The position numbers were made by a program, and so were the translations under genes. From Pecten maximus (lineage: Eukaryota), in contig NC_047024.1 in NCBI RefSeq assembly GCF_902652985.1, positions 29,140,001 through 29,204,000 of the forward strand: DNA of 64,000 nt. Reading direction: 5' to 3'. Of the stretch, positions 1 through 64,000 are shown piece by piece. Positions within the stretch are counted from its first letter, which is position 1. Each line of letters starts with the position of its first letter. The notes beneath the pieces were generated by a model. The model saw nothing but the letters and a program-made list of their open reading frames with translations, was not told the DNA's origin and did no database searches.

Positions 1-1626
1 CTCCAACACGCTTTCTATATTTCTCTTAAGTGCCTCTATCCTCTTACCTGTGACATAGACTTTGCCCTCTTCCATGTTCCAACAAAATCCTAACCAAATA
101 AGTCTATTCTGAGGTTCCCAGTTACATTTCTCTTGTGCTATCAAAAAACCCAAATCTAATAAATCTTTCTGTATTTCTAAGCTGAATGTTTCTGCTTTTT
201 TCTGTTCATTTGCACCTCCAATACCATCATCCAAAAACATTATGATATTTTCTCCCTTTGATCTCCAATACTTTACTAACGATCTAGTTACCTTTGTAAA
301 TACATATCCTGCTGTGGATATTCCAAAAGGGAGAACATTGAAAACAAAATATCGACGACCGGTTTCAAATTCCCAAGCCAAACCTAAATATGACCTGTGT
401 TGTTCAAAAATCTCTATGTGATGGTAAGCGGATTTCAGGTCAAATCCAAAGATCTTATCCCCTTTTTTCAAAATATCCTTCGCTACCTCCTCTCCCTCGT
501 ACTTAAACTTGTTTTTGAACAAATGTGGATTTATGTGTCTGCAATCTAGTACTAACCTCAGTTTTTCTTTATTGTCTGCAACTGTCAAAGGATTAACAAC
601 AAAAGGTTTTTCTTTCACCTCTGAAATACACCCCTTCTCCATCAACTTACCTATTTCTTCTTCTACAAACTCTCTGTGATCTCTTGCCGACTTATTATTT
701 GTTAAATCGACCCTCCCTGGCATTGTGAAAAAGGGTATCTTGTAACCATAATCTATTATTTCTAATACTGACTCACTAGCACCTATCTCGAGCCATTTAT
801 CTCTAGCCTTCCTTAGCCTTCCTACTGTGGTCAAAACATTAGATTTCGAATCGAACTCACCTTTGTTTACATTTTTCTCGCAGTCATGACTCTCATCAAC
901 AAACAAATTAAGCTGAATACTTAGCTTTTCATTTCTTTCCTCTGGTCTGCCTTGTGCCTCCTGACATTCATATCTCCAGTGTCCCGGTTTGCCACATCTG
1001 AAACAAGTTCCTGGCTTCCTGTTGAACATTCTCTGGCTCCTCGTGTTGTCCGACGTGGCCGGCGGCATGGTCATGGTCTGCTGAACCTCCGGAATGTAAG
1101 GGTGCGTTCGCTTGTAGCCCCTGTATGATGACGTCCTCCTTGACATTTTGAATTTTCTTTGAGCTCTACTTTCGGCTTTCCACATTTTTTTCTCATCGTC
1201 CGAATTATCCGCTATGGAATTAGTCTCATATTCTGATACAGTTCTCCACCCCAACTCCGAACTATCGGCCAATTTTATGAGTTTTTGACGACGCTCCAGA
1301 ATGCTCATACCTTCAGATATCTTTTCTAGGGCTTGTTCGGTTGAGTTATCCTTCACGGCAACCTCCGCTTCTCTAATTTTTTGTCCAATTTTGGCATTCA
1401 CTTTGAACTGTTCCTCATTTCCTTTTTTGTTGAATTTGTAAGCATCCGCTGTCAAAAGCTCAAGTTTTGAAACCTGAACTTCACCGAGAGCCTTCTGACT
1501 CTCATGCATTTCCTGCTGGAAATTATCAAGTTTGGAAGACATCAGGTCCCCTAATCTGCTTAAAATGGTGTTTTGGGACTCCTTGACTGAATTTTCAACT
1601 AAAGCGTTAATGTCTCTAGGGTCCAT
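1..1626 (-). CDS. Gag-RT polyprotein of a DIRS/Ngaro-type (tyrosine-recombinase) retrotransposon, 3'-partial
   Basis: Hand translation from ATG at 1626 (MDPRDINALVENSVKES...) stays open to position 1. It is absent from the ORF track because the stop lies outside the window. Motifs: gag-like KKGNEEQFK and RRQKLIKLADSSELGW, CCHC knuckle CFRCGKPGHWRYEC, then RT motifs KLRLVLDCRHIN, FDLKSAYHHI, FNVLPFG, MFLDDG, IWLGFCWN. No protease lies between gag and RT. Confidence 0.9.
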   Translation of the reverse strand, partial: MDPRDINALVENSVKESQNTILSRLGDLMSSKLDNFQQEMHESQKALGEVQVSKLELLTADAYKFNKKGNEEQFKVNAKIGQKIREAEVAVKDNSTEQALEKISEGMSILERRQKLIKLADSSELGWRTVSEYETNSIADNSDDEKKMWKAESRAQRKFKMSRRTSSYRGYKRTHPYIPEVQQTMTMPPATSDNTRSQRMFNRKPGTCFRCGKPGHWRYECQEAQGRPEERNEKLSIQLNLFVDESHDCEKNVNKGEFDSKSNVLTTVGRLRKARDKWLEIGASESVLEIIDYGYKIPFFTMPGRVDLTNNKSARDHREFVEEEIGKLMEKGCISEVKEKPFVVNPLTVADNKEKLRLVLDCRHINPHLFKNKFKYEGEEVAKDILKKGDKIFGFDLKSAYHHIEIFEQHRSYLGLAWEFETGRRYFVFNVLPFGISTAGYVFTKVTRSLVKYWRSKGENIIMFLDDGIGGANEQKKAETFSLEIQKDLLDLGFLIAQEKCNWEPQNRLIWLGFCWNMEEGKVYVTGKRIEALKRNIESVLE

Positions 1627-1835
1627 CTTCGAACTAGTACTAGAACGGTGTACTGCCATGCGGGTCTCTGGCTAGAATGACTATCTCACCTGTATTCTCA
1701 CCTGTACTCTCCTAGACACGTGTACCCTCACGCAAAACTCGTGCACCTCGCTCCTATCCATGAATATTCATAACTACTAAATACGAAACCCTCAGACATA
1801 TATTTCCTGCTATACTACGTAACGCAGGAAAGTGA
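1..1835 (-). mobile_element. 5' part of DIRS/Ngaro-like retroelement including leader and putative terminal hairpin
   Basis: Gag-RT ORF plus a ~200-bp leader that ends in the inverted repeat TTTCCTGC-N13-GCAGGAAA (1803-1831). The exact boundary is inferred. Confidence 0.7.
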
Positions 1836-1842
1836 CATTCCT

Positions 1843-2620
1843 TGGTACCGTTTCACAACGCTTCGTAGTTTACGAATTTTTGTTAATATTTACGAAAAAT
1901 TTTCGCAAAACTTTCCAAGTTCGTAAGTCCTTTTCACAAAGGTGTTCGTTACTTTTTTTCGTATCTTACGTCAAAATCGTACAATTTTCTTGTAAAAAAA
2001 TACCGCTCTCTAAAGTGCAGGTAAAACAAAATGACATTTTTCGAAATGTGTACGCTGGTTCTGTACCAGTGTCCCATAACCAATAAACTTTATTTTGTTC
2101 TATCCAAACAAACTTGTTTTTGAGAAAAAAATCAAACTTTCTCTAAAAATTATAATTGAATATTGTTTATCATGCGGTGAACCAAATGGTAACGCAATTT
2201 TAACAGGTTTTGCTCACTGCATACAGATGTACGTAATGATCTTAGAATAGTTTGAATGCTTGCGTAGTGTACGAATATACGTACAATAAGGTGAATGACA
2301 ATGAGTAGCTTGCTAGCGCCCTCCTTGATATTCAAAATTTAGTTTCTATCTCGAAACAATCGCTCACAGGGCATGGTCGCTCTCTTGTGATTATTTATAA
2401 CTGAGTACGATGTCATTTTCTACTCAAAAGAGCATGCTTGCGTTCTATGTTAAATTGTTTTCGTAAGTTACGGCAGGGTGGATTTGGCGTAAGTTTCCGC
2501 AAGGTGTTTAAACGTAAGTTATGTTCGTAAGGTACGGAAATTTGTGAAACGCTGAGTAAGTCTGACTAACGCAAAAGTTATGAAAATCTGTAAGTTACGA
2601 AGTTTTGTGAAATGATATCA
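1843..2620. mobile_element. Non-autonomous TIR element (MITE-like), degenerate
   Basis: Imperfect ~38-bp TIRs: left TGGTACCGTTTCACAACGCTTCGTAGTTTACGAATTTT versus reverse complement of the right end TGATATCATTTCACAAAACTTCGTAACTTACAGATTTT. Sub-terminal TTTCACAA/CGTAAG echoes near 1931 and 2526-2552. No coding capacity. Confidence 0.6.
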
Positions 2621-3965
2621 AGATTAAGATTGAGGCAATGGGAGACTGTGATGCAAAAATGTAAATGTATTATAACGAATACACAACAAGTCGATCAGAG
2701 AACAACGGGTAACAAACGCCTTAGCGGGTATTACTCTCAAGAAATTACGGCAGCCTTTCCATCGGCAAATTATTCTTGCTTAATTCACGAGTAGTACCAA
2801 ACTTTTGATTGATGAATTATTTTTTTTATTGTACGGTAGCTGGTAACTGAACGGACACCATATAAAAAAAATAATAACACATCTTAAATACATTATATGT
2901 ATAATATATAGTATTACGTATCACAATTTTCAAAGTTTATTACCAAAATATACATTCTATAACGCAAAAGGAAATTAAAGAATTGATTTTTTTTACAACT
3001 TTGCAGGAAAAAATTGCGTACTGCACTATATCGTTTTTGCGTTTTATATTAATTCAGCTTTTACTATGATTCAACCAATTCTATAAAGCGACAATTTTAC
3101 TTTACATTGCAATTTATTTCATATTAATCCTGTAATAAGAGACTAATTTGTAACTCCCTGATGTGTTTTTTTAATTCGTGTAGGTATTACGAGACCACTT
3201 AAAATTTTCCATTTTTTAATTTAATTTCATAACGTAAAAAAAACAAACACATGTTTAATATTTTTCATTTATTCTGGTCATGACTAAAAATATCAATTTT
3301 TTTATTACAGCAATTTGCTACACAATGTACTGTAAGATGGAATTGTATATCACTGCCTAAAGGCTGACAGAGCAACACGACCCATACCAACACAACACCA
3401 TCTGAATCCTTTTTAGAGCAAGGACGCGCTAAACTACTGAAATCCACAGAGTTCACTGTTACCCTGGAAACAGATATATTTGATATCATACCTATAAAAC
3501 TTGAAACCTTTTGGTAATCAAGGTTAGGTAGCCTGACGTCAAACTGTCAAAGAAACAGCAATAAAAAAATATATAATCTGGAAATGAATTATCGTTATAG
3601 CCGAAGTATACATTCTGTATGACCCTAATTTTTAGGTTCTAGCTGCGTCGACTGAAACGTGGTTATATATATTTATAGAAAAGGTAGAATACAAAGGAAG
3701 GGAGGTAACTCTAACTGTACCCTTTTTTATTTATTACGCCACAGTTCAATTCTTCATTCTATAGGTATTGCTTGCAAAAATACTTTAATGGGTCAAGAGA
3801 TCTTCTTTGTCCAGACATTACACATACTTGAGTTTAAGTTTCAAACACACTATGTGTGTTAACATTTCACTTATATAAAGGAGTCTAAAATATTAGCAGA
3901 AACCATCTGGTCCATAAATAAATTTTAAAAAAAGGCCGTAAGGATTACTTATTTGAGCGACCGTG

Positions 3966-4050
3966 CATCTGTACCACGAAACATCATATAAATGTATTGA
4001 GAGACCACTTGTACCATGATGCATTATGCATACTGTGGAGACCACCGGTA
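3966..4050. repeat. Two degenerate orphan monomers of the 40-bp satellite
   Basis: CATCTGTACCACGAAACATCATATAAATGTATTGAGAGACCACTTGTACCATG matches the array consensus and lies 1.5 kb left of the array. Confidence 0.8.
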
Positions 4051-5348
4051 TATATTTACATTTTCACTACGCTCCGCCTTAATGAACATAGTAAACTCAG
4101 ATCACTTCATTTCCCGTTGAAGATTTTGGGTCGCGTGCTTCTGTTCAGAGAGACGAATCACTTTCTTGCGGCGTGTGAATACATTCACTGAATTTACAAT
4201 GGCGATCGAGTTCTGAACCGCCTCAGACTTGAATGCACTTTCATTTTGTGAATTGTGTAACATTGTTATAAACGTATATAAACACAAGTGGAATAGTGTG
4301 CTAATAAAAATGCCAATATAATGCAGACAGTTTAGAAAACAGGATCTGACAGAACACTGACACTCCCGATAGCACCGAGCTCGTAGCTCTGGACGACGGA
4401 CGGAACGTAACGCAGTAGGTCTAACGTTAGCTGTATCTCGAATGCCATGCTTGATACCATTTTAGTGTTCACAGAAAATAAACCTCAATTTTAACACTAT
4501 TTAACAACACAAAACAGACTGGTATCAGCAGTATGCTATATCGAGCACAGGGACACATTATTGTCGTAATTTGACTCAATCTAAACATATGGAGGACACA
4601 AGTTTCCAGCTGTCGAATACCGCGATTTTCAAATCATTGTTTCTTTACTTACATGTACTACATGTATTATCAGAATATGCATCCCTAAACGCCAGTACGA
4701 CAATGAAATCCAATATTTCTAAAGCACAATGTACATCATCAGCTAACCTGCGACTAAAATCCACTTGTTACACTTTTTCTGGAATTCTGAATACCCCAGC
4801 TATTAGACTTCATCACATACGGTCACAGGGGTTCGGCGTTAAATTTTGAGTAACATATGACATCTATAAATAACCGAAAGACTAAAAATCCAACATTCAA
4901 TCAAATTATCAAACCTTACAAAATCCTTTTTTTTCGAGGTTTTAGAGAGAATATAAACTCTGTCGTCACGTTAACCTTGTGCTCATTTTTTTAACCGAGT
5001 CCCTGTGTCTCGAGTGACCAAATCACACATACTTTACTGTCAACACTGCACTTTAACTTCATATTTATATGGGTATTGCTAAGTTTTTATTATTCAATAT
5101 CATAAAAAATTGTTATAAATGATTTTACCTTGGAAATATCGTATTTATGTTTATCAACATCGTAATAATCAAAACGTGTATGGGACTATATTTTGTGTTG
5201 CCTTGGCGACGAGAATAGCTGACTGTCTGCTGTTCCACTACTGTGTACGATAAGTATAACATTGTTACAAAATGACATCCTTACGTCACACCGTTGTGAC
5301 AGATTTTGCAATCTGTTGGCGAAGTTTTTAATTTGGTTAACGTAAATA

Positions 5349-5521
5349 TAAGGATTGATTGTCAATTTTGTTGCATGCATGGACTGATGAAGGGAAGTGA
5401 AATTCGAGCAAATGGTAAATGAACTGCTTCGCAGTTCACTTCATTTGCACGGTACTATTTGCTCGAGGTTCACTTCCCTTCATCAGTCCATGCATGCAAC
5501 AAAATTGACAATCAATCCTTA
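5349..5521. mobile_element. 173-bp palindromic (hairpin) element
   Basis: About 53-bp perfect arms TAAGGATTGATTGTCAATTTTGTTGCATGCATGGACTGATGAAGGGAAGTGAA and its reverse complement. A further TCGAGCAAAT/ATTTGCTCGA stem and an inner hairpin GAACTGC-TTC-GCAGTTC. Confidence 0.85.
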
Positions 5522-5527
5522 ACAAAA

Positions 5528-8500
5528 GACATGATGTACATCTACTGAGAGATCACCTGTACCGCAAGTCATCGTGTACATATGATTAGAGACCCTGTAG
5601 CACGAGACATCATGTATAGGTATTGAGATAACACCTATACCACGTGACATCATGTATATGTATCAAGACATCACCTGTACCACTTGACATCATGTACCTG
5701 TATATGTATTGAGCGATCATCTGTACCACGTGACATCATGTATATGTATTGAGCGATCATCTGTACCACGTGACATCATGTATATGTATTGAGCGATCAT
5801 CTGTACCACGTGACATCATGTATATCTACTGAGAGATCACCTGTACCACGTGACATCATGTATATCTACTGAGAGATCACCTGTACCACGTGACATCATG
5901 TATAGGTATTGAGAGATCATCTGTACCACGTGACATCATGTATATCCACTGAGAGATCACCTGTACCACGTGACATCATGTATATGTATTGAGCGATCAT
6001 CTGTACCACGTGACATCATGTATATCTACTGAGAGAACACCTGTACCACGTGACATCATGTATATCTACTGAGAGATCACCTGTACCACGTGACATCATG
6101 TATATGTATTGAGCGATCATCTGTACCACGTGACATCATGTATATCTACTGAGAGATCACCTGTACCACGTGACATCATGTATATCTACTGAGAGATCAC
6201 CTGTACCACGTGACATCATGTATATGTATTGAGAGATCACCTGTACCACGTGACATCATGTACATTTGTAGATGTATTTAGAGATCACCTGTACCACGTG
6301 ACATCATGTAGATGTATTGAGATACCACCTGTACCACGTAACATCATGTATATGTATTTAGAGATCATTTGTACCACGTGACATCATGAATATGTATTAA
6401 GACATCACCTACCACGAGACATCATGTAGATGTATTGAGAGATCACCTGTACCACGTGACATCATGTAGATGTATTGAGAGGTCACCTGTACCACGTGAC
6501 ATCGTGTAGATGTATTTAGAGATCACCTGTCTCACGAGACATCATGTATATGTATGAAAAGATCACATGTACCACGTGACATCATGTATATGTATTGAGA
6601 GATCAACTGTACCACGAGACATCATGTATATGTACTGAGAGATCACCTGTACCACGTGACATCATGTATATGTACTGAGAGATCACCTGTACCACGTGAT
6701 ATCATGTATAGGAATTGAGATAACACCTGTACCACGTGACATTATGTATATGTATTGAGAGATCACTTGTACCACGTGACATCATGTATATATATATTGA
6801 GAGATCACCTGTACCAAATGACATCATGTATATGTATTGAGATATCACCTGTACCACGTGACATCATGTAGATGCATTGAGATACCACATGTACCACGAG
6901 ACATCGTGTATAGGTATTGAGATAACACCTGTACCACGATACATCATGTAGATGTACTGAGAATTCACCTGTACCACGTGACATCATGTATATATATTGA
7001 GAGATCATCTGTACCACGTGACATCATGAATATGTATTAAGACATCACCTACCACGAGACATCATGTAGATGTATTGAGAGATCACCTGTACCACGTGAC
7101 ATCATGTAGATGTATTGAGAGATCACCTGTACCACGTGACATCATGTAGATGTATTTAGAGATCACCTGTACCACGAGACATCATGTATATGTATGAAAA
7201 GATCAACTGTACCACGTGACATCATGTATATGTATTGAGAGATCAACTGTACCACGAGACATCATGTATATATATGAAAAGATCACCTGTACCACGAGAC
7301 ATCATGTATATGTACTGAGAGATCACCTGTACCACGTGATATCATGTATAGGAATTGAGATAACACCTGTACCACGTGGCATCATGTAGATGTATTGAGA
7401 GATCACTTGTACCACGTACCATCATGTATATATATATTGAGAGATCACCTGTACCAAATGACATCATGTATATGTATTGAGATATCACCTGTACCACGTG
7501 ACATCATGTAGATGCATTGAGATACCACCTGTACCACGAGACATCGTGTATAGGTATTGAGATAACACCTGTACCACGAGACATCATGTAGATGTACTGA
7601 GAATTCACATGTACCACGTGACATCATGTACATTTGTAGATGTATTTAGAGATCACCTGTACCACGTGGCATTATGTAGATGTATTGAGATAACACCTGT
7701 ACCACGTAACATCATGTATATGTATTTAGAGATCATCTGTACCACGTGACATCATGTAGATGTATTGAGAGATCATCTGTACCACGTGACATCATGTATA
7801 TGTATTAAGACATCACCTACCACGAGACATCATGTAGATGTATTGAGAGATCACTTGTACCACGTGACATCATGTAGATGTATTGAGAGGTCACCTGTAC
7901 CACGTGACATCATGTAGATGTATTTAGAGATCACCTGTACCACGAGACATCATGTATATGTATGAAAAGATCACCTGTACCACGTGACATCATGTATATG
8001 TATTGAGAGATCAACTGTACCACGAGACATCATGTATATGTACTGAGAGATCACCTGTACCACGTGACATCATGTATATGTACTGAGAGATCACCTGTAC
8101 CACGTGATATCATGTATAGGAATTGAGATAACACCTGTACCACGTGACATCATGTATATGTATTGAGAGATCACTTGTACCACGTGACATAATGTATATA
8201 TATATTGAGAGATCACCTGTACCAAATGATATCATGTATATGTATTGAGATATCACCTGTACCACGTGACATCATGTAGATGCATTGAGATACCACATGT
8301 ACCACGAGACATCGTGTATAGGTATTGAGATAACACCTGTACCACGAGACATCATGTAGATGTACTGAGAATTCACCTGTACCACGTGACATGTGTATAT
8401 ATATATTGAGAGATCATCTGTACCACGTGCCATCATGTATATGTATTGAGCGATCATCTGTACCACGTGACATCATGTATATCTACTGAGAGATCACCTG

Positions 8501-11500
8501 TACCACGTGACATCATGTATATCTACTGAGAGATCACCTGTACCACGTGACATCATGTATAGGTATTGAGAGATCATCTGTACCACGTGATATCATGTAT
8601 ATGTATTGAGAGATCACCTGTACCACGTGATATCATGTATATGTACTGAGAGATCACCTGTACCACGTGATATCATGTATAGGAATTGAGATAACACCTG
8701 TACCACGTGACATTATGTATATGTATTGAGAGATCACTTGTACCACGTGACATCATGTATATATATATTGAGAGATCACCTGTACCAAATGACATCATGT
8801 ATATGTATTGAGATATCACCTGTACCACGTGAAATCATGTAGATGCATTGAGATACCACATGTACCACGAGACATCGTGTATAGGTATTGAGATAACACC
8901 TGTACCACGATACATCATGTAGATGTACTGAGAATTCACCTGTACCACGTGACATCATGTATATATATTGAGAGATCATCTGTACCACGTGACATCATGA
9001 ATATGTATTAAGACATCACCTACCACGAGACATCATGTAGATGTATTGAGAGATCACCTGTACCACGTGACATCATGTAGATGTATTGAGAGATCACCTG
9101 TACCACGTGACATCATGTAGATGTATTTAGAGATCACCTGTACCACGAGACATCATGTATATGTATGAAAAGATCAACTGTACCACGTGACATCATGTAT
9201 ATGTATTGAGAGATCAACTGTACCACGAGACATCATGTATATATATGAAAAGATCACCTGTACCACGAGACATCATGTATATGTACTGAGAGATCACCTG
9301 TACCACGTGATATCATGTATAGGAATTGAGATAACACCTGTACCACGTGACATCATGTAGATGTATTGAGAGATCACTTGTACCACGTACCATCATGTAT
9401 ATATATATTGAGAGATCACCTGTACCAAATGACATCATGTATATGTATTGAGATATCACCTGTACCACGTGACATCATGTAGATGCATTGAGATACCACC
9501 TGTACCACGAGACATCGTGTATAGGTATTGAGATAACACCTGTACCACGAGACATCATGTAGATGTACTGAGAATTCACATGTACCACGTGACATCATGT
9601 ACATTTGTAGATGTATTTAGAGATCACCTGTACCACGTGGCATTATGTAGATGTATTGAGATAACACCTGTACCACGTAACATCATGTATATGTATTTAG
9701 AGATCATGTGTACCACGTGACATCATGTAGATGTATTGAGAGATCATCTGTACCACGTGACATCATGTATATGTATTAAGACATCACCTACCACGTGACA
9801 TCATGTATATGTATTGAGAGATCAACTGTACCACGAGACATCATGTATATGTACTGAGAGATCACCTGTACCACGTGACATCATGTATATGTACTGAGAG
9901 ATCACCTGTACCACGTGATATCATGTATAGGAATTGAGATAACACCTGTACCACGTGACATCATGTATATGTATTGAGAGATCACTTGTACCACGTGACA
10001 TAATGTATATATATATTGAGAGATCACCTGTACCAAATGATATCATGTATATGTATTGAGATATCACCTGTACCACGTGACATCATGTAGATGCATTGAG
10101 ATACCACATGTACCACGAGACATCGTGTATAGGTATTGAGATAACACCTGTACCACGAGACATCATGTAGATGTACTGAGAATTCACCTGTACCACGTGA
10201 CATCGTGTATATATATATTGAGAGATCATCTGTACCACGTGCCATCATGTATATGTATTGAGCGATCATCTGTACCACGTGACATCATGTATATCTACTG
10301 AGAGATCACCTGTACCACGTGACATCATGTATATCTACTGAGAGATCACCTGTACCACGTGACATCATGTATAGGTATTGAGAGATCATCTGTACCACGT
10401 GATATCATGTATATGTATTGAGAGATCACCTGTACCACGTGATATCATGTATATGTACTGAGAGATCACCTGTACCACGTGATATCATGTATAGGAATTG
10501 AGATAACACCTGTACCACGTGACATTATGTATATGTATTGAGAGATCACTTGTACCACGTGACATCATGTATATATATATTGAGAGATCACCTGTACCAA
10601 ATGACATCATGTATATGTATTGAGATATCACCTGTACCACGTGAAATCATGTAGATGCATTGAGATACCACATGTACCACGAGACATCGTGTATAGGTAT
10701 TGAGATAACACCTGTACCACGATACATCATGTAGATGTACTGAGAATTCACCTGTACCACGTGACATCATGTATATATATTGAGAGATCATCTGTACCAC
10801 GTGACATCATGAATATGTATTAAGACATCACCTACCACGAGACATCATGTAGATGTATTGAGAGATCACCTGTACCACGTGACATCATGTAGATGTATTG
10901 AGAGATCACCTGTACCACGTGACATCATGTAGATGTATTTAGAGATCACCTGTACCACGAGACATCATGTATATGTATGAAAAGATCAACTGTACCACGT
11001 GACATCATGTATATGTATTGAGAGATCAACTGTACCACGAGACATCATGTATATATATGAAAAGATCACCTGTACCACGAGACATCATGTATATGTACTG
11101 AGAGATCACCTGTACCACGTGATATCATGTATAGGAATTGAGATAACACCTGTACCACGTAACATCATGTAGATGTATTGAGAGATCACTTGTACCACGT
11201 ACCATCATGTATATATATATTGAGAGATCACCTGTACCAAATGACATCATGTATATGTATTGAGATATCACCTGTACCACGTGACATCATGTAGATGCAT
11301 TGAGATACCACCTGTACCACGAGACATCGTGTATAGGTATTGAGATAACACCTGTACCACGAGACATCATGTAGATGTACTGAGAATTCACATGTACCAC
11401 GTGACATCATGTACATTTGTAGATGTATTTAGAGATCACCTGTACCACGTGGCATTATGTAGATGTATTGAGATAACACCTGTACCACGTAACATCATGT

Positions 11501-14500
11501 ATATGTATTTAGAGATCATGTGTACCACGTGACATCATGTAGATGTATTGAGAGATCATCTGTACCACGTGACATCATGAATATGTATTAAGACATCACC
11601 TACCACGAGACATCATGTAGATGTATTGAGAGATCACTTGTACCACGTGACATCATGTAGATGTATTGAGAGGTCACCTGTACCACGTGACATCATGTAG
11701 ATGTATTTAGAGATCACCTGTACCACGAGACATCATGTATATGTATGAAAAGATCACCTGTACCACGTGACATCATGTATATGTATTGAGAGATCAACTG
11801 TACCACGAGACATCATGTATATGTACTGAGAGATCACCTGTACCACGTGACATCATGTATATGTACTGAGAGATCACCTGTACCACGTGATATCATGTAT
11901 AGGAATTGAGATAACACCTGTACCACGTGACATCATGTATATGTATTGAGAGATCACTTGTACCACGTGACATAATGTATATATATATTGAGAGATCACC
12001 TGTACCAAATGATATCATGTATATGTATTGAGATATCACCTGTACCACGTGACATCATGTAGATGCATTGAGATACCACATGTACCACGAGACATCGTGT
12101 ATAGGTATTGAGATAACACCTGTACCACGAGACATCATGTAGATGTACTGAGAATTCACCTGTACCACGTGACATCGTGTATATATATATTGAGAGATCA
12201 TCTGTACCACGTGCCATCATGTATATGTATTGAGCGATCATCTGTACCACGTGACATCATGTATATCTACTGAGAGATCACCTGTACCACGTGACATCAT
12301 GTATATCTACTGAGAGGTCACCTGTACCACGTGACATCATGTATAGGTATTGAGAGATCATCTGTACCACGTGACATCATGTATATCTACTGAGAGATCA
12401 CCTGTACCACGTGACATCATGTATATGTATTGAGCGATCATCTGTACCACGTGACATCATGTATATCTACTGAGAGATCACTTGTACCACGTGACATCAT
12501 GTATATATATATTGAGAGATCACCTGTACCAAATGACATCATGTATATGTATTGAGATATCACCTGTACCACGTGACATCATGTAGATGCATTGAGATAC
12601 CACCTGTACCACGAGACATCGTGTATAGGTATTGAGATAACACCTGTACCACGAGACATCATGTAGATGTACTGAGAATTCACATGTACCACGTGACATC
12701 ATGTACATTTGTAGATGTATTTAGAGATCACCTGTACCACGTGGCATCATGTATATGTATTGAGAGATCAACTGTACCACGAGACATCATGTATATATAT
12801 GAAAAGATCACCTGTACCACGAGACATCATGTATATGTACTGAGAGATCACCTGTACCACGTGATATCATGTATAGGAATTGAGATAACACCTGTACCAC
12901 GTGACATCATGTAGATGTATTGAGAGATCACTTGTACCACGTGCCATCATGTATATATATATTGAGAGATCACCTGTACCAAATGACATCATGTATATGT
13001 ATTGAGATATCACCTGTACCACGTGACATCATGTAGATGCATTGAGATACCACCTGTACCACGAGACATCGTGTATAGGTATTGAGATAACACCTGTACC
13101 ACGAGACATCATGTAGATGTACTGAGAATTCACATGTACCACGTGACATCATGTACATTTGTAGATGTATTTAGAGATCACCTGTACCACGTGGCATTAT
13201 GTAGATGTATTGAGATAACACCTGTATCACGTAACATCATGTATATGTATTTAGAGATCATCTGTACCACGTGACATCATGTAGATGTATTGAGAGATCA
13301 TCTGTACCACGTGACATCATGAATATGTATTAAGACATCACCTACCACGAGACATCATGTAGATGTATTGAGAGATCACTTGTACCACGTGACATCATGT
13401 AGATGTATTGAGAGGTCACCTGTACCACGTGACATCATGTAGATGTATTTAGAGATCACCTGTACCACGAGACATCATGTATATGTATGAAAAGATCACC
13501 TGTACCACGTGACATCATGTATATGTATTGAGAGATCAACTGTACCACGAGACATCATGTATATGTACTGAGAGATCACCTGTACCACGTGACATCATGT
13601 ATATGTACTGAAAGATCACCTGTACCACGTGATATCATGTATAGGAATTGAGATAACACCTGTACCACGTGACATCATGTATATGTATTGAGAGATCACT
13701 TGTACCACGTGACATAATGTATATATATATTGAGAGATCACCTGTACCAAATGATATCATGTATATGTATTGAGATATCACCTGTACCACGTGACATCAT
13801 GTAGATGCATTGAGATACCACATGTACCACGAGACATCGTGTATAGGTATTGAGATAACACCTGTACACGAGACATCATGTAGATGTACTGAGAATTCAC
13901 CTGTACCACGTGGACATCAGTGTATATATATATTGCGAGATCATCTGTACCACGTGACATCATGTATATGTATTAGAGCGATCACCTGTACCACGAGACA
14001 TCATGTATATCTATTGAGAGATCACCTGTACCACGTGACATCATGATATGTACTTGAGAGATCACCTGTACCACGTGACATCATGTATATGTATTTGAGA
14101 GATTCATCCTGTACCACGATGACATCATGTATATGTACTGAGAGATCACCTGTACCACGTGACATCATGTATATGTATTGAGAGATCATCTGTACACGTA
14201 GACATCATGTATATATATGAAAGATCACCCTGTACCACGAGACATCATGTATATGTATACTGGAGTGAGATCACCTGTACCACGTGGATATCATGTATAG
14301 GAAATTGAGATAACACCGTGTACCACGTGACATTATGTAATATGATTGAAGAGATCAACCTTGTACCCAACGTGACATCATGTATATATATTGAGAGATA
14401 ACACATGTACCAAATGAACATCAGTGTATGTAGATGTATTGAGAGGTCACCTGTACCACGTGACATCATGTAGATGTATTTAGAGATCACCTGTACCACG

Positions 14501-17500
14501 AGACATCATGTATATGTATGAAAAGATCACCTGTACCACGTGACATCATGTATATGTACTGAGAGATTACCTGTACCACGTGATATCATGTATAGGAATT
14601 GAGATAACACCTGTACCACGTGACATCATGTATATGTATTGAGAGATCACTTGTACCACGTGACATAATGTATATATATATTGAGAGATCACCTGTACCA
14701 AATGATATCATGTATATGTATTGAGATATCACCTGTACCACGTGACATCATGTAGATGCATTGAGATACCACATGTACCACGAGACATCGTGTATAGGTA
14801 TTGAGATAACACCTGTACCACGAGACATCATGTAGATGTACTGAGAATTCACCTGTACCACGTGACATCGTGTATATATATATTGAGAGATCATCTGTAC
14901 CACGTGCCATCATGTATATGTATTGAGCGATCATCTGTACCACGTGACATCATGTATATCTACTGAGAGATCACCTGTACCACGTGACATCATGTATATC
15001 TACTGAGAGATCACCTGTACCACGTGACATCATGTATAGGTATTGAGAGATCATCTGTACCACGTGACATCATGTATATCTACTGAGAGATCACCTGTAC
15101 CACGTGACATCATGTATATGTATTGAGCGATCATCTGTACCACGTGACATCATGTATATCTACTGAGAGATCACTTGTACCACGTGACATCATGTATATA
15201 TATATTGAGAGATCACCTGTACCAAATGACATCATGTATATGTATTGAGATATCACCTGTACCACGTGACATCATGTAGATGTATTGAGAGATCATCTGT
15301 ACCACGTGACATCATGAATATGTATTAAGACATCACCTACCACGAGACATCATGTAGATGTATTGAGAGATCACTTGTACCACGTGACATCATGTAGATG
15401 TATTGAGAGGTCACCTGTACCACGTGACATCATGTAGATGTATTTAGAGATCACCTGTACCACGAGACATCATGTATATGTATGAAAAGATCACCTGTAC
15501 CACGTGACATCATGTATATGTACTGAGAGATTACCTGTACCACGTGATATCATGTATAGGAATTGAGATAACACCTGTACCACGTGACATCATGTATATG
15601 TATTGAGATATCACTTGTACCACGTGACATAATGTATATATATATTAAGAGATCACCTGTACCAAATGACATCATGTAGATGCATTGAGATACCACCTGT
15701 ACCACGAGACATCGTGTATAGGTATTGAGATAACACCTGTACCACGAGACATCATGTAGATGTACTGAGAATTCACCTGTACCACGTGACATCATGTATA
15801 TATATATTGAGAGATCATCTGTACCACGTGACATCATGAATATGTATTAAGACATCACCTACCACGAGACATCATGTAGATGTATTTAGAGATCGCCTGT
15901 ACCACGTGACATCATGTAGATGTATTGAGAGATCACCTGTACCACGTGACATCATGTAGATGTATTTAGAGATCACCTGTACCACGAGACATCATGTATA
16001 TGTATGAAAAGATCACCTGTACCACGTGACATCATGTATATGTATTAAGAGATCAACTGTACCACGAGACATCATGTATATATATGAAAAGATCACCTGT
16101 ACCACGAGACATCATGTATATGTACTGAGAGATCACCTGTACCACTTGATATCATGTATAGGAATTGAGATAACACCTGTACCACGTGACATCATGTATA
16201 TGTATTGAGAGATCACTTGTACCACGTGACATCATGTATATATATATTGAGAGATCACCTGTACCAAATGACATCATGTATATGTATTGAGATATCACCT
16301 GTACCACGTGACATCATGTAGATGCATTGAGATACCACCTGTACCACGAGACATCGTGTATAGGTATTGAGATAACACCTGTACCACGAGACATCATGTA
16401 GATGTACTGAGAATTCACATGTACCACGTGACATCATGTATATATATATTGAGAGATCATCTGTACCACGTGACATCATGTATATGTATTGAGAGATCGC
16501 CTGTACCACGTGACATCATGTAGATGTATTTAGAGATCACCTGTACCACGAGACATCATCTATATGTATGAAAAGATCACCTGTACCACGTGACATCATG
16601 TATATGTATTGAGAGATCAACTGTACCACGAGACATCATGTATATGTACTGAGAGATCACCTGTACCACGAGACATCATGTATATGTACTGAGAGATCAC
16701 CTGTACCACGTGATATCATGTATAGGAATTGAGATAACACCTGTACCACGTGACATCATGTATATGTATTGAGAGATCACTTGTACCACGTGACATAATG
16801 TATATATATATTGAGAGATCACCTGTACCAAATGATATCATGTATATGTATTGAGATATCACCTGTACCACGTGACATCATGTAGATGCATTGAGATACC
16901 ACCTGTACCACGAGACATCGTGTATAGGTATTGAGATAACACCTGTACCACGAGACATCATGTAGATGTACTGAGAATTCACCTGTACCACGTGACATCA
17001 TGTATATATATATTGAGAGATCATCTGTACCACGTGACATCATGAATATGTATTAAGACATCACCTACCACGAGACATCATGTAGATGTATTCAGAGATC
17101 ACCTGTACCACGTGACATCATGTAGATGTATTGAGAGATCAACTGTACCACGAGACATCATGTATATGTATGAAAAGATCACCTGTACCACGTGACATCA
17201 TGTATATGTATTGAGAGATCAACTGTACCACGAGACATCATGTATATATATGAAAAGATCACCTGTACCACGAGACATCATGTATATGTACTGAGAGATC
17301 ACCTGTACCACGTGATATCATGTATAGGAATTGAGATAACACCTGTACCGCGTGACATCATGTATATGTATTGAGAGATCACTTGTACCACGTGACATCA
17401 TGTATATATATATTGAGAGATCACCTGTACCAAATGACATCATGTATATGTATTGAGATATCACCTGTACCACGTGACATCATGTAGATGCATTGAATTA

Positions 17501-20500
17501 CCACCTGTACCACGAGACATCGTGTATAGGTATTGAGATAACACCTGTACCACGAGACATCATGTAGATGTACTGAGAATTCACATGTACCACGTGACAT
17601 CATGTATATATATATTGAGAGATCACCTGTAACACGAGACATCATGTATATGTATGAAAAGATCACCTGTACCACGTGACATCATGTATATGTATTGAGA
17701 GATCAACTGTACCACGAGACATCATGTATATGTACTGAGAGATCACCTGTACCACGTGACATCATGTATATGTACTGAGAGATCACCTGTACCACGTGAT
17801 ATCATGTATAGGAATTGAGATAACACCTGTACCACGTGACATCATGTATATGTATTGAGAGATCACTTGTACCACGTGACATAATGTATATATATATTGA
17901 GAGATCACCTGTACCAAATGATATCATGTATATGTATTGAGATATCACCTGTACCACGTGACATCATGTAGATGCATTGAGATACCACCTGTACCACGAG
18001 ACATCGTGTATAGGTATTGAGATAACACCTGTACCACGAGACATCATGTAGATGTACTGAGAATTCACATGTACCACGTGACATCATGTATATATATATT
18101 GAGAGATCATCTGTACCACGTGACATCATGTATATGTATTGAGAGATCGCCTGTACCACGTGACATCATGTAGATGTATTTAGAGATCACCTGTACCACG
18201 AGACATCATGTATATGTATGAAAAGATCACCTGTACCACGTGACATCATGTATATGTATTGAGAGATCAACTGTACCACGAGACATCATGTATATGTACT
18301 GAGAGATCACCTGTACCACGAGACATCATGTATATGTACTGAGAGATCACCTGTACCACGTGATATCATGTATAGGAATTGAGATAACACCTGTACCACG
18401 TGACATCATGTATATGTATTGAGAGATCACTTGTACCACGTGACATAATGTATATATATATTGAGAGATCACCTGTACCAAATGATATCATGTATATGTA
18501 TTGAGATATCACCTGTACCACGTGACATCATGTAGATGCATTGAGATACCACCTGTACCACGAGACATCGTGTATAGGTATTGAGATAACACCTGTACCA
18601 CGAGACATCATGTAGATGTACTGAGAATTCACCTGTACCACGTGACATCATGTATATATATATTGAGAGATCATCTGTACCACGTGACATCATGAATATG
18701 TAATAAGACATCACCTACCACGAGACATCATGTAGATGTATTCAGAGATCACCTGTACCACGTGACATCACGTAGATGTATTGAGAGATCAACTGTACCA
18801 CGAGACATCATGTATATGTATGAAAAGATCACCTGTACCACGTGACATCATGTATATGTATTGAGAGATCAACTGTACCACGAGACATCATGTATATATA
18901 TGAAAAGATCACCTGTACCACGAGACATCATGTATAGGAATTGAGATAACACCTGTACCACGTGACATCATGTATATGTATTGAGAGATCACTTGTACCA
19001 CGTGACATAATGTATATATATATTGAGAGATCACCTGTACCAAATGATATCATGTATATGTATTGAGATATCACCTGTACCACGTGACATCATGTAGATG
19101 CATTGAGATACCACCTGTACCACGAGACATCGTGTATAGGTATTGAGATAACACCTGTACCACGAGACATCATGTAGATGTACTGAGAATTCACCTGTAC
19201 CACGTGACATCATGTATATATATATTGAGAGATCATCTGTACCACGTGACATCATGAATATGTATTAAGACATCACCTACCACGAGACATCATGTAGATG
19301 TATTCAGAGATCACCTGTACCACGTGACATCATGTAGATATTGAGAGATCAACTGTACCACGAGACATCATGTATATGTATGAAAAGATCACCTGTACCA
19401 CGTGACATCATGTATATGTATTGAGAGATCAACTGTACCACGAGACATCATGTATATATATGAATAGATCACCTGTACCACGAGACATCATGTATATGTA
19501 CTGAGAGATCACCTGTACCACGTGATATCATGTATAGGAATTGAGATAACACCTGTACCGCGTGACATCATGTATATGTATTGAGAGATCACTTGTACCA
19601 CGTGACATCATGTATATATATATTGAGAGATCACCTGTACCAAATGACATCATGTATATGTATTGAGATATCACCTGTACCACGTGACATCATGTAGATG
19701 CATTGAGATACCACCTGTACCACGAGACATCGTGTATAGGTATTGAGATAACACCTGTACCACGAGACATCATGTAGATGTACTGAGAATTCACATGTAC
19801 CACGTGACATCATGTATATATATATTGAGAGATCACCTGTACCACGAGACATCATGTATATGTATGAAAAGATCACCTGTACCACGTGACATCATGTATA
19901 TGTATTGAGAGATCAACTGTACCACGAGACATCATGTATATGTACTGAGAGATCACCTGTACCACGTGACATCATGTATATGTACTGAGAGATCACCTGT
20001 ACCACGTGATATCATGTATAGGAATTGAGATAACACCTGTACCACGTGACATCATGTATATGTATTGAGAGATCACTTGTACCACGTGACATAATGTATA
20101 TATATATTGAGAGATCACCTGTACCAAATGATATCATGTATATGTATTGAGATATCACCTGTACCACGTGACATCATGTAGATGCATTGAGATACCACCT
20201 GTACCACGAGACATCGTGTATAGGTATTGAGATAACACCTGTACCACGAGACATCATGTAGATGTACTGAGAATTCACCTGTACCACGTGACATCATGTA
20301 TATATATATTGAGAGATCACCTGTAACACGAGACATCATGTATATGTATGAAAAGATCACCTGTACCACGTGACATCATGTATATGTATTGAGAGATCAA
20401 CTGTACCACGAGACATCATGTATATGTACTGAGAGATCACCTGTACCACGTGACATCATGTATATGTACTGAGAGATCACCTGTACCACGTGATATCATG

Positions 20501-21645
20501 TATAGGAATTGAGATAACACCTGTACCACGTGACATCATGTATATGTATTGAGAGATCACTTGTACCACGTGACATCATGTATATATATATTGAGAGATC
20601 ACCTGTACCAAATGATATCATGTATATGTATTGAGATATCACCTGTACCACGTGACATCATGTAGATGCATTGAGATACCACCTGTACCACGAGACATCG
20701 TGTATAGGTATTGAGATAACACCTGTACCACGAGACATCATGTAGATGTACTGAGAATTCACATGTACCACGTGACATCATGTATATATATATTGAGAGA
20801 TCATCTGTACCACGTGACATCATGTATATGTATTGAGAGATCGCCTGTACCACGTGACATCATGTATATGTATTGAGAGATCACCTGTACCACGTGACAT
20901 GATGTAGATACATTGAGATACCACCTGTACCACGTGACATCATGTATATGTATTGAGAGATCACCTGTACCACGTGACACCATGTAGATGCATTGAGAGA
21001 TCATCTGTACCACGAGACATCATGTATAGGTATTGAGAGATCACCTGTACCACGAGACATCATGTAGATACATTGAGATACCACCTGTACCACGTGACAT
21101 CATGTATATGTATTGAGAGATCACCTGTACCACGTGACATCATATAGATGCATTGAGAGATCATCTGTACCACGAGACATCATGTATAGGTATTGAGATA
21201 ACACCTGTACCACGAGACATCATGTAGATGTACTGAGAATTCACCTGTACCACGTGACATCATGTAAATATATATTGAGAGATCATCTGTACCACGTGAC
21301 ATCATGTATATGTATTGAGAGATCACCTGTACCACGTGACATCATGTATATGTATTGAGAGATCACCTGTACCACGTGACATCACGTAGATGCATTGAGA
21401 TACCACCTGTACCACGTGACATCATGAAGATGCAATGAGAGATCATCTGTACCATGTGACATCATGTATATGTATTGAGAGATCACCTGTACCACGTGAC
21501 ATCATGTAGATGCATTGAGAGATCACCTGTACCACGTGACATCATGTATATGTATTGAGAGATCACCTGTACCACGTGACACCATGTATATGTATTGAGA
21601 GATCACCTGTACCATGTGACATCATGTATATGTATTGAGTGATCA
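5528..21645. repeat. 40-bp satellite array (~16.1 kb, ~400 monomers) with higher-order repeats
   Basis: Consensus TGTACCACGTGACATCATGTATATGTATTGAGAGATCACC, with recurring 38-, 42- and 50-bp variants. All ORF-track hits here are translations of the repeat. Confidence 0.98.
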
Positions 21646-22562
21646 GGTTGGTAAAGTTAAAATGATAGAAGTTATATGACACAACCAATATGATATTTAA
21701 GAGTGATACGTTTCTATTTCTACACTGTCTCCTTCATCAGACCAATGTCCAATGTGGAGCGTACAAGCACTGTCTTGTGTAGTGTCCGAGATGGTAAAAG
21801 ATGTTTGTCTTTTGTGAACATAGCAATTATTCATATACAGATGATTTGTACACCATAGATCAGCAGGTTTCTAACGTATTGATTGACTGGTTGCAATAGC
21901 AAACGTTAGAAAAATAGACCCTATCCTACACTTAAATATGGCTTCCCCGAGTTTTAACACTCCATTTGTGTTCCCATTGAAATATCTAATAATTTCCGTT
22001 TTTTCCTGCTTTTCCTAAATTATAAACTTTGCGTTAGTACCAAACGTACAAATTAACTCCTAGTAATAAAATGAAAATACTCTATCTCGGATTTGGTAGG
22101 TACCTGCACCTTACATACGCCTACTCCATGTATGTGTCAGATAAGTGCGACCATACAGTGATGGTTTCTTTTCCTCTTTATAGACCATACATGTTATTTA
22201 AATTCATACATTTACGAGAGCATGGCCGCATAATTTGGTCAAATTAACATAGCGACCTAATTATAAAATATTCGTGGATAACAATCCGCTTGAAAAACAT
22301 GACGTTCATTGGCTACATGAATGCCATTCTAATTTGATTTGATAGTGGCGATGTGGCATATGATGGTATACCAATGTATTTGTCAACCACAACACTGAAA
22401 ATACGTGTCCTCTTAGTTTTCACCGAATATTATTCATTTTATCTACCAACATTGACTTTACCAAAATCACATTAACACTTTCCATATCTTCACCTTTTAT
22501 TGTGTCAAATATCATTATCTGAATGCTTAGAACAGTTTCGAATGGAAAATATATGTTGATTT

Positions 22563-23822
22563 TTAGTATCCACGGAATGTAAAGAGGGCGATAAGGTTTT
22601 TGCTTACAACTAATATCACAAAAAAGACAAAGTGGAGCACATCACAAAAAGACGCAATCTGTTTCCATGTGACCGTCACTGATTTGCTGACGTCATCATG
22701 TGACACGTCCTTCCGACTTCCGGTATGATCCAAGTGTTGTATCTCAACGTTTTCCTCTTGAATGCTATTCTGTTTTTTCGTTAGGTTGCTTTTTAATTGG
22801 TCATTTCCATGGTCATCCCTCGAGTAGCCCTCGTTAAATATACACTTTTCCATATTAGAGTTGTTACTTTCACTTCTAGAGACTTTGCAACACCAACATA
22901 CCGCACAAGTTAAATACTGGAGCCACATGGGGACCTTGCTGTCTTCCGGTTTGTGGTAGAGTCGAAGACCAAGCATGGCACATATTGTTGCCAATGTACT
23001 TATAAGTAGATCCGCGAGCAAGAAGTAAGACATGCGCGGAATGCTGGGTTCTGTCGTGTTCGGCAAGTTGTCGGACACTATTGTGAGAAAGACCGTCAGA
23101 GCGAGCAGGACTGTAATTGAGAAACTGACGCGCTCTCCTGATTCTGCCGGAAGTAGAAACACCAGTGTTGTAAGTATCCCCAGCACGCTGGCGGGTATAA
23201 AGATGTTCACTAAAATAAACACTGGGCGACGTCTAAACGTAATCGTCACAGTAAATTGCTCATATTCTTTTATTGTTTCAATTGAAATATTCGTTTTCAT
23301 GAGCTCCCATTGACCACTTGGGAAAAAGATGGGCGATCCGAGATTGCCTGTCATTTTGTGCAGTGTCATTTCTTTGTGGGGGATATACATCCACGGATTG
23401 AAGATAAGTTGGCATGTGTGCTCGTCAAAAGGATAGTAGGTTATGTCTGCAGCACATGTGACCTCGTATACGTCACCAGGCCACCAGTGCATTGTGCCGT
23501 TCGCAAATACACGAATATTCAACCTCTCAAATCCGAGAGGGTGAATGTTGTTATATGAATTACCCAGAAGCAGTTCCGGTTTCCAGACGTCGTTCTGGGG
23601 AATCAGAAATGTTGAAATACCTCCATAATGACTTGGGTTCCACATCATGTTGAAGTCGCCCCATTGTATCGTAAATAGTCCAGTGATAGCCAGTTTATTG
23701 TCTTTCTCTACGAATTCCTTGATATTTACCAGTGTGAATCCTATCTCGACGTGAGTTGGCAGCGTCAAGTCATTCGTCGGTCGTATGTTCTTGTTGTAAC
23801 TGCTGGTCAAGTTCTTGTATAG
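22563..23822 (-). CDS. Intronless nAChR-like Cys-loop receptor subunit (gene 1), 5' end lost in the assembly gap
   Basis: YNKNIRP, WKPELLL, Cys-loop CAADITYYPFDEHTC (C-x13-C), RRRP before M1, LPAESGERVSFSITVLLAL, M3 and M4. The frame extends upstream as LYKNL to a TAA at the contig edge; the signal peptide is missing. Confidence 0.92.
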   Translation of the reverse strand, partial: LYKNLTSSYNKNIRPTNDLTLPTHVEIGFTLVNIKEFVEKDNKLAITGLFTIQWGDFNMMWNPSHYGGISTFLIPQNDVWKPELLLGNSYNNIHPLGFERLNIRVFANGTMHWWPGDVYEVTCAADITYYPFDEHTCQLIFNPWMYIPHKEMTLHKMTGNLGSPIFFPSGQWELMKTNISIETIKEYEQFTVTITFRRRPVFILVNIFIPASVLGILTTLVFLLPAESGERVSFSITVLLALTVFLTIVSDNLPNTTEPSIPRMSYFLLADLLISTLATICAMLGLRLYHKPEDSKVPMWLQYLTCAVCWCCKVSRSESNNSNMEKCIFNEGYSRDDHGNDQLKSNLTKKQNSIQEENVEIQHLDHTGSRKDVSHDDVSKSVTVTWKQIASFCDVLHFVFFVILVVSKNLIALFTFRGY

Positions 23823-23827
23823 TTATC

Positions 23828-23927
23828 NNNNNNNNNNNNNNNNNNNNNNNNNNNNNNNNNNNNNNNNNNNNNNNNNNNNNNNNNNNNNNNNNNNNNNNNN
23901 NNNNNNNNNNNNNNNNNNNNNNNNNNN
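23828..23927. other. Assembly gap (100 N)
   Basis: Run of exactly 100 N, a typical placeholder for a gap of unknown size. Confidence 0.99.
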
Positions 23928-25054
23928 TATTTATTACTCAAACGTGCTTAAGACATCTTTTCTTTAATATTTGTTATAGAAAAAAGCATAGAGATTATTA
24001 CTCAAGTAGCGCTTCTTAGGTTGTTTAAATAAAAAATAAAATACCTTCAATGGAATATTCTAGTAATTACATATCAATATTGTCATATACATTTTTAAAA
24101 AGCAGGTATGCATTGTAACCTATTTGATTCAATACTATTAATGTTTTGCTCTTTAAAGTCCTAACATTATGAGCAGGAAAGAGTAATTTGAAAATCACAA
24201 ATCGTTTAAGAACAAGATATACCAAAACGTTCTCCTTATTTACTAATGAAAAAGTTAAACTGTATATCTCTTTTACAAATTCATCTCATCTTTGGAAGGT
24301 ACAACAGACTATTCAAGATGGGCTATTTCGAGTTTGGTGCTGCTCACCATGATACTGAAATGCTAATAGGTAGGAAATAGTTAGAACAGAATTTTAACAT
24401 ACAAAAACAGATACAAAAAAACGTGTAATTTCAAATATGTCGATGAATTGTGAATTACTCACGTTAAGTTAAGCGTACCCCTTTACGAATCCATGAATAA
24501 TTTATATCGATTTGTATATGTTTCTATTCATACAGGGAGTTCAGGTGTACAATGTAAACATTGTTTCCCCTCGACTTGACGTTTGTGTTAACTGTGTGTG
24601 ATAACAAACGCTCACATGATTAAGTAATTATGCATAAGAGCGAGATAAGTTAATAATGTACATTGATTATATCTTTGATGTGTAATGAATCCATAGATAC
24701 TGAAACCATATCAACTTGCATTTAATGGTGTCAGTTTTTTTTTCGCTTTGTTCAATCAAAAGCGATTATGATGTTAATTGTTCAGATCTGAATTTACACA
24801 AATATCGTTGATGATTGATGTAGTTTTAATCAATGTTTTTTTCGTTAAACAAATACACGTATTGCCAATATGCCTTTCTATTTACTTTTGTCATGTTTAC
24901 CTGTTCTTTCCCAGTTCCACTTGTGTCATTGAGCTGAACAATTTGTAAGGATGTTAGGGAAGGGGAGCCAACAAAACATTTCCTGCCTCGCGAAAACTTT
25001 GATATGTCAGCCACAGCTGCCATTTTGTAACATGATTGCGCAATCATGAGGTTT

Positions 25055-25755
25055 CTTGTTGGGTGTCTTCGGCCTCGGCAGTATGCTTCATTGAGGTAGC
25101 ACTATAAAGTCGGCATCAGTTCCGCGCTATCACAATATGGCAATAACAACAGAAACTGTATTTTACATACTTTAAAATAAAACCCCATATATAGTCACAT
25201 CATCCCAAAATTCAGTATTTGTATGCTTACTTAGTATGATACCTGTTTAAAGGACAATAGAGAGTAAGGCGAGCTGTATCCAACTGCATGCTTATCGTAG
25301 AAGGCGCCTTAAAGTTGGTCCCCTGAAGAATCGATTTCTACTGTCTATGGAAGGGACATTAAAGAGACCAGAAGAGATCTGCCTTTCTCCACATTGCACC
25401 ACTTCGGATACTAAATCTTTCCCCGCTGCTCTATATTTCTATGCTTAGTAATCATGCATAGGTGTCTCCTTGATACATGTCCTTATATGACCCTAGTTGT
25501 TTCGAGGACGTTAAACCTCTAAAACAAATAAAACCTTTGGCCGCATCGATCAGGATTTGTCTGTTTACGATAGCCTCCGATTCTCGCAGTTCTCACATAC
25601 TCCACAACATCTCCGTCGTGCTTTCAAAGAACGAAGGTCTCCCTGTAAGAGTTCGAGATATGAAGTGAGGTATACTGCTTCGTGTCGTCGACAGTATGCT
25701 TCAATGAGGTAGCACTATAAATCGGCAAAAGTTCCGGTCTGTCACAAGAAGAATT
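25055..25755 (+). mobile_element. Cluster of decayed SINE fragments (Meta-SINE-like core and shared 3' tail)
   Basis: GCAGTATGCTTCA-TGAGGTAGCACTATAAA-TCGGCA occurs at ~25079 and ~25691. The tail ATGACCCTAGTTGTTTCGAGGACGTTAAAC at ~25487 resembles the tail at 61380-61410. The family name is from recall. Confidence 0.6.
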
Positions 25756-28689
25756 AATGTAACCTTTCACATCCATTTCTTTTTTTTTCTAAATAACAAA
25801 TTCCTATAGCGACATGCTGATTATCGGGACATTATGCTTGACTACTCGTTCAAACTAACCCACAGAACTGTGATTACATTGTATCAACGCCAGTTGAAGA
25901 AGAAAACAGCATGCGTATCTATGTTTTGTAAAATATTTACCTGGTACAGCTCTACAAATCATGTGTAATTAGCCATAACTAATCTTGAAAAGACAGACAT
26001 GGTCACCGGTTATAAAAATCCGGATTGACGTTAGTCATGAAAAAGCGAAATTAGGTCGTTGCAAAACTAAGTTGGTTTTCTGATAGTTTCTGTAACAGTA
26101 TAATATGTCTAAAACTTCTGATCGAACCTCTTAACATACACAAAATAATGGACTATCTGACAGCCATTGGTCTTTCCAAAAAAGATGTGGCTAACATCAG
26201 CCACATTTACCTTTTCAAAGAATTTTCAAGAGGACGTTAAAACCCCAAAACAAAGACATTGTAATATGACGCAATCATGTCCTCATCGGCGATATTTCTG
26301 CTCAATGTTTCCATTTTAATCAAAACATACTTATCGGAGCACAGATATTTTGACAGAAATTCCTATATCATTTATAGCTGTCTTACGCATACGTACAATA
26401 TCATAGTGTGCGCTTTTGGTTATATTTGAATGTCCTGGCTGAGATCAACGAATTTACATTCGTGTCTTAAAGGACTTTTGGACGACCATCTTGAATGAGT
26501 TCACTCTCAAAATGTCACTATAAAAACATCTCAAGGTACTGCTTTGGAAAAATATTAATACAAATATCATTTAAAGTGAAAACAAAATAAATGTATTGAA
26601 AAATAACGTTTTAACACTACTATTAGGGCCTAGGTCAACTCGAAAAATGAACGAAAATCTTATTTACAAGGGTTCTAAAACTTGCATGAGCTTCATCTGT
26701 TACCATTCAGGATTACATAATCAGTTTTAGAAAATTACAAATGGCCTTCTGTAGCGAATTGAGAGATGTAGAGAATTAAGAATGCTTCGAAATTCCCTTT
26801 TATCCTTATCATGAGGTCATATCATAAAATAATCATCGAAACACACTCAAAAGATATTTTTGAAAAATTCATTTAAATTTTCTCCAAACTTTATTTCAAA
26901 ACTAGACAAAAGGGCTTCCTCTTATCGTTCTAAAAGAAGCAGAAGTAGGAACCACTTCAGTGTCCATGTCTGTTTATCGTTGAGGTGTTGAAAAAATGTC
27001 TAAAACTCTAAATATGAAATACTATGTTCAATCTGTTTGGTAGCCTCCATACCCAGTAATGAAGGTTATTGTATAGAAAAGTACCAAAGGACTAGTTTAC
27101 AATTACAAGTATGTTTAACCTGCCTTTTGTCTTTGATATAACTGTTAACACTTTTTCATACTGGTTTAAGTATGAGGTCTAAAAGTAGATATAACTTTGA
27201 GTAGTACTATTTGGTCCACCGAGGTTTGGACTGAAATATCAAAAGGATTTTTACAACTTTATATCAGTATGATTATTTTCCTCAATAACCTATGATCAAA
27301 CTATTATGCATATAATTTACAATAAATCTCTTTATCATGAAGGACGCGTCCTATGTTTGTATCTGATCATTGATAACGAGTTTCTGTATCAAAATCGTCA
27401 CTACTCATTGCACAAATTTCAGCATCACTATGTATGCTGTGTACATGTTCACAATAGAAACATATATTCATTATTACCACTGCACAGCCTGTGGTTTCTT
27501 TAATAATAATAGAAGGTCATTTTACAAGATATATCATCTTTTAAATGTTTCTGGTAATTATTTTCTAGAGGAAATATCTTTAAACTGTCAATAGCATATT
27601 TGGACTTTTAGGTGGTTTATTCTCTGTTTTGTTACATACTTTTGCCACTGTCTCAAACTAGAAATTCCTCCTTTTTTATCACAAAATTTATCACAAAGTC
27701 TACAATTTCTACAAAATTGTAAAATATCTGTGTTCAGTTTCTCGTGTTTACATTTTGCGGTAACTGGTCAAAACTTAAGACCTTTAAGTAACTGATTAAT
27801 TTCGTCCTAGACAGTTTTCGCGTTTTAATAGATTAATATCTGTTTATTTGTCACGGCCTTGTCTCTTATTGTTTTAATCCTCCGCCTTAACTTAGAATTT
27901 GACATTGTCGTAAAATGAATATTTACTTCCTGTCAAAAATGTTGTTCCCGGTATTTTTTTTTTATTCCTGGTGTTCCCTGGGCCACACAAATTATTTTTA
28001 TTTTTTATTGGAGGATTTCTCGTTCGCGGCGCGGTTTTATGTTATCCATCTGTCATCTTCTTTTTCTCTTTTGCCGTCTTTGGTCTTCACAGAGATCGAG
28101 TTGTCTGAAGAAGTATTGCATAAGAAGGTGAGGATATATCTCTGACATTAGTTGCAGATGGGGTGCTTGCCTTTGAGGGAATAATACTTAGAACATGGAA
28201 TGTTTTTATTCGGGGTACTTTAAAATTCCCGCTCGGAATGAAAAGTTGACTTCCATATTGTCCTCGTAACTATCCAATCAACCTTTTTTTCTTTGTACCT
28301 AATTCCTAATGAGTTTTCCTCTCCCGTTTGACATACTGGCCTTTTTTATCTTGGACTAATGTTTTTATCTCTGACGTTTTACGCATAATCTTTTTTCGTA
28401 TTCGAAGTTCATTAAAGCCGTTTATATCGCATGCTTCTGTCCTGTATCCTTTGCAACATCATTCGGTCAAAACGTTCTTCAAATACTGGGGTATATCTCT
28501 TCAATTATTCCTCTTATATAACCATGGTATATCTCAACTTCAGAAAAATATCCAATTTGATTGTTCTCTTTCGTTTAATTGTCTTTTACACGTATCATTG
28601 ATAATGGAATTCACGTACAGTCATTTTTGTTATTTTAAACTGTGATGATTCAAAGGTTTTGCTTAACTCGAAGTAAAAAATTAGTTTTA

Positions 28690-28780
28690 AATATACTCGG
28701 TAATCTCGAATACTCTGGGTATCTCGACGGAGGTTTTCATGATGCCCCAATTACTTCGAGATAACAAAGTTCGTCTGTAC
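28690..28780. mobile_element. Fragment of a Tigger/pogo-like MITE end
   Basis: Repeated ATCTCGA motifs, ending TTCGAGATAACAAAGTTCGTCTG-TA. Confidence 0.35.
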
Positions 28781-29317
28781 TTTGATAAAATTTACTTGAT
28801 ATAAAAAGGCAGGATTCCGTCATAAGCATTATATCGATAAAACATTCGTTGACACCTCATATCTCTCACAAGTAGCATTTGCTAAACAATACATGTACCG
28901 TTAAAGTCATGGTTTATGTTTTAAGATAATATCAAAATGTCTATGACAATATGAAGTCTCGTTTGTATTTTAATTTGGAAACATCGGATTTTTCCTCTTA
29001 TTGAGCTGGCGATATATCCATGTACGTAGCGTGTTATATAATTGAAATTGTCTGTGCTACCAAAGAGTAACACGAAAGTCTGTTGACTTACCCGACTACA
29101 ACTGAGGCTTTTAACATTCCTTTCCCTGTCTATCAGAAAATAGGTGTGTAATTGCATTAGCAATCATCCGCTACCACAAAATCAATACTTGCCATTACAT
29201 CCAATGAGAACCTGACTGCCCTATCAAACGCTTAATGGAAATTCTTAAATACATTAGTAAAGGTACATTTCAGTGAGTAATCGGAAATATTTTGTCCTAA
29301 TAACCACATAAGGAACA

Positions 29318-30634
29318 ATGAAGATTTGGCTTCTAATCCTGTCTGTGTCAGTGACAACCATAAATGGCGCAACGCATGAAGACTTGACTAGACTTCACCA
29401 AATGTTGATGACAAATTATAGTAAGGACTTGCGTCCAACATTTAACTTGTCGCAGCCAACAACAGTATATGTCGGATTTCAGTTGATATCGTTGAAAGAA
29501 TTTGAGGAAAAGAAAAGCAAATTTGCTGTTGTTGGTATGTTAATGATGGCGTGGCATGACTTTCAAATGCAATGGAATCCTGATGATTATGGTGGTATAG
29601 ACCACACGTTTCTTCCTCAGAGCTCTGTATGGAAACCTAACTTTGTTATGTTGAACCCGTATGATAAAATTGAGCTTCCGGGTTTTGACAGCCTAAATAT
29701 CAATGTTAATCACTATGGGTCAATGGTGTGGGCTCCGCCTGATGTTTACGCTGTCACGTGCTCAGCGGATGTTACATATTATCCGTTTGATCAGCAGACA
29801 TGTTCCATATACTTTAGTCCCTACATGTATACTGTAACCGATGTGATTCTTCAGCCATTGTCACCTGATATTACCTTAGATTATTACTACCCAGACAGTC
29901 TTTGGGAGATAAAAGACACCAGTTGTACTGTGGTAACTGAAATGAACTCTCAAACACTGGCACTGACGATGGTACTTAAACGACGACCAATGTTTCAAGT
30001 TATAAACACAATAGTACCTTTCTGTATTTTGGGACTGTTGAACATCATGGTGTTTCTTCTTCCGGCCGAGTCTGGTGAACGTATTGGGTTTTCTGTGACC
30101 GTTCTGCTAGCTATTGCTGTGTTTATGACCATCGTGTCGGACACTCTGCCTGGAACCAGTGAACCTTCTTTCCCTCGATTGTGTTATTTATTGACAGCGG
30201 AACTCTGTACCAATATGCTTGTGACTATTTCTACAATCTCGGTATTACGGATGTATCATAAACCCAAGCATCAAAAGATTCCAACTTGGTTACAATCCGT
30301 AATTTGCAAATGTGTTTGCGCAAACGCCAAAAATAAAATTGAGAAAAGAAAAATATCAAACAATGAACAGAAAAATCGAATGACCGTTTCTATTGAATCG
30401 GTTCTATCCAAACTTCCTGAATCAGAAAAAGTGATGGCGGTAAGTGAAAGGAATGAGGAATGGAACAGCGATGTTACGGTTAAAGGGAACAGTGATATCC
30501 AAGAAAAAGAAAAACATATTTGTGGTAAAACGTCATGGCAGAGTGTTGCACAATACCTCGACATCTTTCTTTTTGTTTTATTCATAGTCATTTTTTCATC
30601 AAACAAAATCGTTGCTTATTATGTATTTTCGTAA
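29318..30634 (+). CDS. Intronless nAChR-like Cys-loop receptor subunit (gene A), 438 aa, intact
   Basis: Signal peptide MKIWLLILSVSVTTING, NYSKDLRP, WKPN, Cys-loop CSADVTYYPFDQQTC, four TM helices, ESGERIGFSVTVLLA. No vicinal Cys in loop C. Confidence 0.96.
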   Translation: MKIWLLILSVSVTTINGATHEDLTRLHQMLMTNYSKDLRPTFNLSQPTTVYVGFQLISLKEFEEKKSKFAVVGMLMMAWHDFQMQWNPDDYGGIDHTFLPQSSVWKPNFVMLNPYDKIELPGFDSLNINVNHYGSMVWAPPDVYAVTCSADVTYYPFDQQTCSIYFSPYMYTVTDVILQPLSPDITLDYYYPDSLWEIKDTSCTVVTEMNSQTLALTMVLKRRPMFQVINTIVPFCILGLLNIMVFLLPAESGERIGFSVTVLLAIAVFMTIVSDTLPGTSEPSFPRLCYLLTAELCTNMLVTISTISVLRMYHKPKHQKIPTWLQSVICKCVCANAKNKIEKRKISNNEQKNRMTVSIESVLSKLPESEKVMAVSERNEEWNSDVTVKGNSDIQEKEKHICGKTSWQSVAQYLDIFLFVLFIVIFSSNKIVAYYVFS

Positions 30635-33129
30635 GAGGATACCCATCAACTTTATTATAAATGAAACATATATAAACATGTAGTTGTGACTTTCCAAAAC
30701 TATTCACGTTGAATTTAGGTGATTACCAAAAGCATTAATAAATGGATGTACCCTTCTGTATATACTGCTGTTACTTCGTCTGATTTATCATTATATCATG
30801 TTTAATAGTAACCATTACCGAGATCTGTATACAATCAATACCAAGCTATTGTCGATATCACCTTAGCTGTAGATAGGACGTGAAACAATACAAAACCAAA
30901 ACAAATCAATATTTCCAAAGCGGTATTATTGAGTGACCTTTTGCCGTGGGACGGAGTCTGACGTCTGTCAAATTTTCCTTAAAAATGGCTACAAGTTAGA
31001 AACAACTTAGATTTTGAAGCATCATTTGGTGAATGGGAACCAGTTCCTTCTGTATGAATAAAAGGATTCAGCCGAAAGGATAATCAAGCAAAGGGAAACA
31101 AAACAATGAACCAAATAGGAGAAATATAGCAATTTCTTTAAAATCATTGTTCTGTAGGGATTAAAGGATCTGGCTCCACAGATCTTTGGGCGACGGAAAA
31201 ATAATTTGTATCTACGGTTAGTCTGGGTCCTAGGAAACTGAGGGACAGAATTATATGGGGAAATATAGCAACGACATTATGTCGCAAGGTTGAACAGTCA
31301 ACTGACCACAGGTTAAAGGTTATGATTAAATTTTGTATCTTTCCACTGATGAACATTTTCATGACATGAACTAATTGGAACAAATGTTAAGGTCACTGGG
31401 TCAATGCTTTAAGGTCGGTTAATGTGTTGTTCACTGATGACATTTCGTCATAACATTATGAAACAAATTTTGTCTGAGTTAAACATAGTGTCTACTGACC
31501 ACTGATTAAGGTTACTGTGTTCAAGGTCAAATGTTCACTTTTCAATCTTTTATGAAATTATGAAGCAAAGTTGGTTTCAGCATCGATAATTTAAAAATTC
31601 ATTTCAAATTTGTTAGCATCTTAGTGAAGCAAAAACCCATTTTTATACACTCTGGTATGTCTCGAAAAGTGGAAAGAATTCAAAGTTTTCGTCATGAGAG
31701 AACCTCAACTAAAGGCAAAAGGTGAGGCAGTGTCAAGGGAAAAAGTAGGAGGAATCCAATTACTAGAAAGAAGTGAAAATATAAGATCCCAAAATTATTT
31801 GGCTCTTGCGATGCAATTGGACAGCAGGTACAATTCTTACTATCTACCAGCAGGGCAGGTTTGGATAATACATAAATTACTAAATCATTTTTTCACTTTT
31901 TGTAAGCCAATTCATACTGTTGTAAGCATGAAACATATATATAGATAAATAAAGTGTGTGAACAAAGCTTGATCATTTTTTAATGTCTATAAACGCATCT
32001 AGGTATCCCTTTTGTATATGTCCCAAAGGGGTGTTGGATAATGCGAGTTTTAGATCGATATATCAAGACATACACAATAAATATAAAAACAGTGAGACAT
32101 GTTTACTTTGTTTCCATTAGTAACTAATAGTGCCATTACCCATATTACCCCAAGCATACTATTCCACCCTTCATTAATCACATACATTGACATACCTCTT
32201 TAACTATTTGAATAGGGAATTCTGAATTCTAGTAGACAATGTAAACATTATTCGATTCCATTTGTAGTTTGATTCGTGTTGACTGTCTGGAATTACAAAA
32301 GCTCACATAACAAAGCTAGCATGGAAAATGATGATATAGCTGGTATACTAATGGTGTCGTTAATGTGTTTTAAGTGCCTTCATATATCGATGTTTACTTA
32401 TCTCTGTGGTGCCCATTCTCTTCTTGTTTTGTATCAATAGCAATTATTACTGATATTGATATTTCAGATAATTTGTTGGAATGATAACACTGATGAATAT
32501 CATTTTAAGTGACGTGTGTAAATATATATTGATAAAACATAAATATATTTCATCATATCAAATGTTTCCCTAATGTTATCCATCTTTATAATGTTCATGT
32601 TTATTCTCTATTGCTGTTACTGTACTGTGACAGCACTGTAAACAGTCATACAAAGAGCCAGTAATTATGGGATTACGTTGGAGTCGCCTTTGATCGAGAC
32701 GTAAAGAGAGGGGTTTTATTTTTTATAACTGCGACAAAAGCAAGTAATATATCTAATTGATTTTACATCATGAAACTATAACGACATTGCAAAATCATAT
32801 ATTATCATACAGGCGAAATTACGAAAAAATGCAATGGGCAATTGGTTTGTCGGACATCCTTACATCACCACACAATGAAAATAAAAACGGAAGAGCTAAC
32901 AGAAACTTGTCAATCAATGGCTATTATCTTGACTATGCTCCAACTGATAATATGATAAATGCGTTATTCCCAAACAGCCTGCTTTCTTATCATTTTATTT
33001 TATCTTATTTTATTTTCGTTTATCTTCTGGTTCCAGGTCGATCTCCACTTTGTGCGAAATACATGTATGTGGTGAATGTGTATGTTTTGGGAGGTTGCAA
33101 TATGTTCGTGTTTGTCTTCTTTTGATATT

Positions 33130-33235
33130 ATGGTACTGATGTTGACTTGATTATGCTACCTCACTGAGGCGGAGACATCCAACAGGACACCACACTTTGT
33201 CACATAATACTGACAACGGGCAAGCCAGTGTTCTA
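33130..33235 (-). mobile_element. Decayed SINE fragment (same family as 25055 and 50440)
   Basis: TGCTACCTCACTGA...GTCACATAATACTGACAACGGGCAA is the reverse complement of TTGCCCGTTGTCAGTATAGTGTGAC seen at 50466. Confidence 0.6.
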
Positions 33236-35739
33236 AACATGTTGCCGATACAAGTCATCCTATTCTAGATCAGATTCAAATTAGAGTTCTCAGCATGAAG
33301 CTTTATATGTCATCGCAGGGAACAAATCACATCATTCATTTAGTTAAGCTAAGGTTATATTACAGTAAATAGAGCAATTTTGCTCGTACTCCATCGAATA
33401 CAGAAAATAAAGCAATGTTTGTACTCCATGGAATGTTCCCACTACTAATTTTTATATATACCAGGTAATGACCTTTGCTTAGATAACGAAGGAAAAATCG
33501 GGAAAGATAACGTTATTTGGCCATGGTCCCTTTGTCGCTACGTAATAACAAAAAGTGGGGTTTTTTTCTCCTACTGCTTCCAATTAGAGTCGGACTCTCC
33601 GCTTGCACAAAAATGAACCCTATTGAACACGGGATGTTGTAGACTTATGATTATTTCATCAACCTCCTCTGCATCCAGGGAGACCAGACTTCGTTGATAT
33701 AGTTAAATTTTGATCAAATGTCTTTATTCGTACAAACGTTAACCTCTATTTAAACGAGACCAACCCGAAAATATATCGCATCCCCCCAAAATACACACAA
33801 ATGCATCTCGTATATAGGTGAGGCAGTCCGTAAATGACAAAAGCTGTTTACATGACGATAAACAATAAAAACGCATTTTATTAACACCTGATCCGTGTTT
33901 TCTACTATTTTTTGGTATTAAGCTCTCGTGTTATAGATTTTGAAATATCAGAATTGATTATTTATCAGCTTTATATAAATTTAATTCATATATATAATAA
34001 AGTATTTTCCCATTTCAACATTTTATATGACACGTACACTGGATACTGAGCTCGGCCCGGTACATTAATGATGTATAAAACTATTGAGCAGTAACATTGT
34101 ATTATCAAATAAGGAAAGAAAACTAATTTTGAAATGGTTATTGATCTGAGCAGTATTTTGGAATCATACATTGTAGTTAGCAGTTGCCTTGTTAATTATT
34201 TTAAAACATATTGGAGTATTTTATTTAACGTATGATTTTCTAGTTAATTGTGCCACGTATGACGTTATTTTTTTTTTTTTATTTATTTACTTCTTTTTTT
34301 TTTTATTCTTTTTTTTTATTTAGTTTTAAGCAAAATCTAACCTTTAACTTTGGCAGAGATGTTAATTGGTTGAGAACGGTCAAGGAGATTTACTGTCTTT
34401 ATACCGAGGTAAATGCTTTTATGAAGCTAGAAACTTGTTGGAAAGATTGACATTAAAAAAACCTGCAACTAATAATACGACAACATCGTTTGTTAACTCA
34501 CCAGAAATTACTAGGTATCCCTATGACGTTACAGTGATTATTATCTTCACATAAAATATATGATAGGCTTATTTCTGGGTTTAACATATTTAGTGTATTA
34601 TTGCATTGTTTATCATTTTGCATGAATTATATAATTCTAGTTCTCCGTATGAAAACAAACGATATCAGTCCAGTAGCAATATTCGGGATTTAGGTTGAAT
34701 GTCAATTTTCCACTGCACGCAGAGATATAATATGGTTGTTTTCACTTAATAATGCCATATTCTGTACTACTGTAAAGGAAGAGCATACACAATGTAAAAA
34801 TTGTACCTGCCAACGCATTATAGTGACATTATATAGACACTATAGGTAGGATTTTACGCTGGATTATTAACAAGGAGGCAGAATTCAGTTTTTGGCAGAT
34901 GTTAAACTGAAGGCCAAAGATGAGGCAGTATCAATGACTAAGATTCAAGGAATGCTGTTTGATATCGTTGTACGTCCTGTTTACACATTAACTTTAAATG
35001 GCATTAATCAGAGAAAGTTTTTACAACATTTAGTTAGTTGCTACATTAAGGTCATAGGGGCCAAACATTGTAAAGTTTTGATCATATACCAAAGCATAGC
35101 AAGTCTAAACATTCTTTTCAAAGCTGTTAGCATATAGCAAAATTTCAACTATCTTTACGCTGCTTGCTTGTATCACAAGATTTGAGTGGCCATGGCCATT
35201 TTCTTTTCTTTCTTTCTAACTATAAGAAACTATATGTTTCGTTAGTTTGATATTGCTTTTTTGTACATTTTGCACATTTTTCTCACCGTATTCTGTACGA
35301 GTGTTAATTGTCAGCTAGGAGTCAATTAATGATGAATTAATAGATAAATATATATAAAATGTCAGAGAGTGATTCCATGTGTCCGTTAACAACAAACAGT
35401 GGATACACAAGCTTCAGGTTTTAGGTTATCTCCCGTTGACCAGTGTGCACCAACTTGGAACAATGGCATATTTCAACTGTCAGATAGTTACGGTTAATGA
35501 TAATTAAACCGTGTATGAACCCGGTCCAGCCATCATATAAGCAGAACTATTCCGAGAAAAGAGTATTTTAATACATCTTGGACTTATCCTTGAACTTGGA
35601 TTCTTTATTCTTCTTGTTATTTAATTATTAGAGGACAGTGCAAAAGATATTTGGAATATCTCAAAACAAGCTTAGTTATGGATACAGTACGGCCAAAATG
35701 GATTAAACTGCTTATAGTTGTTTTGTCTTTCCAGTGCTT

Positions 35740-35997
35740 GTCAGTGATGCTGATGACCCTAAGTGCCTAGAATGCGAACACAGAACTCAAATATGGGTCA
35801 AAATAAATGTCAAAATCAGGATTGGGAGTTACAAAAACCCATGAATCAATCAATAAACATTTCCCATCGTCAGTGATGCTGATGACCTTAAGTGCCTAGA
35901 ATGCGAACACAGAACTCAAATATGGGTCAAAATAAATGTCAAAATCAGGATTGGGAGTTACAAAGACCCATGAATCAATCAATAAACATTTCCCATC
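35740..35997. repeat. 129-bp tandem duplication (2 copies, 2 mismatches)
   Basis: 35740-35868 versus 35869-35997, GTCAGTGATGCTGATGACC...AATAAACATTTCCCATC. Confidence 0.95.
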
Positions 35998-37125
35998 GGA
36001 ACATGAGCTATAAATTTGTTTAGGCCATCACTGATTGTTCAATGGACACTTTCACTGAAATAACACACAAATGGACATGGCAGCCGTGTACGTGAATATA
36101 ATTTTTTTTCAGATTGATTTATACATATATTAAAACAGCAAGATTATTAAATGCACTCTTTTATTGGAACAAAAAAAGTACGTCTGGCTATCAATCTTGA
36201 AATATTTAATAAAATTCATAACTTGTACATTTTATTGTCTTAAATTATAATAAAGTACAAGTTATTGAACCCGGATTCACCTGCACAAATGCTAAAACAT
36301 ACAGTTTAGAATAGAATAGCAATCGATATAGATGCTAGATAAAAATTTGATACTGTCAAGAAAAACTAAAGAAATTAAGAACTCCAATGGTTATAAAAAA
36401 CAGTATTGACATAAATCGACGATGTCACCTTTCTTTTTTCCTCTCTTTTGATTCTTAAAGTATAACTACTCAATGCAGAATTAATAAATTGATGGAATTC
36501 CGGAAATCTCTCATGTCAAAAATTTACATTTCCTGCTTAAGATTAATTGATGTTCGACGAATGTTGTTAATAGTCTTTCACACTTTCACACGTAAAAATA
36601 TATACAGGTCTTAAATATGCAAGACGTGACTACATACATCACGTGGTGCTTAACTAGATATATAGATCTAATCTATTTACTTACATTCTAATTATAAAAA
36701 AAACTCTTCAGCATATTCTCTTCTTTCTACGAAATCTACTGATATTGAACATGAAAGACGTCTTACCGTCAATAATGATGTATTGGTCCATTAGCTCTTT
36801 CCTTGTGATCATTTCCACATTTCGCTTATTAACAAGAATGACAAAAAAAATAAAGGAATATTCTCGGATTCAAATAATAAACTCGAAAACTGTATGCTTT
36901 TTTTTTTTTTTTTTTTAGCCTTAATTGGAATCACCCGGATATCAACATCCGATAAAGTAGAGTTTAGTGCTTGCAATTGTAAATTTACTGATAGACGATA
37001 CAACAACTGTCACGATATACATAGGTTCTCATCTGTTCAAGCACATGTTTCTGCAAAACATGGTTTGGCTATAGCAACTAAAGAACAGTATGTGTGTATT
37101 TACAGTGAAGACGAAAAAAAAAGTT

Positions 37126-38430
37126 TTATGTAAATATAAAATAAGCAGCTATTTTACTTGATCCGAAAATTAATATGAACAAAACAAAGAAAAATACATC
37201 GAGAAATTTTGCCACATCCTGCCATGATGTTTCACAATAAATGTGCTTTCTTTTTGTTTGCATCATTCCGTTTCCATTGCAGTTGCATTTGTGATCCCTC
37301 TTGTTTTCTATCTCGGCACCATCGAATTCCTGAATTTTAGTCACAGCTGTTTCATTACGGATATTGTTTTCTCTGTTCAGATGTTTGTTGTTTTCCTCGA
37401 TTTGCTTTTCGGTTTCTTTAATGTTGCCCCAAAAACTTTTACAAATGATATATGTCAACCAAGATGGAATCTTCTGGTGCTGGGGTTTATGATGCAGTCT
37501 TAATACTAAAATAGTACAAATTGTCACAAGCATATTGATACCAAGTTCTGCTATCAAGAGATAACATAATCGAGGGAAAGAAGGCTCACTGGTTCCAGGC
37601 AGAGTGTCCGCCACGATAGTCATAAACACAGCAATAGCTAGCAGAACGGTAACGGAAAATCCAACACGTTCACCGGACTCAGCCGGAAGAAGAAACACCA
37701 TGATGTTCAACAGGCCCAAAATACAGAAAGGTACAATTGTGTTTATAACTTGAAACATTGGTCGTCGCTGGAAGACCATAGTCAGTGACAGTGTCTGGGA
37801 AGCCATGATAGTTGAGACATGAGTATTAGCAACTTTCATTTCCCATAGAGTGTTTGGTGTATAATAATACATGTCAATTTCGGAACGTTCTGGTTCCAAA
37901 AACACTTCAAACACTGAATACATGTACATACTGAAATAAAATGAACACGTTTGTTGATCGAACGGATAGTATGTGACGTCAGCTGGACACGTAATGTCAT
38001 ACACATCTAGAGGGGACCAGAATACATATCCCTCTTTACTTACAAGGACTTTCAGCTTGTCAAAGCCTTGAGGTTCAATTTTCTCAAATGGATTCAAAAG
38101 TAAAATATCTGGCTTCCACACCTCATTCTGTGAAAACATCATACGATCAATGCCACCAAAGTCATCAGGGTTCCATTCCAATTGAAAGTCATGCCAGAAC
38201 ATTGCAAAGAATCCAACAATAGAAAATTTGCTCTTCTTTTCTTCGAATTCCTTCAATGAGAGAAGATAAAATCCGATATTCACTTTTGTTGGCTCCGAGA
38301 GATTCAAGGTTGGGCGGAATTTCGTGCTGTAATTCGTCATCAAGTGTTGATGTAGTCTTGTCAGATCTCCATGCATTGCTCCGTATATCGTTGTGAATGA
38401 CATTGAGAGAAAAACTAGTAACGGCACCAT
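37126..38430 (-). CDS. Intronless nAChR-like Cys-loop receptor subunit (gene B), 434 aa, intact
   Basis: Signal peptide, WKPDILLLNP, Cys-loop CPADVTYYPFDQQTC, ESGERVGFSVTVLLA, four TM helices. Confidence 0.96.
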   Translation of the reverse strand: MVPLLVFLSMSFTTIYGAMHGDLTRLHQHLMTNYSTKFRPTLNLSEPTKVNIGFYLLSLKEFEEKKSKFSIVGFFAMFWHDFQLEWNPDDFGGIDRMMFSQNEVWKPDILLLNPFEKIEPQGFDKLKVLVSKEGYVFWSPLDVYDITCPADVTYYPFDQQTCSFYFSMYMYSVFEVFLEPERSEIDMYYYTPNTLWEMKVANTHVSTIMASQTLSLTMVFQRRPMFQVINTIVPFCILGLLNIMVFLLPAESGERVGFSVTVLLAIAVFMTIVADTLPGTSEPSFPRLCYLLIAELGINMLVTICTILVLRLHHKPQHQKIPSWLTYIICKSFWGNIKETEKQIEENNKHLNRENNIRNETAVTKIQEFDGAEIENKRDHKCNCNGNGMMQTKRKHIYCETSWQDVAKFLDVFFFVLFILIFGSSKIAAYFIFT

Positions 38431-39400
38431 GCTTTCCTGTGTCGTTTGGGTATATCAAACAGTAGCATAACCTGTTTCATAAAAACATTACTAATCAATA
38501 TGATTCTGAGCTACATTGGATATTTTGTATGTTTTGTTATTGGCCAACAAGCACAAGACAATTCCCTCGCTTTATGAGATCGATAAACAACATAATGCCG
38601 CTTTCACACTCACTTTTAATGGGTAATCTATGTTTAATAGGAAACATATATTCTCTCACACTTAACAGGTTCCCATTTGCCTTTTATTCTGAAAAAATCA
38701 TGACTAACAGGTGATGAAGTTATCACTTTATACGCCATGATTATATCACAATCAAGTCATGTTCATGACATATCATATTACGGCCTACATCACGTACAAT
38801 ATCTAACAGAAAATTGTCAGAGAGAAATAATATATGTTAAATCAAAAACTTAAAGCGTTACAAAATACGATACAACATCAAACAAACAAAACCCATGTCT
38901 AGTTTAAAACAAAAACGTGGCGATGGTTACTCAAATTTTGTGAAACAGACCAACAGTTTTTAGATACTTCAAAATTTTGTATACTTGTGTAATGTAGATA
39001 CGACATCTAACGACAAGAACAACATACGATATATGTTTGTTTTACGAAAGGAGGAGTGCCATTTTGGGCCTTCTGGGGGCTATCAATTGTACGTTTTATT
39101 ATATATATATTATATATATATACATAGAAACCTTGAGGTAAGATGGTATGACACTAAATTAAGGTCAGAGATCATTTCATGAGGGGTAAAATTGATGGTC
39201 AATTTTCCGACTATATTAATATATATACTATTTTGTGCCTTACAACACTTAAGAATAATATATTAATCAGCCTGATATAGCACATCCAACTGCCTTATTA
39301 ATAGGGTATCTCACTTGAGTGAATGATGCAATGATGACTGAGTACTGGTCAAAGTCTGAAAGTGACAGTGAATGAAGGTCACGCATTCTTACTTGTCGTT

Positions 39401-39530
39401 GGGGACGCGGGGCCGAGTGGTTAAGGTGCCCCGACACTTTATCACTGGGTTACGAGTTCGAAACCTACGTGGGGCAGTTGCCATGTGATGACCGCAGGCC
39501 GGTGGTTTTTCTCCGGGTACTCAGGCTCCT
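39401..39530 (+). mobile_element. tRNA-derived SINE (V-SINE-like), 5' part
   Basis: A box GGCCGAGTGG, B box GAGTTCGAAAC, followed by the V-domain-like GGTGGTTTTTCTCCGGGTACTC. Paralogous to 61254-61428. Confidence 0.75.
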
Positions 39531-40934
39531 GAGGGTGTCCTTTTGATCTTGTATTTGCCCCTTAATGACTGAAATTGTGTAGGGGCCATACAATATTACA
39601 ATACAAGTGCACACTATGAACGTGTATGAATGGCTCGTTTAAATGCCTTCATTCCCAATTGTTTCATGAAAATGACATCAATTATACTTCATGCAAAGAA
39701 ACTTGTTCAATTCTGTTGCATTCCTTTCTTTCCAAATCGATTCATTCAGATAGAATTCAGATAAGAGGTACATTCTTTCAAATGGTTCCATTAAAGATGA
39801 AAAGTTTTATTACTCAGAACTAGTAAATGTATCGATTTCCATTAATACCATTAAACTATGTATTAGATAGTCTTTTGAAATATATGCTTCATGGCTGCAA
39901 TACAAACAGGGTGTAATCCCTTTTTAAATTGTAGTACGTTCAAATCGGATATATTTTAAAGCCAACAAAAGACAGCAGATGCTGTAATTGCATGGTAAGT
40001 ACTTGGTGTATAACTAGTATTTACTTGTCGTAACTATCGTTGAATCCTTGTGTATCAATAATATTGTCGAAATTGTGTCCATTGTCTTCGTTTTGTTAGA
40101 TCAATATACCAAGTATACTGTAATTCAAACCATTTCAGTCGATTTGTTGGATTTTGTTGTCACAAATTTCACATAGAGCGACCCAAGAGCCATGAATCGC
40201 TGAGGTTAAATACGTATTTGAGACTTGTGATCTTGAAATTGTCCAAATTCATTTCACTTGAACGAACTTGGTAGCCCTGTGTCTCAGCTAGCCACTTAGG
40301 TAATATGACCGTGGATTCCCAGCATGCTACTGAACCAAAATGAAGATCTTAGTCTTTTTTCTTACTAGTAAATGGTTTAAATACGTACAAATAAATGCGA
40401 TACACTTGTTCAACTCTCTTAGAAACTGGAGAAACGTGCTGTCAATTCTTCTCTTTATACACGTACCGTTGATGAAGTATTCAGTGTGGCTAATCAGGTA
40501 CTCTTGGAAGATTTATAGAGCAAGTGTTAATGGCCATGCTTCGGTATTGGAACTCTTCGGTGTTTTAGATATCGAAGTCGGAACATTTAGAAATGAGGAA
40601 ACGTTGATACACGAATGCGATTAGTCGTATTAATCAAAATACAAAAATGTAATTATTTACAGATGATTTCCAAAGGCATAGGGTATCGTGCAGAACATTT
40701 TCTGTTGTACATACAAGTTTGTAGATTTAACACTTTGGTAAAACAACCGTCCTACTCGTTGCCCTGACAGCTGATCCAAGCTAGGATGACAAAGTGCAAG
40801 TTGAAATTTTAAGATTTTACATTCCTACCTCGTATTGATTGATGTTGTTTTATCATATCTGATCACTTTAAACATAGGAAAACTAACAAAAACACTGAAA
40901 AACACAGAATTAGGCCTTTGTGTCAGACTGTAGA

Positions 40935-41440
40935 TACAGCATGGCCGACAGGTGGCCAACTTGTATTTTGACAATTGAAGTTTGTTATCGCTATTCCTCA
41001 AAAAGCATTAAAAGAATCTTCCTCAAATTTCATATGTAGGTTTCCCTTGATCTCTAAGCATATTCCGGTATATGACCAACCTGTCAACAACATGGCAAAC
41101 ACACAGCCATCTAGGATTTTGACAATGAGAACTTTATCAGCGATGCCTTAAAGTACAAAATGGCTATCTTGGGTCTTACATTTTAGTGTGGTGGCTCCAC
41201 GTGGTCTCCAGCTGTGCGGTCTGATTAAAAGAACTAGTATACTAAACAGATGGTTGACAAATAGCATAATCTTTCTGGATTTTGACAGTTGTGGGTTGCT
41301 CGTGCAATAAAATGTAAAATAAAGTTAATAAATGTTTTAAAAGAAGAGTGATTGAAGGGGAAAGAAGAGAAATGGTCAGTCTTTCATTTGACTGTAAGGA
41401 TCATTCAATGGTGGGTGCCACTCTGGGGTCTCTTGTTTTT
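40935..41440. repeat. Decayed repeat with three ~155-bp internal units (Helentron/HINE-like)
   Basis: ATGG...GCCA(A/T)CT...ATTTTGACA(A/G)T recurs at ~40941, ~41092 and ~41251. Confidence 0.4.
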
Positions 41441-42460
41441 GTTGAAGCCCTCGCCACTATCTGGGTCATACTGATTCCAAGTTTTGTTATACTGCATACT
41501 GAACAGGTTACAACACCGTAACACTAAATTCCATATTTGTCTTTTTCGTCGTTCTTCAAATATATTGATTGCTGTAATGTATAGAATAAAGGAGCCAAAG
41601 CATGCGTAGCTGGCAATGCATCTGAATGAAATTGCCACGCGTGAAACTTAATGTGGCTTGTAATGAATTTGACAAAAAAACCTTCAAAAAGAATTATCTG
41701 AATGTCAGTACTGCAAGGTGACACGCATCGAAATAAACATCACACACAAAATAACACATCAATAGGAGTTTAATGTTTATTAATTTGCAAAAAAAAAGCA
41801 CTGGTGTCTAACAATAAGTAAAAGTGATTTTTTCCTAAAATATGTACATTTGTAGCTTGCGAAGAAAACAAATGTGGTAATGTTCACGTTATAGGGAAAA
41901 GCGCCGAGATGACATGTCCTCGCACGTCTCCTAAATGGTCATTCTTGCATCACATATTCTTTATTACTAAAGCGGGAGGATCAGATTTAGCACATAGCAT
42001 GCGACGAACTATTAACGATGAAACACATTTTGTTTGGCTGCATTGAACTACAAACAATACAAGATACAAATCATAACAACGGTAATATCTATATTTGTGA
42101 CTATCAACATTAAGATTATTTGAAATATCTTAACTTATTTTAAAAAAAATCTTATCTAATCATTGTCTCTTTGTTTTACTGTACGCTGCATGTGGTCTTG
42201 TTGATACCTTGTCCGTTTATAAATGACAGTAGCTGTGAACGTTAAAACGATACCCAACCAACCAACCTTGTCTTCTGGCGTTTGCGTGATATTGTTCGAG
42301 TATATTTATATTGGCTTTTACCTTTTTGTTGTTTTTGATATTTCATTTTTACATACATGATCAACAATTTATTGAACAAAGGAATAAAATTAACGATGTA
42401 ATTGGTTCCTTAATAGTAAAATATCCCCTTGCGTGTCACTATATTCTATATTCTGTGTGG

Positions 42461-42585
42461 TGGTCGGGTGGCACAGTGGTAACACACTTGCCTTTCACCA
42501 GGACGGCCATGGTTTAACTACCAGATCACGTCCTGCCAAAGTAAGACCCCTCGCGCGCTTCAATCCGGGCCAACATGCGTGATAT
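42461..42585 (+). mobile_element. Decayed tRNA-derived SINE head
   Basis: A-box-like GGTGGCACAGTGGTAACACACTTGCCTTTCACC followed by a degenerate B box. It does not fold as a complete tRNA. Confidence 0.45.
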
Positions 42586-42853
42586 ATATAAGTTGATATA
42601 AAATATCCACAAAATAAGCAGTGTGAAATAATTTTTACTCTTCATCAAGGAATGACACGACAGATCGTTGCCCTAAGCACTGATTAACATAATAACATAA
42701 TATTAAGGATTACCCCTGCGTCAATATGTCGAACACTCCAAGCTGACAATTTAAATCGAAAGTTAATTGACACGTAAAAATTGTCTTGCAGTATCAATAC
42801 TTTATTCGATATTGCCCAGCATCCAACTATTCCAGCATCCATGTATGTATATC

Positions 42854-44132
42854 TTACATAAATATAAGATAAGCGGCTAACTTGCTTGTTCCAAAAACGG
42901 CTATGAATAAAACAAAGAAAAAGACGTCGAGAAATTTCGCCACATCCTGCCAGGATGTTTCCATCTGTCCATTTTCATTGCAGTTGCATTCGGAATCCGT
43001 CATGCTTCCTGTCTCGATTCTATCTGATTCAAGAATTGTAGACACCGTTGTTTCCGAACAAATACGGTTTTGTTTACTTAGAATTGTGTTGGTGTTACTT
43101 TTCTTTTTGCGTTCGTTTTTTGTTTTAGCTTTGACACAAACTCTTTTACATATGATATATTTCAACCAAGACGGAATCTTCTCTTGCGGGGGTTTATGAT
43201 ACAGTCTTAATACTAATATAGTACAAATTGTCACAAGCATATTGGTACAGAGTTCTGCCATCAAGAGATAACATAATCGAGGGAAAGAAGGCTCACTGGT
43301 TCCAGGCAGAGTGTCCGACACGATAGTCATAAACACAGCAATAGCTAGCAAAACTGTCACGGAAAATCCAACACGTTCACCGGACTCGGCCGGAAGAAGA
43401 AACACCATGATGTTCAACAGTCCCAAAATACAGAAAGGTACGATGGTGTTAATAACTTGAAACATTGGTCGTCGTTTAAGTACCACCGTCAGTTCCAGTG
43501 TTTGGGTATCTGCTAGTGTGAAGACTCTACTTCTTGCAGATATCATCTCCCAAAGACTGTTTGGATAATAGAAATCCAAATCAATTGCAGATGAGCTCGT
43601 TTCAATAAACACATCGAATAACGTATACATGTACATGCTGAAGAAGAATGAGCATGTTTGCTGATCAAACGGATAGTATGTAATATCAGCTGGACACGTG
43701 ATTTGATATACATTTGGAGGGCCCCAGAATGTGGATCCGTCATTATCCACAGCGATCTTAAGACTGTCAAAGCCGGGAGGTTCAACATTATCAAATGGAT
43801 TCAATAGTAAGAGATCTGGTTTCCATATGGTTTTCTGTGAAACAAATATACGATCAATGCCACCAAAGTCATTAGGATTCCATTCCAGCTGACAGTCATG
43901 CCAAGTCATTACAGATATTCCATTAATGGAAAATTTGCCTGTCTTTTCTTCGAATTCCTTCATTGAGAGAATAAAAAAATCCAACATTCACTTTTGTAGG
44001 CTCCGATAGATTTAACGTAGGGCGTAATTCCGTGCTATAATTCGTCATCAAGTGTTGGTGTAGTCTTGCCAAATCCCCCTGCATTGCTCCGTATATGGTT
44101 GGCACCAAGAGAAAGAATAGCAACGACATCAT
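42854..44132 (-). pseudogene. Intronless nAChR-like subunit (gene C) with a +1 frameshift in a T7 run (pseudogene or sequencing error)
   Basis: ORF 43923-44132 carries the signal peptide and NYSTELRP; ORF 42854-43987 carries the rest. Removing one T from GGA-TTTTTTT-ATT (A run 43973-43979) restores GFFILSMKEFEEK, collinear with gene B GFYLLSLKEFEEK. Confidence 0.9.
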
Positions 44133-44669
44133 GATTACCTGTACCGTGCTGGTATGTCGGAATCAGTAGCACTACTTGCTTAAATGGAACATTATCAATC
44201 AATATAAAAACAGAGGATGTTATATCATTGGGGAAAACGTAGCAGATAACGCATTGACATTGTTAAACAGATTGAGAGAAATTGTAAAGCCTTCAGCATC
44301 AAAGAAATGAACCGCTACATAAGCATTTCCCCTGTACAAATAAATACCCTGTCGCTATGTATATATACATATATACTGAAACGAAAAAGAAACGCAACAT
44401 GGAAAATTGTGATTAATTTTGTATTAAATATACATATCTGTATAAAAATCGCGGAAATAAACATGCACCCTGCCTAACACCCATACCAATCTTCAAAATC
44501 ACCCAAGTGTGACTAGAGACCTATGCACTTCCGGCGCGGTAAAAACATCAAAAACCGTGCCTGTACAAACATATGCGTTCTTTTTTCATTCAAACCAGTA
44601 TCAATTCATCACTAACATTGAGCCACATCATCGCCAATACTTTTGCAAACAATAATTCCTTTTACAATT

Positions 44670-45551
44670 ATGCCACGGTTATCAAAGGTTGATAGAGGAC
44701 GTGCTATAGCGATGCTTCTGGCAGGGAACACGCAACTTCACGTCGCTCGACAATTCAGAGTTCACAAATCGACTATTAGTCGATTAGTTTCACGTCTTAA
44801 CGCAACAGGAAGAGTCGATGACCAGCCGAGATCAGGACGTCCACGCGTAACGTCGCGACGTCAAGACCGGGTTCTTAGGTTGGCACACCTGCGTAACAGG
44901 AGATTAACGGCCGCTGAAACGGCAAGGAATACGATTGGTAATCATAACCGTCGAATTCATCCCCAAACAGTGATCAACAGACTGTGTGAGGCTAATTTGC
45001 GTGCAAGGCGACAGTACGTTGGTTTACCACTAACACCGCAACGTCGAGCACGTCGTATGCAATGGGCAACGGCACATATGCCCAGACGTTTTCCTATGAG
45101 ACGTTGGAGGTCTATGCTCTTCACCGATGAATCTCGATTCACGTTATTTCGAGCAGATGGCCGTCAACGTGTGTACCGGCGTCGAGGCGAACGTTTTGCT
45201 GACGCCTGTGTTTTGGAACACGACCGATTTGGGGGTGGATCAGTTATGGTTTGGGCGGGAATCTCCCATGGTTTGAAGACGCCTTTGGTGATAGTCAATG
45301 GGAATTTAACGGCCGTACGCTATCGGGATGAGATCCTTAGGCCCCATGTTGTGCCGTTTGTTAGGCAGCATCATCTAACCTTTCAGCAAGATAACGCGAG
45401 ACCACACGTTGCAAGAGTCTGTAGAGACTTTCTTGCGACACAGAACATTGTTCCTATAGATTGGCCTCCATATAGCCCCGACCTGTCCCCATCAAATTGT
45501 AGGTTTAATAAAATAATACTTGTGAGCATTATGTTTAAATTTCATATGTAA
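44670..45551 (+). CDS. C-terminally truncated Tc1 transposase (lacks catalytic Glu)
   Basis: MPRLSK... with paired-like HTH, GRPR, FTDESRF, QQDNARPH and WPPYSPDLSP. It then switches at 45492 to an unrelated 19-aa tail (SNCRFNK...). Confidence 0.9.
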   Translation: MPRLSKVDRGRAIAMLLAGNTQLHVARQFRVHKSTISRLVSRLNATGRVDDQPRSGRPRVTSRRQDRVLRLAHLRNRRLTAAETARNTIGNHNRRIHPQTVINRLCEANLRARRQYVGLPLTPQRRARRMQWATAHMPRRFPMRRWRSMLFTDESRFTLFRADGRQRVYRRRGERFADACVLEHDRFGGGSVMVWAGISHGLKTPLVIVNGNLTAVRYRDEILRPHVVPFVRQHHLTFQQDNARPHVARVCRDFLATQNIVPIDWPPYSPDLSPSNCRFNKIILVSIMFKFHM

Positions 45552-45689
45552 TAGTTAATATTGAATATTGATGTAACATCCTTTAAATGTTTAGAGATTT
45601 TTAAGAACAGGTCACTTTGCTAGAAGGTCATGATTGGTAGTACCCTACGTGAATCCAAGTTGAAATGGCAGCAGTTTTGAAACCGTGCC

Positions 45690-46709
45690 CTAATATCGTG
45701 TGTGTCCTCCTCGAACAGTTATCACATCTCTAATTCTTTGTTGCATTGAGTTCATCAGGGCATTGACTTTCCGTATTGGAATGTTATTCCATTCTTGGAC
45801 GAGTACATTTGCTAACTGAGGGAGGGTATTTGGGGGGTTACGGCGATTTCGAATTCTTCTGTCTAATTCATCCCACAAATGCTCGATTGGGGACAGGTCG
45901 GGGCTATATGGAGGCCAATCTATAGGAACAATGTTCTGTGTCGCAAGAAAGTCTCTACAGACTCTTGCAACGTGTGGTCTCGCGTGATCTTGCTGAAAGG
46001 TTAGATGATGCTGCCTAACAAACGGCACAACATGGGGCCTAAGGATCTCATCCCGATAGCGTACGGCCGTTAAATTCCCATTGACTATCACCAAAGGCGT
46101 CTTCAAACCATGGGAGATTCCCGCCCAAACCATAACTGATCCACCCCCAAATCGGTCGTGTTCCAAAACACAGGCGTCAGCAAAACGTTCGCCTCGACGC
46201 CGGTACACACGTTGACGGCCATCTGCTCGAAACAACGTGAATCGAGATTCATCGGTGAAGAGCATAGACCTCCAACGTCTCATAGGAAAACGTCTGGGCA
46301 TATGTGCCGTTGCCCATTGCATACGACGTGCTCGACGTTGCGGTGTTAGTGGTAAACCAACGTACTGTCGCCTTGCACGCAAATTAGCCTCACGCAGTCT
46401 GTTGATCACTGTTTGGGGATGAATTCGACGGTTATGATTACCAATCGTATTCCTTGCCGTTTCAGCGGCCGTTAATCTCCTGTTACGCAGGTGTGCCAAC
46501 CTAAGAACCCGGTCTTGACGTCGCGACGTTACGCGTGGACGTCTTGATCTCGGCTGGTCATCGACTCTTCCTGTTGCGTTAAGACGTGAAACTAATCGAC
46601 TAATAGTCGATTTGTGAACTCTGAATTGTCGAGCGACGTGAAGTTGCGTGTTCCCTGCCAGAAGCATCGCTATAGCACGTCCTCTATCAACCTTTGATAA
46701 CCGTGGCAT
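45690..46709 (-). CDS. Full-length Tc1 transposase (339 aa from first ATG), DD34E
   Basis: FTDESRF ... QQDHARPH ... SPDLSPIEHLW, with 34 residues between the second D and the E. C-terminus RGGHTRY is typical of Tc1. Confidence 0.95.
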   Translation of the reverse strand: MPRLSKVDRGRAIAMLLAGNTQLHVARQFRVHKSTISRLVSRLNATGRVDDQPRSRRPRVTSRRQDRVLRLAHLRNRRLTAAETARNTIGNHNRRIHPQTVINRLREANLRARRQYVGLPLTPQRRARRMQWATAHMPRRFPMRRWRSMLFTDESRFTLFRADGRQRVYRRRGERFADACVLEHDRFGGGSVMVWAGISHGLKTPLVIVNGNLTAVRYRDEILRPHVVPFVRQHHLTFQQDHARPHVARVCRDFLATQNIVPIDWPPYSPDLSPIEHLWDELDRRIRNRRNPPNTLPQLANVLVQEWNNIPIRKVNALMNSMQQRIRDVITVRGGHTRY

Positions 46710-49679
46710 AATTGTAAAAGGAATTATTGTTTGCAAAAGTATTGGCGATAATGTGGCTCAATGTTAGTGATGAATTGATACTGGTTTGAATGAAAAAAGA
46801 ACGCATATGTTTGTACAGGCACGGTTTTTGATGTTTTTACCGCGCCGGAAGTGCATAGGTCTCTAGTCACACTTGGGTGATTTTGAAGATTGGTATGGGT
46901 GTTAGGCAGGGTGCATGTTTATTTCCGCGATTTTTATACAGATATGTATATTTAATACAAAATTAATCACAATTTTCCATGTTGCGTTTCTTTTTCGTTT
47001 CAGTATATAATATAGTAGAATTAACACTCAAAGTCTCCGTAAAGAGATGCTAGTACTGTCGTCGGATTATGTATTGATATGTGGTGGATTATTAACTTCT
47101 TCAAAAATGAAAAGTATTCTCCTCATTAAAATAAAAAAAATATTTGTTGTCAGACCCACCTTTCCGGTACTCTGTAAGCGAAGTTGCCGACCGCCATCTT
47201 TTTAAATACCTTATTGGTAGGATACCACAGAGTCCTAAAAGTGTTTCAGCATAAAGCACATTGAAATTATAAGATTATTTTATTCAACGTATGTATGGTT
47301 GCCATTATTCAAATTATTACTGCAGTTAAATCAATAAGATGATGACTTGTTCAATCAATCTTAATACACGACCATGCCCCATGTTTGATGACATGTAACA
47401 TACCGTCCATGGATGTGAGTATCATTGTAGCGAAATGTTCGTTATTTTTGTACCGAACATTTCATCTTTTCATTCGGATGATTTAGAAGTAGATAGTCAG
47501 CATTTTTGTGTATGACATGGACTATTTCTGTCATTATCGTTAAACCGTAAAACAGATTCCAGTAGACATATTTCGTGTTGTTCAGTTTGTGATGTACATG
47601 TATTTGTTTGAATTCTATATCTAATGGGGTTTTTTTGTTTGTTTGTTTTTGTTTTTGTTTTGTTTTTTTCGAAACCTCCATTTACTTTATGTCTCTAATA
47701 GTTTTGAGCGTTATACAATGAGTATAAAACTAAGGTTTCGAGATGTTTCCATTATGATAAGTTCATGTATTAAACGGTATTCACATTTTCTATGTTAATG
47801 ATTTTCTATATAAGCAATACACCTCTAAAAATCAGTAACGTACATTCCAAAGGGATATGTTTCACGAATGAGTATGTAACAAAATATATATACTACAATA
47901 TTAACATGAATTATTCACTTTAAGGACGGAAAATGGACAAATCTCGAGCAGAAATCCAAAATCCATATAGCGAAAGATTGAATGCAATGATGCGGAAGGG
48001 TACATTAAAAATAAGGGGATCGAAAAACTATGTTCCCCCAGACCACTTTTCTTCTGTTACGCAAATAAACGGGGCTTGAAGCAAAATGTGGCATGGAAAA
48101 GACCAAGGAAACAAAAAGAAAAAATATGAAACTGAATCGATCACTACGGAAGACGATGTTGTCAGAGGAAATAGAAACAACGCTAACATGGAAAGGGCAC
48201 CTGACCCTACAGAGCGTTTTGTACAAACGCCTTTGTAAAAGCTGGAAGACGGAAAAGGATAAGTCGGGCACTATCGAAAAATCCAAGAGAATATATGAAG
48301 CCCAAGGAAAACCAAATATAAAACGGCACAGCGGAAGTTGCAGCGGTGCAAAAGAAAACTAAATCGCCTATTACTTCTAGTAAAGTAGATACGCAACTTA
48401 GGAAAGCTTGAATCAGTAGAGAACATGGCAGGAAGGTAAGAAAGCAGCTTCTGATGTTACATGTCCTGACAAGAGAAATAAAATCAGCAAAGGAAGGGAA
48501 TAACGTGGCTAAACAAAGGATATTACTTACTGTCATTGCTGGTAAAGTTATCAAGATATACAGGTGTGCTGTAGATATGATGAAAAGAGTAAGTGAAGAC
48601 AGACGACAATAATATGCCCCTTTGCATTGGGAGTTCTGACTATCTTTATATAGGTCGATAAATAGTAAATTCGTCAAACTTCGGAATGCGTATGTGTAAT
48701 GCGATTTTGTAAGTAACAATAATAACCGTCAAGAATATGTCTATTTGGCAAAATTGACAAGGAGAAGCTGTAATTCTAATTTATGAAGAGACCCCATGTT
48801 CATATGAAAAGCTAATAATAAGCATTGCTAATTCTAAAATCATATAGCCGCAAGAAAAACAACATATAATCTGCCGTTTTTCATTTACAAAAGTCGACTT
48901 GTCCATTGTAAAAATAGGATTGCCAGGGAAATTTTCGTTGTAATGGAGAAAGGCGAAACGTGAAAATTTGCTCCGAATGGTCAAAATGTTTGAAATAACA
49001 ATGCAATATTCTGCCTCATTTATGGATGAAAAAGATAACTGAAATATCGCTGCGGTCCATGTTCTATATAAAAAATAAAGATAGTATATGGAGCGCAACA
49101 AAAATCTTTCCTTACCCGACCTACTTTCTATCGCGTCAGAATAGAGACCCCCGTGATGAGTGGCGAATCGCAATTAATTACGATTTCGATCGTTACAGAA
49201 AATGGCGGTATTTTTTATTCCCTTGCGTTCCTTATTGCTGTTAACCTTTTATTGTTTTGTTAATTGAATATTATTAGGTACCATAATCGTAATTTTTCAA
49301 ATGCTTTTATCTGTAAAATCTATTATCATAGATTTAATACCGCCTTATGTGAATCCCATCATGCTTGCTACACTATCGTTATCAGAATTGGCTTGATATT
49401 CTGTCGGAGATTAGTGTGAAGGAAGAACATATATATTCATTCTACATTACACACGTGTCCAATCGAAACTACAAACTGAGTACACAAAACTACTGTACGT
49501 GAAGAGATAAGTTGCTAATGGATTCGATAAACGTAATGGAATGGTAAACAAGTTTGTTATAGGATTTGTGAGTAATAGCCGTATTCTCTTCAGTCGAAAC
49601 ATTAAAAAGAATGTCAATCAATTTGGAAGCATAAACTGGTTGAGTGTTCTATAAATAGATTAAGGTTATCATATGGCGA

Positions 49680-50035
49680 TACCTACTTACGCATGGCCAC
49701 TGCCTCACTTTTGGCCTTCTTTTGAGCGTTCGCCTCTGTGAAGAAGATTTTGGTTCTGTCCCCTGGCCGAGACAAATTAGAGCTTATGAATATGGTATTG
49801 CTATTTCTGTTTAGTGCTCAGCATTTTAGGAGTTGGACGACTTGTTCTACCGTTGTCGGCGCAACGTCATGTTTGGCGCCTTTCGCAGTATGCTTCAGTG
49901 TAGTGGGCATCAGAAACACGATCATACACCAGCCTTCTAAAAAATATGCACATTCACCACAAGCATGAATCTAGCACACTTGGGCCGTCTTTAAATGTCC
50001 TTAGTTGATGTCTTTAATAATACAAAACGAAGAAA
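49680..50035 (+). mobile_element. Decayed SINE (Meta-SINE-like)
   Basis: CCCTGGCCGAGAC...GTGCTCAGCATTTTAGGAGTTGGACGAC...GCAGTATGCTTCAGTG. Its 5' segment (CACTGCCTCACTTTTGGCCTT) recurs reverse-complemented at ~31712 and ~34910. Confidence 0.6.
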
Positions 50036-50438
50036 CAACCTACTTGCATGGGGTCAACCTAAGGACAAATTCCGTGGAAACGTCATGTTTGGCATCTTCT
50101 CTGGGTCATTATTCTGACAGTGGATTAAGCCAGTCACCTACTGCTGCGTCAAGCAGGGTGCATTAGGTACAATGTTAATGACACTTCGTACAGAACGTAT
50201 CACTTCAAACGGATGAAAGTTCAGATTAAAAATGAGACAGTATCAAGCGAGGCTACAAGAGCGCAAAGAAATATAATCATGAGTGCAGAAAGATTTTACA
50301 TAGCTCACAGTTCTGAGTGATTTCACCGTTTTCTTTTATGCATGTGGCATTAGATAGAGCCTATGAATAAGGTCAGAAAAAAATATCGTAGAAGCCGGTT
50401 AATCACGGCCACCTGTATCTGGGTTCCATTTCTACTAT

Positions 50439-50535
50439 GCATTTTGGGAGTTGGACTGCTGGATTTGCCCGTTGTCAGTATAGTGTGACCGGGTGGAGTG
50501 TCCAGTTGGGTGTCTTTGGCAGTATGCTTCAGTAA
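50439..50535 (+). mobile_element. Decayed SINE core fragment
   Basis: GGGAGTTGGACTGCTGGATTTGCCCGTTGTCAGTATAGTGTGACCGGGTGG...GGCAGTATGCTTCAGT. Confidence 0.65.
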
Positions 50536-51871
50536 AAATCATGTTGCAGTCTTCATGTTTAGTCTTTTTCCACGTAACATTGAGTTAACGTATTACTAAA
50601 TCCGTGCAAGAGCGGGAAAAGAATATGCCTGTTGTATCTTATTCGAAGTTGTAAGAGGCAATTTATTGTGGGGCCCCCGTAAGGTTGGGATGATTTCACC
50701 TTTGTTTTATGTTCAAGGGACATTGGAGAACCCAAAAATAATGGATAATAGTGGATGTCCTCCATCGTATTCTATTTTGAAGACCGAGATAATATTTTGT
50801 CCCCATAACAACACTTGAGATCTTAAAATTATCCTTTCCTTCCTTGCTGATTCAGTTTCGCGCTATCGCAAGAGAAAAACATAAACATACTGCAGCCTCC
50901 CAAAACACACATACATACAATATACGCATCTATCTCGCATACAGAGGAGATTGTGCTTAAATGACCTTAGCTGTTGATAGTATGTTAAACAATACAAAAC
51001 CAAAGTCTCACTGCTCTGTCTACTTTTTTTGTACTCCAGGCGCTTCCTGACACCCGTTCTAATATGACCCTGGTTGTTGCGAGCAAAAAAAATCTCGTTG
51101 ACTACATGAATCAATGCACCGGCTTAAGCATGAACCATAAATCACCTGTTCCAGAAAGTGCAATTTCCACATCAATTAATTTTGCAATTCAAGATGCATA
51201 TCTTTTTCGTGTTTGGCATTGATAAGATTAAGTTATTCAATTGTTTGTTTAAGTTGGTATATAATTCGTCAAGTAATTGTATTTTTTTTTTTTTTTTTTT
51301 TACCACATCTGAAAAAAATAGTTTCTCTCTTGTGCTGAACATCTAAAACATCTTTAGTCCTGTGATAAAGGACCGGGAACCATTTGCTCTACTAGAATAT
51401 ATAAACAACGGAATTTACTTTGTACGGTACATATGTTTTGATAAGATATAGAGGACAGACTATTTGATGCATACTTTAATAGGAGTTTTAATCTAAAATC
51501 ACAATTGTTTTACTTTTTGAGCGTGATATTTTGGACAGAATGAAAAGAAAATGTGAAAAGCGAGAAATTTACGTTGTGAACCTTGGAAACCACACATTCA
51601 TAATGTTTAAGAGAACAAAATACGGGCTCGTTTTTATACCCAATGATATATCCTTTTCGGGTTCAATATAGTTTCATCTGCAGCGTTAGAAAATCGCTTG
51701 GGCATTTGTGTAGGAAGATTGACCTCTTTAAATCGATCTCCTAAAGTGAAGGCATTACCTATATAAGTCACTTCTGTCACGTGATCTTGTTTTGAACCAT
51801 ATCGATTAATATTGCTCCATTTAAACAGGTAGTGATATCGGTTCTGACATAGCTGAACGATAGAGGCGAAC

Positions 51872-53167
51872 ATGATGCCATTACTATTCATTCTCTCAGT
51901 GTCACTGACAACCATATTCGGGACAATGCATGGAAATTTAACTAAACTACATCGGCACCTGATGGCAAATTATAGTCCAGAATTCCGTCCTGCGTTAAAC
52001 CTCTCAGAACCAACAACGGTGAATATCAAGTTTTATCCATTCTCGTTGAAGGAGTTCGAAGAAAAGACCAGCAAGCTTTCTATAGTTGGAGTATTTGTAA
52101 TCGAGTGGCATGACTTTCAGTTGAAATGGAACCCGGATGAGTTTGGTGACCTAAATCGTATGCTGATTTCACAAAACACTTTATGGAAACCAGATATCTT
52201 ACTAATGAATCCGTTCGAGAAAATTGAACCTCCAGGCTTTGACAGGCTAAAGATCCTTGTTCTTAATGATGGATCCGTATCCTGGGCCCCTCCAGATGTC
52301 TTTGAGGTCTCGTGTGCAGCTGATATCACATATTATCCATTTGATCAGCATACATGTTTATTTCATTTTAGCATTTACATGTATAACATATTCGAGGTGT
52401 TGATAAAACCAGACTACTATGAGATAACTTTGGATTATTATTCACCAAACAGTCTTTGGAAAATGAAATTTGCAAGTAGTCGTGTACTCACACACACTGA
52501 CTCCCAGATACTGGTACTGAAGATGATTTTCCAGCGACGACCAATGTTTCAAGTTATCAATACAATATTACCGTTCTGTTTTTTGGGGTTTTTGAATATC
52601 ATGGTATTTCTTCTTCCGACTGAGTCCGGTGAACGTGTTGGATTTTCCGTTACCGTTCTGCTAGCTATTGCTGTGTTTATGACTATCGTGGCTGACACTC
52701 TGCCTGGAACCAGTGAGCCTTCATTCCCTCGATTGTGTTATCTTTTGGTGGCAGAGCTTGGTATCAATATGCTTGTGACGATTTGTACTATATTAGTGTT
52801 AAGACTGCATCATAAACCCCAGCACCAGAAGATTCCATCTTGGTTGGCGTACATTATAGGTAAAAGTGTTCGTTGTAACGCTAAAATGGGAAAAGGACAC
52901 AAACTAGATCTCATAAATGAAAGCAGCATTTGTCTTGAAACCACCGTGTCAACGATTTCAGAATCGGGAAAAGGAAACAAAAAGGACCTCGAATTGAACA
53001 TCGATTTAACTCCCAGTGGAAACGGTGTGACACAAACTCAAAGAAAACATGTTTGCTGCAAAACGTCATGGCAGGATGTCGCAAAATTTCTCGATTTATT
53101 TTTCTTTATTTTGTTCATGATATTTTTCGGAACAAGCAAGATAGCCGCGTATTTTGCATTTGCATAA
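51872..53167 (+). CDS. Intronless nAChR-like Cys-loop receptor subunit (gene D), 431 aa, intact
   Basis: Signal peptide, WKPDILLMNP, Cys-loop CAADITYYPFDQHTC, ESGERVGFSVTVLLA, four TM helices. Confidence 0.96.
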   Translation: MMPLLFILSVSLTTIFGTMHGNLTKLHRHLMANYSPEFRPALNLSEPTTVNIKFYPFSLKEFEEKTSKLSIVGVFVIEWHDFQLKWNPDEFGDLNRMLISQNTLWKPDILLMNPFEKIEPPGFDRLKILVLNDGSVSWAPPDVFEVSCAADITYYPFDQHTCLFHFSIYMYNIFEVLIKPDYYEITLDYYSPNSLWKMKFASSRVLTHTDSQILVLKMIFQRRPMFQVINTILPFCFLGFLNIMVFLLPTESGERVGFSVTVLLAIAVFMTIVADTLPGTSEPSFPRLCYLLVAELGINMLVTICTILVLRLHHKPQHQKIPSWLAYIIGKSVRCNAKMGKGHKLDLINESSICLETTVSTISESGKGNKKDLELNIDLTPSGNGVTQTQRKHVCCKTSWQDVAKFLDLFFFILFMIFFGTSKIAAYFAFA

Positions 53168-53779
53168 AAAGACACATATCTTAACTGTTAAATATATAAA
53201 CTGACTAATCCCTAACTAACCCCACATTATCTCAACAATCCTATGATTAATTTGGTATTTCCATGTGATATTGGTTAATTGTTAGTTAACTCATTATTCT
53301 AAAAATCGCTATTAGAAACGAATCGGTGGGTTTCGAACGAATTTGCTCTAAAGCATCCTTGTATGAAAGGATGAAGAGGGACAAAAAAATACTAAACTAC
53401 AATTAAAGATTACCGCCAAATGGAGGCTTCTGATTGACCAAAATTTCAATAATGTGTGATTTTGATGAAAATGTATGTACATTTGTGTTTTGTTATACAA
53501 TTCAATGGCAGTGTCAATTTGATGAAAAAACCAGAGAGCTGTCATTCATTTCCCTCTGATTAGCTGAAATCATATCCAGTTATAACTTTTGTTCTATTTG
53601 ATGACGATCAAAATGAAACTTGATGGGAGGGATAATAACATGACAATGTTAATTTTAAACAAAAAATACTTGCATATCCCATCCCGATTCTATTTTAACA
53701 TCCAGCAATTTGATTCTTTGACAGATTTTCATCAATCTTTTAACATATATATATTGGTAATGAGATAATGGTGCAAAGT

Positions 53780-54950
53780 TATGTACTTTTTAGTGGATTT
53801 AAAAATGTTAACGGCTTTGAAAAGAATTTTAGTTTCAGACTTGCTATACTGTTGTAAAAACGTTCTCTTAAAGGTTTTAGATCAAGTCTTTCCAATAAAA
53901 TATGTTTAACTGTAAACGGTTCGTTACATGCGATGTACTTGGGCTGTTCCTCACACTTCAGCAAGTATGAATGCGTTAAATATGTTCGATTTAATTGAGT
54001 GTATTTTATTGTCTACATATTAACTCCATGCATTTTGTCACTGTGATAATAAAAAAATAGTTATAAAAGTCCGCGAACGTATAAAATGAATGTGATGTTT
54101 GAATTTCTGCTTAGAAAGATGTGTCCATTAATCGACTTTTCTTAATGTTTATGTAACTATTGTCATATCTTGTGTTAACGACGGACGGACTTCTGATACA
54201 GTTCATGATTTTGCATATATTTCCAATATTAGTTTTTAAATGTTTATTGTTTAAGAAATATTTGTTTGACGGTATACGGTTCTTTACACTGAGACAGGTC
54301 TTCGCGCCTCAATAAGTAAGAATGCGTTCTATATATGTCATCTTAATGCCGGAAAGGACAACCTTGTCTCGGCAGCTGTCTCTATATGCAGGAAGCCATT
54401 CCCCAATAGTTGGTTTATTTGAGTGTAATTTGTCTACATACACATTTCGTTCATTTTGCCACCATGATGTTTATTTATTTACAAACGTTTTAAAAGGGTC
54501 AAATGAAGTTTTGTTGATTTAAGTGAAAATGTTGTTTTTGCGACGCGATCTGCTTTTTCATTACCGGGTACTTCTTTATGTCCAGGAGAAATATTACATG
54601 ACAACTCGAGGTAAGATTATGTGGTGTAATCATTTCTATTGCGAAGACTCTGTAATACAGATAAAGTCTAGAATAGATAATTTTGTTTGGTATGTCGTTA
54701 GCTTTGATATGTTCAAGTGTTTGGTTGATCGTATGAGCTTCTGTGGAGAATATCGAAGACAATATTGGAATATTAATCAGAAGCGAACATCCAAATGCTG
54801 CATTTGCCACAACCATGGATGCGGCTACGTTATGATTGTCCTTACAGCTATCAGTGTAGGATTAAGGTCACTGTATTGAGACTGTAGACGTAAGTCGTAA
54901 GATGAACGAATGGTATAGGAGTCAGTTCCGTGTTGTTGTTTTTTTCAGGT
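53780..54950 (-). mobile_element. Decayed I/Nimb-clade LINE remnants (RNase H and C-terminal Cys/His domain)
   Basis: SIFSTEAHTINQTLEHIK...IIYS (RNase H; ~54660-54780) and THSYLLKCEEQPKYIACNEPFTVKHILLE (C-terminal domain; ~53890-53975). Confidence 0.65.
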
Positions 54951-55889
54951 GAGAAGTATGTTCTTAAGTTGATTATGTTCGCACCTGAACCCTATATATT
55001 CTTTTGGATATCCATGTGGCTTCTCTCGATATATGTATATGACACCCGAAATAGCATGCCTCGATGGCGAGTGATAACTAATACGGCCACAGACTGGATC
55101 CCTGATTAATCACAAGACGCTGATATCTATTTTTTATTTTTTTATTTTCTAAAATAGAATCAAAGATGGATAGGCTGACATTTAAGTCAACATAAATTAT
55201 TACAGAATGTATGTATATTACCATCATTTTTATCAAAATCGATCTAAATGTAATAACAATATTCGTAATCAATTCCTAATAATCAATTGAAATCGACCAA
55301 GAAAAGATTGAACAACTGTATTTGTTCTGTTGTTTCCCTTGACAATGCCTCACATTTGGTCTTTATTTGAGTCTAAAAATGGCAGTTTTGAAATATCAGA
55401 CACCCCGTCACGATAAGTATGCAATTCCATATCGATCTGGCAAAGTACGTCAACACACTTATTAACAGTTTAACGGTACCATCAAAGTAGCATTTATCTC
55501 GTTCGTTTCATTAGTGATTGGATGTTTTTGTGTTGGCAATCCAACACACTGGGGACAATCATCACATCGATAGAAAACACTGTTCACAAAGCACACCTCA
55601 ATTCCCTGTATGAACAGACACGCTTGTAAATTTTCTCGGTGATGGATGGAATTGTAAGATAAATTCCCTATTTAAATGTTGGTCATTGAATTATACTATG
55701 TCTACAACATTAATGGATCTAGGTTTAATTACAATGCATACTATTTGCAATTGAAATGCATTGTCTGTATCTTGATATATCGATATAAAGGCATTAGATA
55801 TCCCTCCATCCTCCTTCGTATATATATTCACCAGAGACTGACCACTCACTTAAAAAGATTCTGACTCCTATATCTTTCGTTCATATTGT

Positions 55890-56170
55890 TTACGGCGGCA
55901 GTCAAAATGCACTTATGGAAACATCACGAGGTAGCTGCATCCATGCTTGCGACAAATGCAATCTTGGTATGCCGGTTTCCGAATGAGGTATCAATATTTT
56001 CTGCAGAAGCCCACGCTATCTACATGTACCTAGCACTTGGACATATTAAAGGTAACGAGTTACCGGAAGCAGTAATTTATTATGACTCTCTATACATCTT
56101 AAAGAGTCTTTGCAACAAACCTCTGGAAAATATCTCAAAAGGAAATGTACTTATTAAATTACAGAATCCT
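55890..56170 (+). mobile_element. Decayed LINE RNase H fragment
   Basis: RFPNEVSIFSAEAHAI..LALGHIK...VIYYDSLYILKSL matches the non-LTR RNase H pattern SIFSAE..A...AL...IYSDS. Confidence 0.7.
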
Positions 56171-56171
56171 A

Positions 56172-59100
56172 TTTATTTGTGATAACATGGTCCAGTATAC
56201 TGGGTTAATTTGTTATAACATGGTCCAGTATACTGGGTTTATTTGTGATAACATGGTCCAGTATACTGGGTTTATTTGTGATAACCTGGTCCAGTATACT
56301 GGGTTCATTGTGATAACATGGTCCAGTGTACTGGGCTAACTTATGATAACATGGTCCAGTATACTGGGTTAATTTGTGATAACATTGTCCAGTATACTGG
56401 GTTCATTGTGATAACATGGTCAGTATACTGGGTTTATATGTGATAGCATTGTCCAGTATTCTGGGTTCATTGTGATAACATGGTCCAGTATACTGGGTTA
56501 ACTTATGATAACATGGTCCAGTATTCTGGGTTCATTGTGATAACATGGTCCAGTGTACTGGGTTTATATGTGATAACATTGTCCAGTATTCTGGGTTCAT
56601 TGTGATAACATGGTCCAGTATACTGGGTTAACTTATGATAACATGGTCCAGTATACTGGGTTCATTTATGATAACATGGTCCAGTATTCTGGGTTAATTT
56701 TGATAACATTGTCCAGTATTCTGGGTTGATTTGTGATAACATGGTCCAGTATACTGGGTTAACTTATGATAACATGGTCCAGTATACTTGGTTAATTTGT
56801 GATAACATGGTCCAATATTCTGGGTTCATTGTGATAACATTGTCCAGTATACTGGGTTAATTTATGATAACATTGTCCAGTATACTGGGTTTATTTGTTA
56901 TAACAAGGTCCAGTATACTGGGTTAATTTATGATAACACGGTCCAGTATACTGGGTTCATTGTGATAACATGGTCCAGTATACTGGGTTCATTGTGATAA
57001 CATTGTCCAGTATACATGGTTAATTTGTGATAACATTGTCCAGTATACTGGGTTAACTTATGATAACATTGTCCAGTATACTGGGTTAACTTATGATAAC
57101 ATGGTCCAGTATACTGGGTTAATTTGTGATAACATTGTCCAGTATACTGGGTTAATTTGTGATAACATTGTCCAGTATACTGGGTTAACTTATGATAACA
57201 TGGTCCAGTATACTGGGTTCATTTGTGATAACATTGTCCAGTATACTGGGTTTATTTGTGATAACATGGTCCAGTATACTGGATTAATTTGTGATAACAT
57301 GGTCCAGTATTCTGGTTTCATTGTGATAACATGGTCCAGTATTCTGGGTTCATTGTGATAACCTGGTCCAGTATTCTGGGTTTATTAGTGATAACATGGT
57401 CCAGTATACTGGGTTAATTTGTGATAACATGGTCAGTGTACTGGGTTTATTAGTGATAACATTGTCCAGTATACTTGGTCCATTTGTGATAACATGGTCA
57501 GTATACTGGGTTAATTTGTGATAACATAGTCCAGTATACTGGGTTAATTTATGATAACATGGTCCAGTATACTGGGTTAATTTGTTATAACAAGGTCCAG
57601 TATACTGGGTTTATTTGTTATAACAAGGTCCAGTATACTGGGTTAATTTATGATAACATGGTCCAGTATACTGGGTTAACTTATGATAACATGGTCCAGT
57701 ATTCTGGGTTCATTGTGATAACATGGTCCAGTATACTGGGTTCATTTGTGATAACATGGTCCAGTATACTGGGTTAATTTATGATAACATGGTCCAGTAT
57801 TCTGGGTTCATTGTGATAACATGGTCCAGTATTCTGGGTTAATTTATGATAACATGGTCCAGTATACTGGGTTAATTTGTGATAACATGGTCCAGTATAC
57901 TGGGTTAACTTATGATAACATGGTCCAGTATACTGGGTTCATTTATGATAACATGGTCCAGTATTCTGGGTTAATTTGTGATAACATTGTCCAGTATTCT
58001 GGGTTGATTTGTGATAACATGGTCCAGTATACTGGGTTAACTTATGATAACATGGTCCAGTATACTTGGTTAATTTGTGATAACATGGTCCAATATTCTG
58101 GGTTCATTGTGATAACATTGTCCAGTATACTGGGTTAATTTATGATAACATTGTCCAGTATACTGGGTTTATTTGTTATAACAAGGTCCAGTATACTGGG
58201 TTAATTTATGATAACACGGTCCAGTATACTGGGTTCATTGTGATAACATGGTCCAGTATACTGGGTTCATTGTGATAACATTGTCCAGTATACTGGGTTA
58301 ATTTGTGATAACATTGTCCAGTATACTGGGTTAACTTATGATAACATTGTCCAGTATACTGGGTTAACTTATGATAACATGGTCCAGTATACTGGGTTAA
58401 TTTGTGATAACATTGTCCAGTATACTGGGTTAATTTGTGATAACATTGTCCAGTATACTGGGTTAACTTATGATAACATTGTCCAGTATACTGGGTTAAC
58501 TTATGATAACATGGTCCAGTATACTGGGTTCATTTGTGATAACATTGTCCAGTATACTGGGTTTATTTGTGATAACATGGTCCAGTATACTGGATTAATT
58601 TGTGATAACATGGTCCAGTATTCTGGTTTCATTGTGATAACATGGTCCAGTATTCTGGGTTCATTGTGATAACCTGGTCCAGTATTCTGGGATTATTAGT
58701 GATAACATGGTCCAGTATACTGGGTTAATTTGTGATAACATGGTCAGTGTACTGGGTTTATTAGTGATAACATTGTCCAGTATACTTGGTCCATTTGTGA
58801 TAACATGGTCAGCATACTGGGTTAATTTGTGATAACATAGTCCAGTATACTGGGTTAATTTATGATAACATGGTCCAGTATACTGGGTTAATTTGTTATA
58901 ACAAGGTCCAGTATACTGGGTTTATTTGTTATAACAAGGTCCAGTATACTGGGTTAATTTATGATAACATGGTCCAGTATACTGGGTTAACTTATGATAA
59001 CATTGTCCAGTATACTGGGTTAACTTATGATAACATGGTCCAGTATACTGGGTTCATTTGTGATAACATGGTCCAGTATACTGGGTTTATTTGTGATAAC

Positions 59101-60755
59101 CTGGTCCAGTATACTGGGTTAACTTATGATAACATGGTCCAGTATACTGGGTTAACTTATGATAACATGGTCCAGTATACTGGGTTTATTGTTATAACAT
59201 GGTCCAGTATACTGGGTTCATTAGTGATAACATGGTCAGTATACTGGGTTAACTTATGATAACATGGTCCACTATACTGGGTTTATTTGTGATAACATGG
59301 TCCAGTATACTGGGTTTATTGTTATAACATGGTCCAGTATACTGGTTTTTTTTGTGATAACATGGTCCAGTATGCTGGGTTAACTTATGATAACATGGTC
59401 CAGTATACTGGGTTAACTTATGATAACATGGTCCAGTATACTGGGTTAACTTATGATAACATGGTCCAGTATACTGGTTTTTTTTGTGATAACATGGTCC
59501 AGTATACTGGGTTAATTTGTGATAACATGGTCCAGTATACTGGGTTAATTTGTGATAACATGGTCCAGTATACTGGGTTAAATTATGATAACATCGTCCA
59601 GTATTCTGGGTTAATTTGTGATAACATGGTCCAGTATACTGGGTTAACTTATGATAACATCGTCCAGTATTCTGGGTTAATTTGTGATAACATGGTCCAG
59701 TATTCTGGGTTCATTTGTGATAACATGGTCCAGTATTCTGGGTTAATTTATGATAACATGGTCCAGTATACTGGGTTCATTGTGATAACATAGTCCAGTA
59801 TTCTGGGTTCATTTGTGATAACATGGTCCAGTATTCTGGGTTAATTTGTTATAACATGGTCCAGTATTCTGGGTTAACTTATGATAACATGGTCCAGTAT
59901 TCTGGGTTAATTTCTTATAACATTGTCCAGTATTCTGGGTTCATTTGTGATAACATGGTCCAGTATTCTGGGTTAATTTCTTATAACATGGTCCAGTATT
60001 CTGGGTTAATTTGTGATAACATGGTCCAGTATTCTGGGTTAACTTATGATAACATTGTCCAGTATTCTGGGTTCATTTGTTATAACATGGTCCAGTATTC
60101 TGGGTTTATTTGTGATAACATGGTCCAGTATTCTGGGTTTATTTGTGATAACATGGTCCAGTATTCTGGGTTAATTTGTGATAACATGGTCCAGTAAACT
60201 GGGTTTATATGTGATAACATTGTCCAGTATACTGGGTTTATTTGTGATAACATAGTCCAGTATACTTGGTCCATTTGTGATAACATGGTCCAGTATACTG
60301 GGTTTATTTGTGATAACAGGGTTTATTTATGATAACATGGTTCAGTATACTGGGTTTATTTGTGATAACATGGTCCAGTATACAGGGTTTATTTGTGATA
60401 ACATGGTCCAGTATGCTGGGTTTATTAGTGATAACATGGTCCAGTATTCTGGGTTAATTTGTGATAACATGGTCCAGTATACTTGGTCCATTTGTGATAA
60501 CATGGTCCAGTTAACTGGGTTAATTTGTGAAAACATGGTCCAGTATACTTGGTCCATTTGTGATAACATGGTCCAGTATACTGGGTTTATTGTGATAACA
60601 TTGTCCAGTATACTGGGTTAATTTGTGATAACATGGTCCAGTATTCTGGGTTTATTTGTTATAACATGGTCCAATATACTGGGTTTATTGTGATAACATG
60701 GTTCAGTGTACTGGGCTTATTTGTGATAACATGGTCCAGTATACTGGGTTTATTA
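56172..60755. repeat. 33-bp satellite array (~4.6 kb, ~140 monomers)
   Basis: Consensus GATAACATGGTCCAGTATACTGGGTTAATTTGT with 32-bp variants. Core palindrome CCAGTATACTGG. Confidence 0.98.
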
Positions 60756-60759
60756 GCTT

Positions 60760-61040
60760 TCCTGTTTTAATGTGTTCTTTCACGTGTTGGTACAGATCAT
60801 TATCTCTAAGGCATTTCATACAACTTTCGTTTTCTTTATTTCCGCTGGACGTCCATGCTTTCCTGTTTATTTTTCTTATAATCCCCAACTATTAATAAAA
60901 AGTCTATGATAATTGTGTTGCTGATAACGTGATCACAAACTCTGCCTACTCGGCTGCTTTAGGGTATAAATCAGCTACTGCTATTAAGTCAATACTGTCC
61001 AACTGTGTAATTTCAGGTTTTAGCTCATCTAATTTATTTC
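60760..61040 (-). mobile_element. Decayed CR1/L2-like LINE AP-endonuclease fragment
   Basis: The minus strand reads NKLDELKPEI...DLIAVADLYPK and then GDY...WTS...CLRDNDLYQHVKE, resembling CR1 endonuclease motifs. Confidence 0.55.
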
Positions 61041-61253
61041 ACGGGCACTCGCCTCATCTGTCGATGGTAGTAGTCACGTGATAGTATATACAAATATTCT
61101 GAAGTATGATCAGGAAAAAACAATGAATCAATTGACTTATCAGAAATATTATATTTATTAGAGAGATAGAGAGAGGGGGTGACAAGAAATCATTTTGTCT
61201 TGCAACGTGTAAAGTGAAATGACTGAGGTTGTGTTTCCGGTCTTTCCCGACAC

Positions 61254-61428
61254 CTCTTGGTATGCGAGTTCGAAACCCACGTGGGGCAGTTGCCATGCCT
61301 AGTACTGACCGTATGTCGGTGGTTTTTCTCCAGGTATTCCGGCTTTCCTCCACCTCTAAAACCAGGCACGCCCCTAAATTACCCTGGCTGTTAATAGGAC
61401 GCTAAACAAAATAAACCAAACCAAATAC
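61254..61428 (+). mobile_element. 5'-truncated V-SINE-like element with 10-bp target-site duplication
   Basis: B box GAGTTCGAAAC, V-like GGTGGTTTTTCTCCAGGTATTCCGGCTTTCCTCC and an (AAACC)n tail. Flanked by TTCCCGACAC at 61244-61253 and 61429-61438. Confidence 0.8.
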
Positions 61429-62482
61429 TTCCCGACACAGACAACGCCAATTACACTATTTGCTAATTGCTATATTCAAATAGTACGTTTCGAAGGTGTC
61501 GTTTGGATAGGGAAGTACCCGAAACAGGACCCATAAATGATTTAAATATATCCAATAGATCCATTATTGATCTAAAATGCATATACAGTGTATGTAAATA
61601 ATCTGGATGAAGAGGACATTTTGGAGCAAGAACCTTTCAGACGAGGAAAGGGAGGGGGTTTAGAAATTATAGCTAGTCGAATCTTCCCGACCTTTCTTAG
61701 GAAATGTTGTGCAGCTTTGGCAATTTTTGTCAGCTGGAAAAACCGTTAGGATGGCCCTCACAAAAACATCTGCATGTACGTTGATAGGATCGTAGCACGA
61801 TAAATCAGCAACAGGCGTTCTTCTGAAAGTAATATATACATGTATACAATGGAAAAATAAGGAAAAAACGATAGAAATCGTCACAGGGATGCCCGCATTG
61901 ACAATCAGACGAATCTATGAGATAAGCTCTAAAATGGTCGTATTTTAGTAAACTTGCTCAATTTAGTTTTCTAAGGGCCATACTTGTGATTATATTATTT
62001 ACTGTCATAGATTTTTTTTTTTTTTTACATTATACCTCTAGATAGTGAGTTCTACTGGTGTTATTCAAGTGGTTTCCAAATAGAACGAAAGAAAGAGTTT
62101 TCTGACAGTTGTAAACGAAAATGTTTTTCTCCAAATGAAAATTATAAGGAGCTAGATCTACATTGACAAATAGTTGCCAGCTGAAGGGGACTATACTTTT
62201 TATTTATTTATTTACTAAATTCAAAAATCTATTAGGAATGACATTTTTTACAAAAAGATGATAGCTCAACTTGACTATAAATTAATGCAGTGTTCTGGTT
62301 TGCTTGGCAGATCCGCTTCACCGCAGGAACCCTTGACCTGCCGAGATATATAAACTAGTTACTATTTTGTCGTTACCACGCATCAAGCTAACAAATCTTC
62401 GCATGTGTTACGGTAAACCTGTATAAAGGGAAGTAACTCGCGAACACATTGCACAAACACGATTCTCAGGCTGTTGTCCAAC

Positions 62483-62611
62483 ATGGCTGAAGCTGTCAAG
62501 GAACCGCTGTATTTTGATCAAAGTATAGACGAAAGCAAGATAGAATCGGCTGGATTTGAAGCCCTGAAAAAGGTGCGACCACAGTGGGATCCGACAGGTG
62601 TAAAATCAAAG
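62483..62611 (+). CDS. ETNK1: Ethanolamine/choline kinase, coding exon 1
   Basis: ATG (AACATGG) MAEAVKEPLYFDQSIDE...LKKVRPQWDPTGVKSK, 43 codons, then the donor AAG|GTGAGG in phase 0. The RPxW motif matches ETNK N-termini. The symbol is family-level only. Confidence 0.8.
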
Positions 62612-63881
62612 GTGAGGTCACGTGGCATCGAATTTTGTTTATCTGATGTCGACTGCTGTACAAGTACAATCATCCGATGTACCGACCGGCGGTCGATAGC
62701 TTAAGAGTATCTCTAATTTTACCATATATACATGTATATGGTAGTATATATACTCACTAGCTTGTTGATATTTCCATTCACAGCGTGTGTGTCTGATAGT
62801 GTGTTTTCTGTAAGGTCTGTCTGTGTAAGCTAACGATCATTTTGTAATAGGCGTAGATAATTTGGCTAGATAGTTTACTATATAAGCTACTTTCCCTTTG
62901 ATCATTTTGGCCGTTGTATGTTCAACTGGTAGGCCATTGGGTACGATGTCGTAAATCGGTACCGTAAATACGCTTCAAACACGCACTCATGCATGCACGA
63001 TCTGATTGCTCGTACTCTATAGAAAATATTGGGAAATTAGAAAATAATTTATATTCAAATCCATGCTGTAATAGATTGTGGTACGTTAAAATTATGTATT
63101 TTCAGTTTTGTTCATGATACAATTTACTCGTAAAAAGAAGCTTGATATACACATAGAATTGTACATGTCAATATTTATCAAATAACAGTACTGTAAATAA
63201 CAGAAGACCCTTTAAATCTATTATTGTAGTATATATTGTCTTTGACTTCACTTATCAAGGACATACAATGTAATTATTTTAATTACTTTGAGTCAACATT
63301 AAAAATCAATTTTAAATTCCAAGGGAATAATTAAATTGCTTGCTAGTATAAACTTAAACCAGTACATTTAGTAATAGTTTAAGTATTTGACCTCATATGA
63401 CCTTATAACTCCAAATGACCTCTTGATATATATGTGGACAATTAACTGCAGTTAAGTATATAAGCTGTTAGTAATGTACAAATGTACATGTAGATCTTGG
63501 TCCTTAATTTAAATCCTGTTATGCAAAAAACATGCCTTCCTTTTGGTTTTACCCATTTACTCATTTATATACATGTTGATAAAGCTAAGGTACATGCTGT
63601 TTTAAAAATAAGTTTCATTTCTGGTCGAGTTATGTGTAAAACAATAGATTTAAAAGAAGAAGAAAAAAAACCTGGAATTATAAATAATTGCCATTTGTAA
63701 AATTTATTTTTGAAGTTTAAGGTTTGAAATTATGCAAATACTTAATTCTAAGGAGTATATGTTTATGTTATATAATACCGTATTCGACCCAAAAACATGC
63801 CCTTTAAATTCCAGCTCTAATATTAATATAAGATTCAAAGCTACATTTGTTAATTTTTCTGTTTTTATTGTGATGTTTTAG

Positions 63882-64000
63882 GTTTTAAGTGGTGGAATTA
63901 CTAATAAGTTAGTGTGTTTTTATGAAGATGGAAAATTTGGGGAAGACACAATTGTTATCAGAGTTTATGGACAAAAAACTGATTTGATCATTGACCGAGA
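63882..64000 (+). CDS. ETNK1: Ethanolamine/choline kinase, coding exon 2 (runs off window)
   Basis: T-rich acceptor TTTTAG| then VLSGGITNKLVCFYEDGKFGEDTIVIRVYGQKTDLIIDR, matching the ETNK GITNKL...RIYG.KT.L.DR signature and in frame with exon 1. Confidence 0.88.

What the first reader, a model, noticed from the sequence alone, without database searches (positions are those of the whole stretch)
22563..53167. Tandem cluster of intronless Cys-loop channels that have lost the acetylcholine site: a candidate bivalve chemosensory receptor family
Seen: all five genes keep C-x13-C and four TM helices but lack the loop C vicinal CC and have a short, variable loop C (VVTEMNSQ, STIMASQ, FTLADTQ, LTHTDSQ, ETIKEYE). 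The loop A Tyr is lost (WKPDILLLN), the loop B Trp is replaced by Tyr in A-D (SPYMY, SMYMY, SIYMY), and loop D is hydrophobic and differs in each gene (GMLMMA, GFFAMF, GISVMT, GVFVIE, GLFTIQ). Known: those residues form the ACh aromatic box; cephalopod chemotactile receptors are intronless, clustered nAChR derivatives that lost them and sense hydrophobic compounds; intronless nAChR expansions are reported in bivalves but are largely orphan. Inference: this is a parallel non-cholinergic sensory repertoire.
Basis: partly seen in the sequence, partly recalled or inferred. Interest (0 to 1): 0.8.

Follow-up and report, generated by a model that had tools for sequence, protein, structure and literature searches.

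The report
Scallop orphan nicotinic-like channel array
This is a tandem array of five intron-free, nicotinic-receptor-like cation-channel genes in the king scallop that lack the usual acetylcholine-binding residues; it is one more case of a gene expansion already described in bivalves, and nothing found here shows that the channels are sensory.

Summary
Two caveats apply. Gene E runs into the N gap with an in-frame TAA 2 nt from it. Gene C has a 1-nt frameshift in a T7 run, but contigs from two of three DNA samples have one letter fewer there, which opens the frame.

The missing acetylcholine box is not special to this cluster. All 120 nearest bivalve relatives and 20 further P. maximus paralogues lack the vicinal Cys pair, the loop A Tyr and the loop D Trp. 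All keep a cation-type pore (-1' Glu, 9' Leu). The genome holds at least 97 such single-ORF genes in many arrays, as Jiao et al. 2019 described for bivalves. Only Trp-to-Tyr in loop B marks the A-D clade.

The genes are constrained (LBD dN/dS 0.10-0.36). Pocket loops vary more than the rest of the LBD, but dN/dS stays at or below about 1. Sequence identity is higher to vertebrate nAChR subunits (27%) than to cephalopod CRs (21-23%). Seventeen RNA-type runs of the species hold almost none of the B-C stretch.

A sensory role is therefore untested. The scan noted two similar arrays elsewhere in this genome, and one follow-up reached the same verdict.

The parts
22563..23825 (-). Gene E. A nAChR-like subunit of a different subfamily that keeps the loop B Trp. 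The ORF is open from 23822 down to the stop at 22563. An in-frame TAA lies at 23823-23825, and the N-terminus is lost in the gap.
23828..23927 (.). Assembly gap (100 N). The 28 N-terminal residues of the database product P0019 are encoded nowhere else in the window, so continuity and frame across the gap cannot be established.
29318..30634 (+). Gene A. A complete single-ORF subunit of 438 aa, running from signal peptide to M4.
37126..38430 (-). Gene B. A complete single-ORF subunit of 434 aa. The AlphaFold2 model (pLDDT 85.6) has the nAChR subunit fold.
42854..44132 (-). Gene C. The subunit is split in the window by a 1-nt frameshift. Codons 1-53 are in one frame and the remaining ~372 codons in the next.
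43973..43979 (-). T7 run (minus strand) that carries gene C's frameshift. Contigs of DNA runs X1 and X5 have one letter fewer here, while X4 has seven.
51872..53167 (+). Gene D. A complete single-ORF subunit of 431 aa.

Best explanation
The five genes are a local sample of the large, already described bivalve expansion of intron-poor, tandemly duplicated nAChR-like genes. Seven genes form the array if the two just upstream of the window are counted.

Each gene encodes a subunit of a pentameric, cation-selective ligand-gated channel. The gating machinery and the pore are intact. The orthosteric pocket at the subunit interface no longer has the canonical acetylcholine aromatic box.

The likely mechanism is inferred, not shown. 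A small molecule other than acetylcholine in its canonical binding mode binds at the remodelled pocket, which differs between paralogues. That binding opens a pore that is nearly identical in A-D.

The array evolves by tandem duplication with birth and death of copies. The LBD diverges. The M1-M3 pore module is kept alike by purifying selection and probably by gene conversion between neighbours. Whether the ligand is environmental or internal is not known.
For: Shown here:
- Domains, Cys-loop and four TM helices are present.
- The fold is that of a nAChR subunit, Z 30-31.
- The -1' Glu and 9' Leu are invariant, and 20' is Asp or Glu in 113 of 120 relatives.
- The pre-M1 Arg, the Cys-loop Pro and Asp, and the M2-M3 Pro are invariant in 73 relatives.
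- The box residues are absent in all 120 relatives and in 20 other P. maximus paralogues.
- At least 97 single-ORF paralogues lie in many arrays in this genome, two of them directly upstream of the window. All 20 that were fetched have complete ORFs.
- A scallop-only clade contains subclades shared by Pecten, Argopecten and Ylistrum.
- dN/dS is 0.10-0.36 in the LBD and 0.09-0.16 in M1-M3.
- winA and its nearest Argopecten relative are as alike in the pocket loops (0.68) as in the rest of the LBD (0.62).
- Synonymous divergence drops from 0.45-0.77 in the LBD to 0.16-0.37 in M1-M3, significant in 5 of 6 pairs. A's TMD is closest to its neighbours B and C, while its LBD is closest to Argopecten proteins.

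Literature: PMC6896357 describes the same phenomenon in bivalves.
Against: - No transcript of B or C was seen in 17 RNA-type runs of the species, so expression is unproven.
- Ligand gating itself is inferred from conserved residues only.
- A Tyr at the loop B position and other nearby aromatics could still bind a quaternary amine, so insensitivity to ACh or choline is not shown.
- The drop in dS could in part reflect constraint on the nucleotide sequence rather than conversion. However, E against L001/L002 shows no such drop.
Confidence: 0.75

Rival explanations
1. The subunits form environmental chemoreceptors in mantle edge, tentacles, gill or larvae, a bivalve parallel to the cephalopod chemotactile receptors. 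Each paralogue's pocket would be tuned to a different, perhaps hydrophobic, compound.
For: - The genes are intron-poor, clustered, box-less nAChR derivatives, as CRs are said to be (PMC11526382).
- The pocket loops are more variable than the rest of the LBD (entropy 1.43 against 1.04, p=0.0024). Eighteen of the 25 most variable LBD sites lie in the loops. Alternate, pocket-facing positions of loops D and E are the hot spots.
- pN/pS on 17 a priori contact codons is 0.6-1.3, against 0.27-0.41 elsewhere.
- Copies are born and lost between scallop genera.
Against: - There is no expression evidence at all.
- There is no clear dN above dS. Recent duplicates in other arrays show purifying selection in the loops as well.
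- The same features hold for all 120 relatives and for 20 sampled paralogues among at least 97 in this genome, so they cannot by themselves mark a sensory subset.
- Jiao et al. report varied, non-sensory expression for such genes, in gill, gonad, embryo and stress or immune responses (PMC6896357).
- There is no special kinship with CRs.
Confidence: 0.17
2. The subunits are accessory (structural) partners in heteromeric receptors. Binding sites would be supplied by canonical alpha-type subunits encoded elsewhere, so the channels would still be cholinergic, and the variable pocket would simply be unused.
For: - All copies are non-alpha, with no Cys pair.
- The pore and gating elements are strictly conserved while contact positions evolve near neutrality, pN/pS 0.6-1.3.
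- Among the solved structures shown with E-values of 1e-46 to 1e-47, muscle beta subunits (Torpedo, bovine, human) rank just below alpha7.
Against: - The loop D Trp, which complementary-face subunits normally keep, is also lost in all copies.
- winA and its Argopecten relative conserve the pocket loops as well as the scaffold, which argues for a used pocket in at least that lineage.
- More than 97 accessory subunits in one genome would be hard to explain.
Confidence: 0.2
3. The genes are silent or decaying duplicates with no function.
For: - No RNA was found.
- The reference carries a frameshift in C.
- Jiao et al. found more intron-poor than intron-rich nAChR genes with no or low expression (PMC6896357).
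Against: - A, B and D have complete ORFs, and C is open in two of three samples.
- dN/dS is 0.10-0.36 in the LBD and about 0.1 in M1-M3.
- Pore residues are invariant across three scallop genera and 120 relatives.
Confidence: 0.06

Closest known systems
Bivalve or lophotrochozoan expansion of intron-poor, tandemly arrayed nAChR genes (Jiao et al. 2019, BMC Genomics 20:937, PMC6896357)
   Same: The genes have single-exon coding regions, lie in tandem arrays and form lineage-specific clades. Most copies are non-alpha, with the principal ACh-binding residues not conserved.
   Different: Nothing differs in kind. New here are the details of one scallop subfamily: Trp-to-Tyr in loop B throughout the A-D clade, and a local drop in synonymous divergence across M1-M3. 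P. maximus sequences were already included in a published family tree (PMC10338036).
Cephalopod chemotactile receptors (CRT1, CRB1; van Giesen 2020, Allard 2023 and Kang 2023, as summarised in PMC11526382)
   Same: Both are nAChR-derived, intronless, clustered cation channels without the ACh-binding residues, and the binding pocket is the variable part.
   Different: - They are not the same clade. B shares 21-23% identity with CRB1 and CRT1, against 27% with vertebrate nAChR subunits, and its nearest relatives are scallop-only.
- No sensory expression and no ligand are known.
- No dN/dS above 1 was shown.
- A preprint reports a 'CR-like' clade that includes bivalves (PMC13174522). Whether these genes fall in it could not be tested.
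Alpo4, an orphan nAChR-like receptor of Alvinella pompejana (PMC10338036; PDB 8bx5)
   Same: Both are lophotrochozoan nAChR-like subunits without the loop C Cys pair and with no known agonist. The folds are similar (Z 26.2, 21% identity).
   Different: Alpo4 keeps the aromatic residues of loops A-D, according to the paper. The scallop genes have lost the loop A Tyr, both loop C Tyr and the loop D Trp.
Human alpha7 nAChR and muscle beta subunits
   Same: These are the best sequence and fold matches (E about 1e-49 to 1e-51; Z 30-31). The Cys-loop, cation pore and gating elements are shared.
   Different: The scallop genes have no vicinal Cys pair, a loop C that is 5 residues shorter, and four of the five box aromatics replaced. 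Their coding sequence is also intron-free.

Membership tests
Cys-loop pentameric ligand-gated ion channel, cationic nAChR/5-HT3 branch | Neur_chan_LBD plus Neur_chan_memb domains, a C-x13-C loop and four TM helices | tested here: met
   Pfam hits for all five genes; Cys1 and Cys2 invariant; AF2 model with M1-M4; nAChR fold at Z 30-31
Cys-loop pentameric ligand-gated ion channel, cationic nAChR/5-HT3 branch | Cation-type M2: -1' Glu, 9' Leu and an acidic 20' residue | tested here: met
   -1' Glu and 9' Leu in 120 of 120 relatives and in all five genes; 20' is Asp in all five
Alpha-type, ACh-binding nAChR subunit | Vicinal Cys pair at the tip of loop C | tested here: not met
   0 of 120 relatives, including the five genes, have CC in loop C; loop C is 5 residues shorter than in alpha7
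Canonical acetylcholine site (principal plus complementary face) | Aromatic box: loop A Tyr, loop B Trp, two loop C Tyr and loop D Trp | tested here: not met
   Aligned to alpha7: Y93 to L/L/L/M/G; W149 to Y in A-D (W kept in E); Y188 deleted; Y195 to S/S/T/S (Y in E by the MAFFT alignment); W55 to M/F/I/V/L
Bivalve intron-poor nAChR expansion (Jiao et al. 2019) | Coding region without introns | tested here: met
   A, B and D run from signal peptide to M4 in one ORF. C does so apart from a 1-nt run-length difference that is absent from two samples. E is undecidable at its 5' end because of the gap. UTR introns were not testable, as no RNA was found.
Bivalve intron-poor nAChR expansion (Jiao et al. 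2019) | Tandem arrays and lineage-specific clades | tested here: met
   Seven genes lie within about 73 kb on C10, and many other arrays exist. The clade is scallop-only, SH-aLRT 98.
Cephalopod chemotactile receptors | Membership of the cephalopod CR clade | tested here: inconclusive
   No tree including CR sequences could be built, because none could be fetched. Identity to CRB1 (21%) and CRT1 (23%) is lower than to vertebrate nAChR subunits (27%), and the nearest relatives are scallop-only. Both points argue against membership.
Cephalopod chemotactile receptors | Expression in peripheral sensory cells | tested here: inconclusive
   Seventeen RNA-type runs of the species hold about 0 of the words of 36800-44200. 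Run X8 covers only repeats. Tissue labels are coded, and Logan contigs drop rare transcripts.
Cephalopod chemotactile receptors | Gated by poorly soluble or hydrophobic compounds and not by ACh | not testable with these tools
   This needs electrophysiology.
Cephalopod chemotactile receptors | Diversifying selection on pocket residues | tested here: inconclusive
   dN/dS in the loops is 0.34-0.52, against 0.16-0.28 elsewhere in the LBD. pN/pS on 17 contact codons is 0.6-1.3. The values are raised but not clearly above 1.

The most novel reading that the evidence does not exclude
The scallop A-D subfamily, and by extension many box-less bivalve nAChR-like arrays, would be a true peripheral chemoreceptor repertoire that arose independently of the cephalopod CRs. 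A shared pore module would be homogenised by gene conversion. The ligand-binding domains would diversify at the pocket-facing positions of loops C, D, E and F.
Probability: 0.15. Interest if true: 0.7.

Novelty: new member of a known kind. Interest (0 to 1): 0.3.

Why it matters
Bivalves carry a hundred or more orphan nicotinic-like channels, and nobody knows what gates them. If some proved to be environmental chemoreceptors, they would be a second, independent conversion of a neurotransmitter receptor into a sensory receptor within molluscs. They would also supply a receptor family for bivalve chemosensation, which is poorly characterised.

This window does not bring that question closer to an answer than the published surveys do. 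It offers three well-defined, intact candidates (A, B, D) for expression and oocyte work. It also gives a testable picture of modular evolution, with a conserved pore and a diverging pocket.

Tried and rejected
Only paralogues of the same genome could be used, and dS is saturated for A against B-D and for E against all.
2. A tree with cephalopod CRs. I used structure-based identity from pdb_via_wide instead.
3. Expression. The single run search, on B plus C, found no RNA holder, and laying one RNA-type run gave only repeat hits.
4. The idea that the cluster is unusual in lacking the ACh box was rejected. The loss is shared by all 120 nearest relatives and by 20 other paralogues.
5. The idea that C is a dead pseudogene was rejected as a fixed state. 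An open-frame run length is present in two of three samples.
6. A general within-species homogenisation of the TMD across scallops was not seen. Mean identity is 0.853 both within and between species. The conversion signal is confined to the Pecten neighbours.
7. The careful IQ-TREE search did not finish in time, so the quick tree (SH-aLRT only) is reported.
8. The N gap was not filled and no other copy of its letters was looked up.
Full report
**What is in the window**

The window is G000:C10:29140001-29204000 of a 918-Mb assembly. Other proteins on the same 44.8-Mb contig are labelled Pecten maximus.

Between 22.5 and 53.2 kb there are five ORFs of 377-438 aa. Each carries Neur_chan_LBD (E 1e-35 to 1e-45) and Neur_chan_memb:
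- E: 22563-23810, minus strand
- A: 29318-30634, plus strand
- B: 37126-38430, minus strand
- C: 42854-43987, minus strand
- D: 51872-53167, plus strand

tblastn with A and E finds no other copies or fragments in the window. A, B and D run from a signal peptide to M4 in one open frame.

**The gap, tested first**

On the minus strand E's frame is open up to 23822. An in-frame TAA lies at 23823-23825, two bases from the gap at 23828-23927.

The database product of this gene (P0019, 447 aa) has 28 further N-terminal residues, including a signal peptide. No 6-mer of them is encoded anywhere in the window. E's start therefore lies in, or is disturbed by, the unread stretch. Neither continuity, frame, nor the intron status of its 5' end can be decided.

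**Gene C**

The first 53 codons, from the ATG at 44132, are in a different frame from the remaining ~372 codons. The shift is one extra base in a run of seven T at 43973-43979 on the minus strand.

I laid Logan contigs of three DNA samples on 38150-44150:
- X1 (sample S1, possibly the assembly's own source) has one letter fewer at 43973.
- X5 (S3) also has one letter fewer.
- X4 (S2) has the window's seven.

One base fewer joins the two frames. The break is therefore an assembly error or a segregating allele, not a fixed pseudogene.

A HMMER alignment of B to human alpha7, extended to the other genes by MAFFT, gives these correspondences:

| alpha7 position | Loop | A | B | C | D | E |
|---|---|---|---|---|---|---|
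| Y93 | A | L | L | L | M | G |
| W149 | B | Y | Y | Y | Y | W |
| Y151 | B | Y | Y | Y | Y | Y |
| W55 | D | M | F | I | V | L |
| Y195 | C | S | S | T | S | Y |

Loop C is five residues shorter than in alpha7, and Y188 and the Cys pair are missing.

The channel part is canonical. The -1' Glu, 9' Leu and 20' Asp are present. The pre-M1 Arg, the Cys-loop Pro and Asp, and the M2-M3 Pro are invariant in a 73-sequence alignment.

An AlphaFold2 model of B (pLDDT 85.6) matches nAChR subunits best. Foldseek gives E about 1e-34, and VIA-align gives Z 30-31 at 27% identity.

**How special is it?**

It is not special. In the 120 nearest relatives found by the protein search (scallops, oysters, mussels, clams, unionids), none has the Cys pair, none has Tyr at the loop A position, and none has Trp at the loop D position. 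All 120 have -1' Glu and 9' Leu.

A six-frame search of the window's own genome gave at least 97 matches at E of 1e-30 or lower. Nearly all have open frames of 400 aa or more without stops, and they sit in many tandem arrays on most chromosomes. Two lie 10 and 20 kb upstream of the window.

I fetched 20 of them. All have complete single ORFs of 406-480 aa. All lack the Cys pair, the loop A Tyr and the loop D Trp, and all keep the cation pore.

This is the phenomenon described by Jiao et al. 2019 (PMC6896357):
- 99-217 nAChR genes in bivalves.
- Many are intronless and in tandem arrays.
- Only 33 of 132 oyster genes are alpha-type, and only 13 of those have the principal site fully conserved.
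- Expression varies by stage and organ.
- More intron-poor genes are silent.

P. maximus sequences were already included in a lophotrochozoan nAChR tree (PMC10338036). A 2026 preprint reports a 'CR-like' clade that includes bivalves and notes pocket substitutions in several clades (PMC13174522). Only Trp-to-Tyr or Phe in loop B is particular to the A-D clade, in 15 of its 15 members.

**Family history**

A quick IQ-TREE of 54 sequences gives a scallop-only clade of 28 (SH-aLRT 98). It has four subclades:
- An E-type, with one copy each in Pecten, Ylistrum and Mizuhopecten.
- The type of the two upstream neighbours.
- A third type seen in Argopecten and Ylistrum.
- The A-D clade (15 rows, support 100).

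Within the A-D clade, A groups with Argopecten and Ylistrum proteins, and B, C and D group with other Argopecten proteins. The A versus B/C/D split therefore predates these genera, and later duplications are lineage-specific. E is 39% identical to A and is a neighbour, not a member of the same subfamily.

**Selection**

All estimates use Nei-Gojobori counts on codon alignments.

- dN/dS is 0.10-0.36 in the LBD and 0.09-0.16 in M1-M3 among A-D. The genes are constrained.
- The six binding loops have dN/dS of 0.34-0.52, against 0.16-0.28 for the rest of the LBD, in the pairs with unsaturated dS.
- Seventeen contact codons chosen a priori give pN/pS of 0.6-1.3, against 0.27-0.41 elsewhere.
- In the 15-member clade the loops have higher entropy (1.43 against 1.04, p=0.0024). 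Eighteen of the 25 most variable LBD sites lie in the loops.
- There is a clear alternation at pocket-facing positions of loop D (74, 76, 78) and loop E (129, 131, 135, 137).
- winA and its nearest Argopecten relative are as similar in the loops (0.68) as elsewhere (0.62). B-type pairs are much less similar at contact positions.
- Recent duplicates in other arrays show no excess of non-synonymous change in the loops.

The pocket is thus the fastest-evolving part of the LBD. The data fit relaxed constraint as well as they fit diversifying selection.

**A side result: the pore module**

Among A-D the proportion of synonymous differences falls from 0.45-0.77 in the LBD to 0.16-0.37 in M1-M3. Fisher p ranges from 1e-10 to 4e-3 in five of six pairs. 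Identical nucleotide tracts reach 58-73 nt there.

E against the upstream neighbours shows no such drop. A's TMD is most like that of C and B, while its LBD is most like Argopecten proteins.

I read this as gene conversion of the pore module between neighbours.

**Relation to cephalopod CRs**

In an all-against-representatives structural search, B's model aligns to squid CRB1 (8eiz, Z 24.4, 21% identity) and octopus CRT1 (9e6b, Z 23.2, 23% identity). These matches are weaker than those to vertebrate nAChR subunits (27% identity).

A proper tree with CR sequences could not be made.

**Expression**

Seventeen RNA or RNA-guessed runs of the same species, from eight studies, hold next to none of the stretch's words.

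One of them (X8), laid on 38150-44150, covers only high-copy repeats. This is weak negative evidence, for three reasons. Contigs drop rare transcripts, tissue labels are coded, and A, D and E were not searched.

**Verdict**

The sequence observation is right. The genes most likely encode working subunits of cation channels that do not bind acetylcholine in the canonical way.

They are an ordinary sample of a known bivalve expansion. The scan has noted two similar arrays elsewhere in this genome, and one follow-up reached the same conclusion.

The chemosensory reading remains a reasonable but untested hypothesis. The accessory-subunit and internal-ligand readings are at least as likely.

Noticed in passing
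window 44370-47009: Two Tc1/mariner transposase copies (DDE_3, HTH_Tnp_Tc3_2) lie head to head between genes C and D. They form an inverted repeat with 1122-nt arms (44370-45491 and 45888-47009) that are 100% complementary and 396 nt apart. One ORF is complete (348 aa); the other ends early (302 aa).
   Followed up: partly
window, M1-M3 codons of A-D (B codons ~226-300: 37531-37755 on the minus strand, and the homologous parts of A, C and D): Synonymous divergence among A-D drops 2- to 4-fold in the pore module relative to the LBD, with identical tracts of up to 73 nt. A's TMD is closest to its neighbours, while its LBD is closest to Argopecten proteins. This suggests gene conversion of the pore module within the array.
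   Followed up: partly
G000:C10:29120509-29121549 and 29130275-29131489 (L001, L002), just upstream of the window: Two further single-ORF paralogues (480 and 417 aa, dS about 0.09 between them) extend the array to seven genes. They keep the loop B Trp but lack the rest of the box.
   Followed up: yes
window 39411-39500, 40964-41164, 42458-42582: Short, very high-copy repeats, with summed contig depth of 1e4-1e5 in all DNA runs and also present in the RNA-type run. Loose ends next to 42499 carry a tRNA-like GGTTCGATTCC motif, which suggests a tRNA-derived SINE.
   Followed up: no
window 43973-43979: The run length differs between samples, 7 against 6 T on the minus strand. This decides whether gene C is in frame. 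The window's own count is the broken one.
   Followed up: yes
window 58870-60197 (+): Three consecutive ORFs of 124-154 aa give only weak, sub-threshold or very short Pfam hits (PHD_P300, HTH_60, Chromo_MIT1). They may be remains of a mobile element or a low-complexity artefact.
   Followed up: partly

What the first reader, a model, noticed from the sequence alone, without database searches (positions are those of the whole stretch)
29981..52790. Pore-coding DNA is homogenised between paralogs while ligand domains diverge
Seen, counted by eye: from RRPMFQ through M1-M2 into M3, B (37553-37767) and C differ at 9 of ~215 nt with a 58-nt identical run. A and C differ at ~12 of ~205 nt with a 59-nt identical run. 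The extracellular domains show dense third-position differences (about 80% identity B vs C, lower for A), with a sharp boundary at CGACGACCA. Protein constraint alone does not conserve synonymous sites. Inference: recurrent gene conversion gives a constant-channel/variable-sensor design, which would keep subunits co-assembling into combinatorial pentamers.
Basis: partly seen in the sequence, partly recalled or inferred. Interest (0 to 1): 0.7.

Follow-up and report, generated by a model that had tools for sequence, protein, structure and literature searches.

The report
Pore-DNA swapping among scallop receptor genes
In a cluster of scallop ion-channel genes, the DNA for the channel pore is far more alike between neighbouring genes than the rest of each gene, likely because neighbours copied that stretch from one another while keeping their own old, differing outer domains.

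Summary
Four single-exon nicotinic-receptor-like genes (A-D) of a scallop have synonymous divergence of 0.16-0.47 over the pore segment (RRP to M3), against 0.71-3.2 over the extracellular domain (amino-acid-stratified p=3e-6). Proteins from two other scallops show a mosaic history. Gene A groups with Argopecten proteins in the extracellular domain and in the tail, but with its neighbour C in M1-M3; each region rejects the other grouping (AU). Contigs of four public runs carry the same segment and two further paralogs absent from the assembly. Segmental gene conversion is the best explanation (0.85).

The adaptive reading is not shown. Conversion is patchy and not fresh: 74-88% codon identity, and the 58/59-nt runs are not significant within the tract. 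Pore protein is as alike between species as within (87.5 vs 87.7%). Genome-wide, 10 of 15 clusters lean the same way (p=0.30) and three pairs are reversed. M4 and the intracellular loop are not homogenised. This is a known process (TLR1/6, opsins) in a known gene expansion; my searches found no report of it for Cys-loop receptors.

The parts
29318..30634 (+). Gene A: single-exon nAChR-like subunit, 438 aa
   Evidence: PF02931 + PF02932
29981..30226 (+). Homogenised segment of A (codons 222-303, RRP to M3); identity with C starts at about 29969
37126..38430 (-). Gene B: single-exon nAChR-like subunit, 434 aa
37453..37767 (-). Homogenised segment of B (codons 222-326; core 37522-37767)
42854..44132 (-). 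Gene C: nAChR-like subunit, 425 codons; frame broken by one extra base in a T run near codon 52
43973..43979 (-). Homopolymer at which C shifts frame; run X2 has one base fewer (frame open), run X5 agrees with the window
43160..43474 (-). Homogenised segment of C (codons 222-326; core 43229-43474)
51872..53167 (+). Gene D: single-exon nAChR-like subunit, 431 aa
52535..52849 (+). Homogenised segment of D (codons 222-326), with a 73-nt run identical to B at codons 250-274
22563..23827 (-). Gene E: more distant paralog (40% aa to B) with saturated silent sites in its TM segment; serves as local control; 5' end runs into the 100-N gap at 23828-23927

Best explanation
Genes A-D are old tandem paralogs of an intronless nicotinic-receptor-like family whose M1-M3 coding segment is much younger than their flanks, likely because interlocus gene conversion copied this segment between neighbours several times. 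Shown: silent divergence is 2-12 times lower over codons 222-303 than over the extracellular domain; the extracellular domain and the tail of A group with Argopecten proteins while its M1-M3 groups with C; the acetylcholine cage is absent and the pocket positions are the most variable part of the extracellular domain. Inferred: purifying selection keeps M1-M3 the longest high-identity stretch, so it remains the preferred and best-tolerated substrate for ectopic repair. Exchange in the diverged extracellular domain and the indel-rich intracellular loop would be rarer or purged. At least three events are needed to lower all six pairs, and a separate one is likely in Ylistrum. The likely outcome is a set of cation channels with one shared pore and different non-cholinergic ligand pockets, the pore being kept constant mainly by selection and the conversion being largely a by-product.
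For: dS extracellular vs RRP-M3: A-B 3.2/0.26, A-C 1.6/0.28, A-D 1.7/0.47, B-C 0.71/0.16, B-D 0.98/0.27, C-D 0.88/0.42 (Fisher p<0.05 in 5 of 6 pairs). CMH odds ratio 6.9, p=3e-6; B-D silent run over codons 246-283, p=1e-4. (18 proteins): an A+C clade is rejected in the extracellular domain (AU p=1e-61) and tail (0.009) but accepted in the TM core; A+P0013+P0014 is accepted in both flanks and rejected in the TM core (5e-4); Ylistrum P0009+P0012 is accepted in the TM core and tail and rejected in the extracellular domain (0.016); the extracellular domain rejects a window clade (0.002); the TM core rejects the extracellular groupings (3e-4); position 236 is C in 11 of 11 window and Argopecten proteins and S or N in 5 of 5 Ylistrum proteins; in 24 unlinked cluster pairs with TM identity of at least 75% the TM/extracellular silent ratio has median 0.97, so protein conservation alone gives no dip; the window cluster has 0.59; contigs of runs X1, X2, X5 and X7 reproduce the segment; X7 contigs differ from B by exactly D's counts in 4 of 4 matching pieces.
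Against: Mean TM-core protein identity is 87.7% within species (35 pairs) and 87.5% between (83 pairs), and most nodes of the TM tree are weakly supported. C-D alone is not significant (p=0.09). Codon identity at conserved residues is 74-88%, well below the 96-99% of TLR1/6 tracts. Genome-wide the lean is not significant: 10 of 15 clusters (p=0.30), linked vs unlinked p=0.09; 8 of 60 'unlinked' pairs also show a TM dip at p<0.01 and 3 of 51 linked pairs show the reverse. The tail is intermediate (67% codon identity against 59% extracellular and 80% TM). A double crossover would leave the same trace.
Confidence: 0.85

Rival explanations
1. Adaptive design: selection favours conversion of the pore segment because it keeps subunits able to co-assemble into combinatorial pentamers with variable sensors.
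For: Pocket and loop C positions are much more variable than the rest of the extracellular domain (mean identity 0.29 vs 0.54, 19 positions, 0 of 10000 resamplings as low). The pattern recurs in Ylistrum and in 5 linked pairs of 3 other clusters at p<0.01. Octopus chemotactile receptors form homo- and heteropentamers (PMC11526382, passages).
Against: The M2 positions checked are invariant across three species without any need for conversion. M4, the intracellular loop and the extracellular domain, all implicated in assembly in Cys-loop receptors (PMC6719409, passages), are not homogenised. Reversed mosaics exist: L066-L067 p=9e-9, L050/L052-L056. The genome-wide bias is not significant.
Confidence: 0.25
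2. Silent sites in M1-M3 are under RNA-level or codon-level constraint, so they stay alike without any exchange.
For: Not excluded directly, since orthologous DNA is lacking. A weak general TM dip appears in some unlinked pairs, such as L022-L028/L032 and L036-L047.
Against: The segment folds no better than shuffles (z=-0.44 for B, +1.13 for A); 0 of 70 consensus pairs show a compensatory change, though 4 close sequences give little power. GC3 is the same in both domains, 0.35-0.40. Neighbours E, L010 and L011 are saturated in the same segment. A rate constraint does not readily explain the change of topology.
Confidence: 0.08
3. Assembly or polishing artefact: reads of paralogs were cross-mapped over the conserved segment.
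For: The assembly lacks at least two paralogs seen in run contigs and has a gap beside the cluster.
Against: Contigs of four runs from four studies show the same shared segment and break up over it. A 1410-nt X7 contig joins D's extracellular and TM parts with D's exact distances to B. One of the runs may be the window's own source. The protein mosaics in two other species come from other assemblies.
Confidence: 0.02
4. The genes are recent duplicates; the TM segment shows their true age and the extracellular domains diverged fast under positive selection.
For: Ligand-pocket positions are highly variable.
Against: Selection on residues does not raise silent differences at unchanged codons (28 of 46 fourfold sites for A-B). 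The extracellular domains and tails have closer relatives in Argopecten than in their own cluster: A-P0013 67% against A-C 58%.
Confidence: 0.03

Closest known systems
Intronless, tandem nAChR expansion of bivalves (Jiao et al. 2019, PMC6896357; first part of the text and passages read)
   Same: Single-exon nAChR-like genes in tandem arrays, most lacking the acetylcholine site; 97 such loci were scored in this genome.
   Different: The words conversion, recombination and concerted occur 0 times in that paper's main text; it treats the arrays as stepwise duplications.
Domain-restricted gene conversion in TLR1/TLR6 and avian TLR1A/B, TLR2A/B (Huang et al. 2011, PMC3125219; abstract and results section 17 read)
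   Same: Neighbouring receptor paralogs share a converted part while another part follows orthology; shown by codon identity at conserved residues and by split trees.
   Different: TLR tracts have 96-99% identical codons and paralogs pair up within most species. Here identity is 74-88%, the tract is an internal patch of about 250-320 nt, at least four paralogs take part, and species clustering is only partial.
Divergence maintained under gene conversion, red/green opsin model (PMC3924837, passages read)
   Same: Conversion lowers divergence except where selection or lost homology blocks it.
   Different: There a small peak stands in a converted background; here a converted trough lies in a diverged gene, which homology alone could explain.
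Cephalopod chemotactile receptors (PMC11526382, PMC13174522, PMC9068888; passages read)
   Same: Intronless, clustered, nAChR-derived subunits with a remodelled ligand pocket.
   Different: Placement in the CR clade was not tested; the best solved relatives are alpha7 nAChR, and no CR is among the best 60 of 78 hits. No ligand or tissue data.

Membership tests
Cys-loop / nAChR-like subunit | Ligand-binding domain PF02931 followed by transmembrane region PF02932 | tested here: met
   both domains above cut-off in 5 of 5 receptor ORFs
Cys-loop / nAChR-like subunit | Cys-loop (C-x13-C) | tested here: met
   both cysteines in 16 of 16 proteins
Cys-loop / nAChR-like subunit | Cation-type M2 start (Glu-Arg) and 9' Leu (meaning of the motif recalled, from no call) | tested here: met
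   E254, R255 and L264 in 16 of 16
Acetylcholine-binding alpha nAChR | Vicinal cysteines of loop C and aromatic cage (alpha7 W55, Y93, W149; numbering recalled) | tested here: not met
   loop C shortened, no vicinal Cys; no Tyr or Trp at the Y93 and W149 positions in 16 of 16
Bivalve intronless tandem nAChR expansion | Single-exon genes in a tandem array | tested here: met
   unbroken ORFs (C with one frameshift), 7 relatives within about 75 kb
Cephalopod chemotactile receptors | Phylogenetic placement in the CR clade | not tested
   no CR sequences were in hand; best PDB hits are alpha7
Cephalopod chemotactile receptors | Gating by environmental hydrophobic ligands in sensory cells | not testable with these tools
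   needs expression data and electrophysiology
Interlocus gene conversion (TLR1/6 type) | Excess of identical codons at conserved residues in one region | tested here: met
   350 of 435 in TM vs 391 of 667 in the extracellular domain (6 non-independent pairs); CMH p=3e-6
Interlocus gene conversion (TLR1/6 type) | Region-specific conflict of trees, flanks following orthology | tested here: met
   AU tests, proteins only
Interlocus gene conversion (TLR1/6 type) | Paralogs closer than orthologs across the tract in each species | tested here: inconclusive
   true for A-C (98% vs 89% and 94% to P0013 and P0014) but not on average (87.7 vs 87.5%)
Ongoing concerted evolution | Near-identity of the tract (96-99% of codons) | tested here: not met
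   74-88%; identical runs not significant within the tract for 5 of 6 pairs
Interlocus gene conversion (TLR1/6 type) | Orthologous dS not lowered in the tract | not testable with these tools
   no coding DNA of other scallops was obtained

The most novel reading that the evidence does not exclude
Scallops run a modular ionotropic chemoreceptor system: old, independently kept non-cholinergic sensor domains are repeatedly re-fitted by gene conversion with a common pore module, in parallel in several clusters and species, and this exchange is selected because it keeps the subunits gating and assembling together in mixed pentamers.
Probability: 0.2. Interest if true: 0.72.

Novelty: new member of a known kind. 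Interest (0 to 1): 0.42.

Why it matters
Whole-gene trees of the large bivalve nAChR expansion can misassign orthologs and understate ages, because the pore segment and the flanks have different histories; trees should be built per domain. The cluster offers natural chimeras with one pore and several ligand pockets, which suits de-orphaning a possible bivalve counterpart of octopus chemotactile receptors. It also gives a clean case for asking whether conversion in a multimeric channel is selected or is a by-product of homology.

Tried and rejected
Orthologous DNA: the scan of metagenome contigs gave 93 pattern matches and no relative. Run X7, labelled another organism, reproduced D's distances exactly and so is no diverged ortholog. 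Expression: no RNA holder listed. A paper search for a Pecten-Argopecten dS gave 3 listings, none evidently useful; none was read. The two primary octopus receptor papers are not held, so they are cited only through other papers. The AU table for the longer TM region (codons 222-324) was cut by the time limit. Searches of earlier findings returned nothing. No complex prediction was sent: a pass would follow from likeness to solved pentamers. Considered and rejected: RNA structure, base composition, polishing artefact, recent duplication. The 58- and 59-nt runs were rejected as separate evidence. Labels M2 16, 17 and 20 are off by one (15', 16', 19'); this does not affect the counts. Supplements of the papers were not opened; the alignments of PMC6896357 and PMC13174522 could bear on clade placement.
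Full report
Anatomy. The region holds four single-exon genes for Cys-loop receptor subunits: A 29318-30634(+), B 37126-38430(-), C 42854-44132(-) and D 51872-53167(+). A more distant paralog E lies at 22563 to about 23827(-). C has one extra base in a T run near codon 52; it was aligned with X at that codon. The window is G000:C10:29140001-29204000. A protein search of the genome scored 97 of 276 candidates, nearly all of them unbroken single frames and many in tandem groups. The nearest named relatives are from the scallops Argopecten irradians and Ylistrum balloti, and two neighbouring proteins of this cluster are listed under Pecten maximus. This is the known intronless nAChR expansion of bivalves (PMC6896357).

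Observation. NG86 dS for the mature extracellular domain against codons 222-303 is A-B 3.2/0.26, A-C 1.6/0.28, A-D 1.7/0.47, B-C 0.71/0.16, B-D 0.98/0.27 and C-D 0.88/0.42; the values for A are near saturation and imprecise. Using only third positions of unchanged residues, 5 of 6 pairs differ at p<0.05 (C-D p=0.09). Over codons invariant in all four proteins and stratified by amino acid, the odds ratio is 6.9 (p=3.3e-6). GC3 is flat. The silent change-point begins at codon 212-214, so the edge is near, not exactly at, the RRP codons. The low-divergence stretch ends near codon 303 for A and near 326 for B, C and D; M4 is not included. The long runs add nothing once the tract's identity is allowed for (p=0.15 and 0.38; B-D 0.02). 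Codon identity at conserved residues is 80% in the tract, 59% in the extracellular domain and 67% in the tail.

Other species. Trees used 18 proteins: 4 from the window, 7 Argopecten, 5 Ylistrum and 2 outgroups, picked from the 29 hits and the members; the more distant hits were left out. In the extracellular domain A is 67% identical to Argopecten P0013 and P0014 and 51-60% to B, C and D, so the split of A from the others is older than the split of these genera. In the TM core A is 98% identical to C and 89% and 94% to P0013 and P0014. AU tests: A+C is rejected in the extracellular domain (1e-61) and tail (0.009) and accepted in the TM core; A+P0013+P0014 is accepted in both flanks and rejected in the TM core (5e-4). 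The flanks agree and the middle disagrees, which is the mark of an internal exchange. Ylistrum P0009+P0012 are rejected as a pair in the extracellular domain (0.016) and accepted in the TM core and tail. All 5 Ylistrum proteins have S or N at position 236 where all 11 others have C. Against full homogenisation: species clades in the TM core are only not rejected (0.077), and mean identity is 87.7% within species and 87.5% between.

Genome-wide control. Among 97 loci, 4314 pairs were alignable. For pairs with TM identity of at least 75% and extracellular identity of 30-85%, the TM/extracellular silent ratio was below 1 in 10 of 15 tandem clusters (p=0.30; median 0.71; window cluster 0.59) and had median 0.97 in 24 unlinked cluster pairs (p=0.09 for the difference). 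At p<0.01, 9 of 51 linked pairs had lower TM divergence (4 of them in the window) and 3 had higher. Of 60 unlinked pairs 8 were lower; 7 of these involve a gene about 360 kb from its cluster, a near-copy of a cluster gene, or unplaced contigs. So protein conservation alone does not produce the dip, mosaics occur in several clusters, and they run in both directions.

Independent sequence data. Logan contigs of runs X1, X2, X5 and X7 fragment over the shared segment and carry its variants. X7 contigs differ from B by exactly D's counts in 4 pieces spanning both domains. This rules against a polishing artefact, even if one run is the window's own source. All four runs show two further sequences that follow B over about 146-149 nt with 13 differences and leave it at the RRP codons. 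Their upstream letters match none of A-D (compared by eye), three variant bases are in none of A-D, and a 22-nt tag from such a contig is not found in G000. The assembly thus seems to lack at least two paralogs that share the homogenised segment. X2 lacks the extra base of C, X5 has it.

RNA-level rival. The segment folds no better than shuffles (z=-0.44 and +1.13), and 0 of 70 consensus pairs covary (low power). The more distant neighbours are saturated in the same segment. The direct test needs orthologous DNA, which was not obtained.

What the proteins are. All 16 proteins of the clade keep the Cys-loop and an M2 with Glu-Arg and 9' Leu, read from recalled knowledge as cation-type. They lack the vicinal cysteines and the aromatic cage of alpha7, the best solved relative. 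Pocket and loop C positions are far more variable than the rest of the domain (0.29 vs 0.54 mean identity). A non-cholinergic, possibly chemosensory role like that of octopus chemotactile receptors is an inference (PMC11526382, PMC13174522; passages); a role as structural subunits is not excluded.

Mechanism. Shown: a younger M1-M3 patch inside older genes, in at least four paralogs. Inferred: repeated interlocus conversion, favoured where purifying selection has left the longest homology and blocked or purged where substitutions and indels have built up (as modelled in PMC3924837, passages). The events are of moderate age rather than continuous. That the exchange is selected to keep subunits co-assembling is possible but unsupported: the pore residues checked are constant across species anyway, and assembly also depends on domains that are not homogenised (PMC6719409, passages).

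Novelty. Domain-restricted conversion between receptor paralogs is known, for example in TLR1/6 (PMC3125219). Five full-text searches for conversion in Cys-loop, nicotinic or chemotactile receptors gave no report of it. The single mentions that I opened were reference titles or concerned protocadherins; the other listed papers were seen as listings only. The library lacks most subscription papers. Verdict: a real feature, new member of a known kind, interest 0.42.

Noticed in passing
window 44370-45491 and 45888-47009: Two copies of a Tc1-type transposon, inverted and 99.55% identical over 1122 nt, about 400 nt apart between genes C and D; one has an intact 339-aa transposase ORF, the other a 293-aa ORF with a foreign end.
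   Followed up: partly
window 43973-43979: The frameshift of gene C looks like a segregating allele: absent in run X2, present in run X5.
   Followed up: partly
window 37515-37775 (run contigs laid here) and gap 23828-23927: At least two paralogs seen in four runs are not found in the assembly; their contigs have about twice the word depth of D's, which is no copy number. The gap, which also cuts the 5' end of gene E, may hide them.
   Followed up: partly
L066 and L067 (G000:C19, 8.32-8.34 Mb): Reverse mosaic: extracellular domains nearly homogenised (silent differences 0.14) while TM segments are diverged (0.52), p=9e-9; L050/L052 against L056 are similar.
   Followed up: no
L057, L065, L068, L059 (G000:C18) and L062 (C1): Strong TM dip with only 41-47% extracellular identity, including a gene about 360 kb away and a near-copy on another chromosome.
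   Followed up: no
window 5520-21645: A 16-kb tandem array whose self-match offsets suggest a unit of about 40 nt, copies about 86% alike.
   Followed up: no
window 56172-60754: A 4.6-kb tandem array with a unit of about 33 nt that gives a spurious repetitive ORF at 59329-59793.
   Followed up: no
window 35740-35998: A 130-nt head-to-tail duplication, 98% identical.
   Followed up: no
window 29318-30634 (gene A): A's extracellular domain has a very short branch (0.055) against 0.36-0.44 for its Argopecten and Ylistrum relatives, suggesting unusually strong constraint on A.
   Followed up: no

What the first reader, a model, noticed from the sequence alone, without database searches (positions are those of the whole stretch)
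44374..47005. Fold-back Tc1 with 1.1-kb arms: architecture of a Mu killer-like hairpin silencer
Seen: two left ends face each other, with 1118-bp arms (only ~5 mismatches spotted), a 396-bp loop, no right-end TIR and TA on both outer sides. It is therefore one rearranged unit rather than two insertions. Read-through from either promoter would fold into >1 kb of dsRNA covering most of the transposase. Overlapping poly(A) signals TTTAATAAA (~45504-45512) lie ~13 bp from the junction, so the minus-strand gene has lost its downstream termination context. Known: maize Mu killer is an inverted duplication of a transposon end whose hairpin RNA silences its family in trans. Inference: an animal Tc1 equivalent that may still be mobilisable because both ends are intact TIRs.
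Basis: partly seen in the sequence, partly recalled or inferred. Interest (0 to 1): 0.75.

Follow-up and report, generated by a model that had tools for sequence, protein, structure and literature searches.

The report
Fold-back rearranged copy of active scallop Tc1
A jumping gene in a scallop genome sits joined to an upside-down partial copy of itself, most likely a DNA-repair accident, and nothing yet shows that it silences its relatives.

Summary
Window 44374-47005 is a 2632-bp unit with two 1118-nt arms that differ at 5 sites, a 396-nt loop, and TA on both outer sides.

The minus-strand copy is a canonical 1540-bp Tc1-like element. It lacks only its last 26 nt, which is the 25-bp right terminal inverted repeat (TIR) plus 1 nt. 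It keeps an intact 339-aa DD34E transposase ORF. The plus arm is element positions 1-1118.

The family has about 360 near-identical copies. The inner junction occurs once in the 918-Mb assembly.

A contig from another individual joins the two flanks with the whole unit missing, so the unit is polymorphic. No read evidence tests the inner junction.

The arms share no derived variant and differ about as much as two random copies would.

The best origin is a template switch between the identical TIRs during break or gap repair, followed by end joining. This is a published model for fold-back MITEs (PMC3814204).

The Mu killer likeness is structural only. No locus-specific RNA was seen. Both neighbouring genes point away from the unit. 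Molluscs reportedly lack a dedicated siRNA pathway (PMC12479628).

Verdict: real, modestly interesting, function undemonstrated.

The parts
44372..44373 (.). TA next to the left outer end (target-site duplication position)
   Evidence: Sequence. The family's TA duplication was shown at a paralogous empty site.
44374..44398 (+). Outer 25-bp TIR of the plus arm. It is identical in left and right ends of the family.
44374..45491 (+). Plus arm, element positions 1-1118. It has 1 difference from the master (position 612, a CpG C>T, window 44985).
44670..45551 (+). Truncated transposase ORF: 274 native aa plus a 19-aa tail read from the loop. It keeps the HTH domains, D153 and D241, and lacks E276.
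45491..45492 (.). Inner junction. Position 1118 of the plus copy is joined bluntly to position 1514 of the minus copy, 1 nt inside the boundary of the missing right TIR.
   Evidence: The 24-mer across it is unique in the genome.
45492..45887 (-). Loop of 396 nt, element positions 1119-1514 of the minus copy (end of the ORF plus the 3' untranslated part).
45504..45512 (.). Overlapping poly(A) hexamers: AATAAA on + (45507-45512) and ATTAAA on - (45509-45504).
45492..47005 (-). Minus copy, element positions 1-1514 of 1540. It has 5 differences from the master (window 46750, 46544, 46233, 45986, 45805).
   Evidence: The 25-mers over 45986 and 46544 are unique in the genome.
45690..46709 (-). Intact 339-aa Tc1-like DD34E transposase ORF. 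It matches the family protein P0001 at 336 of 339 residues (G56R, N242H, A302V).
45888..47005 (-). Right arm, the part of the minus copy that pairs with the plus arm.
46981..47005 (-). Outer 25-bp TIR of the minus copy.
47006..47007 (.). TA next to the right outer end.

Best explanation
This is a real, single-locus fold-back derivative of a young, high-copy Tc1-like (DD34E) transposon in a scallop genome, and it is present in some individuals and absent in others. A resident copy on the minus strand is complete except for its last 26 nt. In their place it carries the first 1118 nt of the element in inverted orientation, so both outer ends are the same 25-bp TIR.

The most likely origin (inferred) is faulty repair of a break or excision gap at the right end. 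DNA synthesis copied the 25-bp TIR, then switched to the identical TIR at a left end, either on the same or sister copy or on another copy. It then copied about 1.1 kb inward and was blunt-joined back about where it had left. The unit is a by-product of transposon activity.

Its possible effects are only potential, and none is shown:
- a hairpin or antisense RNA, if transcription reads through the junction;
- a catalytically dead transposase of 274 native residues that could still bind DNA;
- a full-length transposase with three substitutions.
For: Structure.

Family: the element is 1540 bp with a 25-bp perfect TIR. Its TA duplication was shown by three paralogous empty sites, which have (TA)3 where the occupied site has (TA)3 on each side of CTG...CAG. 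Left-end markers number 361 and right-end markers 359.

The minus copy stops 1 nt inside the boundary of the missing 25-bp TIR, the point where a TIR-guided switch would leave and return. The join is blunt.

The junction 24-mer has 1 match in 918 Mb. Two family ends lying 0-12 nt apart have 0 matches in the genome.

Another individual (X5) has one 1362-nt contig that joins 44371 to 47004, with the whole unit absent. X1 has contigs that join each flank to a TIR.

Other rearranged copies are common. Of 20 copies sampled in genome order, 1 has an internal deletion, 1 is interrupted and 1 has a 12-nt insertion.

The same mechanism is proposed in print for a Tc1/mariner fold-back MITE: the newly made TIR switches to the other TIR during gap repair, then the ends are joined (PMC3814204, passages read).
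Against: The empty allele in X5 has (TA)4. A single TA-duplicating insertion behind an occupied allele with (TA)2 on each side predicts (TA)3. That needs an extra TA-tract length difference between haplotypes.

The arms share no derived variant. Their 5 differences in 1118 nt are no fewer than the roughly 3.5 expected for two random copies. A self-templated origin therefore needs all 5 to have arisen later, or the template was another copy.

A return join without microhomology is unusual for a replicative switch.

The inner junction and the private variants were not seen in any read-derived contig listed.
Confidence: 0.55

Rival explanations
1. The unit formed elsewhere and then transposed here as one piece, using its two left ends.
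For: There is TA on both sides and the whole unit is cleanly absent in X5. The outer 25 bp are the same in left and right ends. Mariner transposons with two identical ends do transpose in vitro (PMC4505599, passages read).
Against: The junction is unique in the assembly and absent from the metagenome scan. No donor or sibling copy was found. The empty allele has (TA)4, not (TA)3. This model does not explain why the break lies 1 nt inside the TIR boundary.
Confidence: 0.15
2. Two separate copies inserted tail to tail into neighbouring TA dinucleotides. A deletion of about 450 bp then removed 422 nt of one copy, 26 nt of the other, and what lay between them.
For: This predicts exactly the (TA)4 empty allele seen in X5 alongside (TA)2 on each side of the unit. 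The arms share no derived variant and differ as much as random copies. The family strongly prefers TATATA contexts: ATATA lies left of 29 of 29 copies and TATAT lies to the right of nearly all copies with a readable right end.
Against: There are 0 cases in the genome of two ends lying 0-12 nt apart, among about 360 copies. Two hits within 2 bp in a 918-Mb genome are very unlikely by chance. A deletion end 1 nt inside the TIR boundary would be a coincidence.
Confidence: 0.12
3. Assembly artefact: the true allele is a plain 1540-bp insertion, and the inverted arm was added by a chimeric long read.
For: No contig listed spans 45491/45492. Contigs from X1 enter the TIRs by only 22-25 nt, where the two ends are alike. 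Long inverted repeats are hard to assemble.
Against: The arms are not identical: they have 5 differences, and 2 of 2 tested variants of the minus copy are unique in the genome. There is a 396-nt asymmetric loop rather than a perfect palindrome. The extra arm ends exactly at a TIR joined to the true left flank.
Confidence: 0.07
4. Whatever its origin, the locus works like Mu killer. Read-through makes a hairpin of more than 1 kb, or antisense RNA, which feeds small RNAs that silence the family in trans.
For: The layout matches Mu killer, with two TIRs from the transposase end and an inverted partial transposase gene (PMC3440606). A read-through RNA would pair 1115 of 1118 arm positions in register, at -2335 kcal/mol against -390 for one copy. 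The T-rich 26 nt after ATTAAA of the minus gene are lost. Inverted Ac duplications do silence Ac in maize (10.1101/2020.01.07.897926, abstract and outline read). Molluscs have abundant piRNAs (PMC12479628; PMC6128900, listing only).
Against: No RNA from this locus was seen. The X16 contig carries the master letter at all 5 diagnostic sites, and the flanks have depth 0. The neighbouring genes point away from the unit. AATAAA lies 16 nt after the junction on +. The family appears in RNA libraries of several studies and has about 360 near-identical copies. A survey of molluscs found no dedicated siRNA pathway and suggests that long dsRNA is edited rather than diced (PMC12479628).
Confidence: 0.07

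Closest known systems
Mu killer (maize, MuDR derivative)
   Same: Both TIRs come from the transposase-proximal end. Two partial or whole copies of the transposase gene meet in an inverted duplication of about 1.1-1.3 kb. It is a single locus derived from an active autonomous element (PMC3440606, passages read).
   Different: The superfamily (Mutator against Tc1/mariner) and the kingdom differ. Muk is transcribed and silences MuDR through plant siRNA and DNA methylation. Here transcription, small RNAs and silencing are all untested, and the host phylum reportedly lacks a dedicated siRNA pathway. Here one copy keeps a complete ORF.
Ac/Ds composite insertions with inverted duplications (maize)
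   Same: They are inverted duplications of transposon sequence made by the element's own aberrant activity, and they are transcribed from the element or a flanking promoter into dsRNA (10.1101/2020.01.07.897926, abstract and outline read).
   Different: They arise by alternative transposition plus re-replication, which engages the ends of two elements. Here the inner junction is at no element end. Silencing was shown there and not here.
Fold-back or long-TIR MITEs made by a TIR template switch in gap repair (Goblin from Ozma, Aedes aegypti)
   Same: It is in the Tc1/mariner superfamily. The model is that the newly made TIR switches to the other TIR, the subterminal region is copied in inverted orientation, and the ends are then joined (PMC3814204, passages read).
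   Different: Goblin is miniature and amplified into a family, and its junction shows inverted microhomology. This unit is full-size, single-copy, blunt-joined and still coding.
Engineered mariner transposons with two identical ends (Mos1, Mboumar-9 LL/RR)
   Same: Elements with two copies of one end are cut and integrated by the transposase (PMC4505599, passages read).
   Different: Those carry short IRs around a marker gene and were tested in vitro. Activity depends strongly on which end is doubled: Mos1 LL is 50-fold below the natural arrangement. Nothing was tested for this family.

Membership tests
Tc1-like (DD34E) transposon of the Tc1/mariner superfamily | Transposase with N-terminal helix-turn-helix DNA-binding domains and a DDE_3 catalytic domain | tested here: met
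   Pfam: DDE_3 1.3e-15, HTH_Tnp_Tc3_2 4.6e-09, HTH_23, HTH_28. There are 3054 relatives at E<=0.001, many of 339 aa.
Tc1-like (DD34E) transposon of the Tc1/mariner superfamily | Catalytic triad with 34 residues between the second D and the E | tested here: met
   D153, D241 and E276 were read from the alignment. Assigning these as the catalytic residues rests on the recalled Tc1 motif, not on a tool.
Tc1-like (DD34E) transposon of the Tc1/mariner superfamily | Short terminal inverted repeats and a TA target-site duplication | tested here: met
   The TIR is 25 bp and perfect. 23 of the 25 other copies printed show the exact right end. A paralogous empty site in 3 of 3 paralogs fits a TA duplication with TACTG...CAGTA ends.
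Mu killer-type hairpin silencer | Inverted duplication of the transposase-proximal end, with both TIRs from that end | tested here: met
Mu killer-type hairpin silencer | The locus is transcribed across the inverted duplication (hairpin or antisense RNA) | tested here: inconclusive
   One RNA run was laid (X16). Its 1546-nt contig is the master copy, the flanks have depth 0, and no junction contig was listed. Contigs drop rare variants.
Mu killer-type hairpin silencer | Small RNAs derived from the arms | not testable with these tools
   No small-RNA library was on hand, and the single read-laying run was used.
Mu killer-type hairpin silencer | Dominant, heritable silencing of the family in trans | not testable with these tools
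   Only indirect evidence exists. The family has about 360 near-identical copies and is held by 5 runs on record as RNA.
Fold-back (long-TIR) non-autonomous derivative | Long inverted arms derived from one end, with ends recognised by the family's transposase | tested here: met
   The arms are 1118 nt and the outer 25-bp TIRs are intact. Recognition by the transposase is inferred.
Fold-back (long-TIR) non-autonomous derivative | Amplified as a family of its own | tested here: not met
   The junction 24-mer, with up to 2 mismatches allowed, has 1 match in the genome and 0 in metagenome contigs.

The most novel reading that the evidence does not exclude
A segregating Tc1 fold-back in a wild animal that acts as the trigger by which the host first recognises a currently active DNA transposon. 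Read-through from the copy that lost its T-rich terminator context would give antisense or hairpin RNA. That RNA would enter the piRNA pathway, or be hyper-edited, and would damp the roughly 360-copy family in carriers. This would be an animal counterpart of Mu killer, with carriers and non-carriers already present in public samples.
Probability: 0.06. Interest if true: 0.8.

Novelty: new member of a known kind. Interest (0 to 1): 0.3.

Why it matters
How a genome first notices a newly active DNA transposon is an open question. The maize answers, Mu killer and the Ac composite insertions, are inverted duplications made by the element's own mishaps. This scallop locus has the same architecture inside a family that is still young, and it is present in one individual and absent in another. 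Carriers and non-carriers could therefore be compared directly.

It is also a rare full-size snapshot of the step proposed for the birth of fold-back, long-TIR MITEs. Without RNA or small-RNA evidence it remains a structural curiosity.

Tried and rejected
Searches and tests that did not settle anything:
- Haplotig search. Each flank was searched in the genome for an empty copy. The only hits were local paralogs of the neighbouring receptor gene, which end 165 nt before the insertion. No haplotig was found.
- L009 flank as an empty-site test. That flank is a repeat whose matches stop 24 nt short of the insertion, so it was of no use. L022 worked instead.
- A 4-bp TATA or 6-bp TATATA duplication with CTG...CAG ends. 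This was rejected. The right flanks of several copies differ from the left at the 6th or 4th base. The paralogous empty site has (TA)3.
- Excision footprint as the source of (TA)4. The simplest footprint for 2-nt staggered cuts would give (TA)5 (inference from recalled Tc1 chemistry), so this stays unresolved.
- Sub-lineage test of the arms. The variants of the minus copy at 45986 and 46544 are unique. The one variant of the plus arm is shared with 2 other copies, but it is a CpG transition and those copies carry other differences, so it is uninformative. The variants at 46750 and 46233 were not tested.
- Genome-wide list of facing left ends. The tool lists only 100 of 361 places. Among those, none lie closer than 14 kb. 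The survey is incomplete.
- Junction in metagenome contigs: 0.
- Earlier findings of the scan: none near the locus and none on fold-backs.
- Read laying could not test the inner junction or the private variants. All four runs are kept as contigs, which drop low-depth variants of a repeat whose depth is in the thousands. X4 gave neither a bridging contig nor a flank-to-TIR contig, so it is undetermined.
- Supplementary files of papers were not asked for.


Full report
OBSERVATION

The repeat finder reports one long inverted repeat, 44370-45491 against 45888-47009. It is 1122 nt long with 396 nt between the arms. A base-by-base comparison gives 5 mismatches in 1122 positions. The outer 4 nt of each arm are flanking TATA. 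The match does not continue inward past 45491/45888 or outward past the TATA.

THE FAMILY

A search of the window's own genome (918 Mb) with the right-hand copy gave 569 candidates. 40 were scored, and besides the window itself 39 places match query 30-52 to 1569 at 99-100%.

Canonical copies are 1540 bp, TACTG...CAGTA, with a perfect 25-bp terminal inverted repeat (TIR). Of the 30 loci fetched, 26 held the exact head and tail strings. The 4 dropped differ at the first flanking base. Of the 25 that are not the window, 23 show the exact right end, one is cut by its contig end, and one has a 1-nt deletion.

The target-site duplication is TA. Copy L022 lies inside another repeat. Its three best paralogs read CAA-(TA)3-ATTT where L022 reads (TA)3 | CTG...CAG | (TA)3. 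This fits a TA duplication with element ends TA...TA, and it rules out a 4-bp TATA duplication.

Exhaustive pattern counts give 361 left-end markers (194 +, 167 -) and 359 right-end markers (165 +, 194 -). That is about 360 copies, nearly all with both ends.

The protein is a Tc1-like transposase. Pfam finds DDE_3, HTH_Tnp_Tc3_2, HTH_23 and HTH_28. It has 3054 relatives at E<=0.001. D153, D241 and E276 give DD34E spacing (read; the motif assignment is recalled).

ANATOMY OF THE LOCUS

The minus-strand copy (47005 down to 45492) is element positions 1-1514. It lacks only the last 26 nt, which are the 25-bp right TIR plus one T. Its ORF (46709-45690) is intact at 339 aa. It differs from the family protein P0001 at 3 of 339 residues: G56R, N242H next to D241, and A302V.

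The plus arm (44374-45491) is positions 1-1118. Its ORF has 274 native residues and then 19 residues read from the loop, and it stops before E276.

The join is blunt, with no shared letters. It lies 1 nt inside the inner boundary of the missing TIR. Because the 25-bp TIR is identical at both ends of the family, the outermost 25 nt of the plus arm could equally be the original right TIR of the minus copy.

AATAAA on + starts at 45507, 16 nt after the junction. ATTAAA on - starts at 45509 and ends 12 nt before the junction. The T-rich 26 nt that follow it in canonical copies are gone.

IS IT ONE OF MANY?

No. The 24-mer across the junction, with up to 2 mismatches allowed, has 1 match in the genome and 0 in the metagenome contigs. 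Among the 100 of 361 left-end places that the tool lists, none lie closer than 14 kb to each other. This survey is incomplete.

READS

One read-laying run was made, on 3601 letters and four runs, all kept as contigs.
- X5 is another individual of the same organism label. It has a 1362-nt contig (depth 29) that covers 43900-44371 and then 47004-47500. It skips 2632 nt, with 4 letters fitting on either side. The whole unit is absent there, and the flanks carry 4 other letters and 1 gap on each side.
- X1 may be the assembly's own source, so it is not independent. It has a 741-nt contig over 43900-44395 and a 654-nt contig over 46985-47500, and it shows no skip.
- These X1 contigs enter the TIR by 22-25 nt only, where the left and right ends are alike. 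They show that a family member sits here, not that it is a fold-back.
- X4 is undetermined.
- No listed contig tests 45491/45492 or the private variants. At 45986, 46233, 46544 and 46750 the depth in X1 is 0. Contigs drop rare variants of a repeat whose depth runs to thousands.
- The RNA run X16 holds a 1546-nt contig (depth 53) that runs from TIR to TIR. It carries the master letter at all 5 sites where the minus copy differs. Its depth on both flanks is 0.

So the family is present in RNA libraries: 5 listed runs are on record as RNA. No RNA can be assigned to this locus.

ORIGIN

The empty allele reads CA(TA)4ATATAG. The occupied allele reads CA(TA)2[unit](TA)2ATATAG. A single TA-duplicating insertion predicts (TA)3. 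Two insertions into neighbouring TAs followed by an internal deletion predict (TA)4.

Against two insertions, a pattern for two family ends lying 0-12 nt apart has 0 matches in the genome. A deletion end 1 nt inside the TIR boundary would also be a coincidence.

The arms do not help to decide.
- Against the majority of 29 top-scoring copies, the minus copy has 5 differences and the plus arm has 1. Only position 1205 is shared with one other copy, and the two arms share none.
- The 25-mers over two of the minus-copy variants are unique in the genome.
- The plus-arm variant is a CpG transition. It is shared with 2 copies that differ from the arm elsewhere.
- The 29 copies were chosen for their likeness to the query. 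An unbiased sample of 20 copies taken in genome order shows 16 ungapped full-length copies with 0-7 differences from the master (mean 2.4). It also shows one internal deletion, one interruption at position 1407, one 12-nt insertion and one 1-nt indel.
- Two random copies would thus differ by about 3.5 in 1118 nt. The arms differ by 5.

I rank the origins as follows.
1. In-place faulty repair with a template switch between the identical TIRs, followed by end joining. This explains the position of the junction and, if the template was another copy, the lack of shared variants. The same model is in print for the Tc1/mariner MITE Goblin (PMC3814204, passages read).
2. Formation elsewhere and transposition as a unit with two left ends. 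This is possible in principle for mariner elements (PMC4505599, passages read).
3. Two insertions plus a deletion.
4. An assembly artefact.

Models 1 and 2 need a TA-tract length difference between haplotypes that already differ by about 1%.

WHAT IT COULD DO

A read-through RNA of either strand would pair 1115 of 1118 arm positions in register. Its energy is -2335 or -2346 kcal/mol, against -390 for one copy. This is a property of the sequence, not evidence of expression.

The setting argues against host-driven read-through. The unit lies between nicotinic-receptor-like genes that point away from it, one on the minus strand at 42854-44132 and one on the plus strand at 51872-53167. Its left end is 242 nt upstream of the ATG of the minus-strand one, which is frameshifted relative to its paralog.

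Transcripts from the plus arm meet AATAAA at once. Transcripts from the minus copy keep ATTAAA but lose the T-rich sequence downstream.

The host is a scallop. The nearest named proteins are from Pectinidae, and proteins that NCBI names Pecten maximus lie on a contig of the same length as the one holding the window's proteins.

A survey of 32 molluscs found no dedicated endogenous siRNA pathway. It found abundant piRNAs, and it suggests that long dsRNA may be edited rather than diced (PMC12479628, abstract and passages read). A preprint on zebra mussel says the like (listing only). A plant-style route from hairpin to siRNA is therefore unlikely here. A piRNA or editing route is conceivable but untested.

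The 274-residue truncated protein could compete for TIRs (inference).

COMPARISON

The layout equals that given for Mu killer: both TIRs from the transposase end and an inverted partial transposase gene of about 1.3 kb (PMC3440606, passages read). It also resembles the inverted Ac duplications that silence Ac (10.1101/2020.01.07.897926, abstract and outline read). Membership in that functional class fails for lack of any tested functional feature. As a structure, it is a new, full-size, single-copy example of a fold-back derivative of a Tc1-like element.

VERDICT

This is a new member of a known kind, with interest 0.3.

Noticed in passing
window 37126-38430 (-), 42854-44132 (-), 51872-53167 (+): These are three intronless nicotinic-acetylcholine-receptor-like paralogs (Pfam PF02931 and PF02932 in their database relatives). 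The middle one needs a frame change between residues of about 52-68 relative to its paralog, so it is either a pseudogene or has a short intron. The fold-back lies 242 nt upstream of its ATG.
   Followed up: partly
run X16 laid on window 45492-47009: An RNA-library contig of 1546 nt covers the master element from TIR to TIR, plus the consensus TATA/TA flanks. This suggests read-through transcripts from many loci, or DNA carried over into the library.
   Followed up: no
L061 (G000:C2:18843562-18845301), L065 (G000:C2:34459936-34461675), L050 (G000:C1:28485967-28487706): These are other altered copies of the family. L061 has an internal deletion of positions 236-487. L065 is interrupted after position 1407, with its right-end marker about 470 nt further on. 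L050 has a 12-nt insertion.
   Followed up: partly
flanks of 29 copies: The family has a strong target preference. ATATA lies left of the element in 29 of 29 copies, and TATAT lies to the right in nearly all. The family therefore lands in short (TA)n tracts, which blurs duplications and footprints.
   Followed up: partly
runs X7/X21 (organism B) and X6/X8 (invertebrate metagenome): Runs with other organism labels hold 0.62-0.66 of the sampled words, about the share that the element alone accounts for. The family, nearly identical, may occur in another species or in mixed samples.
   Followed up: no
G000:C1:34214708-34219081: There is a long tandem array with a period of about 31 nt. It matches a 38-nt piece of the repeat that flanks copy L009.
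   Followed up: no
window 23828-23927: There is a run of 100 N (an assembly gap or masked stretch). It was left untouched.
   Followed up: no
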